Notes: a model not told the origin generated them from the sequence alone. DNA of 64,000 nucleotides from an uncultured Gemmatimonadaceae bacterium (GCA_963781585.1 CAWAGQ010000005.1:32001-96000), one strand, 5' to 3'. Shown: positions 1 to 64,000, counted from the stretch's first letter. Numbers and translations: made by a program.

Positions 1-404
1 TGGCGGTGAGCGGCGACATCAGGACCATCTCGCCCGAGCAGCTCGAATCGGTACGCGCCGCGATGCGCCAGATCGTGTCGCAGCACCTTCCGCACACCAG
101 CTCGGAGATCGCGTTCGAAGACGGCTATCCCCCAATGGCGCCCACCGACGGGAATCGGCGGCTCTTGGCGCTCTACGATTCGGTGAGCCGCGACCTCGGT
201 CTGGGCCCGGTGGCGGCGGTTGATCCGATGCGGGCCGGCGCCGCCGACGTGTCGTTCGTGGCGCCCTTCGTGCCGAACATCATCGACGGCGTGGGGTTGG
301 CGGGATGGGACGATCACACCGAGAAGGAAACGGCGGATCTCCGGATGCTGGCGCCGCTGACGAGACGGGCTGCCGTGCTGCTGTACCGGCTGTCGCAGCG
401 CTAG
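1..404 (+). CDS. M20/M25/M40/M28 metallo-hydrolase (carboxypeptidase-like), 3' part only
   Basis: GDIRT, GAADVSF and HTEKE motifs typical of the M20 C-terminus; runs off the window edge. Confidence 0.75.
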   Translation, partial: AVSGDIRTISPEQLESVRAAMRQIVSQHLPHTSSEIAFEDGYPPMAPTDGNRRLLALYDSVSRDLGLGPVAAVDPMRAGAADVSFVAPFVPNIIDGVGLAGWDDHTEKETADLRMLAPLTRRAAVLLYRLSQR

Positions 405-407
405 TCG

Positions 408-651
408 AAATCGGGGTCAGAGTCGAATTCTCGTCAAACGGGGCAGACTCGATCTTTCGACCTGGTTCAGCCCAATTGGGGTCAGACTCGAATTCCACCA
501 CTGCATCGGCCCAAGCGTCAGCCACGGATGGAGTTAGACTCAATTGAGCGCCGAATCGAGTCTGACGCTAATTCCTGATAGGTCCAATTCCAATAGATCG
601 CCAAATCGAGTCTGACCCCAATTCCTGACAAATCGAGTCTGACCCCAATTT
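408..651. repeat. Cluster of ~20-bp REP-like repeats, consensus AATTGGGGTCAGACTCGA(A/T)TT
   Basis: Four forward copies (~408, 436, 474, 528; some degenerate) then three reverse copies (~553, 603, 630). Confidence 0.85.
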
Positions 652-656
652 TCTGG

Positions 657-1715
657 GTGGCGATGCTGGCGTGCGGGTCGGGACACGGCGCGCCGCAGGC
701 GGTGGACCAGACGATGCCGCGGCGCGAGTGGCGCGATCACCCGCCGTCGCCTCGCGAGTACGTCGCGCTTCGCCGCGACGGAGCGCTGGCGGTGGACGGA
801 CGCCTCGACGATCCGGCCTGGGCCAGGGCATCGTGGTCCGCCGACTTCACCGACATCGAGGGCGACGTGCGACCGGCACCGCGGTTTCGCACGCGCATGA
901 AGATGCTCTTCGACAGCTCGTACTGGTACATCGGCGCCGAGCTGGAGGAGCCCGATCTCTGGGCAACGATCCGGCAGCGCGACGCGGTCATCTTCCATGA
1001 CAACGATTTCGAACTGTTCGTGGACCCCGACGGCGACACGCACCGGTACGTCGAGCTCGAGATCAACGCCTTCGCGACGCCGTGGGATCTGTTCCTGCCG
1101 GTGCCCTATCGCGACGGTGGCCATGCAGTGGATTCGTTCGACATCGCCGGACTCCTGGCGCGGGTCGCGCTCGACGGCACGCTCAACGATCCGCGCGATC
1201 GTGACCGCGGATGGACCGTGGAGCTGGCCATTCCGTGGACGTCGGTCGCGGATTCGGGCCGCACTGCCGTGCCTCCGCGCGAGGGCGACGCGTGGCGGGT
1301 GAATTTCTCGCGCGTGGAGTGGGACGTGGACACGACCGCGGGATCGTACGCGAAGCGTCTGGATCGCGTGACCGGCAAGCCGCTCGCCGAGCACAACTGG
1401 GTCTGGTCGCCGCAGGGCGCGATCAACATGCACATGCCCGAGATGTGGGGGGTGGTGTGGTTCGGGCGCGCGACCGCCCCCGACAGTGCCACCCGGGCGA
1501 TACAGTGGACGCTCCGCCGCGTATACTACGCGCAGCGGGCCTATCGGCAGCGCCACGGACGGTACGCCGAAGATCCGGTCGCGTTAGGCATGGCGGCGGA
1601 GGCACGCAACCTGGTGCTGGTGACGACGGGCGATGGATGGGGCGCGTCGTTGCCCGCGCCCGGCGGTGACGGTCGCTGGCACATCCGGGCCGACGGGAGG
1701 CTCTGGCGGGAGTAG
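657..1715 (+). CDS. Carbohydrate-binding family 9-like (CBM9-like) lipoprotein
   Basis: IFHDNDFELFVDPDGD, WRVNFSRVEW and NWVWSPQGAINMHMPEMWG motifs; lipobox MLAC; start uncertain. Confidence 0.8.
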   Translation: MAMLACGSGHGAPQAVDQTMPRREWRDHPPSPREYVALRRDGALAVDGRLDDPAWARASWSADFTDIEGDVRPAPRFRTRMKMLFDSSYWYIGAELEEPDLWATIRQRDAVIFHDNDFELFVDPDGDTHRYVELEINAFATPWDLFLPVPYRDGGHAVDSFDIAGLLARVALDGTLNDPRDRDRGWTVELAIPWTSVADSGRTAVPPREGDAWRVNFSRVEWDVDTTAGSYAKRLDRVTGKPLAEHNWVWSPQGAINMHMPEMWGVVWFGRATAPDSATRAIQWTLRRVYYAQRAYRQRHGRYAEDPVALGMAAEARNLVLVTTGDGWGASLPAPGGDGRWHIRADGRLWRE

Positions 1716-1829
1716 CTGACGCGGCTCGGGCGATGCCGGAAGGGGATGCGGAGTCCGTGGTCGAGCTTTCCCGGCACTATCCCTCGGGCGCCCGACAGGC
1801 GGTTATTGATCAGCGGGACGGAGGCACCG

Positions 1830-2951
1830 ATGCGAAGACGGACATTCCTCGAGAAGCTGGGTGCGTCGCTGGCCAGCGCGACGGTCGCACCGTGGCTGGC
1901 AGCGCGCGCCGCGGCCGCCACCACCGGCCCCGGGTCCGGTCGGTACGCCGGCAGCGCCGCTGCCGCGGACTTCACGGCATGGACCTGGGTCCACGGCAAT
2001 GCCCGCGATGCCGCCCCGGAATGGCGCGCGCGCTTCGCGCGCTTCCGAGCGGCCGGCATCTCGGGCGTACTGGTCGGCGGCGGGGATACCACGACGCTGG
2101 CCGATGCCGCGCACGCCGAGGGACTGCGGTTCCATCGCTGGACGTGGATCATGAATCGCAGCAGCGACGACTGGGTGAAGAAGAACCATCCCGAGTGGTT
2201 CGACGTGAACCGGAAAGGCGAGTCGAGCCTGGATCACCCCCCGTACGTCCCGTACTACCAGTGGCTCTGTCCCACGCGACCCGAGGTCCGCGAGTATCTG
2301 CGCGGCGTGGTGGACGAGGTGGCGACCCATCCGGGGGTGGACGGCGTGCACCTCGACTACATCCGTCACCCCGACGTGATCCTCCCCAGGGGCCTGTGGT
2401 CGAAGTACCGCCTGGTGCAGGACCACGAGATGCCGGAGTACGACTTCTGTTACTGCGAGGTCTGCCGCACGGCGTTCCGCGCCCAGTCGGCCACCGATCC
2501 TCTGCAGCTGCCCGATCCCTCGGCCGATCAGGCGTGGCGCGAGTTCCGGTGGAATTCGATCACCGGCGTGGTGCGCGAGCTGTCGGGCGCGGTGCGCGGG
2601 CGCGGGAAGCAGATCACCGCCGCGGTCTTCCCCACGCCCACCATCGCCCGGAAGCTCGTCAGGCAGGCCTGGGACCAGTGGCCGCTGGATGCCGTCTTCC
2701 CGATGCTCTACCACGGGTTCTACGAGGAGGACATTCCGTGGATCGGCAGGGCGGCGCGGGAAGGCGTGCGCGCGCTGCCGGCCACCGAGCCGCTGTACGC
2801 CGGCCTGTACCTTCCCGACCTCGATCCATCATCGTTAGGCGTGGCGATCCGCGCAGCCCGGGACGGTGGTGCGCGCGGCGTCTCGTTCTTCGATTCGAAC
2901 GGACTGACCGATGGGCATCTGGCGGTTGTTCGCGACGCCCTTGAGGGGTAG
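1830..2951 (+). CDS. Tat-exported glycosyl hydrolase-like 10 family protein
   Basis: MRRRTFL Tat motif; WLCPTRPEVR, DGVHLDYIR and QAWDQW motifs. Confidence 0.75.
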   Translation: MRRRTFLEKLGASLASATVAPWLAARAAAATTGPGSGRYAGSAAAADFTAWTWVHGNARDAAPEWRARFARFRAAGISGVLVGGGDTTTLADAAHAEGLRFHRWTWIMNRSSDDWVKKNHPEWFDVNRKGESSLDHPPYVPYYQWLCPTRPEVREYLRGVVDEVATHPGVDGVHLDYIRHPDVILPRGLWSKYRLVQDHEMPEYDFCYCEVCRTAFRAQSATDPLQLPDPSADQAWREFRWNSITGVVRELSGAVRGRGKQITAAVFPTPTIARKLVRQAWDQWPLDAVFPMLYHGFYEEDIPWIGRAAREGVRALPATEPLYAGLYLPDLDPSSLGVAIRAARDGGARGVSFFDSNGLTDGHLAVVRDALEG

Positions 2952-2961
2952 ACCGGGGAGA

Positions 2962-3066
2962 AGGCCACAGGCCATAGGCCACAGGCCACAGGCCAAAGAC
3001 CATAGGCCATAGGCCAAAGGCCAAAGGCCATGACCTGAACTGGTAACCGCTGATCGCTGATAGCTG
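2962..3066. repeat. Heptamer tandem repeat (AGGCCAH) x10, followed by short GCTGAT(C/A) repeats
   Basis: Visible directly between two convergent stop codons. Confidence 0.9.
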
Positions 3067-3068
3067 CC

Positions 3069-4409
3069 CTATTTCACTACCCTCTTCATCAAACGCGCCA
3101 GCGGCCAGCTCGCCACCATCAGCGCCAGCGTGATGATCGCACTCTTCGGATCGGCGTACACCAGCGTGGCGAGTATCACCAGCGCGAACAGCAGTGCCAG
3201 CCCCGGCACCCACGGGTATCCCCACGCGCGATACGGTCGCGGCGCGTCCGGCTCGCGGCGACGCAGCACGAACAGCGACACGAACACCATTACGTAGCCG
3301 ACGATGATGAACACCGTGTCGACGCCGAGCGCGGCGTTGAACGACCCGGTGAACAGGAACGCGGCGATCGCCGCGGCGCTCAGCAGCATCGCGACCCCCG
3401 GCGTCCCGCCCTCGTTCACCAGCCCGGCCTGTCTGGGGAACAGCCCGTCCCGGCTCATCGCCAGCAGGATGCGGGGCGTCGTCATCATCTGCGCGTTCAC
3501 GGTCCCGATGACCGAGACGATCATGACGGCCCGGATGATCGCGTCGCCACGCGCTCCAAACAACGCGCGCGCAACCGTCCCGCCGACGAACGCATCTCCC
3601 GCCATGCTCGATATCGGCACGATCGTCACGAAGGCGGCGTTCACCAGCAGGTAGATGGCGATGATCAGCAGCAGCCCCCGGAAGATCGACTTCGGGATGG
3701 CGCGGCCCGCATCGCGGATTTCCTCTCCGCAATAGACCACCGCGTAGTAGCTGTCGTAGGTGAAGACAATCCCCTGCATCGCGAGCGCAAGCGCGGCCAC
3801 CATCGCCAATCCACCCGGCATTGCCGCCGCCGCACCCGCGTCGATCGCAGTGTGCGGAAGGAAGAACGCCGCGGCGATCAGACCCACCAGCGCCACGGTC
3901 TTGAGGACGCTGGTCACCTCCTGCATGCGCCCGCCCCACAGCACGCCCCGCAATTGCAGCAGCACGATGCCGGCGAACACCGCGAACCCGGTGAGCGTCG
4001 GGTGTCCCGCGAGCGGCGCGATCAGGACGCCGAGGTATTCGCCGATCAGCAGGATCAGCGCGGCCGACGACACCGACCAGTTCATCCAGTCGGCGGCGCC
4101 CACGAAGAAGCCGACGCCGTCGCCCATCGCGCGCTGCGCGAAGGTGTAGATCCCCCCCGACCGGGGGATCATCGTTCCCAGCTCGGCGTAGGCGGTGGCG
4201 CCAAGCAGCGCGTTCACCGCGCCGAACACCCACACCGCCAGGAACAGCGTGACGTCAGGCAGCTGCCGTGCCACGTCGCCCGGCGTGTGGAGGATGCCGC
4301 CGCCGATCGTCGCACCGATGGCGATCGCCAGCGCGAACGCCGATCCGAGGACCCGCAGCAGCCCCCGTGGGTGTGGGTGTACCGATTGGGCCTCTGCCGT
4401 CACGACCAT
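3069..4409 (-). CDS. APC family amino acid permease
   Basis: IGGGI, YAELGTMIPRSGG, GEEIRD and RPYRAWGYPW motifs; ~12 hydrophobic segments. Confidence 0.9.
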   Translation of the reverse strand: MVVTAEAQSVHPHPRGLLRVLGSAFALAIAIGATIGGGILHTPGDVARQLPDVTLFLAVWVFGAVNALLGATAYAELGTMIPRSGGIYTFAQRAMGDGVGFFVGAADWMNWSVSSAALILLIGEYLGVLIAPLAGHPTLTGFAVFAGIVLLQLRGVLWGGRMQEVTSVLKTVALVGLIAAAFFLPHTAIDAGAAAAMPGGLAMVAALALAMQGIVFTYDSYYAVVYCGEEIRDAGRAIPKSIFRGLLLIIAIYLLVNAAFVTIVPISSMAGDAFVGGTVARALFGARGDAIIRAVMIVSVIGTVNAQMMTTPRILLAMSRDGLFPRQAGLVNEGGTPGVAMLLSAAAIAAFLFTGSFNAALGVDTVFIIVGYVMVFVSLFVLRRREPDAPRPYRAWGYPWVPGLALLFALVILATLVYADPKSAIITLALMVASWPLARLMKRVVK

Positions 4410-4481
4410 ATTCGCGATGGCCTCAGCAGGCGGCCGGCGCGCCGGCCGACAGCGAAGGCGGTACGGACATTGCCGCGCCGC

Positions 4482-5993
4482 TCACCGCCCAATACGCACC
4501 ACCAGCTCCTTGCCGTGCCATTCGGCCGGGTCGACATCGCGCCCGAGCGCCGTCACCCGTCGTGTGCCCGACGGGTAGGTGACCTCCACGTCCACGTGCC
4601 CGGGCGTCGCGAGCCCGAAGTGCACCGGCATGTCGCTCTGCGCGTCGTACCCCGACCCGCTGTCCACCAGCCGCGTGCCGAGCAACTGGCGGGTTCCGCT
4701 GGCGTAGAGCCGCACCTCGGCGCCGCTCCGCGTGGCATGCCCCGAGTCGTCCAGCACCCGTACCGCGAGCGAGCGCGCCGCCGCGTCCGGCGCGAGCATG
4801 TTGCGCAGGAGATAGTGCATGCCGTCGGGCCGCGATCCGGTGAGCGCCAGATCCTCGTCGCCGTCACGATCGAAGTCGGCCCACTCCACACCATGATCGG
4901 CCTGGAGCGTCACGATGTTCTGCGGCGTCACGTCCTCGAAGCGCGTGCCGGTGTTGCGAAGGAGGTAATCGCGGTAACTCACGCCGCCGGTGACGGTGCC
5001 GTTCACGTACAGGTCGAGCCGGCCGTCGTGATCGAAATCGGCGAACGCGCAGGCGTCGTAGCGGGAGTCGATGCCGATGCCCCAGGCCGCCGACGCATCC
5101 TCGAAGCGCAAGCCGTTCCGCCGGAGGAACAGCCCGTTCCGTCCATAGTTGGCGGCGAACAGGTCGAGATGCCCGTCGCCGTCCACGTCGGCGGCGCACG
5201 GACGGACCGTCCCGTTGGTGGAATCGTCAGGCAGGCGACCGCCCCAGTTCACGCCCTCGATGGCCGCCACATCGACAAATCGGCCGCCGTCGTTGCGGAA
5301 CAGCCCGTTCGCGTCGGCATCCATATTCGCCACGTACACGTCCAGGTCGCCGTCCTCGTCGAAGTCGAACCACACCGCGCCCACGCTGCGCCGGGGATCG
5401 TCGAGCCCCACCGGCCGCGCGACGTCCGTGAACTGGCCGCGGTCGTTCCGGTACAGCGCGTTGGGCCGGTCGCGGAAGGCGACGAACAGGTCGAGATCGC
5501 CGTCCCCGTCGTAATCGATCCAGACCGGCTGGCGCACCGTGCCCGAGTCGCGCTGCAGCCGGGCAGCGGCGGTCACGTCGGTGAAGTGGCCACGGTCGTT
5601 GCGATAAAGGCGCAGGACGGATCCGGCGGCGGGGGTGAATCCCACCAGCAGATCCGGATCGCCGTCGCCATCGAAGTCGCCCCACGCCGCGGCGCGCGTG
5701 GGATGGGCATCGGCCACGCCGGCCGCCGCTCCGACCTCCATGAAGGTGCCGCTGTCGTTGCGGTACAGCCGGTTGGGCGCGCCATTGAATCCGACGAAGA
5801 GATCGAGATCGCCGTCGCCGTCGAAGTCGGCGAACGCGTTGGTGAGCGCGCCGCCCGCGGCGAACAGGTCGGGCTGCACGACCTCGAACGCCGGTGGTCC
5901 GTTCTGACGGAGTGTGCCGGTCGCCACGAGCAGGCCCGCGACCGCCGCCAGATAGCCACGCCGCCGACTGCCGCGAAGGCGCGGCTGGGGCAT
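4482..5993 (-). CDS. CRTAC1-like FG-GAP repeat protein with ASPIC/UnbV C-terminal domain
   Basis: Repeated DFDGDGDLDL motifs; C-terminal GSGYDAQSDMPVHFGL; start uncertain. Confidence 0.85.
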   Translation of the reverse strand: MPQPRLRGSRRRGYLAAVAGLLVATGTLRQNGPPAFEVVQPDLFAAGGALTNAFADFDGDGDLDLFVGFNGAPNRLYRNDSGTFMEVGAAAGVADAHPTRAAAWGDFDGDGDPDLLVGFTPAAGSVLRLYRNDRGHFTDVTAAARLQRDSGTVRQPVWIDYDGDGDLDLFVAFRDRPNALYRNDRGQFTDVARPVGLDDPRRSVGAVWFDFDEDGDLDVYVANMDADANGLFRNDGGRFVDVAAIEGVNWGGRLPDDSTNGTVRPCAADVDGDGHLDLFAANYGRNGLFLRRNGLRFEDASAAWGIGIDSRYDACAFADFDHDGRLDLYVNGTVTGGVSYRDYLLRNTGTRFEDVTPQNIVTLQADHGVEWADFDRDGDEDLALTGSRPDGMHYLLRNMLAPDAAARSLAVRVLDDSGHATRSGAEVRLYASGTRQLLGTRLVDSGSGYDAQSDMPVHFGLATPGHVDVEVTYPSGTRRVTALGRDVDPAEWHGKELVVRIGR

Positions 5994-6231
5994 GAGGTCG
6001 GATGTTCCGGGGCGCTTGCCGGCCGGGATCGTACTGGTCATATGCGGGTGATGGTCGTGGACACCCCAACAATACCGCACGTGGCCGCGCTCGGTCAGGC
6101 TGAACCCGACACGCCGCCCGCCGTTCCCCGATTGCCTCCGCCACATATCGCATCCACGGTTGCTGCAGCGGCGGGAGCGCCGCCGCTACTCTCGCCTATG
6201 GCCTGGGGAGTTCCACTGCCGGGAGGCAATC

Positions 6232-6726
6232 ATGAAGGTCGAGACTCGAACCATCCTCGAACAGGGTCTGGTTGCCGGCGTCCTGGGACACATCGCCGTG
6301 GCCGTGGTCTTCGCCGTCGTGAATCTCGCCGCCGGACGTTCCGCGTTCTACACGCCGGCCCTCCTCGGCGCTTCCCTGTTCTACGGCCTCACCGATCCGG
6401 CGCAGCTGCAGATTCAGGCCGGGTACATCTTCGCCTACAACGGGACCCACCTCCTGGTCTTCATGACGCTCGGCATCATCGGCGCGTGGCTGGCATTCAT
6501 CGCCGACCGCGGATCGCAGCTCTGGTACCTGGCGATCTTCTTCTTCCTGTTCGTGGCGTTTCACATCTTCGGCTTCATCCAGCTGCTGGCGCAGCCGCTG
6601 CGCGAGTCCTTCTCCGACGTGGAGCTCTGGGGCGCGGGGTTCGTTGCCACCAGTGTGATGGTGGCGTATCTGCTTCGAGTGCACCCGCTTGTCCGGGCGG
6701 AGCTCGCGCACTGGCACGAGACGTAG
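6232..6726 (+). CDS. Hypothetical membrane protein (~4 TM)
   Basis: GGAGG RBS before the ATG; hydrophobic segments; host-like codon use. Confidence 0.75.
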   Translation: MKVETRTILEQGLVAGVLGHIAVAVVFAVVNLAAGRSAFYTPALLGASLFYGLTDPAQLQIQAGYIFAYNGTHLLVFMTLGIIGAWLAFIADRGSQLWYLAIFFFLFVAFHIFGFIQLLAQPLRESFSDVELWGAGFVATSVMVAYLLRVHPLVRAELAHWHET

Positions 6727-6753
6727 CCGCAACCAGCGACCCACCGGCCGCCG

Positions 6754-7356
6754 CTACCCGATCGGCACGAAGCGCAGCGCCGCCGAATCGATGCAGTAGC
6801 GGCGGCCGGTGGGTCGCGGACCGTCGTCAAACATGTCGCCCAGGTGCGCATCGCACCGCCTGCAACGCACTTCGCTCTCGTCAGGCGTTCTGGGATGCCA
6901 GTTGGCGGGGCCGTCGATGTTCTCGCTGGCAATAGGCTGCCAGAAGCTCGGCCACCCGGTCCCCGAGTCGAACTTGTGCTCGGACGAGAAGAGCGCGGTG
7001 CCGCAGCAGATGCAACGAAAGAGCCCGCGATCGTGGAGATTCCAGTACGCGCCCGTGAACGCGATCTCCGTGTCACCGTGCCGGGTGACCTCGAACGCGA
7101 GCGGAGAGAGCTGCGCGGCCCAGGCGCGCTCCGACTTCACGACCTTCGGCACCCGGACCGTTCGCAGGCGCACCCCCGCGTCCGAAAACTCGGCGACCAG
7201 CACTTCGGCGACTCCGGCTCGCGCGCACTCGGCAGCTGCCAGTCCGCTCCGCGCCAGCCAGACGCCGCCGATGCCGAGCGCCGTCGCGCGAACGAAGTCG
7301 CGACGCTTGACGATCGACCACTCGCGGGCTGGAGTCCGTTCCGCTTGTTGACTCAT
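6754..7356 (-). CDS. msrB: Peptide-methionine (R)-S-oxide reductase with Tat-like signal
   Basis: CxxC...[11 protein letters not shown]...CxxC..HLG...RYCIDS motifs; KRRDFV signal. Confidence 0.93.
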
Positions 7357-7413
7357 CTGCTCAGGTCCTCCGGCGCCCCGTCGCGTCCGCGCCGGCCAGG
7401 GCAGCCCGGTCTC

Positions 7414-9036
7414 TCAACTACCGCCTCCACTCCGTGTCCGTCCCGGCGGACGGCGCAGCACGCGGCCCGGACGCGCATCGGTGAAGACGTTCTTGTCCAC
7501 CACGGGGACGCCGTTCACGATCACGTAGGGGATCCCTTCGGCATAGTGGTGGGGATCGTCGAAGGTTCCGACGTCGCGCACGGTGGCGGCATCGAAGACG
7601 GCGATGTTCGCCATGCAGCCCTCGTGCAGGCATCCCTGATCCGCGAGCCCGAGCCGGGCCGCCGGCATGCCGGTCATCTTGCGCACCGCGGTCTCGAGCG
7701 TGAGGACGTGCTCGTCGCGCACGTAGTGGCCGAGCACGCGGGGGAACGTGCCGTAGTTCCGGGGATGGGGGACGCCGTCTCCGGGTCTCGTCAGGCGGCC
7801 GTCGCTCGCGATCATCGTCATCGGATGCGCCATGATGCGCTTCACATCGCCCTCGTCCATCACGTGATACACCATCGACGCGCCTCCCTTCAGCACATCA
7901 TCGAGCACCAGCGGCGCGGCGTTCTGCGGCGTTGGCTGCAGTCCCTCCCGCACCACCTGGTCGTAGAGCGTCTTGCCGTTGAGCGTCGCGTCCCAGCCCA
8001 CGCGCGCGAACTGAACCCGCTTGAGATCGCCACCGCCGCGGTCGTTCAGCAGATACTCCACCACGCCGCGGGTGATGCTGTCCTTGAGCACGGGATCGGC
8101 GAGACGCTTCCGCAGCTCGGCGGTCCCGCCGGCCAGCGCCCACGGCGGCACCAGCACGTTGAGCCCGGTGGAGCTCGCGGTGTAGGGGTACTGATCCATC
8201 ATCACGTCGGTGCCGGCCTTGCGCGCCGAGTCGACCATGTGGAGCGTGACCACGCTCTTCCCCCACATCAGCCGGCCGATGGCCTTGTGATGGGTGAGCA
8301 CGACCGGAATGCGTGCGCGGCGTCCGATCTCCAGCGCCTCGGCGACGCCCTCGAGGAGGCCCACGCCTTCCTCGCGCAGGTGCGACGTGTAGATACCGCC
8401 GGAGTCGCCGGCGACCTGCGACAGCGCGACCACCTCATCGGTCTTCGAGTAGAACCCGGGGATGTAGCGCAGGCCGGTGCTCATGCCGAATGCCCCCTGC
8501 CCCATCGACTCCGCGACCATCTGCTCCATGCGCGCGAGCTCGGCGGGGGTGGGGTCGCGGTTTTCGGTGCCCATGACGCGGCGGCGGATGGTGTTGTGTC
8601 CGGCCAGGAAGGCGACGTTCATGCCGAGCGGGCGGGCGGCCACCGAATCGAGGTAGGCACCGAAGGGATACGGCCCGCCGCCATCCGGACCGCCTAACGC
8701 AAGTGTGACGCCCTGGCGTACCGCGCTCTGGGCATCGGGCATGACCAGGATCGGGTCGAGGTGGGCGTGGAGGTCGATGAATCCAGGCGCGACGATCAGA
8801 CCGGTAGCGTCGATCACACGTTTGGCCGACGACGCCGGGATCGGCGTGCGCGACAGCGCGACGACCCGGTCACCGGTGATGGCGACGTCGGCACGGTACC
8901 GCGCCGCGCCGGTACCGTCGATGACCGTCCCACCGGCGATGACCAGGTCGTAGCGTGGCGCCTGCGCCGACAACGGGACTCCCATCCATGGCGCGATGCT
9001 GAGCGCCATTGCGAACGCGAAGTCTTTTTGAAGCAT
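7414..9036 (-). CDS. N-acyl-D-amino-acid deacylase (D-aminoacylase)
   Basis: APGFIDLHAH, GLRYIPG, DQYPYTASST and HPRNYGTFPRVLG motifs. Confidence 0.9.
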   Translation of the reverse strand: MLQKDFAFAMALSIAPWMGVPLSAQAPRYDLVIAGGTVIDGTGAARYRADVAITGDRVVALSRTPIPASSAKRVIDATGLIVAPGFIDLHAHLDPILVMPDAQSAVRQGVTLALGGPDGGGPYPFGAYLDSVAARPLGMNVAFLAGHNTIRRRVMGTENRDPTPAELARMEQMVAESMGQGAFGMSTGLRYIPGFYSKTDEVVALSQVAGDSGGIYTSHLREEGVGLLEGVAEALEIGRRARIPVVLTHHKAIGRLMWGKSVVTLHMVDSARKAGTDVMMDQYPYTASSTGLNVLVPPWALAGGTAELRKRLADPVLKDSITRGVVEYLLNDRGGGDLKRVQFARVGWDATLNGKTLYDQVVREGLQPTPQNAAPLVLDDVLKGGASMVYHVMDEGDVKRIMAHPMTMIASDGRLTRPGDGVPHPRNYGTFPRVLGHYVRDEHVLTLETAVRKMTGMPAARLGLADQGCLHEGCMANIAVFDAATVRDVGTFDDPHHYAEGIPYVIVNGVPVVDKNVFTDARPGRVLRRPPGRTRSGGGS

Positions 9037-9063
9037 GCGAACCCGCCGAGTCTCGGAAGTTTC

Positions 9064-9175
9064 TTTGGCCTCTGACCTTTGGCCTCTGACCTTTGGCCTC
9101 TGACCTTTGGCCTCTGACCTTTGGCCTCTGACCTTTGGCCTCTGACCTTTGGCCTCTGACCTTTGGCCTCTGGCC
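9064..9175. repeat. 14-bp tandem repeat TTTGGCCTCTGACC x8 (7 perfect, 1 variant)
   Basis: Counted directly; lies between two divergent genes. Confidence 0.95.
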
Positions 9176-9284
9176 TTTAACCGTGGCCAACCGTGGCCTT
9201 GAACCTACACCGCCCCCACGCCCCTCGCTAACGCCGGGCTGCGCGAACCCCTAACATCGGTGGGCCCGGGAGCGCAGCTCTGCG

Positions 9285-10802
9285 TTGATTCCTACCTCGA
9301 GAACCCGCGTGCCCTTTCCCGAATACTCCTCGTACGATGCGACCGGTCTCGCCGAGCTGGTGCGCGCAGGACGTGTGGCTCCCCGTGAGCTCGTCGCCGC
9401 GGCCATCGAGCACATCGACGCCCTCAACCCCGCGTTGAACGCGGTCATCCATAAGATGTACGACCGCGCGCTCGCCGACGCCGATGGCGATCTGCCCGAC
9501 GGGCCGTTCCGCGGTGTTCCAATGCTGCTGAAGGACCTCACCTCCCTCTATGGCGGGGAGCCCCTCACCAGCGGCAGCCGTCTGTTTCGGAACTGGATCG
9601 CCCCGCACGACAGCGAAATCGTCAGGCGGTTCAAGCGTGCGGGGCTGATCGTGGTCGGCAAGACCAACGCGCCGGAATTCGGCCTCGTGCCGTACACCGA
9701 ACCCGAGCTGTTCGGGCCGACGCGGAATCCGTGGGACACCGCGCGGACGGTGGGCGGGTCATCCGGCGGATCGGCCGCTGCCGTCGCGAGCGGGATGGTG
9801 CCGGTGGCCGGCGGAGGCGATGGCGGCGGATCGATTCGCATCCCCGCGTCGTGCTGCGGAGTGTTCGGCCTCAAGCCGACGCGTGGCCGAAACCCCACCG
9901 GGCCGGACCAGGGGGAACTGTGGCGCGGCGCCGCGGTGGAGCACGTCCTCGCCCGCACGGTGCGCGACAGTGCCGCCATGCTCGACGTCCTGTCGGGGCC
10001 CGACGCCGGCGCCCCGTACTTCGCGGCTCCGCCGGACCGTCCGTTCGCGCAGGAGGTGGGCGCCCCTCCCGGGCGCCTCCGCATCGCCTTCACCACCCAT
10101 CCCTTTCTCGGGCACAACGTCCACGACGACTGCAAGCGGGCTGTCGCTGACGCCGTCCACATGCTGCAGTCGTTAGGCCACGAACTGGTCGAATCAGCAC
10201 CGGTGGTGAGCCGGGAGGAGTTCAACCTGGCGTTCCTCACGCTGATCTGCGGCGAAGTGCGCGCCGAATTCTCCGATGCACGCGTGGCGCTCGGCCGCCC
10301 GGTGCATCGCAGCGACGTCGAAGCCCCCACCTGGGCGCTGGGCCTCCTCGGCAAGCAGATCACCAGCGGCGACTACGCTTCGGCGCTCCGCTATCTGCAG
10401 CGCACCGGCCGCCGCATCGGCGAGTTCTTCGAGCGCGTGCACGTGCTGCTCACACCGACCGTGGCCACGCCGCCCTTCCGCCACGGCGCCCTGCAACCCC
10501 CGGCCAGCGAACTCGCCATCATGAAGACGCTCGGTGCGATGCACGCCGGGGTGGTGCTGCGCCTGATGGGCGCGCTCAAGCGGGCGGCCGATACGATCTT
10601 CGACTGGATTCCCTGGCCTCCGCTCGCCAACATCACCGGCCAGCCGGCCATGTCGCTGCCGCTCTCGTGGAATGCCGACGGTCTCCCGATCGGCGTACAC
10701 TTCATGGGACGCTACGGCGACGAGGCGACGCTGCTGCGCCTAGCGGCTCAGCTCGAAGCGGCGGTGCCGTGGAGAGACCGCCATCCGCCGGTGTGGTCGT
10801 AG
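9285..10802 (+). CDS. Amidase signature family protein
   Basis: LLKDL, GGSSGGS and [11 protein letters not shown] motifs; true start may be GTG 9309. Confidence 0.92.
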
Positions 10803-10835
10803 GGTCGACCATCCGAATCGAACGAGGCTCCCCCA

Positions 10836-11324
10836 GTGCATCCCTTGAGTACGTCGATCGGTCTGGGCGACATCGTGCTGCGGCTTGGCGCGGCGATGCT
10901 GATCGGTGCGGTGCTCGGTATCAATCGCGAGCTGCACGAGAAGCCCGCCGGCCTCAAGACGATGACGCTCGTCTCACTCAGCTCGGCCCTGCTCACCATG
11001 GTCAGCATCTCATTCGCCACCATGACCGGTGTGGTCGAGGGGACGGCCGTGGCGCGTGTCGTTCAGGGCGTGTTGACGGGGATCGGGTTTCTCGGCGCCG
11101 GGGTGATTCTGCGCGGTGAAACGGTGCGCAACATCGCCGGGCTGACGACGGCGGCGCTGATCTGGCTCGCGGCCGCGCTCGGCATTGCCTGCGGCGCAGG
11201 TCAGTGGGAGCTCACACTCTCGGCGCTCGTGGCGATACTGATCGTACTGCTGATGGGGGGACCGCTGGAGCGCGCGCTGCATCGCCGCTGGCACGGCGAC
11301 GTGGACGGCGCCGACGACCGATGA
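10836..11324 (+). CDS. MgtC/SapB family membrane protein
   Basis: KPAGLKT, TGIGFLGAG and GLTTAA motifs. Confidence 0.9.
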   Translation: MHPLSTSIGLGDIVLRLGAAMLIGAVLGINRELHEKPAGLKTMTLVSLSSALLTMVSISFATMTGVVEGTAVARVVQGVLTGIGFLGAGVILRGETVRNIAGLTTAALIWLAAALGIACGAGQWELTLSALVAILIVLLMGGPLERALHRRWHGDVDGADDR

Positions 11325-11335
11325 GGGCGTGCCCG

Positions 11336-11360
11336 AAAATGGGGTCAGACTCGAATTTTC
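11336..11360 (+). repeat. Single copy of the GGGGTCAGACTCGAATT repeat
   Basis: Same motif as 408-651; between convergent genes. Confidence 0.8.
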
Positions 11361-11418
11361 TCCGCAGCAGGTGCGGCGATCGCGGCAGCACGGGTCGGCG
11401 ATGCGCCGGTCGCCGACT

Positions 11419-13818
11419 CTAGTCCTGGCGCAGCGACTGCACCGGGTCCACGCGACTGGCGCGCTGCGCGGGCCTGAGGCTGGCGGCTGTGCTCACCACC
11501 ACCAGGATGGTGATCGCGGCGACGAGCGACACCGAATCGCTCGGGGAGACGCCGGCCAGCAGTGGGGTGAGCGTGCCGGCGAGCCAGACCGCCGCCACCC
11601 CGCCGGCCACCAGCGCCACCGCCGTGGTCCGCAGGTTGGTGCGGAGCACCTCGCGCAGAATCATCGACGGCGTGGCGCCTAACGCCATTCGGACACCGAA
11701 CTCGCGGGTGCGCTGGGCGACCGTGTAGCTCTGGAGCCCATAGACGCCGATGATCGCCAGCACCAGCGCCAGTCCGGAAAAGATGCCGATCACCGCCGCA
11801 TTGAACCGCGGCCGGACGAGCTGACGCTGCGCGCGGGCAGCGAGCGTGGCGAACGAGGAGACCTGCAGATCCGGATCGAGGGTTGCGAGAAATGCACCGA
11901 CCTCGCGGGCAATCGCCGCCGGGTTGGCGGTGCGGATGATCAGGTACGTCGCCCACCGCGGTCGTTGCCGGTTGGACCAGTAGATCTGCGGCTCGACGGG
12001 TGCATTCGGGTTGGCGGCGGGGACGTCCTTCACCACGCCCACGATTGCGAACGTCGCACTGTCGTCAGGCAGCCGCAGGCGGCGGCCCACCGGGTCGGCG
12101 TTCGGCCAGAATCGGGCCGCAAGCCGTTCGTTGATCACCGCGACCAGCGGTCCACCCGCCACGTCGGTGGCCGCGATATCCCGGCCGCGCACCACCGGCA
12201 CACCGAGGGTGGCGAAGTAGCCGGGGCCCACGTCGAACCAGCGCACGGTGCCGCGCACCTGCTCGGCGGGTTGGGCACCATCGGCAATCGCCAGGTCGGT
12301 TTCGGTGCCGCCGAAGAGCGGACCGGCGGACGCTTCTCCGGCCGCCTCCACTCCCGGCAGCGTGGCGACGCCATCACGCGCGCGCGCGAACAACTGCGCC
12401 ACATCGGCCGACGTCGGATACTTGCTCTGCGACGCCAGCAGCCAGGTCGTGGTCACACGGTCGAGGGGAATGCCCGGCGACCATCCGCCGAGCGTCGCCA
12501 GGGAACGGATCAGCAGGCCGGCCCCGGTCACCAGCACGACCGCGAGTGCGATCTCGAGCGCCACCAGCAATCGGCCGAGCGGGGTGCCCCGCATCGACGA
12601 CGTCCGAACGCCGTCGCCGAGCTGCGACCGGACGTCGGCGCGTCCGCTGCGAATGGCCGGGAGCACGCCGACCAGCAGTCCGGTCAGCAGCGACAGCCCG
12701 ATCACGAACACGGTCACGCGGGCGTCGACGTGCACGGCGTCGAGTCGGGGAATGTCGCGCGGCGCCAGCGCCACGAAGAGGCGGCTCAGCCACGTGCCGG
12801 CCAACAGTCCCAGGGCGCCGCCCACCACGGCGATGACCAGGCTCTCCACCAGCACGCCACGCGCCAGCGCCCATCGCGGGGCGCCGAGGGCCGCACGGAG
12901 GGCGTACTCGCGCGCGCGGGTGGCGTTTCGCGCGAGGTAGAGGTTCGCGAGATTTGCGCAGCCGATGAGCAGCACGAAGGTCACGGCGCCGAGGAAGGTG
13001 AGCAGTGTGCCGCGAGCGGATCCGATGATCAGGTCCTGCACCGGGCGTACTTCGATCCCCCAGTCGGGCTTGTCGGCAAAGTGGGTGGTCTGCAATCCAC
13101 CGGCGAGTCGGGAGACATCGCGACGCGCGTCGTCGATGGTCGCGGACGATTTCAGCCGCGCAAACGCCCGGAATCCACGCCACGTGCGGTTCTCTTCGCT
13201 GCTCGGCGAGAACGGAATTGGCAGCCAGGCGTCGATGTCTTCCATGGTCGGGATGCGCACATCGGGGTCGAGGACCCCGACGATGGTGCGTGTCTCGTCG
13301 TTGAGGATCACGGGGTGCTCGAGCACGTCGGCGCGCCCGCCGAGCTGCTCCTGCCAGAAGCGGTGGCTGACGAGAGCCACCTTTGCGCCGGCGCCGATCT
13401 CGTCCGGCGCGAACGCGCGGCCGCGTTCCAGCCGCACGCCGAGCAGTGTGAACAGCGCCGGCGACGCGAGTCCGCCGGTTACGCTCACGGCGCCGTCGGG
13501 TCCACGCATCACCACCGGCCAGTCGCGGCCGAGTCCCACCGCTGCCAGCGTGCTGCTCTCCCTGCCGAGGTCGGCCGCGTTAGGCGGCGACGTCACGCAG
13601 AACGAATCGCGTTCCTTTTCCGGGAACTCGCACAGCGCGACCAGCTGTGACGGTCTGGGGAAGGGCAGCGGCCGCAGCAGGATGCCGTTGACGACGTTGA
13701 ACACGCCGGCGTTGGCGCCGATGATGAGCGCGACGGTAGCGACTGCGGCGAGAGAGAAGGCGCGATGACGGGCGAGGCCTCGCCAGGCGGCGCGAAAGTC
13801 GGCACGAATGGAAGTCAC
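11419..13818 (-). CDS. ADOP-type duplicated ABC permease (MacB/FtsX x2)
   Basis: LLIGCANLANL, REYALRAALGA and REFGVRMALGA motifs; GTG start inferred. Confidence 0.9.
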   Translation of the reverse strand: MTSIRADFRAAWRGLARHRAFSLAAVATVALIIGANAGVFNVVNGILLRPLPFPRPSQLVALCEFPEKERDSFCVTSPPNAADLGRESSTLAAVGLGRDWPVVMRGPDGAVSVTGGLASPALFTLLGVRLERGRAFAPDEIGAGAKVALVSHRFWQEQLGGRADVLEHPVILNDETRTIVGVLDPDVRIPTMEDIDAWLPIPFSPSSEENRTWRGFRAFARLKSSATIDDARRDVSRLAGGLQTTHFADKPDWGIEVRPVQDLIIGSARGTLLTFLGAVTFVLLIGCANLANLYLARNATRAREYALRAALGAPRWALARGVLVESLVIAVVGGALGLLAGTWLSRLFVALAPRDIPRLDAVHVDARVTVFVIGLSLLTGLLVGVLPAIRSGRADVRSQLGDGVRTSSMRGTPLGRLLVALEIALAVVLVTGAGLLIRSLATLGGWSPGIPLDRVTTTWLLASQSKYPTSADVAQLFARARDGVATLPGVEAAGEASAGPLFGGTETDLAIADGAQPAEQVRGTVRWFDVGPGYFATLGVPVVRGRDIAATDVAGGPLVAVINERLAARFWPNADPVGRRLRLPDDSATFAIVGVVKDVPAANPNAPVEPQIYWSNRQRPRWATYLIIRTANPAAIAREVGAFLATLDPDLQVSSFATLAARAQRQLVRPRFNAAVIGIFSGLALVLAIIGVYGLQSYTVAQRTREFGVRMALGATPSMILREVLRTNLRTTAVALVAGGVAAVWLAGTLTPLLAGVSPSDSVSLVAAITILVVVSTAASLRPAQRASRVDPVQSLRQD

Positions 13819-14109
13819 GACGAACTCGGCGTTCGGTCCTTCGGTGGTACGACTATGGAGGCAACCGCGCGGGACACAGGACCTTTCGGAATGCTCCGGC
13901 CGGCCGCCGGTCCCGGTATCGGGTTTCTCCTGACGTGTGATCGTCGGGATGCCCACACGGGTGGCGCCGATCTCGGTCCGTGCGGTGAAACGCGCGTTTC
14001 GTCACCACGGAGGTCGCCGAGAAGCCAAGCCGAAGCCTGATTCCGCCGTCGAAAGTGCGCTGCGGCTTCCGCGGTTCAAATCACTTCCTTACCGCAGAGA
14101 GCACGGAGG

Positions 14110-15318
14110 TCACGGAGAGCGGCGCCTCACGTGAATCAGCACCGTGCCGCTGTCTGCCGTGCGGACACGCAGAACACCGTGCGTCCCGGCGGGCCCCGCA
14201 TCGGTCCACATCACCACCCGCTGCCCCTCGACTTCCGTGGTCGGCTGCGAGCCGCCGATTGCCGCCCTCGGCACCAGCAGCGCGAGTGATGCCAGCGCGG
14301 CGAGCCACGACGCGTGCACCGCGGGACTCCGAACCGGAGACCCGGGCTGCACCGGCGTCGTCAGGCGCCGTACCCGGACCAGCAACGATGAACGCGGATG
14401 CTCCAGCATCGCCGGGACCGTCACGCCCACACCTGCCACCGTCCATTCCGCCACGTGCGCCAGGCACCGCGCAAGCGTCACCGGTCGCGACGTGAGCGCC
14501 ACCGCCCATTCGTCGGCCGCGAGCTCCGTGGTATCGAGCATGCGCCGGCGCGCCAGACGATTCAGCGGCTGAAAGAAGAACACGACCTCCACCATCCGCA
14601 CCAGAACCAGCCAGGCACCGTCGCGCCGTACGAGATGAGCCAGTTCGTGCGCGAGGATGCTCTCCAGATGCACCAGATCGAACTCGGTGAGGGCCCTCTG
14701 CGGCAGGTAGATCTCGCTCGCTCCAACCGCGACGGGACTGGGCAGGTTGCGCACCACCACCGCGTGCACCCGGCGATCGATCCCGGCACGCCGGCAGAGA
14801 TCGCGCAGTGCCGCCGACACGATCGTGTGCTCACCCGGCACCGGCGAGGCCAGGGCACGCGCCAGGCGACGCCTCGCCAGCGCGAACAACCCGAGACCAA
14901 GCGCCACGCCCCCCACCCAGCATGGCACCACCCACAACGGCCACCCCGGCGTGATCGTGACGTGCGCGACCATGTTGCGCGGTGAGGGTGCGCCCGCGCC
15001 CGATTCGGCGTCGACCATCAGGCGAACGGCGGCGCTCGCGTCGCGCATCACCGGAACCGTACCGGACAGCGGGGCCAGCACGCCGGCGGCCTGGAGGGTC
15101 GCGGTCGCGACGCCGCCAAGCAGCGCCACCCGCCACAGGGTCGCCAGTCGCGCCGCGCCGAGCCGGCCGCCTAACGCTGATCGGGAAACCGCCCACACGC
15201 CACCGATCAGCAGCGTGCTCTGGACCAGATAGGTCGCCAGCCACCCCGTCACCCACGCCGATCCGCGCAGAGTCGCCGGCGCGAACCGGAGCAGCGTCTC
15301 AGCGAAGACCGGGGGCAT
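14110..15318 (-). CDS. M56 family metallopeptidase (BlaR1-like)
   Basis: LAHELAHLVRRD, FFFQPL and ELAADE motifs; start overlaps the upstream BlaI stop. Confidence 0.88.
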   Translation of the reverse strand: MPPVFAETLLRFAPATLRGSAWVTGWLATYLVQSTLLIGGVWAVSRSALGGRLGAARLATLWRVALLGGVATATLQAAGVLAPLSGTVPVMRDASAAVRLMVDAESGAGAPSPRNMVAHVTITPGWPLWVVPCWVGGVALGLGLFALARRRLARALASPVPGEHTIVSAALRDLCRRAGIDRRVHAVVVRNLPSPVAVGASEIYLPQRALTEFDLVHLESILAHELAHLVRRDGAWLVLVRMVEVVFFFQPLNRLARRRMLDTTELAADEWAVALTSRPVTLARCLAHVAEWTVAGVGVTVPAMLEHPRSSLLVRVRRLTTPVQPGSPVRSPAVHASWLAALASLALLVPRAAIGGSQPTTEVEGQRVVMWTDAGPAGTHGVLRVRTADSGTVLIHVRRRSP

Positions 15319-15697
15319 CAGCGGTACGCTCGGCGTGCGCGATGAGCCTCTTGACCTCGTCGAGATCCCGCGTGGCGATCTCGCGATCGGCCAGCAGATG
15401 GCTGATGAGAGCCGCCGGGCTCCCATCGAAGAGCAGCGTCGTGAGCTCCGCCACCATCGAGCGCCGCACCTGCGGCTCCGTGACCCTCGCCCGATAGATG
15501 AACTGCCGCCCTTCCGGGCGATGGCTCACCAGCTCGCGCTTCTCCAGGCGGCTCAGAATGGTCGCGACGGTGGTCAGCGCCAGGCGGCGCCCGGGCAGGA
15601 GCGACTCCTGCACCTCCAGCACCGTGCACTCGCCACGCTCCCAGAGAGTGCGCACCACGGCGAGTTGAAGGTCGGTGAGATGGACTTCGGTGGGCAT
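15299..15697 (-). CDS. BlaI/MecI/CopY family transcriptional regulator
   Basis: LTDLQLAVVRTLW, TTVATILSRLEKR and LFDGS motifs. Confidence 0.92.
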   Translation of the reverse strand: MPTEVHLTDLQLAVVRTLWERGECTVLEVQESLLPGRRLALTTVATILSRLEKRELVSHRPEGRQFIYRARVTEPQVRRSMVAELTTLLFDGSPAALISHLLADREIATRDLDEVKRLIAHAERTADAPGLR

Positions 15698-15784
15698 GCG
15701 ATGCTCTTCAGCCGGGGACGGGATACATCGACGCGTGTCGTTTCATGAGACACGGCCCACCGGCCCACGGTTTACGCCCCCGGT

Positions 15785-15809
15785 GGCCGCGGGCTCACCA
15801 CCCGCGGCC
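15785..15809. terminator. GC-rich hairpin after the M14 gene
   Basis: GGCCGCGGG-7nt-CCCGCGGCC; no clear U-tract. Confidence 0.35.
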
Positions 15810-15814
15810 GGCCC

Positions 15815-18598
15815 TCACCGCACCGCCCCCGCGAACACCGCGTTGAACAGCAGCTTGAACGTGGCGTGCGGCTGCGCGCGCTGCAGAATCTCCGGCCCAT
15901 ACAGCACCACCCGTCCCTTCCCGAGCGGTGCGTCGATCGCCACCACCCCGTTGTCGAGATACTGCTGTCCCCACGACCACCCGCTGTGGAGCGGCGCCGC
16001 GGTGTCGAACCATCCGACCCGCTTCACGCCTGACGACGACGCGTCGGGCGCGAGGTCGAACACGGGACTGTTGTCGAAGAACACGTCGGTGTGCTCGGCC
16101 ATCCCCCAGGTGAGCGGACTCGAGGTGTCGAACCGCGCGGTGAGCACCGATCCGGGGGTGTAGAACTTCGTCTGCGGGAGCGGGCGGCCGTCCTCCACGA
16201 GATGATTGCGCACCGGGAGGTTGAGCTGCGCGGCGAGGTTGGCCGCCGAACTGCCGATGGCGATGATGGTGCCCCCGTTCTCCACGAACGCCCGGAGCTG
16301 CGGAATGGTCTTCGCCGCGGTCACGCTCCCCAGTTGCGCCCGGTACTCTTCCGGGATGTCCGCCGCGTTAGGCGCTCCGCCGCCCCGGCCGCCTCGGCCG
16401 CCGGCCGTCCCCGGGATCGCACCGCCCACGAAGATCAGGACGTCGTACCGCTCGTTCAGCCTGCCGGCGTCCAGCGCGGGCGCAAACACCCGCTCGAACG
16501 GAAACTCGTACTGCTCCAGGATCCACCGCGCCCACCCCGCGTCGATCGATCCGCCGTACTGATCCCACAGCCCGATGCGCGGCGCGCGCAGCTTCGCCAC
16601 GTCCTTCGTCTGCGGCATCCCCGCGCCGTCGAAGCTCACCCCGAGCTCGAGTGCGTCGAGTTCCACCTCGCGGCGCGTGGATCCCCGCGACCGCACGAAG
16701 AACGTGCCCGCGGGATACACGGTGCCCTTCACCGTCACCGGCGCGCGCAGTGCGTACACGTCCTGACCCGCCTTGAGCAGCCGATTCACCGCGATCACCG
16801 CGTTGTTGACCTTGCGGCTGATGAAGAAGCCCGCGGCGCCCTGCGCGTTCGTCACGTGCCCCGACAACGGCTTGATGTTCCACCCGGTGAGCTGCTCGCA
16901 CGGGCAGGTGAACGCGTCCAGGATCCGGTCGAGCTGCACACCCATCTGGAACGCGAGCGTCCACCCGGCGTTGTCGTAAGGCGGGGTGGGCGGACCGCCG
17001 GGGATGGGGAACACGTCCGGGTGCACCTGCGGTTCGAACATGTCCATCACGTGTGGCCGAAACGCCTGCGCGGTCATCACCACGAACGAACCGGCGGGAT
17101 ACCGTTTCCCGTTCACCGCGAAATCGCGTGTGGCCCGTTGCACCGCAATCCCGGTCTCACGCAGCGCGTCGATGAACTTCGTGGCCGTGGCGAAGTCCGG
17201 CTGGTCGGCCGGGAGGATGTACCCGCGCGGGTCGCGCAGCTCCAGCTTGTGCAGTTCGGCCCAGAACGCCATGTCGCTTTCAGCGGTGCCGCCGCCGCGG
17301 CCTCCCCCTCCCCCTCCCCCGCCGCCGCGCCCGCGGCCGCCCCCGGCCCCTGCCATCTCCGCGGCCACCGCCGCGTAGCGGCGCGGATTCGGCGTCCAGG
17401 TGTCGATACTGCCCCGTTCGATCGAGTGCTTCCCCATCGTATAGATGTTGAACAGCAGGTTCTCGCGCAGGCGCGAGGCGTAATCGAGGATCGCGCGGTC
17501 GGCGGAGATCGAATAGTCGATCGACTGGCGGAAGTGCCACTCCTGCGGCGGCACCGGAAACATCTGGTCGGCCGTCGGGAGCTGCCGCTGCATGACCAGC
17601 GGGATCCGCATCGGCGTGGGGCTCCCCACCATCTCGGTGAGGATGGCGATGACGTTGTGGAAGGCGGCGGTGTTGCGGATGCCGCCGTTCCACCAGCCGT
17701 CGTACGGTCCGCCCGACCGCATGGTGGCTCCGGGCTTCCCTTCCACCGCCATTCGCGTGTGGAGCCACGCGCCTAACGTCTGGAAGCCGAGTACCAGGAT
17801 CGGGTCGAGATTGTAATTGTTGGGGTCGCGGAACGGCGGCGAGTAGAAGATCGTCCCGGCGGGGCCGCTCTGGTGATGGTTGTAGAGAATCTGCGGAAAC
17901 CACTGGTGATACAGCACGCGATTGATGTTCTCGGTCTCCGCCTGGGTGGACATGAAGAAATCGCGATTGTTGTCGTGGCCGATGTACTTCTGGTACAGCA
18001 CCGGCAGGCCCGACATGCTGCGCTGCTCGGGGACCGGGTTGCGCATGTACCAGTTGGCCACCAGATCGTTGCCGTCGGGGTTGGCGTGGACGAAGAGGAT
18101 GATGCAGTCGTTCAGGAAGCGGAGCGTCTCCTCGTCGGTGCGGCTCACCATCTGGTAGACCATCTCGGCGAGCTGCTGCGCGCCCAGCACCTCGGTGGCG
18201 TGCAACCCGCCGTCGATCCAGACCACCGCCTTCCCTTCCTTCGCCAGCGCGCGCGCGTCGTCGTCGGAGAGGCCTTCGGCGAGCGCCAGCCGGCGCGAGA
18301 TCTCCTGGTAGCGCGCGAGCCGCCGCTGGTTCTCCGGCGACGTGACGATGGCCATGAGTTGCGTACGCCCTTCGGCCGTGCGACCGATGTCCTGCACCAC
18401 CAGCCGGTCGGACTCGTCGTCGAGCTTGTGCCAGTAGGCGGCGATCTGCTGGTAGTTCGCGAGCCAGTAGTCGTCGCCGAAGTCGTGCCCGAACTGCTCC
18501 TTCGGCGTGGTGATGTGCCCCTGCGCGCGGACGACTCCGGTCGGCGCGATGAACAGAAGCGCGAGCACGATCCCGACGGCGCTGCTCCTGGACCTCAT
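15815..18598 (-). CDS. Secreted M14 zinc carboxypeptidase family protein
   Basis: GLHATE, NPDG, GHDNNRD and HHQ motifs; signal peptide; Gly/Arg-rich inserts. Confidence 0.88.
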   Translation of the reverse strand: MRSRSSAVGIVLALLFIAPTGVVRAQGHITTPKEQFGHDFGDDYWLANYQQIAAYWHKLDDESDRLVVQDIGRTAEGRTQLMAIVTSPENQRRLARYQEISRRLALAEGLSDDDARALAKEGKAVVWIDGGLHATEVLGAQQLAEMVYQMVSRTDEETLRFLNDCIILFVHANPDGNDLVANWYMRNPVPEQRSMSGLPVLYQKYIGHDNNRDFFMSTQAETENINRVLYHQWFPQILYNHHQSGPAGTIFYSPPFRDPNNYNLDPILVLGFQTLGAWLHTRMAVEGKPGATMRSGGPYDGWWNGGIRNTAAFHNVIAILTEMVGSPTPMRIPLVMQRQLPTADQMFPVPPQEWHFRQSIDYSISADRAILDYASRLRENLLFNIYTMGKHSIERGSIDTWTPNPRRYAAVAAEMAGAGGGRGRGGGGGGGGGRGGGTAESDMAFWAELHKLELRDPRGYILPADQPDFATATKFIDALRETGIAVQRATRDFAVNGKRYPAGSFVVMTAQAFRPHVMDMFEPQVHPDVFPIPGGPPTPPYDNAGWTLAFQMGVQLDRILDAFTCPCEQLTGWNIKPLSGHVTNAQGAAGFFISRKVNNAVIAVNRLLKAGQDVYALRAPVTVKGTVYPAGTFFVRSRGSTRREVELDALELGVSFDGAGMPQTKDVAKLRAPRIGLWDQYGGSIDAGWARWILEQYEFPFERVFAPALDAGRLNERYDVLIFVGGAIPGTAGGRGGRGGGAPNAADIPEEYRAQLGSVTAAKTIPQLRAFVENGGTIIAIGSSAANLAAQLNLPVRNHLVEDGRPLPQTKFYTPGSVLTARFDTSSPLTWGMAEHTDVFFDNSPVFDLAPDASSSGVKRVGWFDTAAPLHSGWSWGQQYLDNGVVAIDAPLGKGRVVLYGPEILQRAQPHATFKLLFNAVFAGAVR

Positions 18599-18684
18599 GA
18601 CGATTCTCCCTGGTGAGCCGCGATGCGGTGAGAGATACGCCCGCGCGGTGCCCACCGGGAGGGGAGCCCGAATCTGATCCCGGC

Positions 18685-18846
18685 CTACTCGAAGTAGTCC
18701 CTGGCGATCCGCGCGCCGGCGTACATCCCCACGCCGGTCCCGATCATGCTGACGAAGAACGCGGTCATGACACCGACGAACGCGCCGAGCCACCAGCCGA
18801 CCCAGCCGAGCGCGGTCGCGCCGACGAACGCGAAGAGCTTCCTCAT
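18685..18846 (-). CDS. Small hydrophobic protein, 53 aa (not in the ORF track)
   Basis: MRKLFAFVGATALGWVGWWLGAFVGVMTAFFVSMIGTGVGMYAGARIARDYFE*; host-like codons; fills the gap between two same-strand genes. Confidence 0.7.
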   Translation of the reverse strand: MRKLFAFVGATALGWVGWWLGAFVGVMTAFFVSMIGTGVGMYAGARIARDYFE

Positions 18847-18883
18847 CGCGCGAAGTCCGCGGATTCGTCCCGCGTATCAGTCG

Positions 18884-20215
18884 TCATGCCACCAGTCCTC
18901 GCTCCGCGAAATCCTTGTAGAGGGCGTTCACCCTGATCGCCAGCTCGCGCTGCCGTGCACGGAGAGTCTGCACAAGTTCCCGCCGTGATCGCAGCAGCAC
19001 GAATCGCCGCATGTCGTTCCACGCCGACTGCCACCGCTCGCGGATGTACTGCGCCGAGATGCCGACCGTCGGAACGAGGATCAGGACCGCGAGGGCGGTC
19101 CACGCGCCGCCCACGAGCCAGGCCACCGTCACAAGGACGATCGTCCAGGCCAGATAGAACAGCGCCCCCACCAACAGCTTGAAGGTCGACCGGACGTCGT
19201 CGGGGACGCGCGCGCGCGCCGCGAGAAACCCGGTCAGCCGGTACGGCAGCCAGAAGATGGCGACGCCCGCCAGTGCGAGGGCGAGCGCCACCGGAATCGC
19301 CAGATGCAGTCGGCGCACCGCCCACAGCAGTCCGCGGGAGAGTCCCACGTCGGCCCCGAGATCTGCGGGCCGGAGCCCGAGGCGCGCGAGGCGTCGCCGG
19401 TGGGACTCGATCTCCCTGGCCAGTGCGAGCGCCGCGGCCTGCTCCGACCGCCGCACCTCGGCCAGGATGCGCGTGGTCACGTCCAGGCGTGCCAGCCGCT
19501 CCGCCGGATCGCGCCCCGCCTCGAACTCCAGCTCCCAGATCCGCTCGGCGAACTCCACCAGCGGGCGATCCTCCCACCGCTCGAGGTTGAGCGTGACCTG
19601 GCGCAGCGACTCGGCGATGCGATCGGTGAGCTCGCGCACCGCGTCGGTGTCGTCCACGCCACGAAGCGCCAGATCGTCCCAGGCCACCGGCCGCCCGGTG
19701 AAGACCAGCACTTCGGAACGAAAGACGTCCTTCTGTCGGAGGACCAGCCCCACCGGGATGATGGGGAACACCGCGCTCGTCAGGGGATATGCGCCTAACG
19801 CGATGCGCGCGGCGCCGGTCCGGAGGGGGACCAGCGACGGCTCACTGTGGCTCACGCCTTCGGGGAAGATCCCGACCGCGGCGCCCTCGGCGATCGCGGC
19901 GTACACCGCGCGGAAGGTGTCCTCGTTGCGCGCCATCTCGCCCGGGTTGTCCACCTTGCGATAGACCGGAATCGAACCCGCGCCCCGCACCAGCCAGCCC
20001 ACGGCGCGGTCGGAGAAGAGCGGCGCCTTGGCGAGGAACCGGACCGGCCGGTGCGCCGCAGCCACCACCAGCATCGGATCGAGCAGCGAGTTCGGATGAT
20101 TCGCGACCAGCAGCACCGGACCCGCGTGCGGGACGGGCTCGCCGGCGTAGCGCACTCTGTAATAGATGGCCGCCGCGATGCGGGCGACACGTGGGAACAA
20201 CGGGAGGAGCCACAT
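18884..20215 (-). CDS. Lysophospholipid acyltransferase family protein
   Basis: NHPNSLLD (HxxxxD) and FPEG motifs; C-terminal TM helices. Confidence 0.88.
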   Translation of the reverse strand: MWLLPLFPRVARIAAAIYYRVRYAGEPVPHAGPVLLVANHPNSLLDPMLVVAAAHRPVRFLAKAPLFSDRAVGWLVRGAGSIPVYRKVDNPGEMARNEDTFRAVYAAIAEGAAVGIFPEGVSHSEPSLVPLRTGAARIALGAYPLTSAVFPIIPVGLVLRQKDVFRSEVLVFTGRPVAWDDLALRGVDDTDAVRELTDRIAESLRQVTLNLERWEDRPLVEFAERIWELEFEAGRDPAERLARLDVTTRILAEVRRSEQAAALALAREIESHRRRLARLGLRPADLGADVGLSRGLLWAVRRLHLAIPVALALALAGVAIFWLPYRLTGFLAARARVPDDVRSTFKLLVGALFYLAWTIVLVTVAWLVGGAWTALAVLILVPTVGISAQYIRERWQSAWNDMRRFVLLRSRRELVQTLRARQRELAIRVNALYKDFAERGLVA

Positions 20216-20227
20216 CCTGCCCGGCGC

Positions 20228-20788
20228 TCACGGCCTCCGCATGGTGTGCGTGCAGGCGTCGCTTCCCGCCGGATCAGGGGCGCCGTACGAGGCACGGATC
20301 AGTCGGGGCGACCCCCTCGGAGGAAGCTCCAGCACGAAGAGCGACGAATACTGCTGGTCGCAGAGATCGGCGAACCGTGGACCGCCAAGCGCGTCTATGA
20401 TCGCGGGGATGGTATTGGCGTGTCCCACGACGAGAACGGTCTCTCCCGGGGGTCGTGCGCGCACCGCCGCGGCGACGGCTTCGGCGTGGGCGTGCACGTC
20501 AGCGCCCGCTGCCACGACGATGGGCTCGCGGCCGATTGCGTGCGCCAGCGGCGCCGCCGTCGCGCGAGTCCGGAGAAACTGGGTGGTCACGATCGCGTCC
20601 ACACCGGCATAGGCGAGGGCGGCCGCCAGGTCGCGGGCCCGCTGGCTCCCCGCTGCGCTGAGCGCCGGATCGTCGGCCGGTGTAGCTGCCTTCTCGGCGT
20701 GGCGCACGAGGATGACGGTCGCCGGCTGCGGGGCCGCGACGCTGGCACACAGGGCCAGGGCCAGAATACCTAACGATGGAAAACGCAT
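20228..20788 (-). CDS. Histidine phosphatase family protein, secreted
   Basis: VILVRHAEK and VVGHANT motifs; signal peptide. Confidence 0.85.
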   Translation of the reverse strand: MRFPSLGILALALCASVAAPQPATVILVRHAEKAATPADDPALSAAGSQRARDLAAALAYAGVDAIVTTQFLRTRATAAPLAHAIGREPIVVAAGADVHAHAEAVAAAVRARPPGETVLVVGHANTIPAIIDALGGPRFADLCDQQYSSLFVLELPPRGSPRLIRASYGAPDPAGSDACTHTMRRP

Positions 20789-20957
20789 CACGACTCCCGA
20801 TCGGGATCTGCGTGCGGCCGTTCACGTCGATCGCAATCGTGAAGCGGCAGATATTTGGCATCCCGCCCGCACAGCCCACGTGTCGGGCGAGCCGGCTGAA
20901 ACGTACGGCGCGCTCCGGATCCCGGAAGCGCCGCACGGCGCGACGCGGTGGGACGCC

Positions 20958-21896
20958 TCAGGGACAGCGACCGGGCGGTCCCGCATACTGCATCCCGAAT
21001 CGCTTCAGGTACGCGGCAAGCGGTTCCAGGCCAACGGTCGCGCGACGCTTCTCGACGCAGGCTTCGTTGAGCACCGGGTCGAGCGTGGGTGGGCCGCCGT
21101 GCTCCGGCGATCGCGTCTGCGATCCATACATTGGGGTTTCCCGTCGGCCACCAGCACGCGGTCCTCGAGCAGCGCTCCGTCTCCGAGCGCGCGCTCACCC
21201 GCTCGCACCGCCGCCTGCACCAGCGGCAATACCTGTCGCTGGTACTCGGCCGGCGCGTGCTGGGCGATCAGCCAGGCCCCATGGGCGCCGTCGTCGCCGA
21301 CCACGCTGCGCCCGGGCCATCCGTGCGCCGCCACGATTTCCTTGAGGCGCGCGAGCAGCGGCGCGTCGGCGGCGGTCATCGCCTTCATCGCCGAGTCGCC
21401 TTCGCGGGAGGCGCTTCCAAACCGCGTGATGACCGCCTCGATGCCGGCGCGATTCTGCTGATCCTTGTCGGCGAGCACCAGCAGCTCCGCGCGCAGGGTG
21501 GTATCGAGCGCTGCATTACGACGGTGGGCGAGTTGCAGGATCGCCTCGAAGCGCGGATCGGCCCGAATGCGGGCGAACGTGCTGTCGCCTTCCAGGTAGC
21601 GCAGGAAATCGGCGCGGAGGAATCCCTGCTCGATCGCGCGCCGCAGGTCGGCCAGAGCGAGACTGTTCTGGCCGGCCTTTGCGGCGCTCATCGCGGCCAA
21701 TGCGAGACTCGTGGGGTCGAAGCCCGACGTAGCGTAGGCGCGTTCGTACAGACGCGCGGCCTCGGCGAAGTGGCCCGCGGAGTCGGCCGCGTTGGCGCGG
21801 ATGATCCACTCGTCGAATCCCTGACTTTTCCACGCGGCGCGACAGAAGGCTCGCACCGAGGGCGAAGGGAGTCAGATGGCGTATGACGGGACGCAT
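20958..21896 (-). CDS. TPR + DUF6624-like secreted protein with two apparent frameshifts
   Basis: DQQNR, HGWPG and AWLIAQHA motifs; GKPQ continues as MYGSQ in another frame at ~21131; the signal peptide is in another frame upstream of ~21830. Confidence 0.7.
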
Positions 21897-22013
21897 GCCG
21901 ACAATATGCCGGTGGTCCGGCGCGCGCGGCTATCGTTCAGCTCGATGCGGCCGCAGGGGCACCAGGGAATGCTTCGGTGTAGCACTCCGGCGACTCATTC
22001 CGTGGATATCCCG

Positions 22014-22269
22014 ATGCGCTCGAACGGCGACGAACGACGAATTCGATCTCGACCGGGACTTTCCGCTCGGCGACGGCACCGCGGACGTGGACGCCACCGT
22101 GGAGTGTCCGTCTTGCGGTGCGCCCGTCGAGATCGCGCTCGATCCGGGGAGCGGCGCGGTGCAGGAGTACGTCGAGGACTGTCAGGTCTGCTGCCAGCCA
22201 TGGCGGGTCAGCGTGCGGTACGATCGGTCGGGGCACGCCGAGGTGCGGGTGAGCGCGCTGAACGAGTAG
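22014..22269 (+). CDS. CPXCG motif cysteine-rich small protein
   Basis: CPSCG...YVEDCQVCCQPW; start uncertain (ATG 22014 needs a frameshift near 22035). Confidence 0.8.
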
Positions 22270-22274
22270 GACAT

Positions 22275-22319
22275 TAGACACCCCACCACTTCTGGCGTAG
22301 TTTTCAGGTGACCGTCACC
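22275..22319 (+). promoter_or_regulatory. Sigma70-like promoter and operator of the TA pair
   Basis: TAGACA-N17-TAGTTT followed by palindrome GGTGAC-C-GTCACC. Confidence 0.5.
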
Positions 22320-22330
22320 GGAAGGCAAGC

Positions 22331-22555
22331 ATGACCGTCGAGCATCTCCCGATCCACACCGACCCCGAGATCATGGGCGGCACTCCCGTCTTTGTCGGCA
22401 CGCGCGTGCCCGTTCAGACATTGCTGGATTACCTGGAGGCTGGCGATCCACTCGACGAGTTCCTTGAGGATTTCCCAAGCGTCACACGGGAACAGGCGAT
22501 TGCAGTCCTCGAACTAGCGAAGGAGATGCTTCTCAAGCGGGCCAGCGCCGCCTGA
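22331..22555 (+). CDS. DUF433 domain antitoxin
   Basis: DPEIMGGTPVFVGTRVPV...FLEDFPSV. Confidence 0.92.
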   Translation: MTVEHLPIHTDPEIMGGTPVFVGTRVPVQTLLDYLEAGDPLDEFLEDFPSVTREQAIAVLELAKEMLLKRASAA

Positions 22556-22561
22556 CTCAGG

Positions 22562-22885
22562 TTGCGCATTCTCCTCGACGAATGCGTGCCACGCCGGCTC
22601 GGGCGTGACCTCGTGGGCCACGACGTATCTCACGTTACATCCCAAGGGTGGGCTGGGAAGCGAAACGGGGCGCTCCTGGACGTCATGCGAACGCAGATGT
22701 TCGAGGTTCTCATCACCGTGGACCGAAATCTCGCGTTCCAGCAAGACTTGCCCAGGTTCGTGGTCGCGGTGATGGTACTTCGCGCTCGCTCGAATCGCAT
22801 CACCGATCTCCGACCTCTTGTACCGGCGATCCTCGCCGCGCTACCCAGTCTCGCGCCAGGGCAGATCACTTGGGTAGGCGTCTAA
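22562..22885 (+). CDS. DUF5615 PIN-like toxin
   Basis: MRILLDECVP, GWAGKRNG and ITVDRNL motifs; directly after DUF433. Confidence 0.88.
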   Translation: MRILLDECVPRRLGRDLVGHDVSHVTSQGWAGKRNGALLDVMRTQMFEVLITVDRNLAFQQDLPRFVVAVMVLRARSNRITDLRPLVPAILAALPSLAPGQITWVGV

Positions 22886-23084
22886 GAAAAGTCGGATCCA
22901 TCGGCGTGGGCTTCTGTCGAACGCATAGTCTCTGCTCAACCGGCGACAATGATCGCCCTATCGTGCCAATGTCACCGCGCCCTCAGCCGCCCCTATCGGC
23001 CGTCCACTCTGCCACGGTGGCGCCACCGAGGCGCCTTTCGTAGAATCGCGGCATCCTCATTTTGCCCGTCATCCGGAGCTGAGC

Positions 23085-25471
<2,387 letters not shown>

Positions 25472-25638
25472 GGGGTGTGCGATGCGCGAGGTTCTGCGTA
25501 TCCAATGCAACGGGCCCGGATGGGGGCGCGAACTCCTTGCGGTCCGTTCTGGGTCACTGCACTCTATCGCTGCCGGTCAATCCGCAGTTTGCGCCGCGTT
25601 GGGCGGCTACGAGATCCAGAGCAGGTACTCGGACGAGC

Positions 25639-25965
25639 ATGCCGATGACGCCGAACTTCAACCCGCACGCGTCCCAGCCCGCGAGAGCGGTGCAGGCATG
25701 GCAGATTCTCGTCGGGTGCGCGATGAACCGACAAACCACGACCTACGAGGGCTTGTCGAAGCTGATGTTCGGTAAGCCCGCGGCAGGTGTGCTCGCCGGC
25801 ATCCTTGGCCACGTCGCCTACTTCTGTAACGAAAGCCACTTGCCCGCATTGACCGCTATTGTGGTCAATGCGGCAACAGGCCTCCCTGGAGATGACATCC
25901 CTGTTGATGACCTGGCTCGACTCAACGAGATTCGCGAAATTCCGTTCTCGGACTCGCCGTTGTAG
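25639..25965 (+). CDS. Small hypothetical protein, probably 3'-truncated
   Basis: AWQILV..A.NRQT.TY...LPALTAIVV...GLPG; lower GC; first ORF of the island. Confidence 0.6.
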   Translation: MPMTPNFNPHASQPARAVQAWQILVGCAMNRQTTTYEGLSKLMFGKPAAGVLAGILGHVAYFCNESHLPALTAIVVNAATGLPGDDIPVDDLARLNEIREIPFSDSPL

Positions 25966-26009
25966 GCGTCCGACGCATCGGCAACTCAACGCCCGCCAGC
26001 GCGCGCGAT

Positions 26010-26126
26010 TTGTTCCACATCGGATCCGACACGAAGGCGACGACGGCAGGCCTGCTCGATCTGTTGGTCGATCGAGGCAACCTGCGATGGGAGTCCCGGC
26101 TCGACGAGATCTTTCCGGAGCTCAAG
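26010..26126 (+). pseudogene. Fragment of a serine hydrolase (beta-lactamase class C-like)
   Basis: FHIGSDTK (SxxK) followed by LVDRGNLRWESRLDEIFPEL; no full ORF. Confidence 0.65.
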
Positions 26127-26169
26127 CGGCCGCGTCGGTGGCCCGCGCTGCTTTCGGCAGGGGGGCAAC

Positions 26170-26511
26170 ATGACTACGGTTTTCGCGCGCCGCTTTCGAG
26201 CGAGCCTGATGCTCGGAATGGTGCTAATTGGCATGAACGCGTGCGCAGGGACGATTCGCATCCGAGACCTGCTTGATCAGCCACAGAAGTACGAAGGCAA
26301 GACAGTACGGGTCGCGGGCACCGTGACGAAGAGTGCCGGCGTGCTCGGAACCGGCGCATTCGAGATCGATGATGGGACAGGCAAGATTTACGTGATCGCC
26401 AGGGGTCAGGGCGTCCCGCGCGAAGGCGCGAGGACTAAAGCGCAGGGTCGATTCGAATCGCTGTTCAGTTTCCTTGGTCGTACCATGGCGGCCATCGTGC
26501 AGAACCACTGA
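26170..26511 (+). CDS. OB-fold-like lipoprotein
   Basis: Lipobox MNAC; YEGKTVRVAGTV...IDDGTGKIYV. Confidence 0.7.
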   Translation: MTTVFARRFRASLMLGMVLIGMNACAGTIRIRDLLDQPQKYEGKTVRVAGTVTKSAGVLGTGAFEIDDGTGKIYVIARGQGVPREGARTKAQGRFESLFSFLGRTMAAIVQNH

Positions 26512-26744
26512 CCGTTCCTCTCGGCTACTTCGCGCTCCATACGAGGCTTCCAGAGAAAGCGAACAGCGGCCGATTTTCGAGGGCGGAAAGGCACTGTCCA
26601 ACAGCGGTGCGCTGGATTTGCTCGCGTTCGAAGCTGACGCCCTTGCGCCACCGCGACGCCGGCGTAGCCTCAGGATAGGGAACTTCGCAGGCACTGTGTT
26701 TGGCTTGGCTCCACCGGAGCTCAGTCACGTCCAGTGAGGTCGCC

Positions 26745-26858
26745 GCCTAACGAAGGTTTGCAGCAGACGGCGGGGCTAAGGTGGGCACGGCGGTACGCTG
26801 CGCGTTCCGCCGTGCTCTTATATGATGTCCCGCCGCAGCTGAAACTGAACGGTTAGGG
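26745..26858 (+). other. Integron attC site (intact)
   Basis: R'' GCCTAAC ... GGCGGG ... GCACGGCGG/CCGCCGTGC ... CCCGCC GCAGCTGAA ... R' GTTAGGG; long imperfect inverted repeat. Confidence 0.85.
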
Positions 26859-26922
26859 CGCACGGTGTGCTGCGCCCGTGAGGGGTCAAGACCCAGAGCA
26901 GGAACAGATTCCGGAGGACGCT

Positions 26923-27591
26923 ATGATGAGCGACCAGAGTGATCTGCGAGTGGCTGGAGCGTGGCTTGCCGGCGCCTCGCTCCTTCTCGTCCTCGCGCTG
27001 GGCTTCCATGGGCCTCTGCACCCCGACCTTGGGGTGCAGATGACCCGAATCGGCGAGTCTGCGTCGAGGTGGGCGGCCGTCCACTGGATCGCAGCTGCCG
27101 CATTCTCCTGCTTCGCGATCGCGGCCGTTCTCGTGCTGGTGAGTCGCTCGCGGCTGACGAGCACTGGTCGGACGATTTCGGCTTGGGCGGTGGTCCTGGT
27201 CGGGGCGCTCTGGACGCTCACGACGGCCGTCACCGAGGTCACCGTAATAGCGGACCTCGCGGCCTCCAGGGACCGTGCCCAGTTCGAAGCGTGGTGGTCG
27301 TTCGCGCAGGGCTACGGGAACGGCTTCTCACTGCTCGCGGTGGCTGTGTCGGTCATTGCCTGGAACGAGTACCGGGATCCACATCGGCTCCTTCCGAGAT
27401 GGTCGGCGGGGGTAGGTGCCGGAGCCGGACTCGCGTCATTCGCCGGCTGGGCGCTCGGAGTCTGGCTCGACGTTGGCCCCGCGAACCTCTTGTGGCTCCT
27501 TGCGTCGGCGCTGATGTGCGTTTGGCTTGCCTGGTTTGGTATCGTGCTCGCCAGAACGAGCGACTTCCATGGAGCGGAGGCCCGAGACTGA
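26923..27591 (+). CDS. Hypothetical membrane protein (~6 TM), gene cassette
   Basis: GGAGG RBS; bounded by GTTAGGGCGCAC and the near-complementary GTGCGCCTAAC. Confidence 0.75.
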   Translation: MMSDQSDLRVAGAWLAGASLLLVLALGFHGPLHPDLGVQMTRIGESASRWAAVHWIAAAAFSCFAIAAVLVLVSRSRLTSTGRTISAWAVVLVGALWTLTTAVTEVTVIADLAASRDRAQFEAWWSFAQGYGNGFSLLAVAVSVIAWNEYRDPHRLLPRWSAGVGAGAGLASFAGWALGVWLDVGPANLLWLLASALMCVWLAWFGIVLARTSDFHGAEARD

Positions 27592-27633
27592 CTCGGGGCG
27601 AGCAGACTTGCCGTTCAAGTGTGCGCCTAACAA

Positions 27634-27708
27634 ACCCACGAAGGCTGGGGCTATCTCGCCGTCGTGCTGGATGCGTACGCCCGACGGATTGTCGGATGGG
27701 CGTTTGAT
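27634..27708 (+). mobile_element. IS3-family transposase (integrase core) fragment
   Basis: Translates THEGWGYLAVVLDAYARRIVGWAFD; starts right after attC arm GCCTAAC at 27625. Confidence 0.7.
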
Positions 27709-27869
27709 GCCCCGCGCGGACCAGCCTGGATCGCAGATGCGGCCTGCGGCTGGGCCGCGCAGGTTAAGTCCAGAACCGCTAGCCAACATTCGGAACGCGC
27801 AGTGAACCTCCGGGTAGCAGGCCACCGACATCAACGTCGACGCCTCTCGGCAGATTTCGGACAGTCACG

Positions 27870-28430
27870 ATGCGACGCAGGACGCTGAGAATCCTCGGTG
27901 CCATTGCCTTCGGTGTGCCCGCCACGCTCCGCGCACAATCCTCCGGAGCGAATGTGCCCATCACCGCGCCCCTGGAACAACAGTTCGCTGGCGATCTCAC
28001 GGCGCTTCATGACAAGGTCGTCGCCCTCGCAGATGCCATTCCCCCAGACAAGTACTCGTGGCGTCCATCCTCAGAAGTTCGGACTGTGGCGCAGCTGCTC
28101 ATGCACGTTGCCGGCGAGTGGTACTACCTCTGTCCCCGTGCGATTGCGGCGCAGCCGCCGGCGGACTTCGGTGCTCCCGGCGAAAGGATGCGTGCACTCG
28201 AGCAAATGTCAGGAAAGCCCGCCGTGTTGTCGGAGCTGAAGGCGGCGTGGGCGCACTGCCGGACGACGCTTGATCACGTTCAGCCATCACGTCTGATCCC
28301 CGATTCGCTGCCATCGAAGATGGGCTTCCCACGCGTGGTTCTAGTCGTCTCCGGCGACCAACATGAACATCTCGGGCAGCTCATTGCTTATGCCCGATTC
28401 CTCGGCGTCGTCCCGCCATGGAGCAGGTAA
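27870..28430 (+). CDS. DinB family protein, secreted
   Basis: DKYSWRP, LMHVA and HEHLGQLIAYAR..GVVPPWS motifs. Confidence 0.88.
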   Translation: MRRRTLRILGAIAFGVPATLRAQSSGANVPITAPLEQQFAGDLTALHDKVVALADAIPPDKYSWRPSSEVRTVAQLLMHVAGEWYYLCPRAIAAQPPADFGAPGERMRALEQMSGKPAVLSELKAAWAHCRTTLDHVQPSRLIPDSLPSKMGFPRVVLVVSGDQHEHLGQLIAYARFLGVVPPWSR

Positions 28431-28518
28431 CCTTGGCGATGTTCACATCCTCAAGGCCAGGTTGCGAATCGCGTGTTGGCGAACGGTGCATGCAGCTGAC
28501 ACCGCAGACTCTGTCGGT

Positions 28519-29547
28519 ATGATTGGACGATTGAGCAGCTTCGCCGCGGTCGGCACGCTCGCCGTTTCGTTGTCGCTGGCGCCATCCACGCCGGCAACCG
28601 GCGGTTCCGTTGGGTCGGCATCAACGGACATCGCGTTTGCGTCTCGTCGAGACGGCAACTGGGAAATTTACGTGATGGACGAGGCTGGGCGGAACCAAAG
28701 GCGACTCACCCGGCGCGATGTGGAGGATCGATTCCCGCTCTGGTCCCCCGACCACCGGCAGATCGCGTTTGCTTCCCTGGTCGGCACGACGTGGGAACTG
28801 TGGCTCATGAATGCCGATGGGACGAACCAAAGACGCCTCGCCTCACGCATTGTCGCCAAATCAACGCGTGGTTGGTCTCCGGACGGCAAACGCATCGCAT
28901 TTGCTGCGGTCGCGGACAGCAACATTGACATCCATATCGTCGATGTGTCATCGGGAGCAGTGACGCGGCTGACTGCATCGCCGGGTGAGGACCGCGACCC
29001 CTCCTGGTCCCCTGACGGTCGGCATCTGGCGTTTTCGTCCACGCGCGGCGCCACTCCGCAGATCTATGTCATGACCGCCGATGGCCGCGACGAGCGACGC
29101 CTCACGAGCAGTGCAGCATCTGCCGTCGCCCCGCGGTGGTCTCCTGACGGCAACGTCATCGCCTTTGTTTCCGGCCGTGATCACACTCGGGATCTTTGCC
29201 TCATCGGTGCGAATGGGCAGGGTCTCGAGCGACTTACCGTGGGGGCCGGCGTGACCGGGGATCCACCGCTGTGGTCGCCGGACGGATCACGCATCATTTT
29301 TCAGGTCGCCAGCGGTGAGAACTACGACATAGGCGTGGTGCGGCTCACTGACCGGTCGCGTTCCCTCCTCACGAGCTCGTCTGCCTATGACGGGAGTTAC
29401 ACGTGGTCGCCGGATGGCAAGCGCGTCGCGTTTATTTCAGGCCGCGATGGGTATGATGGTCTCTACACCGTCGACGCTGACGGCCGACACTACGCCAGCC
29501 TCACGGGAACGGCCTCGCTCACGCCGGCGTGGGACTCCCAACGGTAG
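28519..29547 (+). CDS. TolB-like PD40 repeat beta-propeller protein
   Basis: Six WSPD(G) repeats; signal peptide. Confidence 0.85.
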   Translation: MIGRLSSFAAVGTLAVSLSLAPSTPATGGSVGSASTDIAFASRRDGNWEIYVMDEAGRNQRRLTRRDVEDRFPLWSPDHRQIAFASLVGTTWELWLMNADGTNQRRLASRIVAKSTRGWSPDGKRIAFAAVADSNIDIHIVDVSSGAVTRLTASPGEDRDPSWSPDGRHLAFSSTRGATPQIYVMTADGRDERRLTSSAASAVAPRWSPDGNVIAFVSGRDHTRDLCLIGANGQGLERLTVGAGVTGDPPLWSPDGSRIIFQVASGENYDIGVVRLTDRSRSLLTSSSAYDGSYTWSPDGKRVAFISGRDGYDGLYTVDADGRHYASLTGTASLTPAWDSQR

Positions 29548-29551
29548 GGCG

Positions 29552-29580
29552 GTCCAACGAGGAGTTGAACCTGACCGGCG
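29552..29580 (+). other. attC left-arm remnant
   Basis: GTCCAAC GAGGAG TTGAACCTGAC, 4 bp after a stop codon; right arm not found. Confidence 0.5.
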
Positions 29581-29616
29581 CTGGTCGGTGGCGGCGATTC
29601 GAACTTCGGAGGACCC

Positions 29617-29916
29617 ATGAGAACTGCTGGTGCGTTCATCAGTCCGTTCATCTTGGCACTATTCAGCGCTTGCAGGACGCCGTCCACTGGCCCAGGCCCG
29701 GGTGAAACGGCCGGCGTCGTTCTCCACTACAGTCTCGAGGGTGGATTCTATGCCATTCGAGGCGATGACCACGTCACTTATGATCCCGTCAACCTCCCGA
29801 CGGATTTCCAGCGCAATGGACTTCGTGTCCTGGCAACCCTTCGGCCACTCCCCGACGCAGCCAGCATTCACCAGGTGGGCACCATCGTGGAGGTGGTCGC
29901 CATCCGAGTTCGTTAG
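29617..29916 (+). CDS. Small lipoprotein
   Basis: GGAGG RBS; lipobox FSAC; LEGGFYAI..D...Y.PVNLP. Confidence 0.75.
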   Translation: MRTAGAFISPFILALFSACRTPSTGPGPGETAGVVLHYSLEGGFYAIRGDDHVTYDPVNLPTDFQRNGLRVLATLRPLPDAASIHQVGTIVEVVAIRVR

Positions 29917-30067
29917 CCATGGTGGAGGAACGTGCTCAAGCCGCTCTGCCTAACCGGCGCAGGAAAGGTGGCGCGTCGGGGCAGCCGCTCGAAAGGGAAG
30001 GGTTTCTTCTTGATTGCGGCCGCCCCCACGCGCAGCTTATGCGCGATTCGTCAGACAGCGCCCCTTG

Positions 30068-30718
30068 ATGATGACCAGGAAGACGAAGGCCGTTCGGAAG
30101 TCGCGCGCACGACTCGTTCGGGCGCGGCCAGCACTCGTGCACCAGTTTCTGGTCGTCCTTCAGGAAACCGACCCGCTGGTGTGGCGTCGCATTCAAGTCC
30201 CTGACGCCTACTCATTCTGGGACCTCCACGTGGCCATCCAGGATGCGATGGGCTGGCAAGACTATCACCTGCATGAGTTCGTGGTCTCGCACCCCAAGCA
30301 CGGGGTTGTGGTGCGCCTTGGCATTCCGGACGAGGATGTCCCCGACGACCGACCCTCCGTACCTGGTTGGCAAGCAAAGATCGAGGATTATTTCTCAGAG
30401 GGCAGTCCACCTGCCCGGTACCTGTATGACTTCGGTGACGAGTGGCAGCACGCCGTTATTTACGAAGGCGTCGCCGCGTCCGAGGTCGGCGAACGGTATC
30501 CCCGGTGCGTCGCGGGCGCGGGCTCCTGCCCGCCGGAGGACGTTGGCGGTATCCACGGATATGCCGAGTTTCTCCGCGCGATGGCGAACCCACGCCATCC
30601 AGAGCATTCTGAGTACGCCCAATGGGCTGTGGGTCGCTTCAATCCGGCGCCCTTCGACCCCATGAGCGTTGTATTCAGTGAACCGACAGAACGATTCAAG
30701 CTGGCATTCGGTTCATAG
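30068..30718 (+). CDS. Plasmid pRiA4b ORF-3 family protein
   Basis: VWRRIQV, AMGWQDYHLHEF, YLYDFGDEWQH and CPPEDVGG motifs. Confidence 0.9.
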   Translation: MMTRKTKAVRKSRARLVRARPALVHQFLVVLQETDPLVWRRIQVPDAYSFWDLHVAIQDAMGWQDYHLHEFVVSHPKHGVVVRLGIPDEDVPDDRPSVPGWQAKIEDYFSEGSPPARYLYDFGDEWQHAVIYEGVAASEVGERYPRCVAGAGSCPPEDVGGIHGYAEFLRAMANPRHPEHSEYAQWAVGRFNPAPFDPMSVVFSEPTERFKLAFGS

Positions 30719-30722
30719 CGCT

Positions 30723-30790
30723 GCCTAACAACGCATTGCAGACTGACGGCGGGGCTGCGGTGCGCTTGCGCGTGCTGCGCTCGCGCAACC
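30723..30790 (+). other. attC left-arm remnant
   Basis: GCCTAAC AACGCA TTGCAGACTGAC GGCGGGG, 4 bp after a stop; resembles the left arm at 26745. Confidence 0.65.
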
Positions 30791-30837
30791 GGTCCCATTA
30801 ACCACTCCACCAGCCTTTTCGGCTCGACGCGCGTTCG

Positions 30838-32337
30838 CTACGCCGCAGCAGGCGGTCCGAACCAGGTGGTGAGCGCGTCGGCGAGCCCCACCTGGGTCAG
30901 GTCTCCCACCCAGGCCACATATCCGTCAGGCCGAATCAACACGGCGGTGGGAGCAGTGACCGCCCCGAGTGCCGGAAGCTCCCACGGACCATCGTACTTG
31001 GCGTCGACTACCTGAACGCGATCACGCCATGGCGTGATCGCGACGCCGCCGGGCGCACCGAGGTTGAGGAGCACCGGCCGGGCATGGTGCAGCAAGGTGA
31101 AGACCCGCAGCGGCCCGTTGGCGGTGACCAGGTCGAGATCGGGCATGCGGCGTCCGAGCAGCGGGTGGCCCTCGCCCAGGTCGTAATGGATGTCCAGACC
31201 GGACATCATCGCGGCGAATCGTTTGCGCGGCTCGTCCATGCTCAGCAGCTCGGACACGGTGTCGCGCAGCGCCTCGATGCGATCGTCGGCGCGCATGAGC
31301 GCGACCTGCGCCATCGTGGTGCGCAGCACGCGGGCAGCGACCGGGTGGCGCTCGGCATGGTAGGTATCCAGCAGGCTTTCCGGCGATGTCTTCTTGACGA
31401 CCTGGGCCAGCTTCCACCCCAGATTCACCGCATCCTGCACGCCGGTGTTGAGGCCCTGTCCACCGACTGGGGAATGCACGTGCGCCGCGTCGCCGGCCAG
31501 CAGCACCCGTCCCTTGCGGTAGGCCGCGGCCTGCCGGGTCATGTCGGTGAACCGGGAAATGAAGGCGGGGCTGTGGATCCCGTAATCGGTCCCGTAGACG
31601 GCGATGAGGCCTTCGCTGAGATCTTGCATGGTGGGATCGGTCGCGGCGCCGACGTGCTCTTCGGTCAACATGACCCGTACCGTCCCTTCATCCTTGTAGA
31701 CCACCTCACCGTTGCGGATCTCGTACTCCACGCGACCGAGGCCATAGACGCCGCGAGCGTCTCGGCGCATGCCCAATTCCGGCTTCCCGGTCATCTCGAC
31801 CTCGGCGATAAGGCTGCTCGTCGTCGGATCCCAGCCGGGGAACTCGATGCCGGCGGCCTTGCGCACCAGGCTGCGTCCTCCGTCGCACCCGCCGAGATAT
31901 TGCGCCCGTAGCGAGTGGCCATCGGACAGCTGAACGTCGACGCCGGTGTCGTCCTGCGCGAAACCTGTCACTTCACGTGCGCGATAGAACGTCACCGCCA
32001 GCTCGCCGACCCAGCCGGCCAATATCCGCTCGATGTGGTTCTGCCACAGCCCGAGCCCGTAGGGGTGGCGGGTGGGAAAGTCGCTGATGTCCAAGCGGAC
32101 GGTGGCGAACCCCGCGACCTGAGCCTTCTGCCCCTGCGAGAGGAACCGATCGGCGATTCCACGCTGATCGAGAACCTCGATGGTGCGTGAGTGCAGACCG
32201 CCCGAGCGCGAGCCGATGACGTCCTGGCTGGCGCGCCGCTCGACAATCGCGACGTCGACCCCCGCCAACGCCAGCTCGCCCGCCAACATCAGCCCGGTCG
32301 GACCGCCTCCGGCTATCACCACCGCATGTTCGGTCAT
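30838..32337 (-). CDS. FAD-dependent monooxygenase (aromatic-ring hydroxylase; Rox-related class)
   Basis: GGGPTG, GCDGGRS, GDAAHVHSPVGGQGLN and LIRPDGYVAW motifs. Confidence 0.92.
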   Translation of the reverse strand: MTEHAVVIAGGGPTGLMLAGELALAGVDVAIVERRASQDVIGSRSGGLHSRTIEVLDQRGIADRFLSQGQKAQVAGFATVRLDISDFPTRHPYGLGLWQNHIERILAGWVGELAVTFYRAREVTGFAQDDTGVDVQLSDGHSLRAQYLGGCDGGRSLVRKAAGIEFPGWDPTTSSLIAEVEMTGKPELGMRRDARGVYGLGRVEYEIRNGEVVYKDEGTVRVMLTEEHVGAATDPTMQDLSEGLIAVYGTDYGIHSPAFISRFTDMTRQAAAYRKGRVLLAGDAAHVHSPVGGQGLNTGVQDAVNLGWKLAQVVKKTSPESLLDTYHAERHPVAARVLRTTMAQVALMRADDRIEALRDTVSELLSMDEPRKRFAAMMSGLDIHYDLGEGHPLLGRRMPDLDLVTANGPLRVFTLLHHARPVLLNLGAPGGVAITPWRDRVQVVDAKYDGPWELPALGAVTAPTAVLIRPDGYVAWVGDLTQVGLADALTTWFGPPAAA

Positions 32338-32378
32338 CGCAACTCCTGGTTCAGAATGAGCGCGAAGTTTGAACTGCC

Positions 32379-32506
32379 ACCTAACGTGGTGCTGCTGCCG
32401 GCGGCGTGGGGTAGAGAGGCCGTACGGCGCTCGCCTCAGCCACGGGAGTGTACCGATGGCCGCGCTGATCGCGCAGATACACAGCGCTGAAGTGTTCGCG
32501 TTGGGC
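32379..32506. other. Degenerate attC-like site
   Basis: ACCTAAC GTGGTG CTGCTGCCG ... GTTGGGC; weak internal pairing. Confidence 0.4.
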
Positions 32507-32965
32507 GACGCGACGCGCCCTGCTTAAGAGGGGAAAGGCCACCGCGTAGCCGGTCCCGGCACTCGTGCTGTCAAGGTGCATAGTCTGTATAGCAATGCAC
32601 CAGTCATCCGAACTGATCGGTACCAGCCGTGATGAAGCGTTGCGGCGTGAAGGCCGAGACGAGGATCACGGCACCGAAAATACCACGCCGCCACGATGCA
32701 CAGCCGCCGGAAGATCACGCGCGCGCGCGCGCGACGCCCGCGAAGGGCGCCGATCGTGGCGACGATCAGAGTGCCGACGCCCGCGAGAAAGTGGATGAGG
32801 AGCCGCTGCAGAACGTGCGGGCAGCGTGCGCGCTCGGCTTCGCCAGCGCGCACGCATCCCATGACAGCCCGCCGCAGCATGGCAACGCGATATGCCGCAA
32901 CCGCCGGCACTTGCGCTCGTACGGATCGGTTGTAGTATTCGTACGTACACGATTCGGAGTGCGGA

Positions 32966-33193
32966 ATGACGACCACGAAGCGCACTACTTCGCGCCGGCC
33001 CGCTGGCCGCCGAGGGAAGGTGCGGAAGGAGTTCTGGCTCGACCCGAAGGCGCTGCGTCGCGCCCAGACCGTGCTTGGCACGGCGACCGAACGCGAAACG
33101 GTTGAGCGGGCGCTGGACATGGTTGCGTTCCGCGCCGAGGTCCAGGAAGGCGTTGCCGCGCTCGCGGGATTGGAGCTCGACCCGCGCGCGTAA
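32966..33193 (+). CDS. VapB-like antitoxin
   Basis: LDPKALRRAQTVLGTATERETVERAL; directly upstream of a PIN gene. Confidence 0.75.
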   Translation: MTTTKRTTSRRPAGRRGKVRKEFWLDPKALRRAQTVLGTATERETVERALDMVAFRAEVQEGVAALAGLELDPRA

Positions 33194-33194
33194 C

Positions 33195-33644
33195 GTGCGC
33201 AGGTACGCGCTGGACTCGAGCTGCTATATCGACGCGAGCCGCGACGCGGCGGCGTTAGCCGCGTTGCAGAGGTTTGTGGCGCGTGCGGCGCCGGGCCTCT
33301 ACGTCAGCAGCGTGGTGGCGGCCGAACTACGGGGTGGGGCGCGCTCGGCGCGCGATCGCAAGGCGCTTGAGGAGAAGGTGCTTGGGCCGTTTGCGCGCCG
33401 CGACCGGATGCTCACCCCGAGCGCGGCGGCGTGGGATGCGTTGGGCCGCACCCTGACCACACTCCGAGAGCGCGAGGGGCTCCGGCTCGCGCAGGTGCCA
33501 CGCAGTTTCGCGTTCGACGTGTTGCTCGCCTACTCGTGCCGCGAGCATGGCGTTGTGCTCGTGACGGCCAACGCCCGCGATATGGCGCGCATCCGGCGCG
33601 TATTCGCCTTTGAGTACGTGGCGCCGTATCCCGAGGCCGCGTGA
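33195..33644 (+). CDS. vapC: PIN-domain VapC-like toxin
   Basis: LDSS.YI, VVAAEL, FDVLLA and VTANARD acidic PIN motifs. Confidence 0.85.
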   Translation: MRRYALDSSCYIDASRDAAALAALQRFVARAAPGLYVSSVVAAELRGGARSARDRKALEEKVLGPFARRDRMLTPSAAAWDALGRTLTTLREREGLRLAQVPRSFAFDVLLAYSCREHGVVLVTANARDMARIRRVFAFEYVAPYPEAA

Positions 33645-33657
33645 GGCCCAAGGTGCG

Positions 33658-33685
33658 GCATAACCAGCAATTGCGGTCGTTAGAC
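33658..33685 (+). other. Collapsed attC (R'' and R' only)
   Basis: GCATAAC-CAGCAATTGCGGTC-GTTAGAC with complementary TGCGG/CCGCA flanks. Confidence 0.6.
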
Positions 33686-33691
33686 CGCAGA

Positions 33692-33925
33692 ATGAGCTCG
33701 CGGACGCTCTCGATGCTACGCCGGCTCTCGCCGGTGCGGAATTGATCATCGGTCTGCCCGAGCATCAGGTGAGCTTCGAGGGCGGAGGCCACGCATCACA
33801 GAATGACCTGTAGGCGCTTCTACGCCGTGGCAGCGAATTCCTCTCGATGGCCGTCGAAGCCAAAGCTGGAGAGAAACTCGATGATCTGGTGAAGGACTGG
33901 CTCCCGAAGGATGGTGAGCGCAGCC
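33692..33925 (+). pseudogene. Fragment of a DUF6946-like PD-(D/E)xK nuclease-fold gene
   Basis: LPEHQV...SQNDL*ALL...AVEAK...WL; in-frame TAG at 33811. Confidence 0.55.
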
Positions 33926-33999
33926 GGTTGCCCACGCATTCCTCCGGTCGCATACTCTCCCCATCCGGTCGCCCCCTCCACCTCGCCGCGAGCCCTCCC

Positions 34000-36318
34000 A
34001 TGTCCGCTCACTCGGTCCGCCCGGCCGTCCCCTCCGCCCTCCGCGCCCTCGTCTGGTCGACATTCGCTCTCGTCACGTTCAGCACGCGCGTCCCGGCGCA
34101 GCAGACGAGCGGCCGCGCCTACACCATCGACGACAACCTCAACCTGCGCTCGGTGCGCATCGAGGACGTCAGCAGCGACGGCCGCTGGGTGGCCATCACC
34201 GTGCGCGTGCGACGCGACGCGCTCGGCGTGGACAACGCCCGCTTCGGCGACCCGACCTACGTCACGCCGTCGATCGCGGAGTTCCAGCTGATCGACGCCA
34301 CCACCGGGCAGTCGCGCGCGATCCTCCCCGGCAAGGTGCAGGTGCGCGGCGCGACGTTCACGAAGGACGGGAGCAAGCTCGCCTTCTACCTCATGAAGGG
34401 CGACGACTGGGTGCTCGAGGTGACCGACGTCGCGGCCAACCGCACGCGGGCGATCGCCGTCCGTACCACGAAGCAGATCGCATCCAACGCGCCGCTCGAG
34501 TGGGCGCCCGACGGCAACTCGGTGCTGACGACGCTCCGCCCCGACGGCTGGGCAGCCGAGGCGCGCGCGGCATTTCTGCAGCTGACCGAAGGACCGATCG
34601 TCGTGCAGGACGCGAGGGAACCGTTCCTCTCCTGGGACGCGGTGCGCAACTTCGGCGACCGGCAGGTTCCGGCCATCGTCACCCTGGGCGACGGCGCCGT
34701 GCGCGAGCTCCTGCCCGAGACGCCGATCCGCGGCGCGCAGTTCTCTGCGGACGGCTCGTACCTCGCCTACTCCACCGCGGAACCGAAGAAGACGGCGTAC
34801 GACAACAACTCGGGAACGGCCTACGGCGTCTTCAAGCTCACGCTCGCCGCCGGCGCACGGCCCGACACGCTGGTGAAGCCCGCCGAGCACCGGCTGATGC
34901 CCCGATGGAACGACAGCGCGACCGCGTTCGCCTGGGCCGACAAGGGCAACGTATTCGTCCGCTGGCTGGACGCCGACAGCGCCCGAAACCTCACGGCGAA
35001 GTACCGGAAGCCGGAGCCGAAGACCGACACCGCGAAGACCGACACCGCGAAGCCCGACACCGCGAAGACCGACACCACCAGGACAGCGTACGCGCTGGTC
35101 AGCTGGCGGCCCGACGGTGGCGCACTGCTCGTGAGCGCGAAGGACGGCTACCACCTCCTCGACGCGCGCACGGATTCGATGACGCTCGTCTATCCGTTCG
35201 AGGCCGACACTGCCACGCGGCCCACACGCGGTTTCGCCGGATGGAGCCGCGACGGGCGCTACCTGTTCGTCTCCCGTTCGGCGAGGGACCGCTGGGCGCG
35301 CGGACTCGAGCGCTACGACCTCACTACGCGGCAGGCGGCCGACCTCGCGATCGACACCAATCTCTACTCCAGCTGGCACGTGTCCGACGACGGATCGCGC
35401 TTCGTGTTCGAGCGGTCCGACGGCGACCGTCCCAACGAGGTGTACACCGCCGGCCGTGACCTCGCCGACGCGCACGCGATCACGAGGCTCAATCCGCAGC
35501 TCGACGGCGTGGCGCTCACGCACTCGGAGCTGGTGAGCTATCGCGACGCGGACGGGAAGAAGCTCTACGGCGTGCTGTACTATCCGTACGGCTACCAGCC
35601 CGGAACGAAGTACCCGCTGGTCGCGGAGATCTACGAGACATTCTTCGACAACGGATTCAACGAGAACATGAACCTGCTCGCCGCGCGCGGGTGGTTCGTC
35701 TTCCACCCGTCGGTGGACCTGCAGATCGGCTACCCCGGCGAAGCGTGGGTGAAGGGCGTGACCGACGCGATCAACACGCTCGAGGACCGTGGCCTCGTGG
35801 ATGGAACGAAGCTCGGCGTCGAGGGGACGAGCTACGGCGGGTACGCCACCAACCTGCTGATCACGCAGACCAACCGGTTCGCCGCCGCGGTGAACATCTC
35901 CGGGAAGGTGAACATCATCTCCTTCCTCGGCGACAGCCCGAAGATCGGGACGCGCAACTACAGCGCCGCGGAGAACGGGCAGGACCGCATCGGCGCGACG
36001 CTGTGGGAGGCGCCGCTCAAGTACATCCAGCACTCGGCCGTCATGTTCGCCGACCGCATCCACACGCCGCTGCTCATGCTCACCGGCAAGCAGGACTGGA
36101 ACGTGCCGGACACCAACGAGCGCGAGATGTACTACGCGCTCCGCCGGCTGGGGAAGGAAGCGGTGTGGGTGCAGTACGCCGACGCCGGGCATGGCGCGGG
36201 CCGGGCCGGGAACGAGCCGGACTTCCGGGACCACTGGACGCGGATGTTCGACTGGTTCGGGACGCACTTCGAAAAGTCTGCGGCGAAGAAGAAGGCGGCG
36301 ACGTCCGGGGCGCGGTAA
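34000..36318 (+). CDS. S9 prolyl oligopeptidase family serine peptidase, secreted
   Basis: GTSYGG, QDWNV and AGHG catalytic motifs; propeller; KTDTA repeats near 35020-35075. Confidence 0.9.
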   Translation: MSAHSVRPAVPSALRALVWSTFALVTFSTRVPAQQTSGRAYTIDDNLNLRSVRIEDVSSDGRWVAITVRVRRDALGVDNARFGDPTYVTPSIAEFQLIDATTGQSRAILPGKVQVRGATFTKDGSKLAFYLMKGDDWVLEVTDVAANRTRAIAVRTTKQIASNAPLEWAPDGNSVLTTLRPDGWAAEARAAFLQLTEGPIVVQDAREPFLSWDAVRNFGDRQVPAIVTLGDGAVRELLPETPIRGAQFSADGSYLAYSTAEPKKTAYDNNSGTAYGVFKLTLAAGARPDTLVKPAEHRLMPRWNDSATAFAWADKGNVFVRWLDADSARNLTAKYRKPEPKTDTAKTDTAKPDTAKTDTTRTAYALVSWRPDGGALLVSAKDGYHLLDARTDSMTLVYPFEADTATRPTRGFAGWSRDGRYLFVSRSARDRWARGLERYDLTTRQAADLAIDTNLYSSWHVSDDGSRFVFERSDGDRPNEVYTAGRDLADAHAITRLNPQLDGVALTHSELVSYRDADGKKLYGVLYYPYGYQPGTKYPLVAEIYETFFDNGFNENMNLLAARGWFVFHPSVDLQIGYPGEAWVKGVTDAINTLEDRGLVDGTKLGVEGTSYGGYATNLLITQTNRFAAAVNISGKVNIISFLGDSPKIGTRNYSAAENGQDRIGATLWEAPLKYIQHSAVMFADRIHTPLLMLTGKQDWNVPDTNEREMYYALRRLGKEAVWVQYADAGHGAGRAGNEPDFRDHWTRMFDWFGTHFEKSAAKKKAATSGAR

Positions 36319-36414
36319 GCGCAACAAACCAACTGCAGGCCTGGCCGCCGTAGCTGACGCGACCGCGGTGTGCTATGATTTCTGCCCGGACAACCCTCAG
36401 CGCTGGTGGTCGCG

Positions 36415-37776
36415 ATGCCGCGTCCAGGTCTGGTCGTCATTCTCGCGTGCTGTGTCATCGCTGCCGGATGCCGTTCGATCGCAGACGCATTGGGCGCACC
36501 GCACATCGTCTCGGTCACCATCACTGCGCCGCCTGGGCTCCTCGTTGGTGATACGGCGACCGCGGTAGCAGTTGCCGTGGCTGACGACGGCAGAGAACGC
36601 CCCGGGTGGCCGAGGCACTGGAGCAGTAGCGATCCAGCCGCGCTCTCCGTTGACGCAAACGGCAAGATGGTTGCGCTGGTCGGTGGCCGCACGGTGACCA
36701 TCACGTGCGAGGTAGACGGCAAGAAGGGAACGGCAACCGTCGGGGTCTCGGGCGACGATAGCCGATTCGGATATGCGTTCGCCGACCAACCGACCGCCGC
36801 TGGTCCGTATGCGCCACCCGCCGGGACGAGCTTCACCTCGGGCGGCGGGACGATCGAGGTAACGCGGGCATCTGCCGGCGTCTATTCCGTGCGGTTCGCA
36901 GGACTGGGCCGGCAGCCCGGGCAGCGCGACAACGTCCAGGTGTCCGCCTACAGCAGCGTGCCAGTGTATTGCGACGTCGGCGTCTGGAGCACCAGCGGCG
37001 CAGATCTCGTGGTTCCTGTGCTCTGCTTCGAGGGCAAGCCGTCGACGAGCGGCGGGACTCCCACGGATAGCCGCTTCACGGTCATGGCGCTCGGCGCCTG
37101 GGCGTTCGGAAAAACCGCGCCGCTCGGCTTTCTCGCGTATCAACCTGACACTGTGCCGGTCTGGCTGGACACCTCCGCGATGGCTCGCAACTCATCCGGT
37201 GGGCACGTCGCCGCGGGACGTGACTCCGAAGGGAATTTCGGCGTGCAGTTCCAGGGTCTCGAGTCCGCGTGGCTGGCCGCACCCGCGGCAATTCACACCA
37301 CCGGTATCGGGGGCGGTGCGAGGCGTTGTCGATCTTCGGCGTACGACAAGGCCAGCGCGAGTCTCCACGTTGTCTGTGCCGGACAAGGCGGTAACCCTCG
37401 TGACTCGCCGTGGTCGCTGCTGTGGCTGCAGCACGGAAGACCGACGATGCGCTTCGGTTTCGCCTGGGCCACGAGCCAAACGTCGCTGGTCGATTATACT
37501 CCCTTTGCGGATTTTCTCATCAACTCGTCAGGCGGGTCGGTCAAGGCACGCAAGACGGCACTTGGCCAGTACCACGTGGTCTTCGCGGGCCTCGGCCGGC
37601 CCGCCGGGGCAACCGAGACTGTCCTCGTGTCGCCGCTCTTCACGCCTAACGATGGGATGTGCGACATCCTTTCGTGGGGGAACACTGGTGCGAGCGATCT
37701 GTTCGTCGACGTCGCCTGTTACGACCCCACAGCCGCCGCGGTCGACTCGCGGTTTGGCGTGATGGTGATTCAATAG
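36415..37776 (+). CDS. Lipoprotein with an Ig-like domain and internally repeated beta-domains
   Basis: Lipobox AAGC; WSSSDP Ig motif; repeated FG(Y/F)A(F/W)A...GLGR...C...DSRF units. Confidence 0.75.
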   Translation: MPRPGLVVILACCVIAAGCRSIADALGAPHIVSVTITAPPGLLVGDTATAVAVAVADDGRERPGWPRHWSSSDPAALSVDANGKMVALVGGRTVTITCEVDGKKGTATVGVSGDDSRFGYAFADQPTAAGPYAPPAGTSFTSGGGTIEVTRASAGVYSVRFAGLGRQPGQRDNVQVSAYSSVPVYCDVGVWSTSGADLVVPVLCFEGKPSTSGGTPTDSRFTVMALGAWAFGKTAPLGFLAYQPDTVPVWLDTSAMARNSSGGHVAAGRDSEGNFGVQFQGLESAWLAAPAAIHTTGIGGGARRCRSSAYDKASASLHVVCAGQGGNPRDSPWSLLWLQHGRPTMRFGFAWATSQTSLVDYTPFADFLINSSGGSVKARKTALGQYHVVFAGLGRPAGATETVLVSPLFTPNDGMCDILSWGNTGASDLFVDVACYDPTAAAVDSRFGVMVIQ

Positions 37777-38106
37777 CGCACCACCGGTCCGCGCCCATGA
37801 GATCGTCGGACCGAGGATCACACCGACTCATGCGACAGCTTCGTTTGGCGGCATCGGACGACCGCGCGCACCTCAAGATGACCTCCGACGGCATGGACCG
37901 CGGGCAGGCGCACGATTCCGCGGCACGACTGAGGGGTTTCGGCTCCCTCGGCTTGACGGCCATCACCGTGATATTGGCCGGCGGCGTGGTCGGACCACCG
38001 GTGAGCTCTGGGAGGCGCCCATTGCTCATCTCCTGTTCCGGTAGCAGCCGCTCGGTATGACCGCGACGTTCCCGCAGTGCTCTCAGCGTGATGGCAGGAG
38101 GTTTCC

Positions 38107-39477
38107 ATGGCAGACCACCGGCACGGAAAGGACACACCGGCACACAAGTCGTCGACAGCGACCAGAGGGATTGGCGACGCATACGACCACGCGTACGAAG
38201 CCGCGCAGCCCGATAGGGGACGAGCCGTCGTGCCAGTCGAACTCGAGGCCGGAGAGGTTGACTGGGAGTTCGTGCCGGGGCGGCGGACTCGGGCCTGGGG
38301 GTTCGGCGGCAAGGTGCCCGGCCCGACTATCGAGGCTCAGGTCGGTGACGTGCTCGAGATCCGCCTCACGAATCACTTACCCGAGCCGACGGTAGTCCAC
38401 TGGCATGGGCTGCGCATTCCAGCGGCAATGGACGGGACGGAAATGGTGCAGCGACCGGTCATGCCGGGGAACACCTTTACCTATCGGTTCAAACTCCCGG
38501 ATGCGGGCACCTTCTGGTACCATTCTCATCTCAATGAGACAGTGCAGCTCGAGCGTGGACTCTACGGAGCACTAATCGTGCGATCCGGGGAGGAGCCGGG
38601 CTTCGATCGCGAGCGCGTTCTCGTATTCGATGATGTCGAGCTCCAGGACGATGGAACGATCAAGCCCCCGGGGTGGTGGCTTGAATCGCACGACGGACGC
38701 GAAGGCAGTACTCGACTCGTGAATGGGAAGCAGGAGCCCGAGCTCACGATGGCTGCCGGCCAGGTCGAACGTTGGCGGATCATCAACGCGGCGAGCGCCC
38801 GTTATGTGCGGCTGTCGATCGGCGGACGTCCATTCCGCATCATCGGCAGCGATGGAGGATTGATCGCCGCACCCGTCACCGCCGCGGATACACTCCTGGC
38901 ACCAGCGGACAGGGTAGAACTCGCGGTGGGGCCATTTGCCGAAGGGGAGATTCTTCGCGTCGAAGCGCTTCCGTTCAATCGTGGTTCCTTCAAGGCCCAC
39001 AAGAAGCCGGAGTTGTTCGCAACGCTCCGCGTTGGGTCCAGCGCCCCCTCGATAGCACATATCCCTGAGAAGCTCCGCCACATCGAGCCCCTGGTTACGG
39101 GACCGGTCAAGGTGGGCCGTGAGATCCGTCTGGGGTTCACCCTCGGCATCAGGCACGGCGTCGAGTTCACGATCAACCGGGAGCAGCATCACCACGCCGA
39201 TCCTGTGCGGGTGGGTGAATTGCAGGTCTGGGACGTCGTCAACCGTTCGCCGGTCCACCACCCGTTCCACCTCCACGGCTTCTTCTTCCAGGTGTTGGAG
39301 GTGAACGGGGAGGCTCCCGGCTTTCTGTCATGGGAAGACACGGTCAATGTTCCCGCATTCGGCAGGGTCCGCATCGCCTGGATGCCGGATGACCGGCCGG
39401 GTGAATGGATGTACCACTGCCACATCCTCGAGCACCACGCGGCCGGAATGATGGCGCACTTCGACGTCGTTCGGTGA
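38107..39477 (+). CDS. Multicopper oxidase
   Basis: HWHG, WYHSH, HPFHLHG and HCHILEHHAAGM motifs. Confidence 0.93.
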   Translation: MADHRHGKDTPAHKSSTATRGIGDAYDHAYEAAQPDRGRAVVPVELEAGEVDWEFVPGRRTRAWGFGGKVPGPTIEAQVGDVLEIRLTNHLPEPTVVHWHGLRIPAAMDGTEMVQRPVMPGNTFTYRFKLPDAGTFWYHSHLNETVQLERGLYGALIVRSGEEPGFDRERVLVFDDVELQDDGTIKPPGWWLESHDGREGSTRLVNGKQEPELTMAAGQVERWRIINAASARYVRLSIGGRPFRIIGSDGGLIAAPVTAADTLLAPADRVELAVGPFAEGEILRVEALPFNRGSFKAHKKPELFATLRVGSSAPSIAHIPEKLRHIEPLVTGPVKVGREIRLGFTLGIRHGVEFTINREQHHHADPVRVGELQVWDVVNRSPVHHPFHLHGFFFQVLEVNGEAPGFLSWEDTVNVPAFGRVRIAWMPDDRPGEWMYHCHILEHHAAGMMAHFDVVR

Positions 39478-39599
39478 ATTCAGACGAGGAGGATGGGCAT
39501 GAACAACAGAACATTCGTCGTTCGTGCTTACGCTGCCGAAGAAGTGAGGACAGATTCCCGACGGTTGCCAGCGTCGTTCGGCCTGCCGAGGAGCGTCCG

Positions 39600-40492
39600 A
39601 TGCATCATGACCGTGTGGCATGGTTCGCGCTGACCGCCGCGGCGGTGGCGATCGCCGGCGCTCCTCCCCCGCGTGCCGTCGCGCCGTTGACGTACGACGT
39701 CTACGCCGTGCGATACGGCGCGATGAGGGATTTTCCCCTCGCCTCGCTGATCGCCGGCGCTGACCCGCGCGCCGCACCGACATCGCGATGATGGTCTGGC
39801 TCCTCCAGGGATCCGATGGCCGCAAGGTGCTCGTCGACGCCGGCTTTCACCGCGCCGACTTCGTCAGGCGGTGGAAGCCCGTCGACTATCTCCCGCCTGA
39901 CGAAGCGGTGGCGCGCGCCGGCGTCCCCGCCGACAGCATCACGGACCTCATCATCACGCACATCCACTGGGACCACCTCGACGGCATCGACCTCTTCCCG
40001 CACGCGCACATCTGGATCCAGCGGGAGGAATACGAACACTATATAGATGCGGACGGACACCGGCTCGCGTCCGCGATCGACACCGGCGACGCGCGCCTGC
40101 TCGCCCAGGCCAGGGCGGCGGGGCGCGTGACGCTGATCGACGGCGACGGGGGCGAGATCCTCCCCGGGATCACGGTCTACACCGGTGGAAAGCACACCTT
40201 CGCATCGCAGTACGCCGGCGTGCGCACCACGTTCGGCACGGTGGTGGTGGCATCGGACAACGTGTATCTGTACGCCAACCTCGACGGCCACCGGCCCATC
40301 GCGCAGACGCTCGACAGCGTGTCGAACCTGCGCGCGCAGGACCGCATGCGCGAACTCGCGAGCGATCCGCGGTTCATCGTTCCCGGCCACGACCCCGCGG
40401 TGTTCGACCGGTTCCCCACTCCGGGAAACGGCGTGGCGCACATTCTTCCGCCGCGCGGTGCGGGCGCCGGCGGCCGTGGGCTTGATGGTTGA
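39600..40492 (+). CDS. N-acyl homoserine lactonase family MBL-fold hydrolase, apparent frameshift at ~39767
   Basis: YAVRYG N-terminus; LVDAGF, THIHWDHLD and VPGHDP motifs. Confidence 0.8.
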
Positions 40493-40568
40493 TAGGTCGC
40501 GAGACCGATGTGTCTTTCGTGAAATCCAGGCTGCACCCACTCGCATTCATTGCTCCGGAGCTGAGGCC

Positions 40569-41425
40569 ATGCGCGCACGCCACGTGAGCCTGACATCGTC
40601 AGGTATGCTTGCTGTCGCCTTGCTGCACTCGGGGTGTACCCCGGAGCGGCCGGATCACCCGGTGGAATACCGCTCCCCGGCCGGGGTCCAATACCTGGCC
40701 CTGTCGGACACCGGAGCCGTGGCGCACGCGGACTCCGCCCTGGCCGCCGACCCGCGCAACGTCGAGAAGATCCTGCAGCTCGGCCTCGCGCAGGCCGGCA
40801 TTCGCCGTACCGCGAGGCGATCGTGACCTTCACCCGCGCGATTGCGATCGCGCCCGACAGCGGAATCCTCTACCGCTGGCGCGGCCACCGCTACCTGTCG
40901 GTGCGGCAGCTGGACAGCGCGCGGGCCGACCTCGAGCACGGGCTCGCCCTCGATTCCACGCTGTACGGCTGCTGGTATCACCTGGGCGTGGTCAAGTACG
41001 TGACCGGGGACTTCGGCGGCGCAGCCGATGCCTTCGCGCGCGCCCTGCCGCTGGCGCCTAACGCCGAAGAGCACGCCGGATCGATCGACTGGGGCTGGAT
41101 GTCGCTGTCGCGGGCCGGGCACTCAGCCGATGCGCAGGCGTGGCTCGACCGCAACAGCGATTCGATCCCGGCGGTGAATGCCTACACCCGGCGACTGCAG
41201 TTGTATCGCGGCCAGATTCCGCCCGACCAGCTGATCACGCCCGCCGACACGCAGGACATCCAGGTGGCGACGTTGAAGTACGGACTGGGCAACTGGTACC
41301 TGGTGCGCGGCGACACGGCGCAGGCTCGTGCCGCCTTCCAGGCTTCGGTTGCGTCGGGTGGCTGGCCGGCGTTCGGGTTCATCGCCTCAGAGGCGGAGTT
41401 GCGCCGCCTGGGGGCTGCCAGGTAG
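40569..41425 (+). CDS. TPR lipoprotein, apparent frameshift at ~40810
   Basis: Lipobox HSGC; LYRWRGHRYLS and WYHLG TPR helices; two frames join. Confidence 0.75.
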
Positions 41426-41493
41426 CGGCGAGCGCAAGGAGCGCTGGTCGTCCCCCAGGTGTCTGCGACCGGCCTCCCTCGCGCCCCCTTCCC

Positions 41494-42822
41494 TCACATC
41501 GCCAGCGCCATCCCCACGAATCCCACCACACTCACGATCAGCGCGCCGGGCACCGCAAAGCGTAACCACCTGCCGAGCGGAACGCCCGCGGCGAGCAGCA
41601 TCGCCAGCAGCGCGCCGTTGCTCGGCGTGATCATGTCCATCATCGTCCCGCCGGTGAGATAGGCCATCACCGCCACCTGACGCGGAATCGACAGCAGATC
41701 GGCCACCGGCGCCATGATCGGCATGGTGAGCACCGCCTGCCCGCTGTTGGACACCACCGCCACGTGCAGCAGCGCCTGAATCGGCACCATCATCCCGGCC
41801 GCGAGCAGCCGCGGCATGTGATGGAGCGGTTGCGCAAGCCCGTGCACGATGGTGTCGATCACCCGGCCATCGGTCAGCACGACCGAGATGGCACGCGAGA
41901 CGCCGACGAACAGCGCCGCGGCGAGCATCGTCTCCATCGACTTGAGGAATTCCACCGCCGTTCCACGCAGCCCCATCCCCGCCACCAACCCGACCGCGAA
42001 CCCGGCCACCAGAAAGAGCGCCGACAGCTCGTTGAATCCCCAGTCCAGCGCAAGCACGCCGTACACGTACGGCCCGAATGGCACGATCACCAGCGCCAGC
42101 AGCACCCAGTCGCGGACGCGCACGCCCTGGTGCGGGAGCGCCTCGATCTCCGGGCGCACATCGTCATGCTTCGTCTGGGATGCGGTCCACGCGATCCAGA
42201 GCGCGACCGCGGCCACCAGCATCGCGAGCCGCAGCCCGCCTGACGTGAGCGGCGGGAGCTCCGAGTACCGCAACGCGACCCCCGACGCGAACGGGTTCGT
42301 CGGCCCGAACGACGCCCCGACCACCGCCGAGCCGACGCTCATCGCGAGCGCCGTCACCGCTCCGAAGCCGAGTCCGCGACTCAGCACGAGCATGACGGGA
42401 ACGAGCGCGATGATCTCCTCGTGCATGTTCTCGAGCGCGCCGAGCGACGCGAACAGCGTGCACACGATCGCCATTACAACGACCGGCCGCCACGACCGGC
42501 CCACCAGCCCGCCGACCAGGCGTCCCAGCGCGCCGGTACGGTCGAGGAGCGCGAACGCGCCGCCGACGAAGAGGACCACACAGATCACGTCGGCGCCGTC
42601 GACGATGCCCCGGGGCACCGAGATCACCGCGGCCATCGGCCGCACGGCCGCCGGCGGCACGGCGTGATACGTTCCCGCCTGGACGATGCGGCGTCCGGTC
42701 TGCGGATCGTCGCGGCGATCGTATTGGCCGGCCGGAAGTACCCACGTGAGCACGGCGGCGACGGCGACGCCACCGAGCAGGAGGACGAGTGGGTGGGGAA
42801 GCGACAGGCGGAACCGCGCCAT
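41494..42822 (-). CDS. YfcC/C4-dicarboxylate anaerobic carrier family transporter
   Basis: PHPLVLL, PAGQYDR, SGQAVLTMPIMAP and ITPSNG motifs. Confidence 0.87.
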   Translation of the reverse strand: MARFRLSLPHPLVLLLGGVAVAAVLTWVLPAGQYDRRDDPQTGRRIVQAGTYHAVPPAAVRPMAAVISVPRGIVDGADVICVVLFVGGAFALLDRTGALGRLVGGLVGRSWRPVVVMAIVCTLFASLGALENMHEEIIALVPVMLVLSRGLGFGAVTALAMSVGSAVVGASFGPTNPFASGVALRYSELPPLTSGGLRLAMLVAAVALWIAWTASQTKHDDVRPEIEALPHQGVRVRDWVLLALVIVPFGPYVYGVLALDWGFNELSALFLVAGFAVGLVAGMGLRGTAVEFLKSMETMLAAALFVGVSRAISVVLTDGRVIDTIVHGLAQPLHHMPRLLAAGMMVPIQALLHVAVVSNSGQAVLTMPIMAPVADLLSIPRQVAVMAYLTGGTMMDMITPSNGALLAMLLAAGVPLGRWLRFAVPGALIVSVVGFVGMALAM

Positions 42823-43029
42823 CAACGCACCGCGCCGTGGCTCAACGTCTCGTCGCCTCGGCGATCTTCAGATCATCGTGGGGCATGAGCCGGATCCGGG
42901 AGCGGGACACGCGAAGCGGCGAGCGGCGAGACAGGGATGTCGTCGACGCGCAGGAGGATGCACGCCGATCCGGTTCAAGCGGTGGACGGGCGCAGTCCGC
43001 GCGCGGCGCTACGCCCGTCCTGGCCGCTT

Positions 43030-43539
43030 CTAGCCCTTCGCGGCCGGCGCCGGTCCGTCGGCGTTGACCTCGTACGTCACGCGCCAGACGCCGTCAGAAC
43101 CCTTCTTCCAGCTGTCGGCAAACGGATTCATCCGGCTCTCGGGCTTCTTCCCCTTCAGGGTCATCGTATAGACGCCGTGGGAGAACGTGACGGCCTCGGA
43201 GTCGCTGACGACGATCAGCTTGTCGATGACCACCTGACTGTACGTGGCCGACTCGAAGCTTCCGAAGAAGACCTTCGCCCCGGCCTCGATGTTGGCGCGC
43301 CCCGTAAAGGTGCTGGCGTCCGGCAGGATCCACGTCGCGTCCTCGGTGAAGATATTGGCTACGGCTGCCGCGTCCTTGGAGGCGATGGCGGGGGCGAACT
43401 TCCCGAGCGCGTCGGTGAGCGCGGTCCGGATTGCACTCTCGTCGGGCGGCGGCGGCGGCGGTGCGGGCTTCGGGGCACATGCGGTGACCACTGCGGCGAG
43501 GACGGCCAGGCGCAGGGCGACGGAGGCGTTCATGGGCAT
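43030..43539 (-). CDS. NTF2-like (DUF4440/SnoaL) lipoprotein
   Basis: Lipobox VTAC; FTEDA, GRANI and WKKGSDGVWR motifs. Confidence 0.82.
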   Translation of the reverse strand: MPMNASVALRLAVLAAVVTACAPKPAPPPPPPDESAIRTALTDALGKFAPAIASKDAAAVANIFTEDATWILPDASTFTGRANIEAGAKVFFGSFESATYSQVVIDKLIVVSDSEAVTFSHGVYTMTLKGKKPESRMNPFADSWKKGSDGVWRVTYEVNADGPAPAAKG

Positions 43540-43864
43540 CTCTGGGCACGGGTGAGCATGATTCGGGGAAGACTATGCTACCGCAAACCGACGTCCGGCA
43601 CAACGCGGGGGCGACGGCGCCGTTCGCGCCCTGCGGGGCTCCCATCACGCCGTCGACCCGTTGCGGCGCTGATTGAACAACGGCGGCCCGTGCGCCGGAT
43701 GGGGTCACGCGGGGCGGCGCGGAAAGAGCTCCGTCACCCGCAGTGCGGTGTCAGAGCGTGCGACGAGACGATGTCAGGGTTCGCCGGATGGTGCCCGGGT
43801 ACGATGACCACCACGCTGCGAACGGTGCCTTGGAAATCGGTGTCTCACTTACGACCCTGATGCG

Positions 43865-46300
43865 ATGCGCCCCGTGACTCCAATCACCCTCCTCATCCGC
43901 GACTTCGTCAACGACATCCGCCACGCCGTGCGCACGATGCATGTGCGCCCCGGATTCGTCGCAGTCGTCGTACTCACGCTCGCCCTGGGAATCGGCGCCA
44001 CCACGTCCATCTTCTCCGTGGTGAACGGGGTCGTCCTTCACCCACTCGGCTTCCCTGACGAAGGCCGCTTGTTCACGCTGTGCGAGCAGTATCCGGGCTC
44101 GCCTGCCGACTGGTGCTCCATCTCTCCACCGAACGTCAGCGAGATTGCCGAGCGCGCGAGTTCGATCGAGACCATCGGCTTCGGTCGCTCGTGGGAATCG
44201 CACATGACCACGGCCGGCGGCGAGCTCGCCGTTCGCAGCGGAATCGCGACGCCCGGCCTCTTTCGCGCGCTGGGCGTGCGGGTGGTGCGCGGGCGGATGA
44301 TCGACTCCACCGACCTGCTCGGCCGCGAAAGCGACGTCGCGCTGCTCACGTACGAGATGTGGCAGGCGCGGTTCAACGCAGACCCGGCCGTCGTCGGCAG
44401 CCTCGTCACCCTCGACAAGCATTCCGTGCAAGTCGTCGGCATCCTGCAGCCGGGGTTTCACCTGCCGCTCTTCGAGACGATCGAGCTCTGGCGCCCCGTT
44501 CATGTGCTGCCGCGGGACGAGCGGAACCGCGAGTGGCGCGGCTTCGTCGCCTACGGACTGCTGAAGCCGGGACGAACGATCGCACAGTTGCGCGCCGAGC
44601 TGGCGGGGATCACGTCCACGATCCGAAAGGAGCACTTCGCCGCCGTCCCGGTCTGGGGCGTCACGCCGATGCCGATGCGTGACCTCGTGATCCGCCACGT
44701 CCGCCCGATGCTCCTCCTCTTTCTCGGCGCGGTGTCGCTGGTGCTGCTCATCGCCTGTGCCAACGTGAGCAACCTCCTGCTCGCGCGCTCTGCAGAACGT
44801 GGCCGCGAGATGGCCATGCGCGCCGCGCTTGGTGCCGGGAAGGGACGGATCGTGCGCGCTCTGCTCGCCGAGAGTCTCGTGACGGCCGTCGCCGGAGCCG
44901 CGGCCGGCCTGGCGATCGCCGAGGGAGGTGTGCGTGCCTTCCGTGCGCTCGCGCCGCAGGGAATCCCGCGTGTATCGGAGGTCGGGATCGATGGGGCGGT
45001 CCTGGCGTTCGTGACCGCGCTTGCAGTGCTCACCGCGGTGCTGACCGGGTTCGTCCCCGCGCTGCGCGCAGGCCGTGTGGACCTCGCGCAGATGCTGCGC
45101 GAGGGCGGACGATCCGGCCCGGCGGCGCGCTCGCGGCTCAGCGCGGCGCTCGTGGTAGCCGAGCTCGCGATGGCAGTGGTGATCATCGCCTGTGCCGGAA
45201 CGCTGGCGCGGAGCTTCGCGCGATTCGTCTCCTGGGATCCCGGGTTCGATCGCGAGCACGTCGTGCTGTTCTCGCTCTCGCCGCCCACGGCCACCTACGG
45301 CACGAAAGAGAAGCTCGACCTCCTCTGGGATCGCACCGAGTCGGCCGTCGGCGCGATTCCGGGCGTGCGCGCGGTGGGAACGGCCAGTGCCGGACCGCTG
45401 TTCGGAGGGCGCGAGACATGGGAGATGGAGGTCGAAGGGCGGGCGCCGGATCAGCGGGAGTCGGTGCGGTGGTACGACGTGAGTCCCGGGTTCTTTGCGG
45501 CGGTGGGCGTACCACTGGTGACCGGGCGCCCGCTCGACGGGCACGATACTCCCAACTCGCCGCTCGTCGCGCTGGCGAACCAGACCCTCGCTCGTCGCTT
45601 CTGGCCCAGCTCGAGCTCGATCGGCAAGCACCTCGTCTTCGCGATCGGTCAGGAGCGCGCGGAATTCACGATCGTGGGAGTGGTTGCCGACGTGCCGCCG
45701 GTGCAGCCGGGCACCCTGCCGGAGCCAGAACTGTACTGGTCGAACCGTCAGATTCCGCGTCCCTTCACCTGGGTCTGGGTGCGGACCACCGTGCCCCCGG
45801 CAACAGTGACCGGGGCCATCACGAGCGCGGTGCAGGCGATCGACCGTGACCTCGTTCCGAGCACCTACCGCACGCTTCCCGAGCTCCTCGACCGCGAGCT
45901 CGCGTCGCCGCGCTTTGCGTCGTTGCTGTTCGCCAGTCTGAGCGGCGTGGCGCTGCTGCTCTCGGCAATCGGGACGTACGGACTGCTCGCGTACGTCGTG
46001 ACGCGGCGGCAGCGGGAATTCGGGATCCGGCTGGCAGTCGGCGCACAGCGTGGCGACGTGATGCGCGACGTCCTGTTGCGCGGCCTCGGCATGGCCGGCG
46101 CCGGGCTGGTCATCGGGCTGATCGCGTTCGTCGCGCTCGCATCGACGCTTGCGGCGTTCGCCCCCGGTGTTCCCCCCCGCTCCCCGGGCGTGCTCGCGCT
46201 GGCAAGCGCGGTGCTGCTCGTCGTGGTTGTACTCGCCTGCGTCCTGCCCGCCTGGCGCGCGGGACGGGTCGACCCCGCACTCACGCTCGCCGCCGAGTAA
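43865..46300 (+). CDS. ADOP-type duplicated ABC permease
   Basis: LALGIGATT, LLIACANVSNL and REFGIRLAVGA motifs. Confidence 0.92.
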   Translation: MRPVTPITLLIRDFVNDIRHAVRTMHVRPGFVAVVVLTLALGIGATTSIFSVVNGVVLHPLGFPDEGRLFTLCEQYPGSPADWCSISPPNVSEIAERASSIETIGFGRSWESHMTTAGGELAVRSGIATPGLFRALGVRVVRGRMIDSTDLLGRESDVALLTYEMWQARFNADPAVVGSLVTLDKHSVQVVGILQPGFHLPLFETIELWRPVHVLPRDERNREWRGFVAYGLLKPGRTIAQLRAELAGITSTIRKEHFAAVPVWGVTPMPMRDLVIRHVRPMLLLFLGAVSLVLLIACANVSNLLLARSAERGREMAMRAALGAGKGRIVRALLAESLVTAVAGAAAGLAIAEGGVRAFRALAPQGIPRVSEVGIDGAVLAFVTALAVLTAVLTGFVPALRAGRVDLAQMLREGGRSGPAARSRLSAALVVAELAMAVVIIACAGTLARSFARFVSWDPGFDREHVVLFSLSPPTATYGTKEKLDLLWDRTESAVGAIPGVRAVGTASAGPLFGGRETWEMEVEGRAPDQRESVRWYDVSPGFFAAVGVPLVTGRPLDGHDTPNSPLVALANQTLARRFWPSSSSIGKHLVFAIGQERAEFTIVGVVADVPPVQPGTLPEPELYWSNRQIPRPFTWVWVRTTVPPATVTGAITSAVQAIDRDLVPSTYRTLPELLDRELASPRFASLLFASLSGVALLLSAIGTYGLLAYVVTRRQREFGIRLAVGAQRGDVMRDVLLRGLGMAGAGLVIGLIAFVALASTLAAFAPGVPPRSPGVLALASAVLLVVVVLACVLPAWRAGRVDPALTLAAE

Positions 46301-46358
46301 CCGTCCTCGTCAGGCAGGCGGATTCGCGATCCGGCCACCCCACAGGGGGAGCGCGCGC

Positions 46359-49067
46359 CTACTCGGCGCGCAACGCGACCGCCGGATCGACCCGCGCCGC
46401 GCGAGCGGCCGGGAGCCAGCAAGCGGCCACCCCCACCACCGCGAGCATGAACGCGACGCCGACCAGCGTGGTTGGATCGTGCGGCGTGACTCCGAACAGG
46501 AGGCCGCGCAACAGCCGGGCCGCGGCGAGCGCACCGGTCGCGCCGACCGCCAGCCCCGCCGCGAGCAGCACGCCTCCCTCGCCGAGTACCATGCGATGGA
46601 CGCGTCCCGCGCCCGCCCCGAGACTCATCCGGATGCCGATCTCCGCGGTTCGTGAACTCACCGAGAACGCGAGGACGCCGGCGATGCCGACCATCGCGAT
46701 TACGAATGCCAGCGTGCCGAACGACGTGATGAACCGCGCATTCAGGCGGCGCGGCGCCACGGACTGGTCGCGAATCTGCTCGAGCGTCTCCACATGCTCG
46801 ATCAATTGCTGCGGATACATCTCGTGAATCGCGGCAACAATCGCCGGACCGATCAGCGCGGGATCCGACGTCGTTCTCACGACCAGCGCGCCGTTGACAA
46901 TCATCTCCTGCGCGAACGGCAGGTACACGGCGGGCGTCGGATCACTGTCGAGACCCCCGTCGCGCGTGTCACCCACGACGCCCACCACGGTGCGCCAGTC
47001 ATCGGTGAACGGGGTGAACCTCAACACCGCGCCCGTCCAGGCGACGTGACGGCCGATCGGATCCTGGTCGCCGAAGAGCTGTCTGGCGAAGGACTGGCTC
47101 AGCACAGCGACGAGCTCCGTACCGCGCCGGTCGGTCGTCCCGAATCCATGGCCCTCGACCAGCGGAATGCCTGCCGCCGTGAAGTAGTCGGGATCGACCA
47201 TCTTCATCGCAGCGTGGGGCGTCGGCCGGTTCGGGGGAACGGTGCGACCTTCGGCCTTTACGTCGAAGCCGACCATCGAATTGCGGAGCGGCACCCCGGT
47301 CCCGATCGCCGCCAGACGGACGCCGGGTAGTGCGGCCACGCGGTCCCGGATGCGGTCGTACTTCGCGAGGTTCTCGGGTTGCTTCAATACTTCGCGGAGC
47401 AGATCTCCCTGGAGTGGGAGATCGAGCGTCAGCACATGATCAACCCGCACTCCCGCGTCCACCGCCTGCAGCTTGTCCAGCGTGCGCATCAGGAGTCCTG
47501 CGCCGGTGAGCAGCACCATGCACAGGGCGACTTGCGCGACGACCAGCGACCGCTGAACGCGCTGCCGCCCGCGGCCCAGCGTCGTACGGCGGCCACCGCC
47601 CGTGGGAGTCAGCGACGCGGCGACCGCCCGCTCTCCGCCGATTCGGGGAACGAACGAGAGCGCGACCGACACCACGACGCTCGTGGCCAGCCCGACCGCG
47701 AGCACCACGCCGTCGACGCGAATCTCGCTGGCGCGCGGCGAGAACTGCCCGGCGAACGCCACCAGCAGCTTGAGCCCGGCGAGTGCCACCAGCACTCCCA
47801 GCGCAGCACCGATCAATGCGAGCGCGAGGTTCTCGACCAGCAACAGGCGCCGCAGCCGCCCCCTCCCCGCGCCGAGGGCCGCGCGCAGGTGCATCTCGCG
47901 CTCGCGGCCCACGCCGCGCATCAGCGTGAGGTTGGAGACGTTGGCGCATGCAATCAGGAGCACGAATGCCGCCGCGCCCATCAGCAGCCAGAAGGTGAGC
48001 GACGCGCGCTCGTTCTCCGCCTCCTTGAGCGGTGACAGGCTGATCTCGTAGTGCGCCGCCTTCTCGTATGCGTCCGGGTGATCGCGGAACACGTTCGACG
48101 CGAGCCGGCTGATCTCCTCACGCGCCTGCTCGACCGCGGTGTTCGGGGCGAGGCGCGCGAAGACCTCGGTCATGCGGTGGTTGCGGTCGGTCACCATCGT
48201 CGCGCTGAGATGGTGCGGGCTCGTCACGGTGTTCACGAACACGTCGGTGGCCTGCGGATACTGCGGCGCCGGCTGCATCACGCCGATGATCGTGGAGATC
48301 TGATCATTCATGCGGACCGTGCTGCCGAGGATGCCGGAGTCTCCACCGAAGTGCTCCATCCAGTACGGAAATGACAGGACGGAAACGGACGCCGCAGCCG
48401 CGCCGTCGTCACGTGGAGTCGTGAGCCGGCCCAGCACCGGCTCGAGGCCCATCACGTCGAAGTAGTTGCCGCTGACGACCGCGGCCCGCACGCGCACCGG
48501 ATGCCCGTCGCTGCCGACGAGGGTGAACGGCATGACGTTGGAATACTCGGCGATGGCGGCAAGCGTCTTCGAGCCCGTTCGGTAGTCGGCGATCTCGGGA
48601 ATGGAGAAGAGGACGTTGTGTTCCTTCGCCCCAGGCGCCGATTGTCGCAGGTACACGAGCCGCTCGCCATCGCGATTCGGCAACGGCCGCAGGAGCGTGC
48701 CACGCAGCAGCGTGAACATCGCCGTGTTCGCCCCGATTCCGAGCGCGAGCGTGAGGACGACCGTCGTCGTGAAGCCCTTTGCGCGCCGGAGACTGCGAAA
48801 GGCGAAGGCGATGTCGCGAGCCAGTTCCTCGAGCCACCGGGTGCCGCGAGTGTCGCGCACCCGCTCCTTCTGGAACTCGATCCCGCCCAGGGCGCGCCTC
48901 GCGGCGTAGCGGGCTTCGGCGCGCGACATGCCGCGGGCCATGTTCTCGTCGATCTGGTGTTCCAGGTGGTACTGCAGTTCCTCGTCGAGCTCGCGCTCCA
49001 CGTCGGCTCGCCGGAACAGCGAACGAAGACGGAGGGGCACGACGCTCAGCCACCGGTCGAGGCTCAT
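46359..49067 (-). CDS. ADOP-type duplicated ABC permease with N-terminal prefix domain
   Basis: ELDEELQYHLE prefix; LLIACANVSNL and EIGIRMSLGA motifs. Confidence 0.92.
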   Translation of the reverse strand: MSLDRWLSVVPLRLRSLFRRADVERELDEELQYHLEHQIDENMARGMSRAEARYAARRALGGIEFQKERVRDTRGTRWLEELARDIAFAFRSLRRAKGFTTTVVLTLALGIGANTAMFTLLRGTLLRPLPNRDGERLVYLRQSAPGAKEHNVLFSIPEIADYRTGSKTLAAIAEYSNVMPFTLVGSDGHPVRVRAAVVSGNYFDVMGLEPVLGRLTTPRDDGAAAASVSVLSFPYWMEHFGGDSGILGSTVRMNDQISTIIGVMQPAPQYPQATDVFVNTVTSPHHLSATMVTDRNHRMTEVFARLAPNTAVEQAREEISRLASNVFRDHPDAYEKAAHYEISLSPLKEAENERASLTFWLLMGAAAFVLLIACANVSNLTLMRGVGREREMHLRAALGAGRGRLRRLLLVENLALALIGAALGVLVALAGLKLLVAFAGQFSPRASEIRVDGVVLAVGLATSVVVSVALSFVPRIGGERAVAASLTPTGGGRRTTLGRGRQRVQRSLVVAQVALCMVLLTGAGLLMRTLDKLQAVDAGVRVDHVLTLDLPLQGDLLREVLKQPENLAKYDRIRDRVAALPGVRLAAIGTGVPLRNSMVGFDVKAEGRTVPPNRPTPHAAMKMVDPDYFTAAGIPLVEGHGFGTTDRRGTELVAVLSQSFARQLFGDQDPIGRHVAWTGAVLRFTPFTDDWRTVVGVVGDTRDGGLDSDPTPAVYLPFAQEMIVNGALVVRTTSDPALIGPAIVAAIHEMYPQQLIEHVETLEQIRDQSVAPRRLNARFITSFGTLAFVIAMVGIAGVLAFSVSSRTAEIGIRMSLGAGAGRVHRMVLGEGGVLLAAGLAVGATGALAAARLLRGLLFGVTPHDPTTLVGVAFMLAVVGVAACWLPAARAARVDPAVALRAE

Positions 49068-49068
49068 G

Positions 49069-49404
49069 TCAGACCTCCCGGAGACGAAGCATCGCGGTGA
49101 TGGCGCCGGCGAGCCGGTCCCAGTTGCCCGATTCGACCTGCAGCTGCCTTCGTCCGGCACGCGTGACGGAGTAGAACTTGGCGCGCCTGTTGTTCTCGCT
49201 TTGCCGCCACTCCGAGGCGATCCATCCTTCCTGCTCCAGCTTGTGGAGCGCCGGATAGAGCGATCCGTCGCTGACCTGCAGCACGTCCGAGGACAGGCGC
49301 TTCAGGCGCTGTCCGATCGCCCATCCGTTCATGGGCTCCAGCGCCAGCATCTTGAGAACGAGCAGGTCCAGGGTGCCCTGCACCAGGTCCGTCGGCTTGC
49401 TCAT
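49069..49404 (-). CDS. PadR family regulator (acidobacterial type)
   Basis: LVQGTLDLLVLK, GSLYPALHKLE and NNRRAKFY motifs. Confidence 0.95.
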   Translation of the reverse strand: MSKPTDLVQGTLDLLVLKMLALEPMNGWAIGQRLKRLSSDVLQVSDGSLYPALHKLEQEGWIASEWRQSENNRRAKFYSVTRAGRRQLQVESGNWDRLAGAITAMLRLREV

Positions 49405-49414
49405 GCAGTCCTCA

Positions 49415-49460
49415 CTCGGTTACCGAGATGAGAATACCATTGCTCCACTCGGTAAGCAAG
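49415..49460 (-). promoter_or_regulatory. padR promoter with two palindromic boxes
   Basis: TTGCTT-N17-TATTCT on the minus strand; boxes CTCGGTTACCGAG and CTCGGTAAGCAAG. Confidence 0.6.
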
Positions 49461-49531
49461 GGGAGGACCGTCCAGCCATTACGTCCTGGTGATCATGGGT
49501 CGGCGACCGGGATTCCCTTCTGGCGCTGCGC

Positions 49532-52193
49532 TTATTCCGCCCGCAGCGCGATCGTTGGGTCAACTCCCGCCGCCCGGCGCGACGGCGCCCACGCGGCCAG
49601 AAGCGCCACGGCCACCATCAACCCGATCACGACGCCATACGTGACGGGATCGAGCGGATGTCACACCGAACAACATGGACGCAATCAGCCGGGTGGAGGC
49701 GAACGCCCCGGCCAGTCCGACGGCAGCCCCCGTGAGTGAGAGCGCGAGCGCGCCACGCACCACCTCGCCCACCACTTCTCTCGGTGTGGCACCCAGCGCC
49801 GTGCGGATCCCGATCTCGCGAGTGCGGTCGCTGACGTTTCCGGAAACGAGCCCGTAGAGCCCGATCGCGGCCAGGAGGAGTGCGATCACTGCCGCCGTTT
49901 CGATGGCCAGCAGGACGAACCGTCGATTCCCCGCCGACTCGGTGATGTAGCCATCCATCGTCCGGACGCGCTGGATCGGCACGTTCGCGTTCACCGACCA
50001 GATGGCGCGCTGGAGACTCGGGACCAGCGCCGACGCGCGCCCTGCGGCGCGCGCCACGAGCGTGACCACGTTGTCCGCCCACACCCACTGTCCGTTCGCC
50101 ACGTAGAAGGCATCCGGCGCACGCACCGCCAGCGAGTAGTGCCTGACGTCTCCCACCACGCCCACCACCTCGGCCCATGGTCGAGCCGTTTCGATCTCCG
50201 GCCCGAACCGCAGGCGCTGGCCGATCGGATTCGCGGCCCCGAACAGCCGCTTCGCGAAGGTCTCGTTGATGACCACCGCCTCCGGCGCCCCCGGCCGATC
50301 GGTTGCGTCGAGCAGCCGCCCGCGAACCAGCGGAACGCGCATCGTCGCGAAGTAGTCCGGCGTCACGGCGTACCGGAGTGCGCTGCCGTTTTCGCCGGCT
50401 TTCGCATCGGGCAGCGACTGCGCTTCATACCCGTAGCCGTCCACATCGCCGGACAGCGGCAACTCGCTCGTGAACGCGGCGCTCGCGACGCCGGGTACGC
50501 GCCGGACGGCGTCGAGCGCCTGGTCGAAGAACTGGAGCCGAGCCGCATCGGAGTCGAACGCGTGCCCCGCCTCGATCACCTGCATGGTCACCACCTGCGA
50601 CGGATCGAATCCGGGTGGCACCGACACCAGCCGGCGAACACTCCGGAGAAGCAGGCCGGCGCTGACGAGCAGCATCAGCGCGAGCGCCACTTCGGCGACC
50701 ACCAGCGCGCTCCGTGCGCCGCCCCGGACGGCTGTGGCGCGGAGCGACCGGTGCTGCAGTCCCTCGGTGACCCCGGCGCGCATTGCGCCTAACGCCGGCG
50801 TGACGCCCACGAGCAATCCGATGAGTGCGGTGAGCGCCGCCGCGAAGGCGAAGACCGGCGCGTCCAGCCGGATGGCGTCGACTCGCGGCAACCCGGGCGG
50901 GCTCACCGCAACCAGTGCGCGTATCCCCAGCCGGGCAACGGCCAGCCCGAGCGTTCCGCCCAGCAGCGCGATCGCCACGCTCTCGGTAAGCAGCTGGCGC
51001 AGAATCCGCCGCCGCCCCGCGCCGAGCGCCATGCGCATGGCGAATTCGGTGCGCCGCCGCGCACTCCGGGCGAGCAGGAGACTCGCGACGTTCGCCGACG
51101 CGATCAGAAGCAGGAGCAATACCGAACCGATGATGGCGAAGAGGGCCGGCCTGGCACTTCCGGTGACGGCCTCCTGCAATGGCCGCACGAGCAGACCCTG
51201 CTCGAGATCGGCCCACGGCGGACGCGGAAAATCGGCGGCCGGCGTGCGGCCGACGGCAAGCATCTCGCGCGTCGCCCCATCGACCGTCGCCGACGGTGCG
51301 AGCCGCCCTACCAGCTGGTAATGATGGCCCCACTGGCGCGTGTTGAAGTCGGCCGTGACACGCTCCCGGAGCGGCGACCAGATCTCGGCCGCCGGCGCGA
51401 GGACGTTCGTGAAGGCGTGCGGCATGACGCCGATCACCAGATGCGGATCGCCGTTCAGGTCGATGGACCGGCCCACGATCTCCCGGGCGCCGCCGAACCG
51501 TCGCGCCGCCAGTGCGTCACTGAGGATCACGACGCCAGGCGCGCCGGGTTGATCGTCCGCGGCGGTGAACCCCCGACCGGCGATCGGCACCGCGCCGAAC
51601 ACGTCGAAGTAGTCCGCGGTCACGCGCTGTCCGTCGATCCGCTCCGGCGTGCCCGCTCCGGTGAGCGACGGCTGCCAGCGGTCGGCGGCGGCCAGCGCTC
51701 CGAAGGAATGGGCGCGCGCCCGCAGCTCGTCGTAGGTGCCGAGGGTCGCGGCCATTGGAACGCCCGCGTCGTTCCAATCGTCCACGGTGACCAGGCGGTG
51801 CGCCTCCGGAAAGGGCAGCGGTTCGAGCAGGATCGGACTCGCGGCGCTGAACACGGCGGTGCTTGCACCGATGCCGACCGCGAGCGTCGCCACGGCGGTA
51901 AACGTGAACACGGGACTTCGCCGGAGGCCGCGCAGCGCATAGCGCAGGTCGAGCCAGGTCGTCTCCATCGCGTGCTCCCACCCGGAGGCACGCACCTGTT
52001 CGCGAACGGCGATGGCTCCGCCGGCCTCGGCGAGCGCCGTCCGTCGCGCGACCTCCGGAGGCAGCCCGCTCCTGACGTGCGCGGCGGTGGCTTCGTCGAG
52101 ATAGTGCGCCACCTCGTCCGCGACGTCGTCATCTGTCTGGCGCGACCGGACGAGCGCACGAATCCCCCGCCCCACCTGCCGGAGCAGCGACAC
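49532..52193 (-). CDS. ADOP-type duplicated ABC permease, apparent frameshift at ~49660
   Basis: Prefix domain; the C-terminus PLDPVTY...VDPTIALRAE* continues in another frame. Confidence 0.88.
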
Positions 52194-52196
52194 GGC

Positions 52197-52532
52197 TCAG
52201 CTCTCGGCGCTGAGCAGCCGCGCGACGGCGGCCGAGCGCCGTTTCCAGTCGGCGGTCTCGGCGTCGAGCCGCTTCCGGCCGGCCAGTGTGAGCGAGTAGT
52301 ACCTGGCGCGCCGCGAGTTCTGGGTGGACCGCCACTCGGCGTCGAGCAGCCCCGCCCGCTCGAGCCGCTGGAGCGCAGTGAGGAGCGAACCGGGGTTCAC
52401 CTTGAACACGTCGCGCGACACCTGCTCGATGCGGCGCGCGATCCCGAAGCCGTGCAGTGGCTGCAGGCTCAGCGTCTTGAGGATGAGCAGATCCAGGGTG
52501 CCCTGGATGACATCGGTGTGCGGTCCCGGCAT
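52197..52532 (-). CDS. PadR family regulator (acidobacterial type)
   Basis: VIQGTLDLLILK and NSRRARYY motifs. Confidence 0.95.
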   Translation of the reverse strand: MPGPHTDVIQGTLDLLILKTLSLQPLHGFGIARRIEQVSRDVFKVNPGSLLTALQRLERAGLLDAEWRSTQNSRRARYYSLTLAGRKRLDAETADWKRRSAAVARLLSAES

Positions 52533-52539
52533 GGAAGCG

Positions 52540-52572
52540 ACAGTATCGCTTCTCATCTTGACTGTCAAGATG
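52540..52572 (-). promoter_or_regulatory. padR promoter overlapped by a perfect palindrome
   Basis: TTGACA-N17-TACTGT on the minus strand; CATCTTGAC-T-GTCAAGATG covers the -35. Confidence 0.7.
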
Positions 52573-52739
52573 TGACCGTCATACCAAGGGCCCCGGCGCC
52601 TTCCGCGCTGTGCAGCCGTATTGGGCTATCTCCGGCCCCCGTTGCTGGCGTGGGGGTGCCGGAGCGGCATTCCGTCCTGCGGAGAAGGGCCGCCTATCCG
52701 ACGTCCCCGCACTCTTTGACACCGTCACGGTCTCCCCCC

Positions 52740-55724
52740 ATGATCCCCGTCAACATGCTGCGCCTGTTGACATTCGGAGGGCTCGCCCTCGAGCGGCCAG
52801 GGGGACCGCCGCCGCCGCGGCTCCGTCCGCAACGGCTGGCGATTCTCGCTGTCCTGGCTGCCGCCGGCGACCGCGGCGTGTCGCGCGAGCGCATGACCGG
52901 ACTCTTCTGGCCGGAAGCGGACGAGGAACGGGCCCGTCACTCGCTGCGCCAGGCGCTGTATTCCTTGCGTCAGGAGCTGGGCGCCGGCGTGATCCGGTCC
53001 GGCGCGCAGTTGTCGTTCGATGGCGCCGCCTTTACCTCCGACGTCGGTGACTTCCGGGCCGCCGTCGCCGCGGGCGACCGGGCTCGTGCCGCAGCGCTCG
53101 CGACCGGGCCGTTTCTTCTCGGATTCTATCTCGCTGACAGTCCCGAATTCGAGCGCTGGGTGGAAGAGGAGCGCGGCGCCCTCACGGCCGAGGCCACCCG
53201 CGTCGTCCTCGCGCTCACCAGGGAGGCCGACGCCGGCGGCGATCACGATGCCGCGGTGGAGTGGTGGCGCCGGCTCACGACGCTCGACCCGCTGAGCGGC
53301 CGCTTCGCGTTAGGCTACCTGAAGGCGCTGGCTGCCCGCGGCGACCGTGCCGGGGCGCTGGCCTTCGCCCGGTCGCACGAGAACATCGTCCGCCGCGAAC
53401 TGGAGGCCGATTCCGATCCGGAGATTCGCCGGCTGGAGGCGGAGTTGCGCGCCATCCCGTCGCCCGCGGTGGTCCGCGCCGCCCCGCCACGGGCGCTCGA
53501 CGCCGGTGTCGCGGTCGATGGGGCGCCCGCCCGCACGCCTGACGAGGCAGGGCCCGACGCGAAGCCATCCGGCCTCCCGATGCCGGCGGGTTCGACCGCC
53601 GGGACGAACGCGCCGCGTGACCCCAGTGCGGATGCAACCCCATCGCGCGCCGCCGCCATCCCGCCGCCACGCTCACCGAAACGACCCTGGCTCGTCCCGA
53701 GCGTGGCGGCCGCGGGCGTGTTGGTCGTCGTGTCCATCCTGACCGCCGACCGGTGGGGCCCGGCGTTGGGCCTCGGCGCCCATCGCAAGTCACCAACGTT
53801 TGCGGTGGGGATCATCCGCGAGGAAGGCGTTCCCGATACACTGCGAATCGGGGGCGTGCTCACCGACATGCTGGCCACCAACCTGGCGCGCGTGGGCGGG
53901 CTCTCGGTGCTGGCCAATGCGAGGCTCTTCGAGTTGATGCTCCCGGGTCAGGATACGCTCGAAACGGGATACCTCGAGGCGGCACGCCGCGCCGGCGCCA
54001 CCGAGATCTTCCAGGGGCGTCTGCTTTCCGGCCCGCAGTGGAGCCTGGCGATGGAGATGCAGCGCGTGGATCTCGCAACCGGCATCGTTCGCAGCGCCTA
54101 TCGCGTCGCCGCCGCCAACCGGTATGCTCTGATCGACAGCATGACGGCGGCGATCGCGCGTGACCTGCGTGTCGGCATGCCCAGCAGCTCGGTGGCCGAC
54201 GCCACGACCGACTCGCCGATGGCGTATCGCCTCTACGAGGAGGGACTCCGCGCCTACTATCAGTACGACCAGCCCGCGGCACGGCGCCTGATGCAGGCAG
54301 CGCTCGACGAGGACTCGAGCTTCGCGATGGCGGCGTATTACGATGCGCTGCTCGCGCCAAGCGGGGGCCACGAGGAAGTCGACACCCGCCGGCGGGCGCT
54401 GCAGCTCGCCGCCCGCGCGCCCGAGCGCGAGCGTCTGACGATTTCGGCCGATCTGCTCACACAGGACATGGAACCGGCGGCGCTGGCCGTCGCCGAGTCC
54501 TTGACCACGAGATATCCCACCAACCCGCGCGCGTTTGCGTTGTACGCGAGCGCCCTGCACTTCGCCGGCCAATGGCGCGACGCCGTGACGGCGATCGAGC
54601 GCGCGATCGCGCTGGACTCGGCGTCGGAGCCCGTAGAGCGGCAAAACTGCAGGCTTTGCTCGGACCTCGGACAGCTCGCCGAGGTCTACTTCTGGTGGGA
54701 TTCGCTGCCCGCAGCAGAGCGCACCGCGCGACGCTTCCTCCGACTTCGTCCGAGCTCGCACTATCCCTGGCATCTCCTGGTCCGTTCGGCGGCTGCGCGT
54801 GGCGACCTGACCGCCTTCCGCGAGTATTTGCGACACTACGACGCGGCGAATCCATCGATCACGTCGGCGAACTACCTGCTCCACTTCGTGACGCTCGCCG
54901 AGGATTACGACGAGGTCGAACGGAGCGTGCAGAGGGCCCTGGACTCACCGAGAGCGGACGACGCCAGCGAGGCCCGGTGGTTTCGCTCTATCTCGCTCCG
55001 GAACGAGGGGCGTCTGGAGGAGGCCCTCAGGCTGGCGCGCGTGCGTCCGAACCCGAACGACCTGGCCGAAGGACTGATCGCGCTCGAGCGTGGGGATCCC
55101 CGCACCGCCGTATCGATCTTCGGCGCATACGCCCGGGGGGATCAGTCCATGTGGTCGCCCGGCGTTCAGGCGCGGCACGACGCCTGGAACCGCACACTCC
55201 TGGGAATGGCTCTGGCCGCGGCGGGCGACACGATTGCCCTGCGCGCGCTCGCCGACACGGTGGAGAATCTGGGACGCCGGAGCATCTACGGCCGCGACCG
55301 GCGCGCACACCACTACTTGCGCGGGATGCTGCTGGTGGCCGAGCACCGCGACACCGAGGCGGCCGACGAGTTGCGTCAGGCAATCCACTCGCCGACCAAC
55401 GGATTCACCCGCATCAACTACGAGCTGGGGAAGACGCTCATGCGGTTGGGGCGTCCCGCCGAAGCGGTGCCGGTGGTTCGAGCGGCGCTGCACGGAGACA
55501 TCGACGGGTCGAATCTGTACATGACGCGAACCGATCTCCACGAGCTCCTCGCCCAGGCATTCGATCGGCTGGGGAGTCGCGACAGCGCGTCAGTGCATTA
55601 TCGCGCGGTGGTCAAGGCCTGGGAGCACGCCGACCCGCTATACCACGCGCGGCGCGAGCAGGCGCGCGCATGGCTGGCGCGGAATCCGGAGCCCCGGACC
55701 ACCGGTACGGCCAGGGATCGTTAG
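52740..55724 (+). CDS. SARP-like BTAD transcriptional regulator with TM segment and TPR C-terminus
   Basis: LLTFGGL, FWPEADEERARHSLRQALY and EFERWVEEER motifs; Pro-rich linker; TM helix; TPRs. Confidence 0.85.
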   Translation: MIPVNMLRLLTFGGLALERPGGPPPPRLRPQRLAILAVLAAAGDRGVSRERMTGLFWPEADEERARHSLRQALYSLRQELGAGVIRSGAQLSFDGAAFTSDVGDFRAAVAAGDRARAAALATGPFLLGFYLADSPEFERWVEEERGALTAEATRVVLALTREADAGGDHDAAVEWWRRLTTLDPLSGRFALGYLKALAARGDRAGALAFARSHENIVRRELEADSDPEIRRLEAELRAIPSPAVVRAAPPRALDAGVAVDGAPARTPDEAGPDAKPSGLPMPAGSTAGTNAPRDPSADATPSRAAAIPPPRSPKRPWLVPSVAAAGVLVVVSILTADRWGPALGLGAHRKSPTFAVGIIREEGVPDTLRIGGVLTDMLATNLARVGGLSVLANARLFELMLPGQDTLETGYLEAARRAGATEIFQGRLLSGPQWSLAMEMQRVDLATGIVRSAYRVAAANRYALIDSMTAAIARDLRVGMPSSSVADATTDSPMAYRLYEEGLRAYYQYDQPAARRLMQAALDEDSSFAMAAYYDALLAPSGGHEEVDTRRRALQLAARAPERERLTISADLLTQDMEPAALAVAESLTTRYPTNPRAFALYASALHFAGQWRDAVTAIERAIALDSASEPVERQNCRLCSDLGQLAEVYFWWDSLPAAERTARRFLRLRPSSHYPWHLLVRSAAARGDLTAFREYLRHYDAANPSITSANYLLHFVTLAEDYDEVERSVQRALDSPRADDASEARWFRSISLRNEGRLEEALRLARVRPNPNDLAEGLIALERGDPRTAVSIFGAYARGDQSMWSPGVQARHDAWNRTLLGMALAAAGDTIALRALADTVENLGRRSIYGRDRRAHHYLRGMLLVAEHRDTEAADELRQAIHSPTNGFTRINYELGKTLMRLGRPAEAVPVVRAALHGDIDGSNLYMTRTDLHELLAQAFDRLGSRDSASVHYRAVVKAWEHADPLYHARREQARAWLARNPEPRTTGTARDR

Positions 55725-55825
55725 GCTGTGGCCGGTCAGAGGTGTTCATCGAGCGGGCACCTGAGTGCCCACGGGCAACGGCAAGGCCGGCGCGTTGACT
55801 ACCCCCGCTGGGGTGCCCGGCGCCC

Positions 55826-56509
55826 CTATTGGCTCGATTCGTTCGTCTCGATCCACCGCTCCAGCAGGGCGAGATGCCGCGTCAGGACGGCCTCGGCATC
55901 GAGGGCGCCCTGGTCCGACGGATCACTCGGTCCCGCGCCTTGCAACGCGAGGTCCGCATCGATGAAGAACGCGGCATCGACCGCTGCCCGGCCCTCGACT
56001 TCGATACCGGGCATGGCGTCGACGTGGCCCTGACCGCGAGCGCCGAGAAGTCTGAGGTAGATCGCGTAATACCGGTCGGCGGCGGCAATGTACGGTGCCA
56101 CGCCCTGCGACTCGATGTACTCGCCAGCGGTCCCGTCTGCGCCGTACACTCCTTCAGTCTCCGGGTGCGGCTCATTCTCGACGAACGTTTCGCTCCCGTC
56201 GGCCTGCACGATCCGGCCGAGCGGGTAGAGGCGACAGACGAGCGGCCGGTCGGCGTGTACGGTGCAGCCTCGAGGCCCGAGAAAGACGCACGCCGGATCG
56301 CCGCGCGTGGCCAGCGCGGTGCCGCCGTCTACGGTGAAGCGCGCGATCACCTCCGTGGTCGTCGTGCCGAGATTCCGCGAAAGGCGCACCAGCTCGTATG
56401 GGTTGACCTGGATGCGCTTGCCGTAGCAGCACCGGCTGCACGCGCGGCATTGGTAGGAGAACGCCGACGTGCGCGCGTGCAGCACCGGCAGCGGCACCGG
56501 CACCGCCAC
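55826..56509 (-). CDS. YkgJ family CxxCxxCC cysteine-cluster protein
   Basis: CRACSRCC; CVFL...CTVHADRPLVCRLYP. Confidence 0.88.
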   Translation of the reverse strand: MAVPVPLPVLHARTSAFSYQCRACSRCCYGKRIQVNPYELVRLSRNLGTTTTEVIARFTVDGGTALATRGDPACVFLGPRGCTVHADRPLVCRLYPLGRIVQADGSETFVENEPHPETEGVYGADGTAGEYIESQGVAPYIAAADRYYAIYLRLLGARGQGHVDAMPGIEVEGRAAVDAAFFIDADLALQGAGPSDPSDQGALDAEAVLTRHLALLERWIETNESSQ

Positions 56510-56512
56510 CGG

Positions 56513-56875
56513 TCAGTCTCCGGGCGCCGACATCACCGCGCGCACCTTGTCCTGGATCATCGAGGGGATGCCCATCATGCCCAGCTCACGCGCCAACGAA
56601 TCGTACCACTTGACCTGGACGCGGGCCCCGGCGGGTGAACCGAGGAATATGCTGACGGCATCCATCAGGTCGGTGCTGCCCACGAGCGCGCCGCCATCGC
56701 CGGGCGCCTTGTAGAACTTGATCTGCAGCCGAGCCGCGCTCGGTGCCGCGGCCAGGAGTTCCGCCGGCACGCCCAGGCCCGCTCCCAGCGCCAGGGCCGC
56801 CGCCAGCCGGACGCTGTCACGTCGGGAGACCGCAGGAGCGTCGTCGGGCTTGAGTCCGATCTTCTCGTCAGGCAT
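56513..56875 (-). CDS. Small protein with twin-arginine-like signal
   Basis: GGAGG RBS; VSRRDSVRL followed by a hydrophobic helix. Confidence 0.7.
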   Translation of the reverse strand: MPDEKIGLKPDDAPAVSRRDSVRLAAALALGAGLGVPAELLAAAPSAARLQIKFYKAPGDGGALVGSTDLMDAVSIFLGSPAGARVQVKWYDSLARELGMMGIPSMIQDKVRAVMSAPGD

Positions 56876-57010
56876 GACCGCCTCCATTTGTGGGTCGCCT
56901 CGTCAGTGTGCGTCACGGCGAGACGCCCAAGTCGTACTTGCACCGCATCGTGACGCCGGCACCGGGGCGGGGCCGTGAAGCCCGCAATGAACGACTTGCC
57001 GTCCGTGGCG

Positions 57011-57850
57011 TCAGGGCTTCTTCGCGCTGTCGGGGTCGGGAGCGCGGCGGATGCCGTACCCGTCGGCCGCTTTCTTCAGGAAGTAGTCTGCCGCTTCGTA
57101 GCCCGCAGTCGACTGGAGCGCGGATGCGGCGTCACCCATCGCCATGACCATCTGCAGGACGTTGGCCCGGTGAGCCTCTTCGATCTTGGGAACAACGTCC
57201 GTCCTGAGGTATTCTCCGTAGGCCCTCAGCCAGGTCTGGAGCTTGCCCTCCGGGCCCAGATATCCCATGCAGACCTTGTCGTACTCCGTCTTCAGCTGTT
57301 CCTGCAGCGCGTCGAACTTTCTCTGGTCAGCGGGATCGGGGAAGTAGGCCCCGCCTTCGCCGGGCTTCGACCTGGTCTTGATGAGCTGGTCGATCGCCAG
57401 ATGGACCGGCGCCTGCGCCTTCTTTGCCGCCGGGTTGAACTCGTCCCGCAGGCCCTTGAATTCCTCATCCTTGTACACGTCCGCACCGCGAAAGAGAGAC
57501 TGCAGGTCGGCCGACGCTGTCTTCGCGGCCTGCATCGCCTTCATCGCCTCCTGCGGATTCTTCATCATGTACGCCTGCATGTTGCGCGCTTTGGTGGCGC
57601 CATCTATCGAATCGAGCCCCGCTTTGATGCCGCCGTTGATCTTCTCCTGCTTCGCCTGCTCGGCCTTGTTGGCCTCGATGGCCTTGTCCAGCCGCGTGCC
57701 GATGTCGTTGGCCGGGTCGCACGTCTTCGGAAGGTCCGGGACGACCCGCCACGGATCAGCTTTCGTCTTTGTCTGAGCGATGGCGGTGCCAGTGCAGAGC
57801 ACCAGGGCGCCGAGTGCGCAGGTGATGGTTCGAGACACGAATCGGGTCAT
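57011..57850 (-). CDS. Secreted alpha-helical hypothetical protein
   Basis: Signal peptide ending AIA; GAGG RBS; host-like codons. Confidence 0.8.
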   Translation of the reverse strand: MTRFVSRTITCALGALVLCTGTAIAQTKTKADPWRVVPDLPKTCDPANDIGTRLDKAIEANKAEQAKQEKINGGIKAGLDSIDGATKARNMQAYMMKNPQEAMKAMQAAKTASADLQSLFRGADVYKDEEFKGLRDEFNPAAKKAQAPVHLAIDQLIKTRSKPGEGGAYFPDPADQRKFDALQEQLKTEYDKVCMGYLGPEGKLQTWLRAYGEYLRTDVVPKIEEAHRANVLQMVMAMGDAASALQSTAGYEAADYFLKKAADGYGIRRAPDPDSAKKP

Positions 57851-57896
57851 TTAATCCTCTCCTGGGTTGGCGCGGTGCCGGCGTCGGCGGGGCGCT

Positions 57897-59159
57897 TCAT
57901 TGCTTCACCACCTCCACCCGCCGATTCTGCGCCCGGCCGGCGAGCGTGGTATTCGGGACCGCCGGTTTGGTGTCGCCGAGTCCCTGCGTGGTGATGCGGT
58001 CGGCGTCGGCGCCGAAGTCGGAGACGAGCGCCGCCTTCACCGCCGCCGCGCGCGCGTCGCTCAGTGTGAGGTTGCTCGCCGCCGAGCCGACGTTGTCGGT
58101 GTGCCCTTCGATCAGGATCTTCAGGTCGGCGTGCTGCTTCATCGTGGCGGCGATATCCTTCAGCACCGGCCGCGACTCGGGCTGCAGGTCCGCCTTGCCG
58201 GTGGCGAAGAGGATCCCCTGCGTTACCCATCGCCCCTTGCTGGCGAGCGCGTCGTACAGCACGTCGGTCTCGCTCTCGGCCACCCGGATGCTGGTGATGA
58301 AGAGCGCCTGATCATTCGCCTCGCTCCCGCCCAGCAGCACGCGGATGACGGTGTCGCGCTTGAACTGGAGCTCGGGATTGTTGTAGAGGCGCTTCTCGTT
58401 CGCGTACATCTTGAAGTACGCACTGTCCATCAGGATACGGAGGTGGGCCACCTTGCCGTAGTACAGCTGGGCCATGTCGGCCGGGGGATGCAGCTGGCTG
58501 GTGGCGATGCTCTGCCCGCCGCCAATGATGAAACCACTGTGCGTATGCCAGTTGATCTCGGCCGACTTCGGGCTCCGGTCCATGGCCGCGCCGCCCTCCA
58601 CCGCCACCAGCGGCGACGTGCTGGGGTAGACGGGAGGCACCAGCACATCGATCTCGAGCGTGAAGCGTTGCGGCAGGACGCGGCCTAACGGGACGAGGAG
58701 CGTTCCGGTGCCGGTGGCCCGGAGCATCTTCACGTCATCGCGCTCCACGACTTCCATCGGGCCGCCGACGTACTTCAGTCCCCGGGCGAAGTTGCCGACC
58801 TTGTCCTCGGAGAAGTCGGTGTAGAAGAGCACCTTGTTCCCGGGCACGAAGTCGTAGTTCTCCCAGATCTTCGGGTCGGCCTTCGCCGCGGGTTCCGTTC
58901 CGCCGGGGGTTGTCGCGGCGGGTGCCTGCCCGGACGGCGGCGCCGCTCCTCCAGCCGCGTTAGGCTTCGTGGAATCGGCGGCGGCTTTCGCCCTGGCGCT
59001 GTCGGCGGCGGACTTCCTGGCGGCCTCGTCGATCTTCTTCTTCGCTGCCTCGGCCTTCTTCTTCAGCGAACCGAGACCCTGCGCGGAGCCGGCGCCCGGA
59101 GATGCCACGGCGAAGCCGAGCGCCGCCAGACCGATCGCCAACCGTCTCATGATGTGCAT
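57897..59159 (-). CDS. OmpA-family peptidoglycan-binding protein
   Basis: YDFVPG N-domain; EGHTDNVG...LSDARA...NRRVE. Confidence 0.9.
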   Translation of the reverse strand: MHIMRRLAIGLAALGFAVASPGAGSAQGLGSLKKKAEAAKKKIDEAARKSAADSARAKAAADSTKPNAAGGAAPPSGQAPAATTPGGTEPAAKADPKIWENYDFVPGNKVLFYTDFSEDKVGNFARGLKYVGGPMEVVERDDVKMLRATGTGTLLVPLGRVLPQRFTLEIDVLVPPVYPSTSPLVAVEGGAAMDRSPKSAEINWHTHSGFIIGGGQSIATSQLHPPADMAQLYYGKVAHLRILMDSAYFKMYANEKRLYNNPELQFKRDTVIRVLLGGSEANDQALFITSIRVAESETDVLYDALASKGRWVTQGILFATGKADLQPESRPVLKDIAATMKQHADLKILIEGHTDNVGSAASNLTLSDARAAAVKAALVSDFGADADRITTQGLGDTKPAVPNTTLAGRAQNRRVEVVKQ

Positions 59160-59304
59160 CGCATCCTCCTTGCACCGATTTCACCGGGCCTTACCGTCGA
59201 CAAGCCAATACCGAAATGCGAGCCTTGTCTGGTCTGTCGAAGCGATCGGCTCGGACGAGTGAGTGTACGTTCTGTCCGTATCGCGTGAGTGTTGCAGCAG
59301 GTGG

Positions 59305-59527
59305 TCCCTGCCCCCGAGGCGCCGAGATCCTGCTCCTGCTGCACCTGCGGCAGCGCCATCCGCTCGAGCACGATGAACCGCGAAGTCGCGGCCAGCGACG
59401 TCGTCAGCGCCTCGGTGAGCGAGCGGGCGAACTCAGCCGGAGCCGGAATGGAGATGGTGGTCTGCGTGGTCTGCTGGTATCCGCCGCCTGGAGCCATCGC
59501 GGGCTGGCCCATCTGCGTCATCTGCAT
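59305..59527 (-). pseudogene. CsgG/HfaB-like fragment
   Basis: LTTSL...RFIVLER...QEQDLGASG, after which the resemblance stops. Confidence 0.5.
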
Positions 59528-59541
59528 CCGGACGACATGCC

Positions 59542-60006
59542 TCACGGAATCGTCCTCTCGGCGTAGTTGTTGCCCGGTACCGGGTCCGGAGTGCTGCTGT
59601 ACGTGAACACGCCGAAGCGCCTCGGCAGCCCATCGGCCGGGAGCGTGGTAGAGACGGCGACCTCGCGGAATCCGGCATTGGGAATGGCACCGAGGTCGCA
59701 CAGCACCGCGGCGCGTTGCACGAGGCTCAGGGAAGAACCAGCCGAGGCCGCGCACCCGGGACCGAGGCGCTCGATGTCGACACCCACCGGGAGCAGAAAC
59801 AGGAGACGCGCATCGCGGGCGTCGTCCTTGTTCTCCGTATAGATGACGACCCGCGCGCTCATGTTCGTGCGGGTCTTCGTCACTTCGAGCGTGCGGATCC
59901 GGATGTCCGCCTGCCACAGCTGCGACTGTGGCATCGCCGTCGGCAGACTGGCACCGACGGCAACCAGGAGGAGCCCCAGGGCCGTGACAGTACGTGCGGC
60001 TTTCAT
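59542..60006 (-). CDS. Secreted DUF11-like single-domain protein
   Basis: Signal peptide; C...CDLG and TPDPVPGNN motifs. Confidence 0.65.
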   Translation of the reverse strand: MKAARTVTALGLLLVAVGASLPTAMPQSQLWQADIRIRTLEVTKTRTNMSARVVIYTENKDDARDARLLFLLPVGVDIERLGPGCAASAGSSLSLVQRAAVLCDLGAIPNAGFREVAVSTTLPADGLPRRFGVFTYSSTPDPVPGNNYAERTIP

Positions 60007-60132
60007 GGCGGGCGATCCTAGCCTGCCCCTGTCAGCCGCGCGTCCGGCCGCCGTCAGTGTGGCGTCAACGCGCTCGCGCTATTCGAGTTGGATCCATCCG
60101 GCGAGGCGCTCTTGCCCGCCGAATCCGCGACG

Positions 60133-61632
60133 TTACGGCCCCCCGGCCTGGATCTGCTTCGCCACGCGCTCCGTCTCTTCCATCACCCGCAGTACGTTCC
60201 CGCCCCAGAGCTTGAGGATCTGTTCCTCGGTGTAGCCGCGCTTCACCAGCTCGGCCGTGACGTTGATCGCCTCGCTGGTGCAGTTGTAGCCGTCGATCCC
60301 GCCGCCCCCGTCGAAGTCGGAGCTGATGCCGACATGATCGATGCCGATCAGCTTCACGGCGTAGTCGATGTGGTTCACGAAGTCCTGCACATTCGCACGC
60401 ACCGGCGCCGGCGACGGATACTTCGCGTTGATCTCGGCCAGCCGCGACTGAAAGCGCGCCTGGGTCGCACTGTCCATCGCCGCCAGCGGATTGCCGCGGC
60501 CACCGCCTCCACGTGCGCCACCGCGACCCGCACCGCCACCACGCGCGCCTCCGCGCCCTCCACCGGCACCGCCACGCGCGGCTCCGGCCGGCGCCGAGTC
60601 ATATCCCACGCTGCACGCCGCGCTGCGCGCGGGCGCACCACCGGCTGCGCCACCGCGAGCACCGCCTCCCCCTCCACCCCCACCGCGACCGATCGCGGCG
60701 ACCGGGATACTGAATTCCTGCGCCAGGGCCTGAAGCGCCGCGGTCCGTTCGGGCGACGGCGGCTCCGGACACTTCACATATCCGGAGAACGCCACCGTCT
60801 GCATCACGCCGCCGTTCTTCCCGAGCGCCAGGAGCTGCTCGTCGTCGAGGTCGCGCGACGCGGTGGGACACAGTGCGCGCACGGCCGAGTGCGACGCGAT
60901 CACCGGCGCCTTGCTGTTCGCCATCACCCACATGTTCGACTCCTTCGACGGGTGGGAGATGTCGAGCATGATCCCCCACTTGTTCGCCTCGGCCACCACC
61001 TGCTTGCCGAGCGGACTCACGCCGTGCCACTTCCACTCGTTGTTCGACTCGCCGGTGTTGGAGTCGGAGAGCTGGTTGTGCCCGTTGTGGGCAAGCGAGA
61101 GGTATCGCCCACCGCGGTCGTAGAACTCCTTGACTCGCGTGATGTCCTGGCCGATGCCGTAGCCGTTCTCGACACCCATCAGCGCGATGAGCTTTCCCCT
61201 GGCGTGGATTCGCCGCACGTCGGCCGCGGTGAGCGCGAGCTCGATCTGGTCCGGCGCCAGCTTCTCCACCAGGTGGTGGACGGCGTCGAACTTCGCGACA
61301 TCGGTTTCGTACGCCCGCTGGTATCCCTCGGGGGTGAGATCTCCCTGGCCCACATAGATGCTGAAGAAGATCCCATTCATCCCGCCGTTCTTCATCTTCA
61401 CCAGGTCCACCTGGTGCGGATGGCCGGTGCGGTAGTTCGGCGCGCTGTCGCCCATGAATGACGGTTCGATGTCGACGTGGGTGTCGATTTTGATCGCCTT
61501 GTCATGGATGGCGCGGGCGCGCGCCATCAGGGCGACATCCGGCTGCTGGGCGCAAAGCGGGAGCGCAAAGAACGCGACCAGGGGCGCGACCGCCCACTGC
61601 GCAACGCGCGGGCGGTGAGACATGCGCGTCAT
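60133..61632 (-). CDS. Membrane dipeptidase (M19)
   Basis: IDTHVD, GVENG, DISH, IASHS and ISSDFDGGG motifs; long GGR insert. Confidence 0.92.
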   Translation of the reverse strand: MTRMSHRPRVAQWAVAPLVAFFALPLCAQQPDVALMARARAIHDKAIKIDTHVDIEPSFMGDSAPNYRTGHPHQVDLVKMKNGGMNGIFFSIYVGQGDLTPEGYQRAYETDVAKFDAVHHLVEKLAPDQIELALTAADVRRIHARGKLIALMGVENGYGIGQDITRVKEFYDRGGRYLSLAHNGHNQLSDSNTGESNNEWKWHGVSPLGKQVVAEANKWGIMLDISHPSKESNMWVMANSKAPVIASHSAVRALCPTASRDLDDEQLLALGKNGGVMQTVAFSGYVKCPEPPSPERTAALQALAQEFSIPVAAIGRGGGGGGGGARGGAAGGAPARSAACSVGYDSAPAGAARGGAGGGRGGARGGGAGRGGARGGGGRGNPLAAMDSATQARFQSRLAEINAKYPSPAPVRANVQDFVNHIDYAVKLIGIDHVGISSDFDGGGGIDGYNCTSEAINVTAELVKRGYTEEQILKLWGGNVLRVMEETERVAKQIQAGGP

Positions 61633-61750
61633 GGGAACCTCGACCGAACGGGGGTGGGAGGGGGCGCCTGCCGGCGCTCGCGATAACGTATGCGCTGGCG
61701 AACGACTCGGGGAGGCCGCTGCGCGGTCGCGAGGCGGTCGCGAGTCGCGG

Positions 61751-62083
61751 TCACGCCTTGGCCGGGAAACCAACCCCGCGCAGATCGATCCCTCGCCACA
61801 ACCGGTCCCGCATCAGCCGCGTCGCCGCCAGTGCTCGCATTCCCGCCGGCGTGATCCGGAAGATGCGCCGTGATGTCCCCGCGCCGCGCGACCGGACCGA
61901 CGCCACCAGGCTCTTCGCCTCCAGCCGGTCGAGCGTCGCGTATACCGCGCCGATGGCTACCCCGCGCGCCGTGCGGTGCTCGATCTCACGCCGCACGTTC
62001 ATCCCGAAGGCATCGTCGCCGGCATGCACCACCGCGAGCATCACGTGCTCCTCGAAAACGCCGAGTGGCGCCTCGGCCGTCAC
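61751..62083 (-). CDS. PadR family regulator
   Basis: LGVFEEHVMLA and GAVYATLDRLEAK motifs; GTG start inferred. Confidence 0.88.
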   Translation of the reverse strand: MTAEAPLGVFEEHVMLAVVHAGDDAFGMNVRREIEHRTARGVAIGAVYATLDRLEAKSLVASVRSRGAGTSRRIFRITPAGMRALAATRLMRDRLWRGIDLRGVGFPAKA

Positions 62084-62099
62084 CGCCCACTCCGATCGA

Positions 62100-64000
62100 T
62101 CATTGCTCGCGAAGCACCACGGCGGGATCCGTCCGGCTGGCGCGGGCGGCCGGAACCAGCGCAGCCACGATGCCCACCACCAGCAGGGCGGTAAGCGAGG
62201 CCAGCATCGCCAATGGGTCGGTGGGACCCACACCATATACAAGGGCGGTGAGGAACCGCGCCACCACCACGAAAGCGATCAGGCCGACCGCGGCGCCGAC
62301 GATCACCAGGAGCGCTCCGCGCGTGACGATGCCCGACACCACCCGCGCCGGTCGCAAGCCGAGCGCGATGCGTATGCCCCAGTCGCGCCGTCGACGCGCG
62401 ACGAAGTGCGACATCACGCCGTAGATCCCGATGGCGCACAGCACCAGTGCCAGGCCGGTGAGAATCGCGGCCAGCATCATCACCTGCCGCACGGGTCCGA
62501 CGGCCCGCTCGAAGACGCGCTCCATGGTCGTTGCCTCGGCAACCGCCGCTCGTGGCGCCTCCCGCTGGATCGTGGCCCGAACGGTCGGCAGCAGCGGTGC
62601 CGGATCCTGGTCGGCCATGGTACGGAAGACGAGTGTCTGCTTGCTCGAAACAAACGCCAGCGTTTCCAGGGGCGAATACCGCACCGGTGCCGGCGCTTCG
62701 GTGAGCGCTCCTTCCGCGACGTTGCCGACCACGCCGACGATGCGCGCCATCGTGGGCTTGAAACCGGCGTTGACGCGGCGTCCCACCGGATTCTCCCCGT
62801 TCAGGAATTTCCTGGCGAAGGCCTCGTTGATCACCACCACGCCGGCCGAGGTGTCGTCCGACACGCGCGGTCCGTCCGCGGTCTCGAGGGCCCTCCCCTG
62901 CCTGACGGGAATCCCCATGGTGGTGAAGTAGTCTGACGAGACGAACCGCACGAACGTCGACGTGCGCGGGAGGTCCCGCTTCCCTTCCACCAGGATGCCT
63001 CCACTCCACCCGCCGCCCCGGAGCGGTAACTGTTGCACGACCGCCGAGCTGGCGACGCCGGAAATACCGCGGACGCCCGCGAGGAGCTCCCGGACTGTCG
63101 CCAGTCGCTCGGGCGCTCGCATCGCATCCGGAAGCACGACGTCCACCACGCCGACGCCGCGGGCGCGGATTCCCGGATCGATGGCGGACAGACGGTTCAC
63201 GCTCCGGAGCAGCACGCCCGCGCCGGCCGTCATGAGCACCGCCAGCGCAACCTGGGCGACAACCAGCAGGCTCTCGAGACGCGCACCGCCGCCGACCACG
63301 CCGCCTGTACGATCGGCGCCGATGGTGTGACGCAGGCGCCCGTGCCAGAGCGCCAGGGCCGGCACGACTGAAATGCCGAGCGCCGAACCCAGGGCCACGA
63401 TCAGCGCGACCGCGAAGACGGTCCAGTCGAGCGACGCCGTCTCGGCCCAGGCGCCGAGCGGCAGCGCGGCAACGATGACGCGAAACGCTGCCCCGGCCAG
63501 AACCGCGCCTACCGCCCCCGACACGACTCCGAGCATCATCCCTTCGGCCACGAGCTGACCCCCCAGCCGCCGGCGATTCGCGCCTAACGCGGAGCGGATG
63601 GCCAGCTCGGTGGCGCGCCCTTCGACCTGACCGAGCATGAGCGCGGCCACGTTGACGCAGGCGATAAGCAGGATCAGGCCCATGGCCGCCAGCGTCGCCA
63701 CCACGGCCGGCCGGAGCGGGCGCACGAAGCCTTCGCGAATGGGTCGGATCCAGGGGTCGCGCGTCTTGTCGAACTGCTGCGTATACCGAAACCGCTCGCC
63801 CAGCATACGCGTGAGCTGGGCGAGCTGGCCGGACAGTCGGTCGAGGCGCTGGCCGGGAGCGGCGCGGCCCACCAGCGAGTAGCTGCCGTTGTCGTCGTTC
63901 GGGTCGACCGCCGCCGGCACCCAGACCCGGATCGTCGGCGTCGGGAACCAGAATCCGCGCGGCATCACGCCGATCACCGCACGATCCACGCCGTCGAGGC
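62100..64000 (-). CDS. ADOP-type duplicated ABC permease, 5' end outside the window
   Basis: LLIACVNVA, ELAIRSALGA and GIRIALG motifs. Confidence 0.9.
   Translation of the reverse strand, partial: LDGVDRAVIGVMPRGFWFPTPTIRVWVPAAVDPNDDNGSYSLVGRAAPGQRLDRLSGQLAQLTRMLGERFRYTQQFDKTRDPWIRPIREGFVRPLRPAVVATLAAMGLILLIACVNVAALMLGQVEGRATELAIRSALGANRRRLGGQLVAEGMMLGVVSGAVGAVLAGAAFRVIVAALPLGAWAETASLDWTVFAVALIVALGSALGISVVPALALWHGRLRHTIGADRTGGVVGGGARLESLLVVAQVALAVLMTAGAGVLLRSVNRLSAIDPGIRARGVGVVDVVLPDAMRAPERLATVRELLAGVRGISGVASSAVVQQLPLRGGGWSGGILVEGKRDLPRTSTFVRFVSSDYFTTMGIPVRQGRALETADGPRVSDDTSAGVVVINEAFARKFLNGENPVGRRVNAGFKPTMARIVGVVGNVAEGALTEAPAPVRYSPLETLAFVSSKQTLVFRTMADQDPAPLLPTVRATIQREAPRAAVAEATTMERVFERAVGPVRQVMMLAAILTGLALVLCAIGIYGVMSHFVARRRRDWGIRIALGLRPARVVSGIVTRGALLVIVGAAVGLIAFVVVARFLTALVYGVGPTDPLAMLASLTALLVVGIVAALVPAARASRTDPAVVLREQ

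Follow-up and report, generated by a model that had tools for sequence, protein, structure and literature searches.

The octamer GCCTAACG/CGTTAGGC is strongly over-represented in this genome, with 1442 copies in 5.7 Mb where base composition predicts 217, and selection acts on it as a DNA word. By analogy it may tentatively be classed as a hyper-abundant DNA word of the USS/DUS kind, here in Gemmatimonadota. This soil bacterium and some of its relatives carry it in their genes thousands of times, counter to the usual codon choice, much as is seen in bacteria that import DNA from their own kind.

Abundance of the octamer in the window and the genome

The window, meaning the whole 64-kb stretch of DNA analysed, contains 20 perfect copies where about 1-2.4 are expected; the zero-order expectation is 2.4, and 100 dinucleotide-preserving shuffles of the window gave a mean of 1.09 copies and a maximum of 4. 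On its + strand GCCTAACG occurs 11 times and CGTTAGGC nine times. Recounting bore out all 20 copies and every coordinate reported in the initial annotation, and its frame tally agrees with independent gene calls: 13 copies read NCG-TTA-GGC, five G-CCT-AAC-G, one lies over a stop codon and one is intergenic. The copies, with their strand and their reading in the sense of the gene, are as follows.

1582..1589, - strand: CG-TTA-GGC, gene 657-1715 (+), CBM9-like
2833..2840, - strand: CG-TTA-GGC, gene 1806-2951 (+), GHL10-like
8692..8699, + strand: CG-TTA-GGC, gene 7414-9036 (-), amidohydrolase
10171..10178, - strand: CG-TTA-GGC, gene 9309-10802 (+), amidase
11677..11684, + strand: CG-TTA-GGC, gene 11419-13956 (-), MacB/FtsX permease
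13578..13585, - strand: G-CCT-AAC-G, same MacB/FtsX permease gene 11419-13956 (-)
15169..15176, + strand: CG-TTA-GGC, gene 14110-15318 (-), BlaR1/M56-like
16366..16373, - strand: G-CCT-AAC-G, gene 15815-18598 (-), M14 carboxypeptidase; absent from the same-genus ortholog
17771..17778, + strand: CG-TTA-GGC, same M14 carboxypeptidase gene 15815-18598 (-); absent from the same-genus ortholog
19793..19800, + strand: CG-TTA-GGC, gene 18884-20215 (-), acyltransferase
25038..25045, - strand: CG-TTA-GGC, gene 23603-25471 (+), S9/DPP-IV peptidase
26745..26752, + strand: intergenic, in an attC-like imperfect palindrome (about 26745-26860) with this copy as left arm and GTTAGGG as right arm
37644..37651, + strand: G-CCT-AAC-G, gene 36667-37776 (+), no Pfam family
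41056..41063, + strand: G-CCT-AAC-G, gene 40823-41425 (+), TPR protein
50787..50794, + strand: CG-TTA-GGC, gene 49560-52193 (-), MacB/FtsX permease
53308..53315, - strand: CG-TTA-GGC, gene 52740-55724 (+), BTAD/TPR protein
55719..55726, - strand: over the TAG stop (CGT-TAG-GC) of the BTAD/TPR gene 52740-55724 (+)
58683..58690, + strand: CG-TTA-GGC, gene 57897-59159 (-), OmpA-family
58958..58965, - strand: G-CCT-AAC-G, same OmpA-family gene 57897-59159 (-)
63582..63589, + strand: CG-TTA-GGC, gene from 62100 past the window end (-), FtsX permease

The rest of the genome matches the window in its enrichment, and all 17 contigs carry the octamer at 0.19-0.34 per kb each. Base composition by itself makes a weak null model, as codon usage lifts several ordinary 8-mers 7-9 fold above it. 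Codon usage does not account for the enrichment of the octamer, with 1140 copies observed in genes against about 47 after a synonymous-codon shuffle (20 shuffles; per-orientation maxima 35 and 34). A maximal-order Markov model expects 1417 copies and sees no excess, because the sub-words are found almost solely inside the octamer, which holds 1442 of the 1916 occurrences of CCTAAC and 47% of all CTAA/TTAG. Each of the eight positions of the word is exact, and its flanks are not conserved (information content at most 0.29 bit per flanking position over the genome-wide copies); it is therefore not a repeat element, and a dispersed repeat of the REP or MITE type, which would show conserved sequence past a short core, is ruled out.

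Placement in genes, spacing and base composition

The context NCG-TTA-GGC holds 764 of the 1402 TTA codons of the genome (54.5%), as against 0.4-1.3% of the other Leu codons, and TTA is not equally common in other contexts. Of the contexts where it could stand, the octamer occupies 764 of 2033 for NCG-Leu-GGC, 275 of 523 for G-CCN-AAC-G and 68 of 595 for NGC-Leu-ACG, and genome-wide it includes 71 of 1400 TAG stop codons (5%) and 44 of 367 TAA stop codons (12%). With Leu, Pro-Asn and stop contexts all in use, the octamer therefore occurs in every available frame. Its density is 0.258 per kb between genes and 0.232 per kb within them, with no clear intergenic excess. Positions along genes are near uniform, without 5' bias, and the per-gene spread is roughly Poisson and slightly under-dispersed. 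The tripeptides ALG, SLG, PNV and PND stand at 1.16-1.32 times expectation, and the peptide at the site is identical in another genus for only 25 of 106 aligned sites. The octamer is placed at permissive positions and its effect on the proteome is modest; the same kinds of placement and effect are reported for USS and DUS in excerpts of PMC2817400.

In sense, 70% of the in-gene copies read CGTTAGGC, 764 copies carry the rare TTA, and the genome has a tRNA-Leu(UAA) gene. These features could suggest a by-product of translation, either a codon-pair preference or a TTA-dependent regulatory pause, with no DNA signal involved. However, the reverse complement is enriched in sense too, as seen in the Pro-Asn contexts, and so are two further frames, stops and spacers; the synonymous shuffle abolishes the excess, the near-uniform positions lack a 5' bias, and relatives of similar codon usage do not have the word. 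Contradicted by enrichment on the antisense strand and between genes, this explanation is extremely unlikely.

Two congeners with 83% identity share 44 of 60 aligned sites (73%), compared with 26.3% of all 8-mer windows; among composition-matched control 8-mers 5277 of 20060 are conserved (p 4e-14). Selection acts on the DNA word. The proposal in the initial annotation that the constraint lies on the DNA rather than on the protein is thus upheld by the codon shuffle, the TTA share and this conservation between sister species. Its description of the motif as lineage-specific, non-palindromic and free of strand skew is likewise confirmed, the word being patchy among relatives and present in 718 forward and 724 reverse copies. 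Split by the sign of GC skew, which served as a proxy for replichores in this 17-contig draft genome, the orientations number 381/428 and 325/271, a small link that is predicted by gene orientation and amounts to no replication skew.

Neighbouring sites avoid each other at short range. Only 30 pairs lie less than 300 bp apart in this genome, against 106 expected, and in the densest related genome two pairs lie less than 100 bp apart, against 26.6 expected, so that the range shrinks as density rises. Close inverted octamer pairs are not formed, close pairs being depleted genome-wide. The spacing fits a situation in which one word per fragment is enough, and in excerpts of PMC2397512 the spacing of DUS is related to how large conversion fragments are.

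The octamer becomes about 9-fold denser as gene GC3 increases (0.043 per kb in the lowest octile, 0.399 in the highest), while TTA, CTA and CCT outside the motif drop; three other enriched genomes repeat the trend. Gene GC content has been linked to recombination in bacteria (PMC4450053, in part), and GC3 may stand here for recombination rate, as a proxy only. The longest octamer-free stretches contain core genes, including recA, recX, alaS and ftsK, and a gap also covers the gidA/parA block. This counts against an uptake signal when set beside the over-representation of DUS in the core genome described in excerpts of PMC2397512.

Distribution among relatives and candidate mechanisms

Enrichment is limited to some Gemmatimonadota. 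Most relatives hold 6-40 copies, largely in integron attC arrays; the densest carries 6360 copies in 5.1 Mb (1.25 per kb), and in a 196-kb sample of that genome the octamer is the top 8-mer, with the same flank preferences as here. The pattern is patchy even inside one genus (66 copies versus about 4000), with 11 changes between the enriched and non-enriched states among 41 genomes. In comparisons over up to 50 genomes, 24 enriched and 26 non-enriched, none of the integron integrase, Vsr, VirB4, ComEC, the PilQ-like secretin, two methyltransferases and two pilins tracked enrichment.

A plausible, if not quite probable, explanation is that GCCTAACG is a DNA-uptake-sequence-like signal spreading by recombination-coupled drive, again by analogy. 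A DNA-transfer protein would prefer double-stranded DNA bearing the word; the likeliest candidate is the receptor that binds DNA at the surface in a type IV pilus/ComEC uptake system. Fragments with the word would enter cells and recombine more often, and mutations creating it would therefore spread through molecular drive, whether or not the cell gained by it. Selection on proteins would limit the word to synonymous Leu codons (CTG -> TTG -> TTA), Pro-Asn, stops, variable residues and spacers. The observations that favour such a signal are abundance against codon choice, strand symmetry, selection at the DNA level, spacing, GC3 coupling, patchiness and the presence of uptake genes. This genome encodes ComEC, a full-length PilQ-like secretin and eight prepilin-like genes. 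The protein that recognises the word would have a role in DNA uptake. ComEC occurs in 48 of the 50 genomes (24 of 26 non-enriched) and the PilQ-like secretin in 49 (26 of 26 non-enriched), so that these uptake genes are equally present in enriched and non-enriched genomes; neither of the two pilins compared separates the two sets, and neither a receptor nor any other gene that follows the trait was found. This weighs against the uptake reading, as does a literature search that found no report of natural transformation in Gemmatimonadota. The initial annotation had proposed a lineage-specific DNA signal, and its nature as a signal holds; among the functions then listed the uptake type fits best, none being proven. 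It did not remark on the patchiness inside a genus, the mutual avoidance of nearby sites or their dependence on gene GC3.

The octamer could instead be bound by a protein of the chromosome, either one that organises the nucleoid or one of a defence or repair system that reads it as a 'self' tag, and be kept by ordinary selection for regular coverage and not as a transfer signal. Strand symmetry, the roughly Poisson and slightly under-dispersed spread over genes, the avoidance whose range narrows with rising density, the near-uniform position along genes and the conservation in sister species would all be consistent with this. A housekeeping role is nevertheless unlikely because close relatives manage without the word, as the contrast within one genus illustrates. 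The 9-fold GC3 gradient and the recA and gidA/parA gaps do not suggest even coverage, and no candidate gene tracks the trait. We know of no system in which thousands of non-palindromic, orientation-free 8-mers serve a chromosome protein, and consider this role unlikely for the octamer.

The coupling to GC3 and the conservation of sites would also be produced by motif-biased repair of heteroduplex DNA, a point against the uptake reading. Here a sequence-specific mismatch or nicking enzyme, possibly with a methyltransferase, would resolve near-cognate heteroduplexes towards GCCTAACG, as in VSP repair and as proposed for HIP1, and the word would accumulate wherever recombination or repair occurs. 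Such a process agrees with a word exact at eight positions and equally dense in genes and spacers, and GC3 itself has been ascribed to biased conversion (excerpts of PMC4450053). The labile distribution, with its 11 changes in 41 genomes, would be expected of a dispensable or mobile enzyme gene, and HIP1 offers a precedent as an octamer linked to methyltransferases (PMC4390886; PMC13756078; both in part). The candidate enzymes do not follow the trait, however. Among the 24 enriched genomes 1 has Vsr, among the 26 non-enriched ones 8 do, and a fused Dcm-Vsr gene is excluded as the shared factor because Vsr was not found in any further enriched genome. DNA methyltransferase genes are few in this genome, and none is of the N6_N4 type; one Eco57I-like methyltransferase is present in 48 of 49 genomes regardless of state, with no alignment column tracking the trait, and a second is lacking in two of the three densest genomes tested. 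Short-range avoidance between sites is not expected under biased repair, and the frame that is easiest to reach by mutation (CTG -> CTA, GC-CTA-ACG) is among the least filled (68 of 595). We therefore regard it as improbable.

The word contains GCCTAAC/GTTAGGC, which we take to be the canonical inverse core and core of attC (consensus RYYYAAC/GTTRRRY), and the attC sites of the order begin or end in this way. The initial annotation had connected only one copy with attC; that copy stands, its palindrome at 26745 folding on the bottom strand at -35.6 kcal/mol (z -4.6), but the link is presumably wider, the octamer itself being the attC core. The uptake reading leaves this exact match unaccounted for. 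A tyrosine recombinase might explain it, if the word were the attC R-box and its copies binding or secondary sites of an integron integrase or a relative. In non-enriched relatives the matches lie on one strand, mostly 400-700 bp apart, as in cassette arrays; the copy at 26745 forms one arm of an attC-like hairpin, and integron integrases, common in the order, occur in 36 of the 50 genomes. Word copies do not depend on the integrase, which exceeds the family cut-off in 17 of the 24 enriched genomes and in 19 of the 26 without enrichment; all that the densest genome holds is a broken integrase in three pieces, and one 99%-complete enriched genome holds none. Unlike attC sites, with their R'' and R' boxes, the genomic copies are solitary in genes, with no second arm or hairpin, as judged genome-wide from the lack of a conserved flank and the depletion of close pairs (26745 being the only window copy checked for a partner). 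Secondary integrase sites in genes should also be harmful rather than favoured, and a recombinase link is highly unlikely.

It is conceivable, and distinctly doubtful, that the word is recognised by an uptake receptor or some other transfer protein which shares the specificity for the attC core. In that case all gene cassettes of the phylum would bear an entry tag, and in word-writing lineages the import of DNA would be tied to the traffic of integron cassettes, connecting transformation with integrons in a way so far undescribed.

Comparison with known systems

Like Chi and KOPS/AIMS, the octamer is an 8-mer over-represented over the whole chromosome. Chi and KOPS are strongly co-oriented with replication, whereas this word is balanced (718 versus 724) and its residual skew is that of gene orientation.

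HIP1 (GCGATCGC) of cyanobacteria is likewise a hyper-abundant octamer, found inside and outside coding sequence in spite of codon preference; selection conserves it, and some lineages lack it. HIP1 is a palindrome with known orphan methyltransferases, whereas the present word is non-palindromic and its enrichment follows no methyltransferase. HIP1 also has a reported correlate in type IV secretion, which has no counterpart here, as none of the 50 genomes yielded VirB4. A role as an uptake-related signal is now proposed for HIP1 too (excerpts of PMC5861425, PMC13756078 and bioRxiv 10.1101/2024.09.10.611283).

USS of Pasteurellaceae and DUS of Neisseriaceae differ from the word in several respects. 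It belongs to another phylum, without known competence, where an uptake bias is presumed only. Its centre is A/T in a genome of 67% G+C, with the highest density in the genes richest in GC3, and its distribution is uneven even among members of one genus. Two further differences speak against the uptake reading: the word has neither a clear excess between genes nor close, terminator-like inverted pairs, and 400 kb of the one non-enriched relative sampled showed no alternative word or 'dialect'. In other respects the resemblance is close. Each is a short non-palindromic word (here at 0.25-1.25 per kb) whose exact copies run to hundreds or thousands, many more than codon usage would predict; uptake sequences number 1471, 765 and 1892 in three genomes (PMC2817400). 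All are equal on both strands, placed within genes in frames that tolerate them and at residues that vary, rare in compositionally atypical genes (here those of low GC3), kept between sister species, and spaced at short range more evenly than chance.

Abundance and coding context of the octamer

The octamer GCCTAACG (reverse complement CGTTAGGC), referred to here as the word, was recovered at each of the 20 positions assigned to it in the window by the initial annotation, with 11 copies of GCCTAACG and 9 of CGTTAGGC on the + strand. The earlier estimate of about 2 copies expected from base composition agrees with a computed value of 2.4, and dinucleotide-preserving shuffles average 1.09 copies and never exceed 4. 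In the whole assembly (G000; 5.72 Mb, 17 contigs, completeness 93.5%, contamination 7.2%) the word is found 1442 times, 718 forward and 724 reverse. All 17 contigs carry it at a similar density (0.19–0.34 per kb), and it is therefore neither a local feature nor the cargo of a contaminant contig.

The word is sharp at all positions. Its one-mismatch variants number 7–243 copies each, with the exception of three words composed of common codons, GCCTGACG (1519 copies), GCCGAACG (987) and GCCTCACG (508), and 47% of the CTAA/TTAG tetramers in the genome fall within it. The flanks contain almost no information (C/T is preferred at −1 and C/A at +8, all other positions having ≤0.12 bit), so that the 8-mer stands on its own and does not belong to a larger repeat.

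In this genome base composition serves poorly as a null, as ordinary words such as CGATGATC reach 9-fold over it. A maximal-order Markov null is uninformative (1417 expected vs 1442 observed), because the 6- and 7-mers of the word are nearly absent elsewhere. Since neither null is suitable, codon-aware nulls were used, based on 4681 of our own gene calls covering 86.5% of the assembly, which were made with an iterated codon-usage scorer and not a standard gene finder. The enrichment persists under a within-gene shuffle of synonymous codons, which yields 27 + 20 copies against 343 + 797 observed (maxima of 35 and 34 by orientation in 20 shuffles). This null is conservative, as the TTA codons supplied by the word are retained. 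More than half of all TTA codons (764/1402, 54.5%) lie in NCG-TTA-GGC, and 13 of the 16 in the window lie in the word, compared with 0.4–1.3% for the other five Leu codons. Anticodons of tRNA-Leu are all present (five). The word fills every stop-free frame beyond the normal share of the codon concerned.

Contexts filled by the word in G000 genes, by frame
NCG-Leu-GGC: 764 of 2033
G-CCN-AAC-G: 275 of 523
NGC-Leu-ACG: 68 of 595
C-GTN-Arg-C: 33 of 1686

Stop codons take up the remaining, third phase, with CGT-TAG-GC at 71 of 1400 TAG and GCC-TAA-CG at 44 of 367 TAA. Density is similar in genes (0.232 per kb) and spacers (0.258 per kb), with no clear intergenic excess, and within genes the position of the copies is near uniform, apart from a mild dip at both ends for the sense CGTTAGGC form. 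The effect on the proteome is modest relative to a dipeptide-based expectation (ALG 1.16x, SLG 1.19x, PNV 1.30x, PND 1.32x). The proposal of the initial annotation that the constraint lies on the DNA rather than the protein is thus borne out by the codon shuffle, by every frame, by stops and spacers, and by both orientations; the constraint acts on double-stranded DNA.

Gene composition, orientation and spacing

Word density in G000 increases with gene GC3, being 0.043 per kb in the lowest octile and 0.399 per kb in the highest, and over the same range the proportion of NCG-Leu-GGC contexts that carry the word grows from 12.7% to 47.1%. A/T-ending codons outside the word show the opposite trend. 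Samples of the relatives G297, G240 and G009, divided into GC3 tertiles, behave as G000 does.

Codon use in the lowest and highest GC3 octiles of G000
TTA in the word, per 1000 Leu: 0.86 and 8.10
CCT in the word, per 1000 Pro: 0.12 and 5.99
Other TTA, per 1000 Leu: 10.4 and 3.3
CTA, per 1000 Leu: 28.1 and 3.6
Other CCT, per 1000 Pro: 116 and 34

One study describes gene GC content as consistently and positively tied to recombination in bacteria (PMC4450053). If that tie holds here, the word would accumulate at places that recombine frequently.

The two longest motif-free stretches of G000 measure 38.7 and 38.4 kb. One carries alaS, recX, recA and ftsK; the other carries arg genes, ispG, murB, gidA and parA, at a GC3 of 0.70, and recurs at 90% identity on another contig. 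With housekeeping genes inside them, these two stretches were rejected as foreign islands, and the presence of core genes counts against a simple native-versus-foreign reading. The origin-proximal housekeeping block concerned, with gidA, argG, ispG and other genes, thus occurs twice in the assembly (C8 ~284–357 kb and C5 ~276–324 kb; ~90% protein identity). Both blocks are almost without the word, at a GC3 of 0.70–0.72 compared with 0.83 genome-wide, and the doubling suggests either a mixture of strains or species in the assembly, in keeping with its contamination value, or a large duplication.

As G000 is a draft, replichores were approximated by GC skew in 20-kb windows. Copies number 381 forward and 428 reverse at positive skew, and 325 and 271 at negative skew. 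These counts follow from the coding bases on the + strand (57% vs 39%) together with a 70:30 sense preference, and by this proxy the word in G000 is not oriented in the manner of Chi or KOPS.

The spacing of adjacent copies shows a coefficient of variation of 1.00, yet short gaps are missing.

Close pairs of copies
G000, pairs <300 bp apart: 30 observed vs 106 expected
G009 sample (densest relative), pairs <100 bp apart: 2 observed vs 26.6 expected

Pair density returns to expectation at ~600–1000 bp in G000 and by ~300 bp in the G009 sample, and close pairs are depleted in both relative orientations. The copies repel one another, and the avoidance distance is smaller at higher density, at about 300–600 bp in G000 and about 100–200 bp in G009. 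No hot-spot genes were found in G000, per-gene counts being near Poisson. A binding site on the chromosome, kept by ordinary selection, is one of the main rival readings and would account for this spacing; it leaves without an account the GC3 gradient and the ability of close relatives to manage without the word (see below), and we regard it as unlikely. Motif-biased repair or conversion would account for the GC3 coupling equally well as a transfer-coupled drive; this second main rival leaves the spacing unexplained and has no enzyme that tracks the trait, and we regard it as equally unlikely. Both the link with GC3 and the avoidance at short range offer quantitative ways to tell uptake drive from biased repair.

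Distribution among relatives and candidate readers

Counts of the word cover 41 relatives and 301 genomes from across the phylum, two sets that partly overlap; four unpublished genomes, all non-enriched (G008, G085, G124 and G203), enter these tallies only. The majority of genomes have 6–40 copies, below the reversed control word, and in several of these low-copy genomes the matches lie on one strand, mostly 400–700 bp apart, resembling integron cassette arrays.

Copies of the word in enriched genomes
G009: 6360 (1.25 per kb)
G304: 4469
G297: 4141
G240: 3896
G000: 1442
G165: 1100
G211: 1061

Weaker enrichment extends to further genera of the G000 family and to two more families, with one genus in the first of these and two in the other; in the remaining nine families none of 102 genomes exceeds its own control. 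A single genus can contain both states, with ~4000 copies each in G240 and G297 and 66 in G293. In a 196-kb sample of G009 the word is the top 8-mer (240 copies, 31x base composition), with flank preferences as in G000 and four frames in use (77, 49, 41 and 23 copies). For the non-enriched G095, a complete genome, a 400-kb sample contained no copy of the word and no alternative word above ~6-fold. The same sample has only 2 copies of CCAGCTGG, compared with 576 in G000 on both strands, which suggests that G095 may avoid a CAGCTG-type restriction site.

Mapped on a tree of a single conserved methyltransferase gene (41 genomes, 880 columns), the enriched state requires 11 parsimony changes, compared with 14.0 in label shuffles, 7.3% of which need 11 or fewer; the groups are defined by the feature itself and related genomes are non-independent. 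The enriched state is labile on this tree. With ~11 switches on or off in 41 related genomes, even within one genus, the phylum offers a natural experiment for phylogenetic profiling of a protein that recognises the word (the reader). Sister pairs in opposite states, namely G131 or G297 with G293, G005 with G156, G023 with G002 and G014 with G017, would be the most telling. Of the strongly enriched genomes at least one, G304, is a complete assembly of 4 contigs and may derive from a culture.

Individual sites are retained between close relatives, a sign of selection on them. The alignment of G297 with G240 is collinear over 71,822 bases (identity 83.0%), and 44 of 60 aligned copies are perfect in each direction (p 4e-14), against 26.3% of all 8-mer windows, 5277 of 20060 windows with equal A/T count and 49 of 102 one-mismatch variants. 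The wobble T of the word is kept in 79% and adjacent wobble positions in 53–60%. At sites missing from the partner genome, a synonymous Leu state often takes the place of the word (reverse complements CGTTGGGC, CGCTGGGC and CGCTCGGC), which fits an all-synonymous path CTG to TTG to TTA. The two copies in the M14 peptidase gene of the window are both absent from the ortholog of a same-genus relative (protein identity 56%), and G009 sites aligned gap-free to G000 have the word in 11 of 106 cases and an identical peptide in 25 of 106. Sites thus turn over at longer distances, and the low number of identical peptides indicates that the word lies mostly at variable residues.

The search for the reader covered about ten candidates and compared 24 enriched with 26 non-enriched genomes.

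Candidate genes in enriched and non-enriched genomes
Integron integrase over cut-off: 17/24 and 19/26 (broken in the densest genome)
Vsr: 1/24 and 8/26
ComEC: 24/24 and 24/26
PilQ-like secretin, slightly below the curated cut-off: 49/50 overall

ComEC and the PilQ-like secretin are near-universal and do not discriminate; Vsr is anti-correlated with enrichment, if anything. VirB4-type secretion, a reported correlate of HIP1, was found in 0 of 50 genomes. DNA methyltransferases are few in G000, with none of the N6_N4 type, and three were considered:

C6:142082-147699 (locus L050): 1076-aa Eco57I/MmeI-like adenine methyltransferase adjoining an 800-aa SNF2/ResIII helicase
C7:477045-478676 (locus L052): single 543-aa frame, C5 cytosine methyltransferase (Dcm) fused to a Vsr mismatch endonuclease
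450-aa Eco57I/TaqI_C methyltransferase

The 1076-aa protein is kept in 48 of 49 genomes of the order (identity 37–63%), a conservation unusual for a restriction-type gene that suggests a housekeeping role; no alignment column tracks the trait (best p = 0.0034 among 5698 tests) and it was rejected as reader. The fused Dcm-Vsr is not common to the enriched set, as no other enriched genome yielded a Vsr match, and the 450-aa enzyme was rejected, being present in one of three dense genomes tested. Of 8 prepilin-like genes in G000, two stand-alone pilins were compared; both have homologs in enriched and non-enriched genomes alike and were likewise set aside.

The word equals the consensus core of attC, the integron cassette recombination site; on a rough estimate rather than a calculation, the chance of such a match is well below 1 in 100. 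The copy at 26745 forms an arm of an attC-like hairpin (26745-26860), in line with the one attC arm listed by the initial annotation. Although these two matches would suit a role for the integron integrase, its presence is independent of enrichment; the integrase was rejected as driver, and we consider such a role very unlikely. The hairpin lies within positions 25500-30700 of the window, a region of lower GC (0.64) with small genes lacking a Pfam family; there is no Rfam match at 25–31 kb. The region resembles a stray cassette, as the window has no integrase, the integron integrase of G000 being at C7:185885-186829. G000 also contains three identical copies of an element that measures 1.8 kb or more (C7:172257 onward, C7 ~182840 onward and C13 ~309 kb). 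This probable insertion sequence codes for a tyrosine recombinase of 303 aa, a relative of the integron integrases; the word does not form its ends, and the element was set aside.

Elsewhere in the window, an intergenic repeat of ~120 bp (9063-9182, inverted at 2955-3032) has dozens of copies of 80–94% identity scattered in the same-genus G001, often tandem or overlapping, which points to a putative REP/MITE-like dispersed family. The window also encodes five paralogous MacB_PCD/FtsX permeases of 800–900 aa (11419-13956, 43865-46300, 46359-49067, 49560-52193 and 62100-64000), three of them flanked, before or after, by a small gene of ~111 aa. Many such paralogs are typical of soil phyla of this kind.

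Comparison with known DNA words

Among open-access papers and preprints, no publication was found that deals with the word itself, or with transformation or uptake signals in Gemmatimonadota. Among the papers listed as containing its letters, the subjects are unrelated. Searches pairing Gemmatimonadetes with uptake sequences returned nothing, those pairing Gemmatimonas with natural transformation returned off-topic items only, and those for other over-represented octamer uptake signals returned known systems only. To our knowledge, uptake-type hyper-abundant words are firmly known from two proteobacterial families only, with HIP1, the cyanobacterial octamer, only now being added to the class. 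If this widespread and little-studied soil phylum were a third independent case, its members would be expected to exchange DNA selectively by sequence, and the attC-core identity hints that transformation and integrons may be connected.

The word resembles an uptake sequence; new are the phylum, the on/off state among close relatives, the GC3 coupling and the attC-core match. By analogy with the uptake sequences of Pasteurellaceae (USS) and Neisseriaceae (DUS), whose set of properties it shares, we tentatively favour the reading that the word may be an uptake-type or, more generally, transfer-coupled drive. HIP1 has itself now been proposed as an uptake signal (PMC13756078) and is reported to improve transformation (bioRxiv 10.1101/2024.09.10.611283). 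As described in the reports cited here, USS and DUS (PMC2817400, PMC2397512) and, less so, HIP1 (PMC5861425) are like the word in having thousands of exact, orientation-free copies, which run against codon choice in tolerated places, are kept between sister species with turnover in the long run, are spaced at short range, and are scarce in genes of atypical composition.
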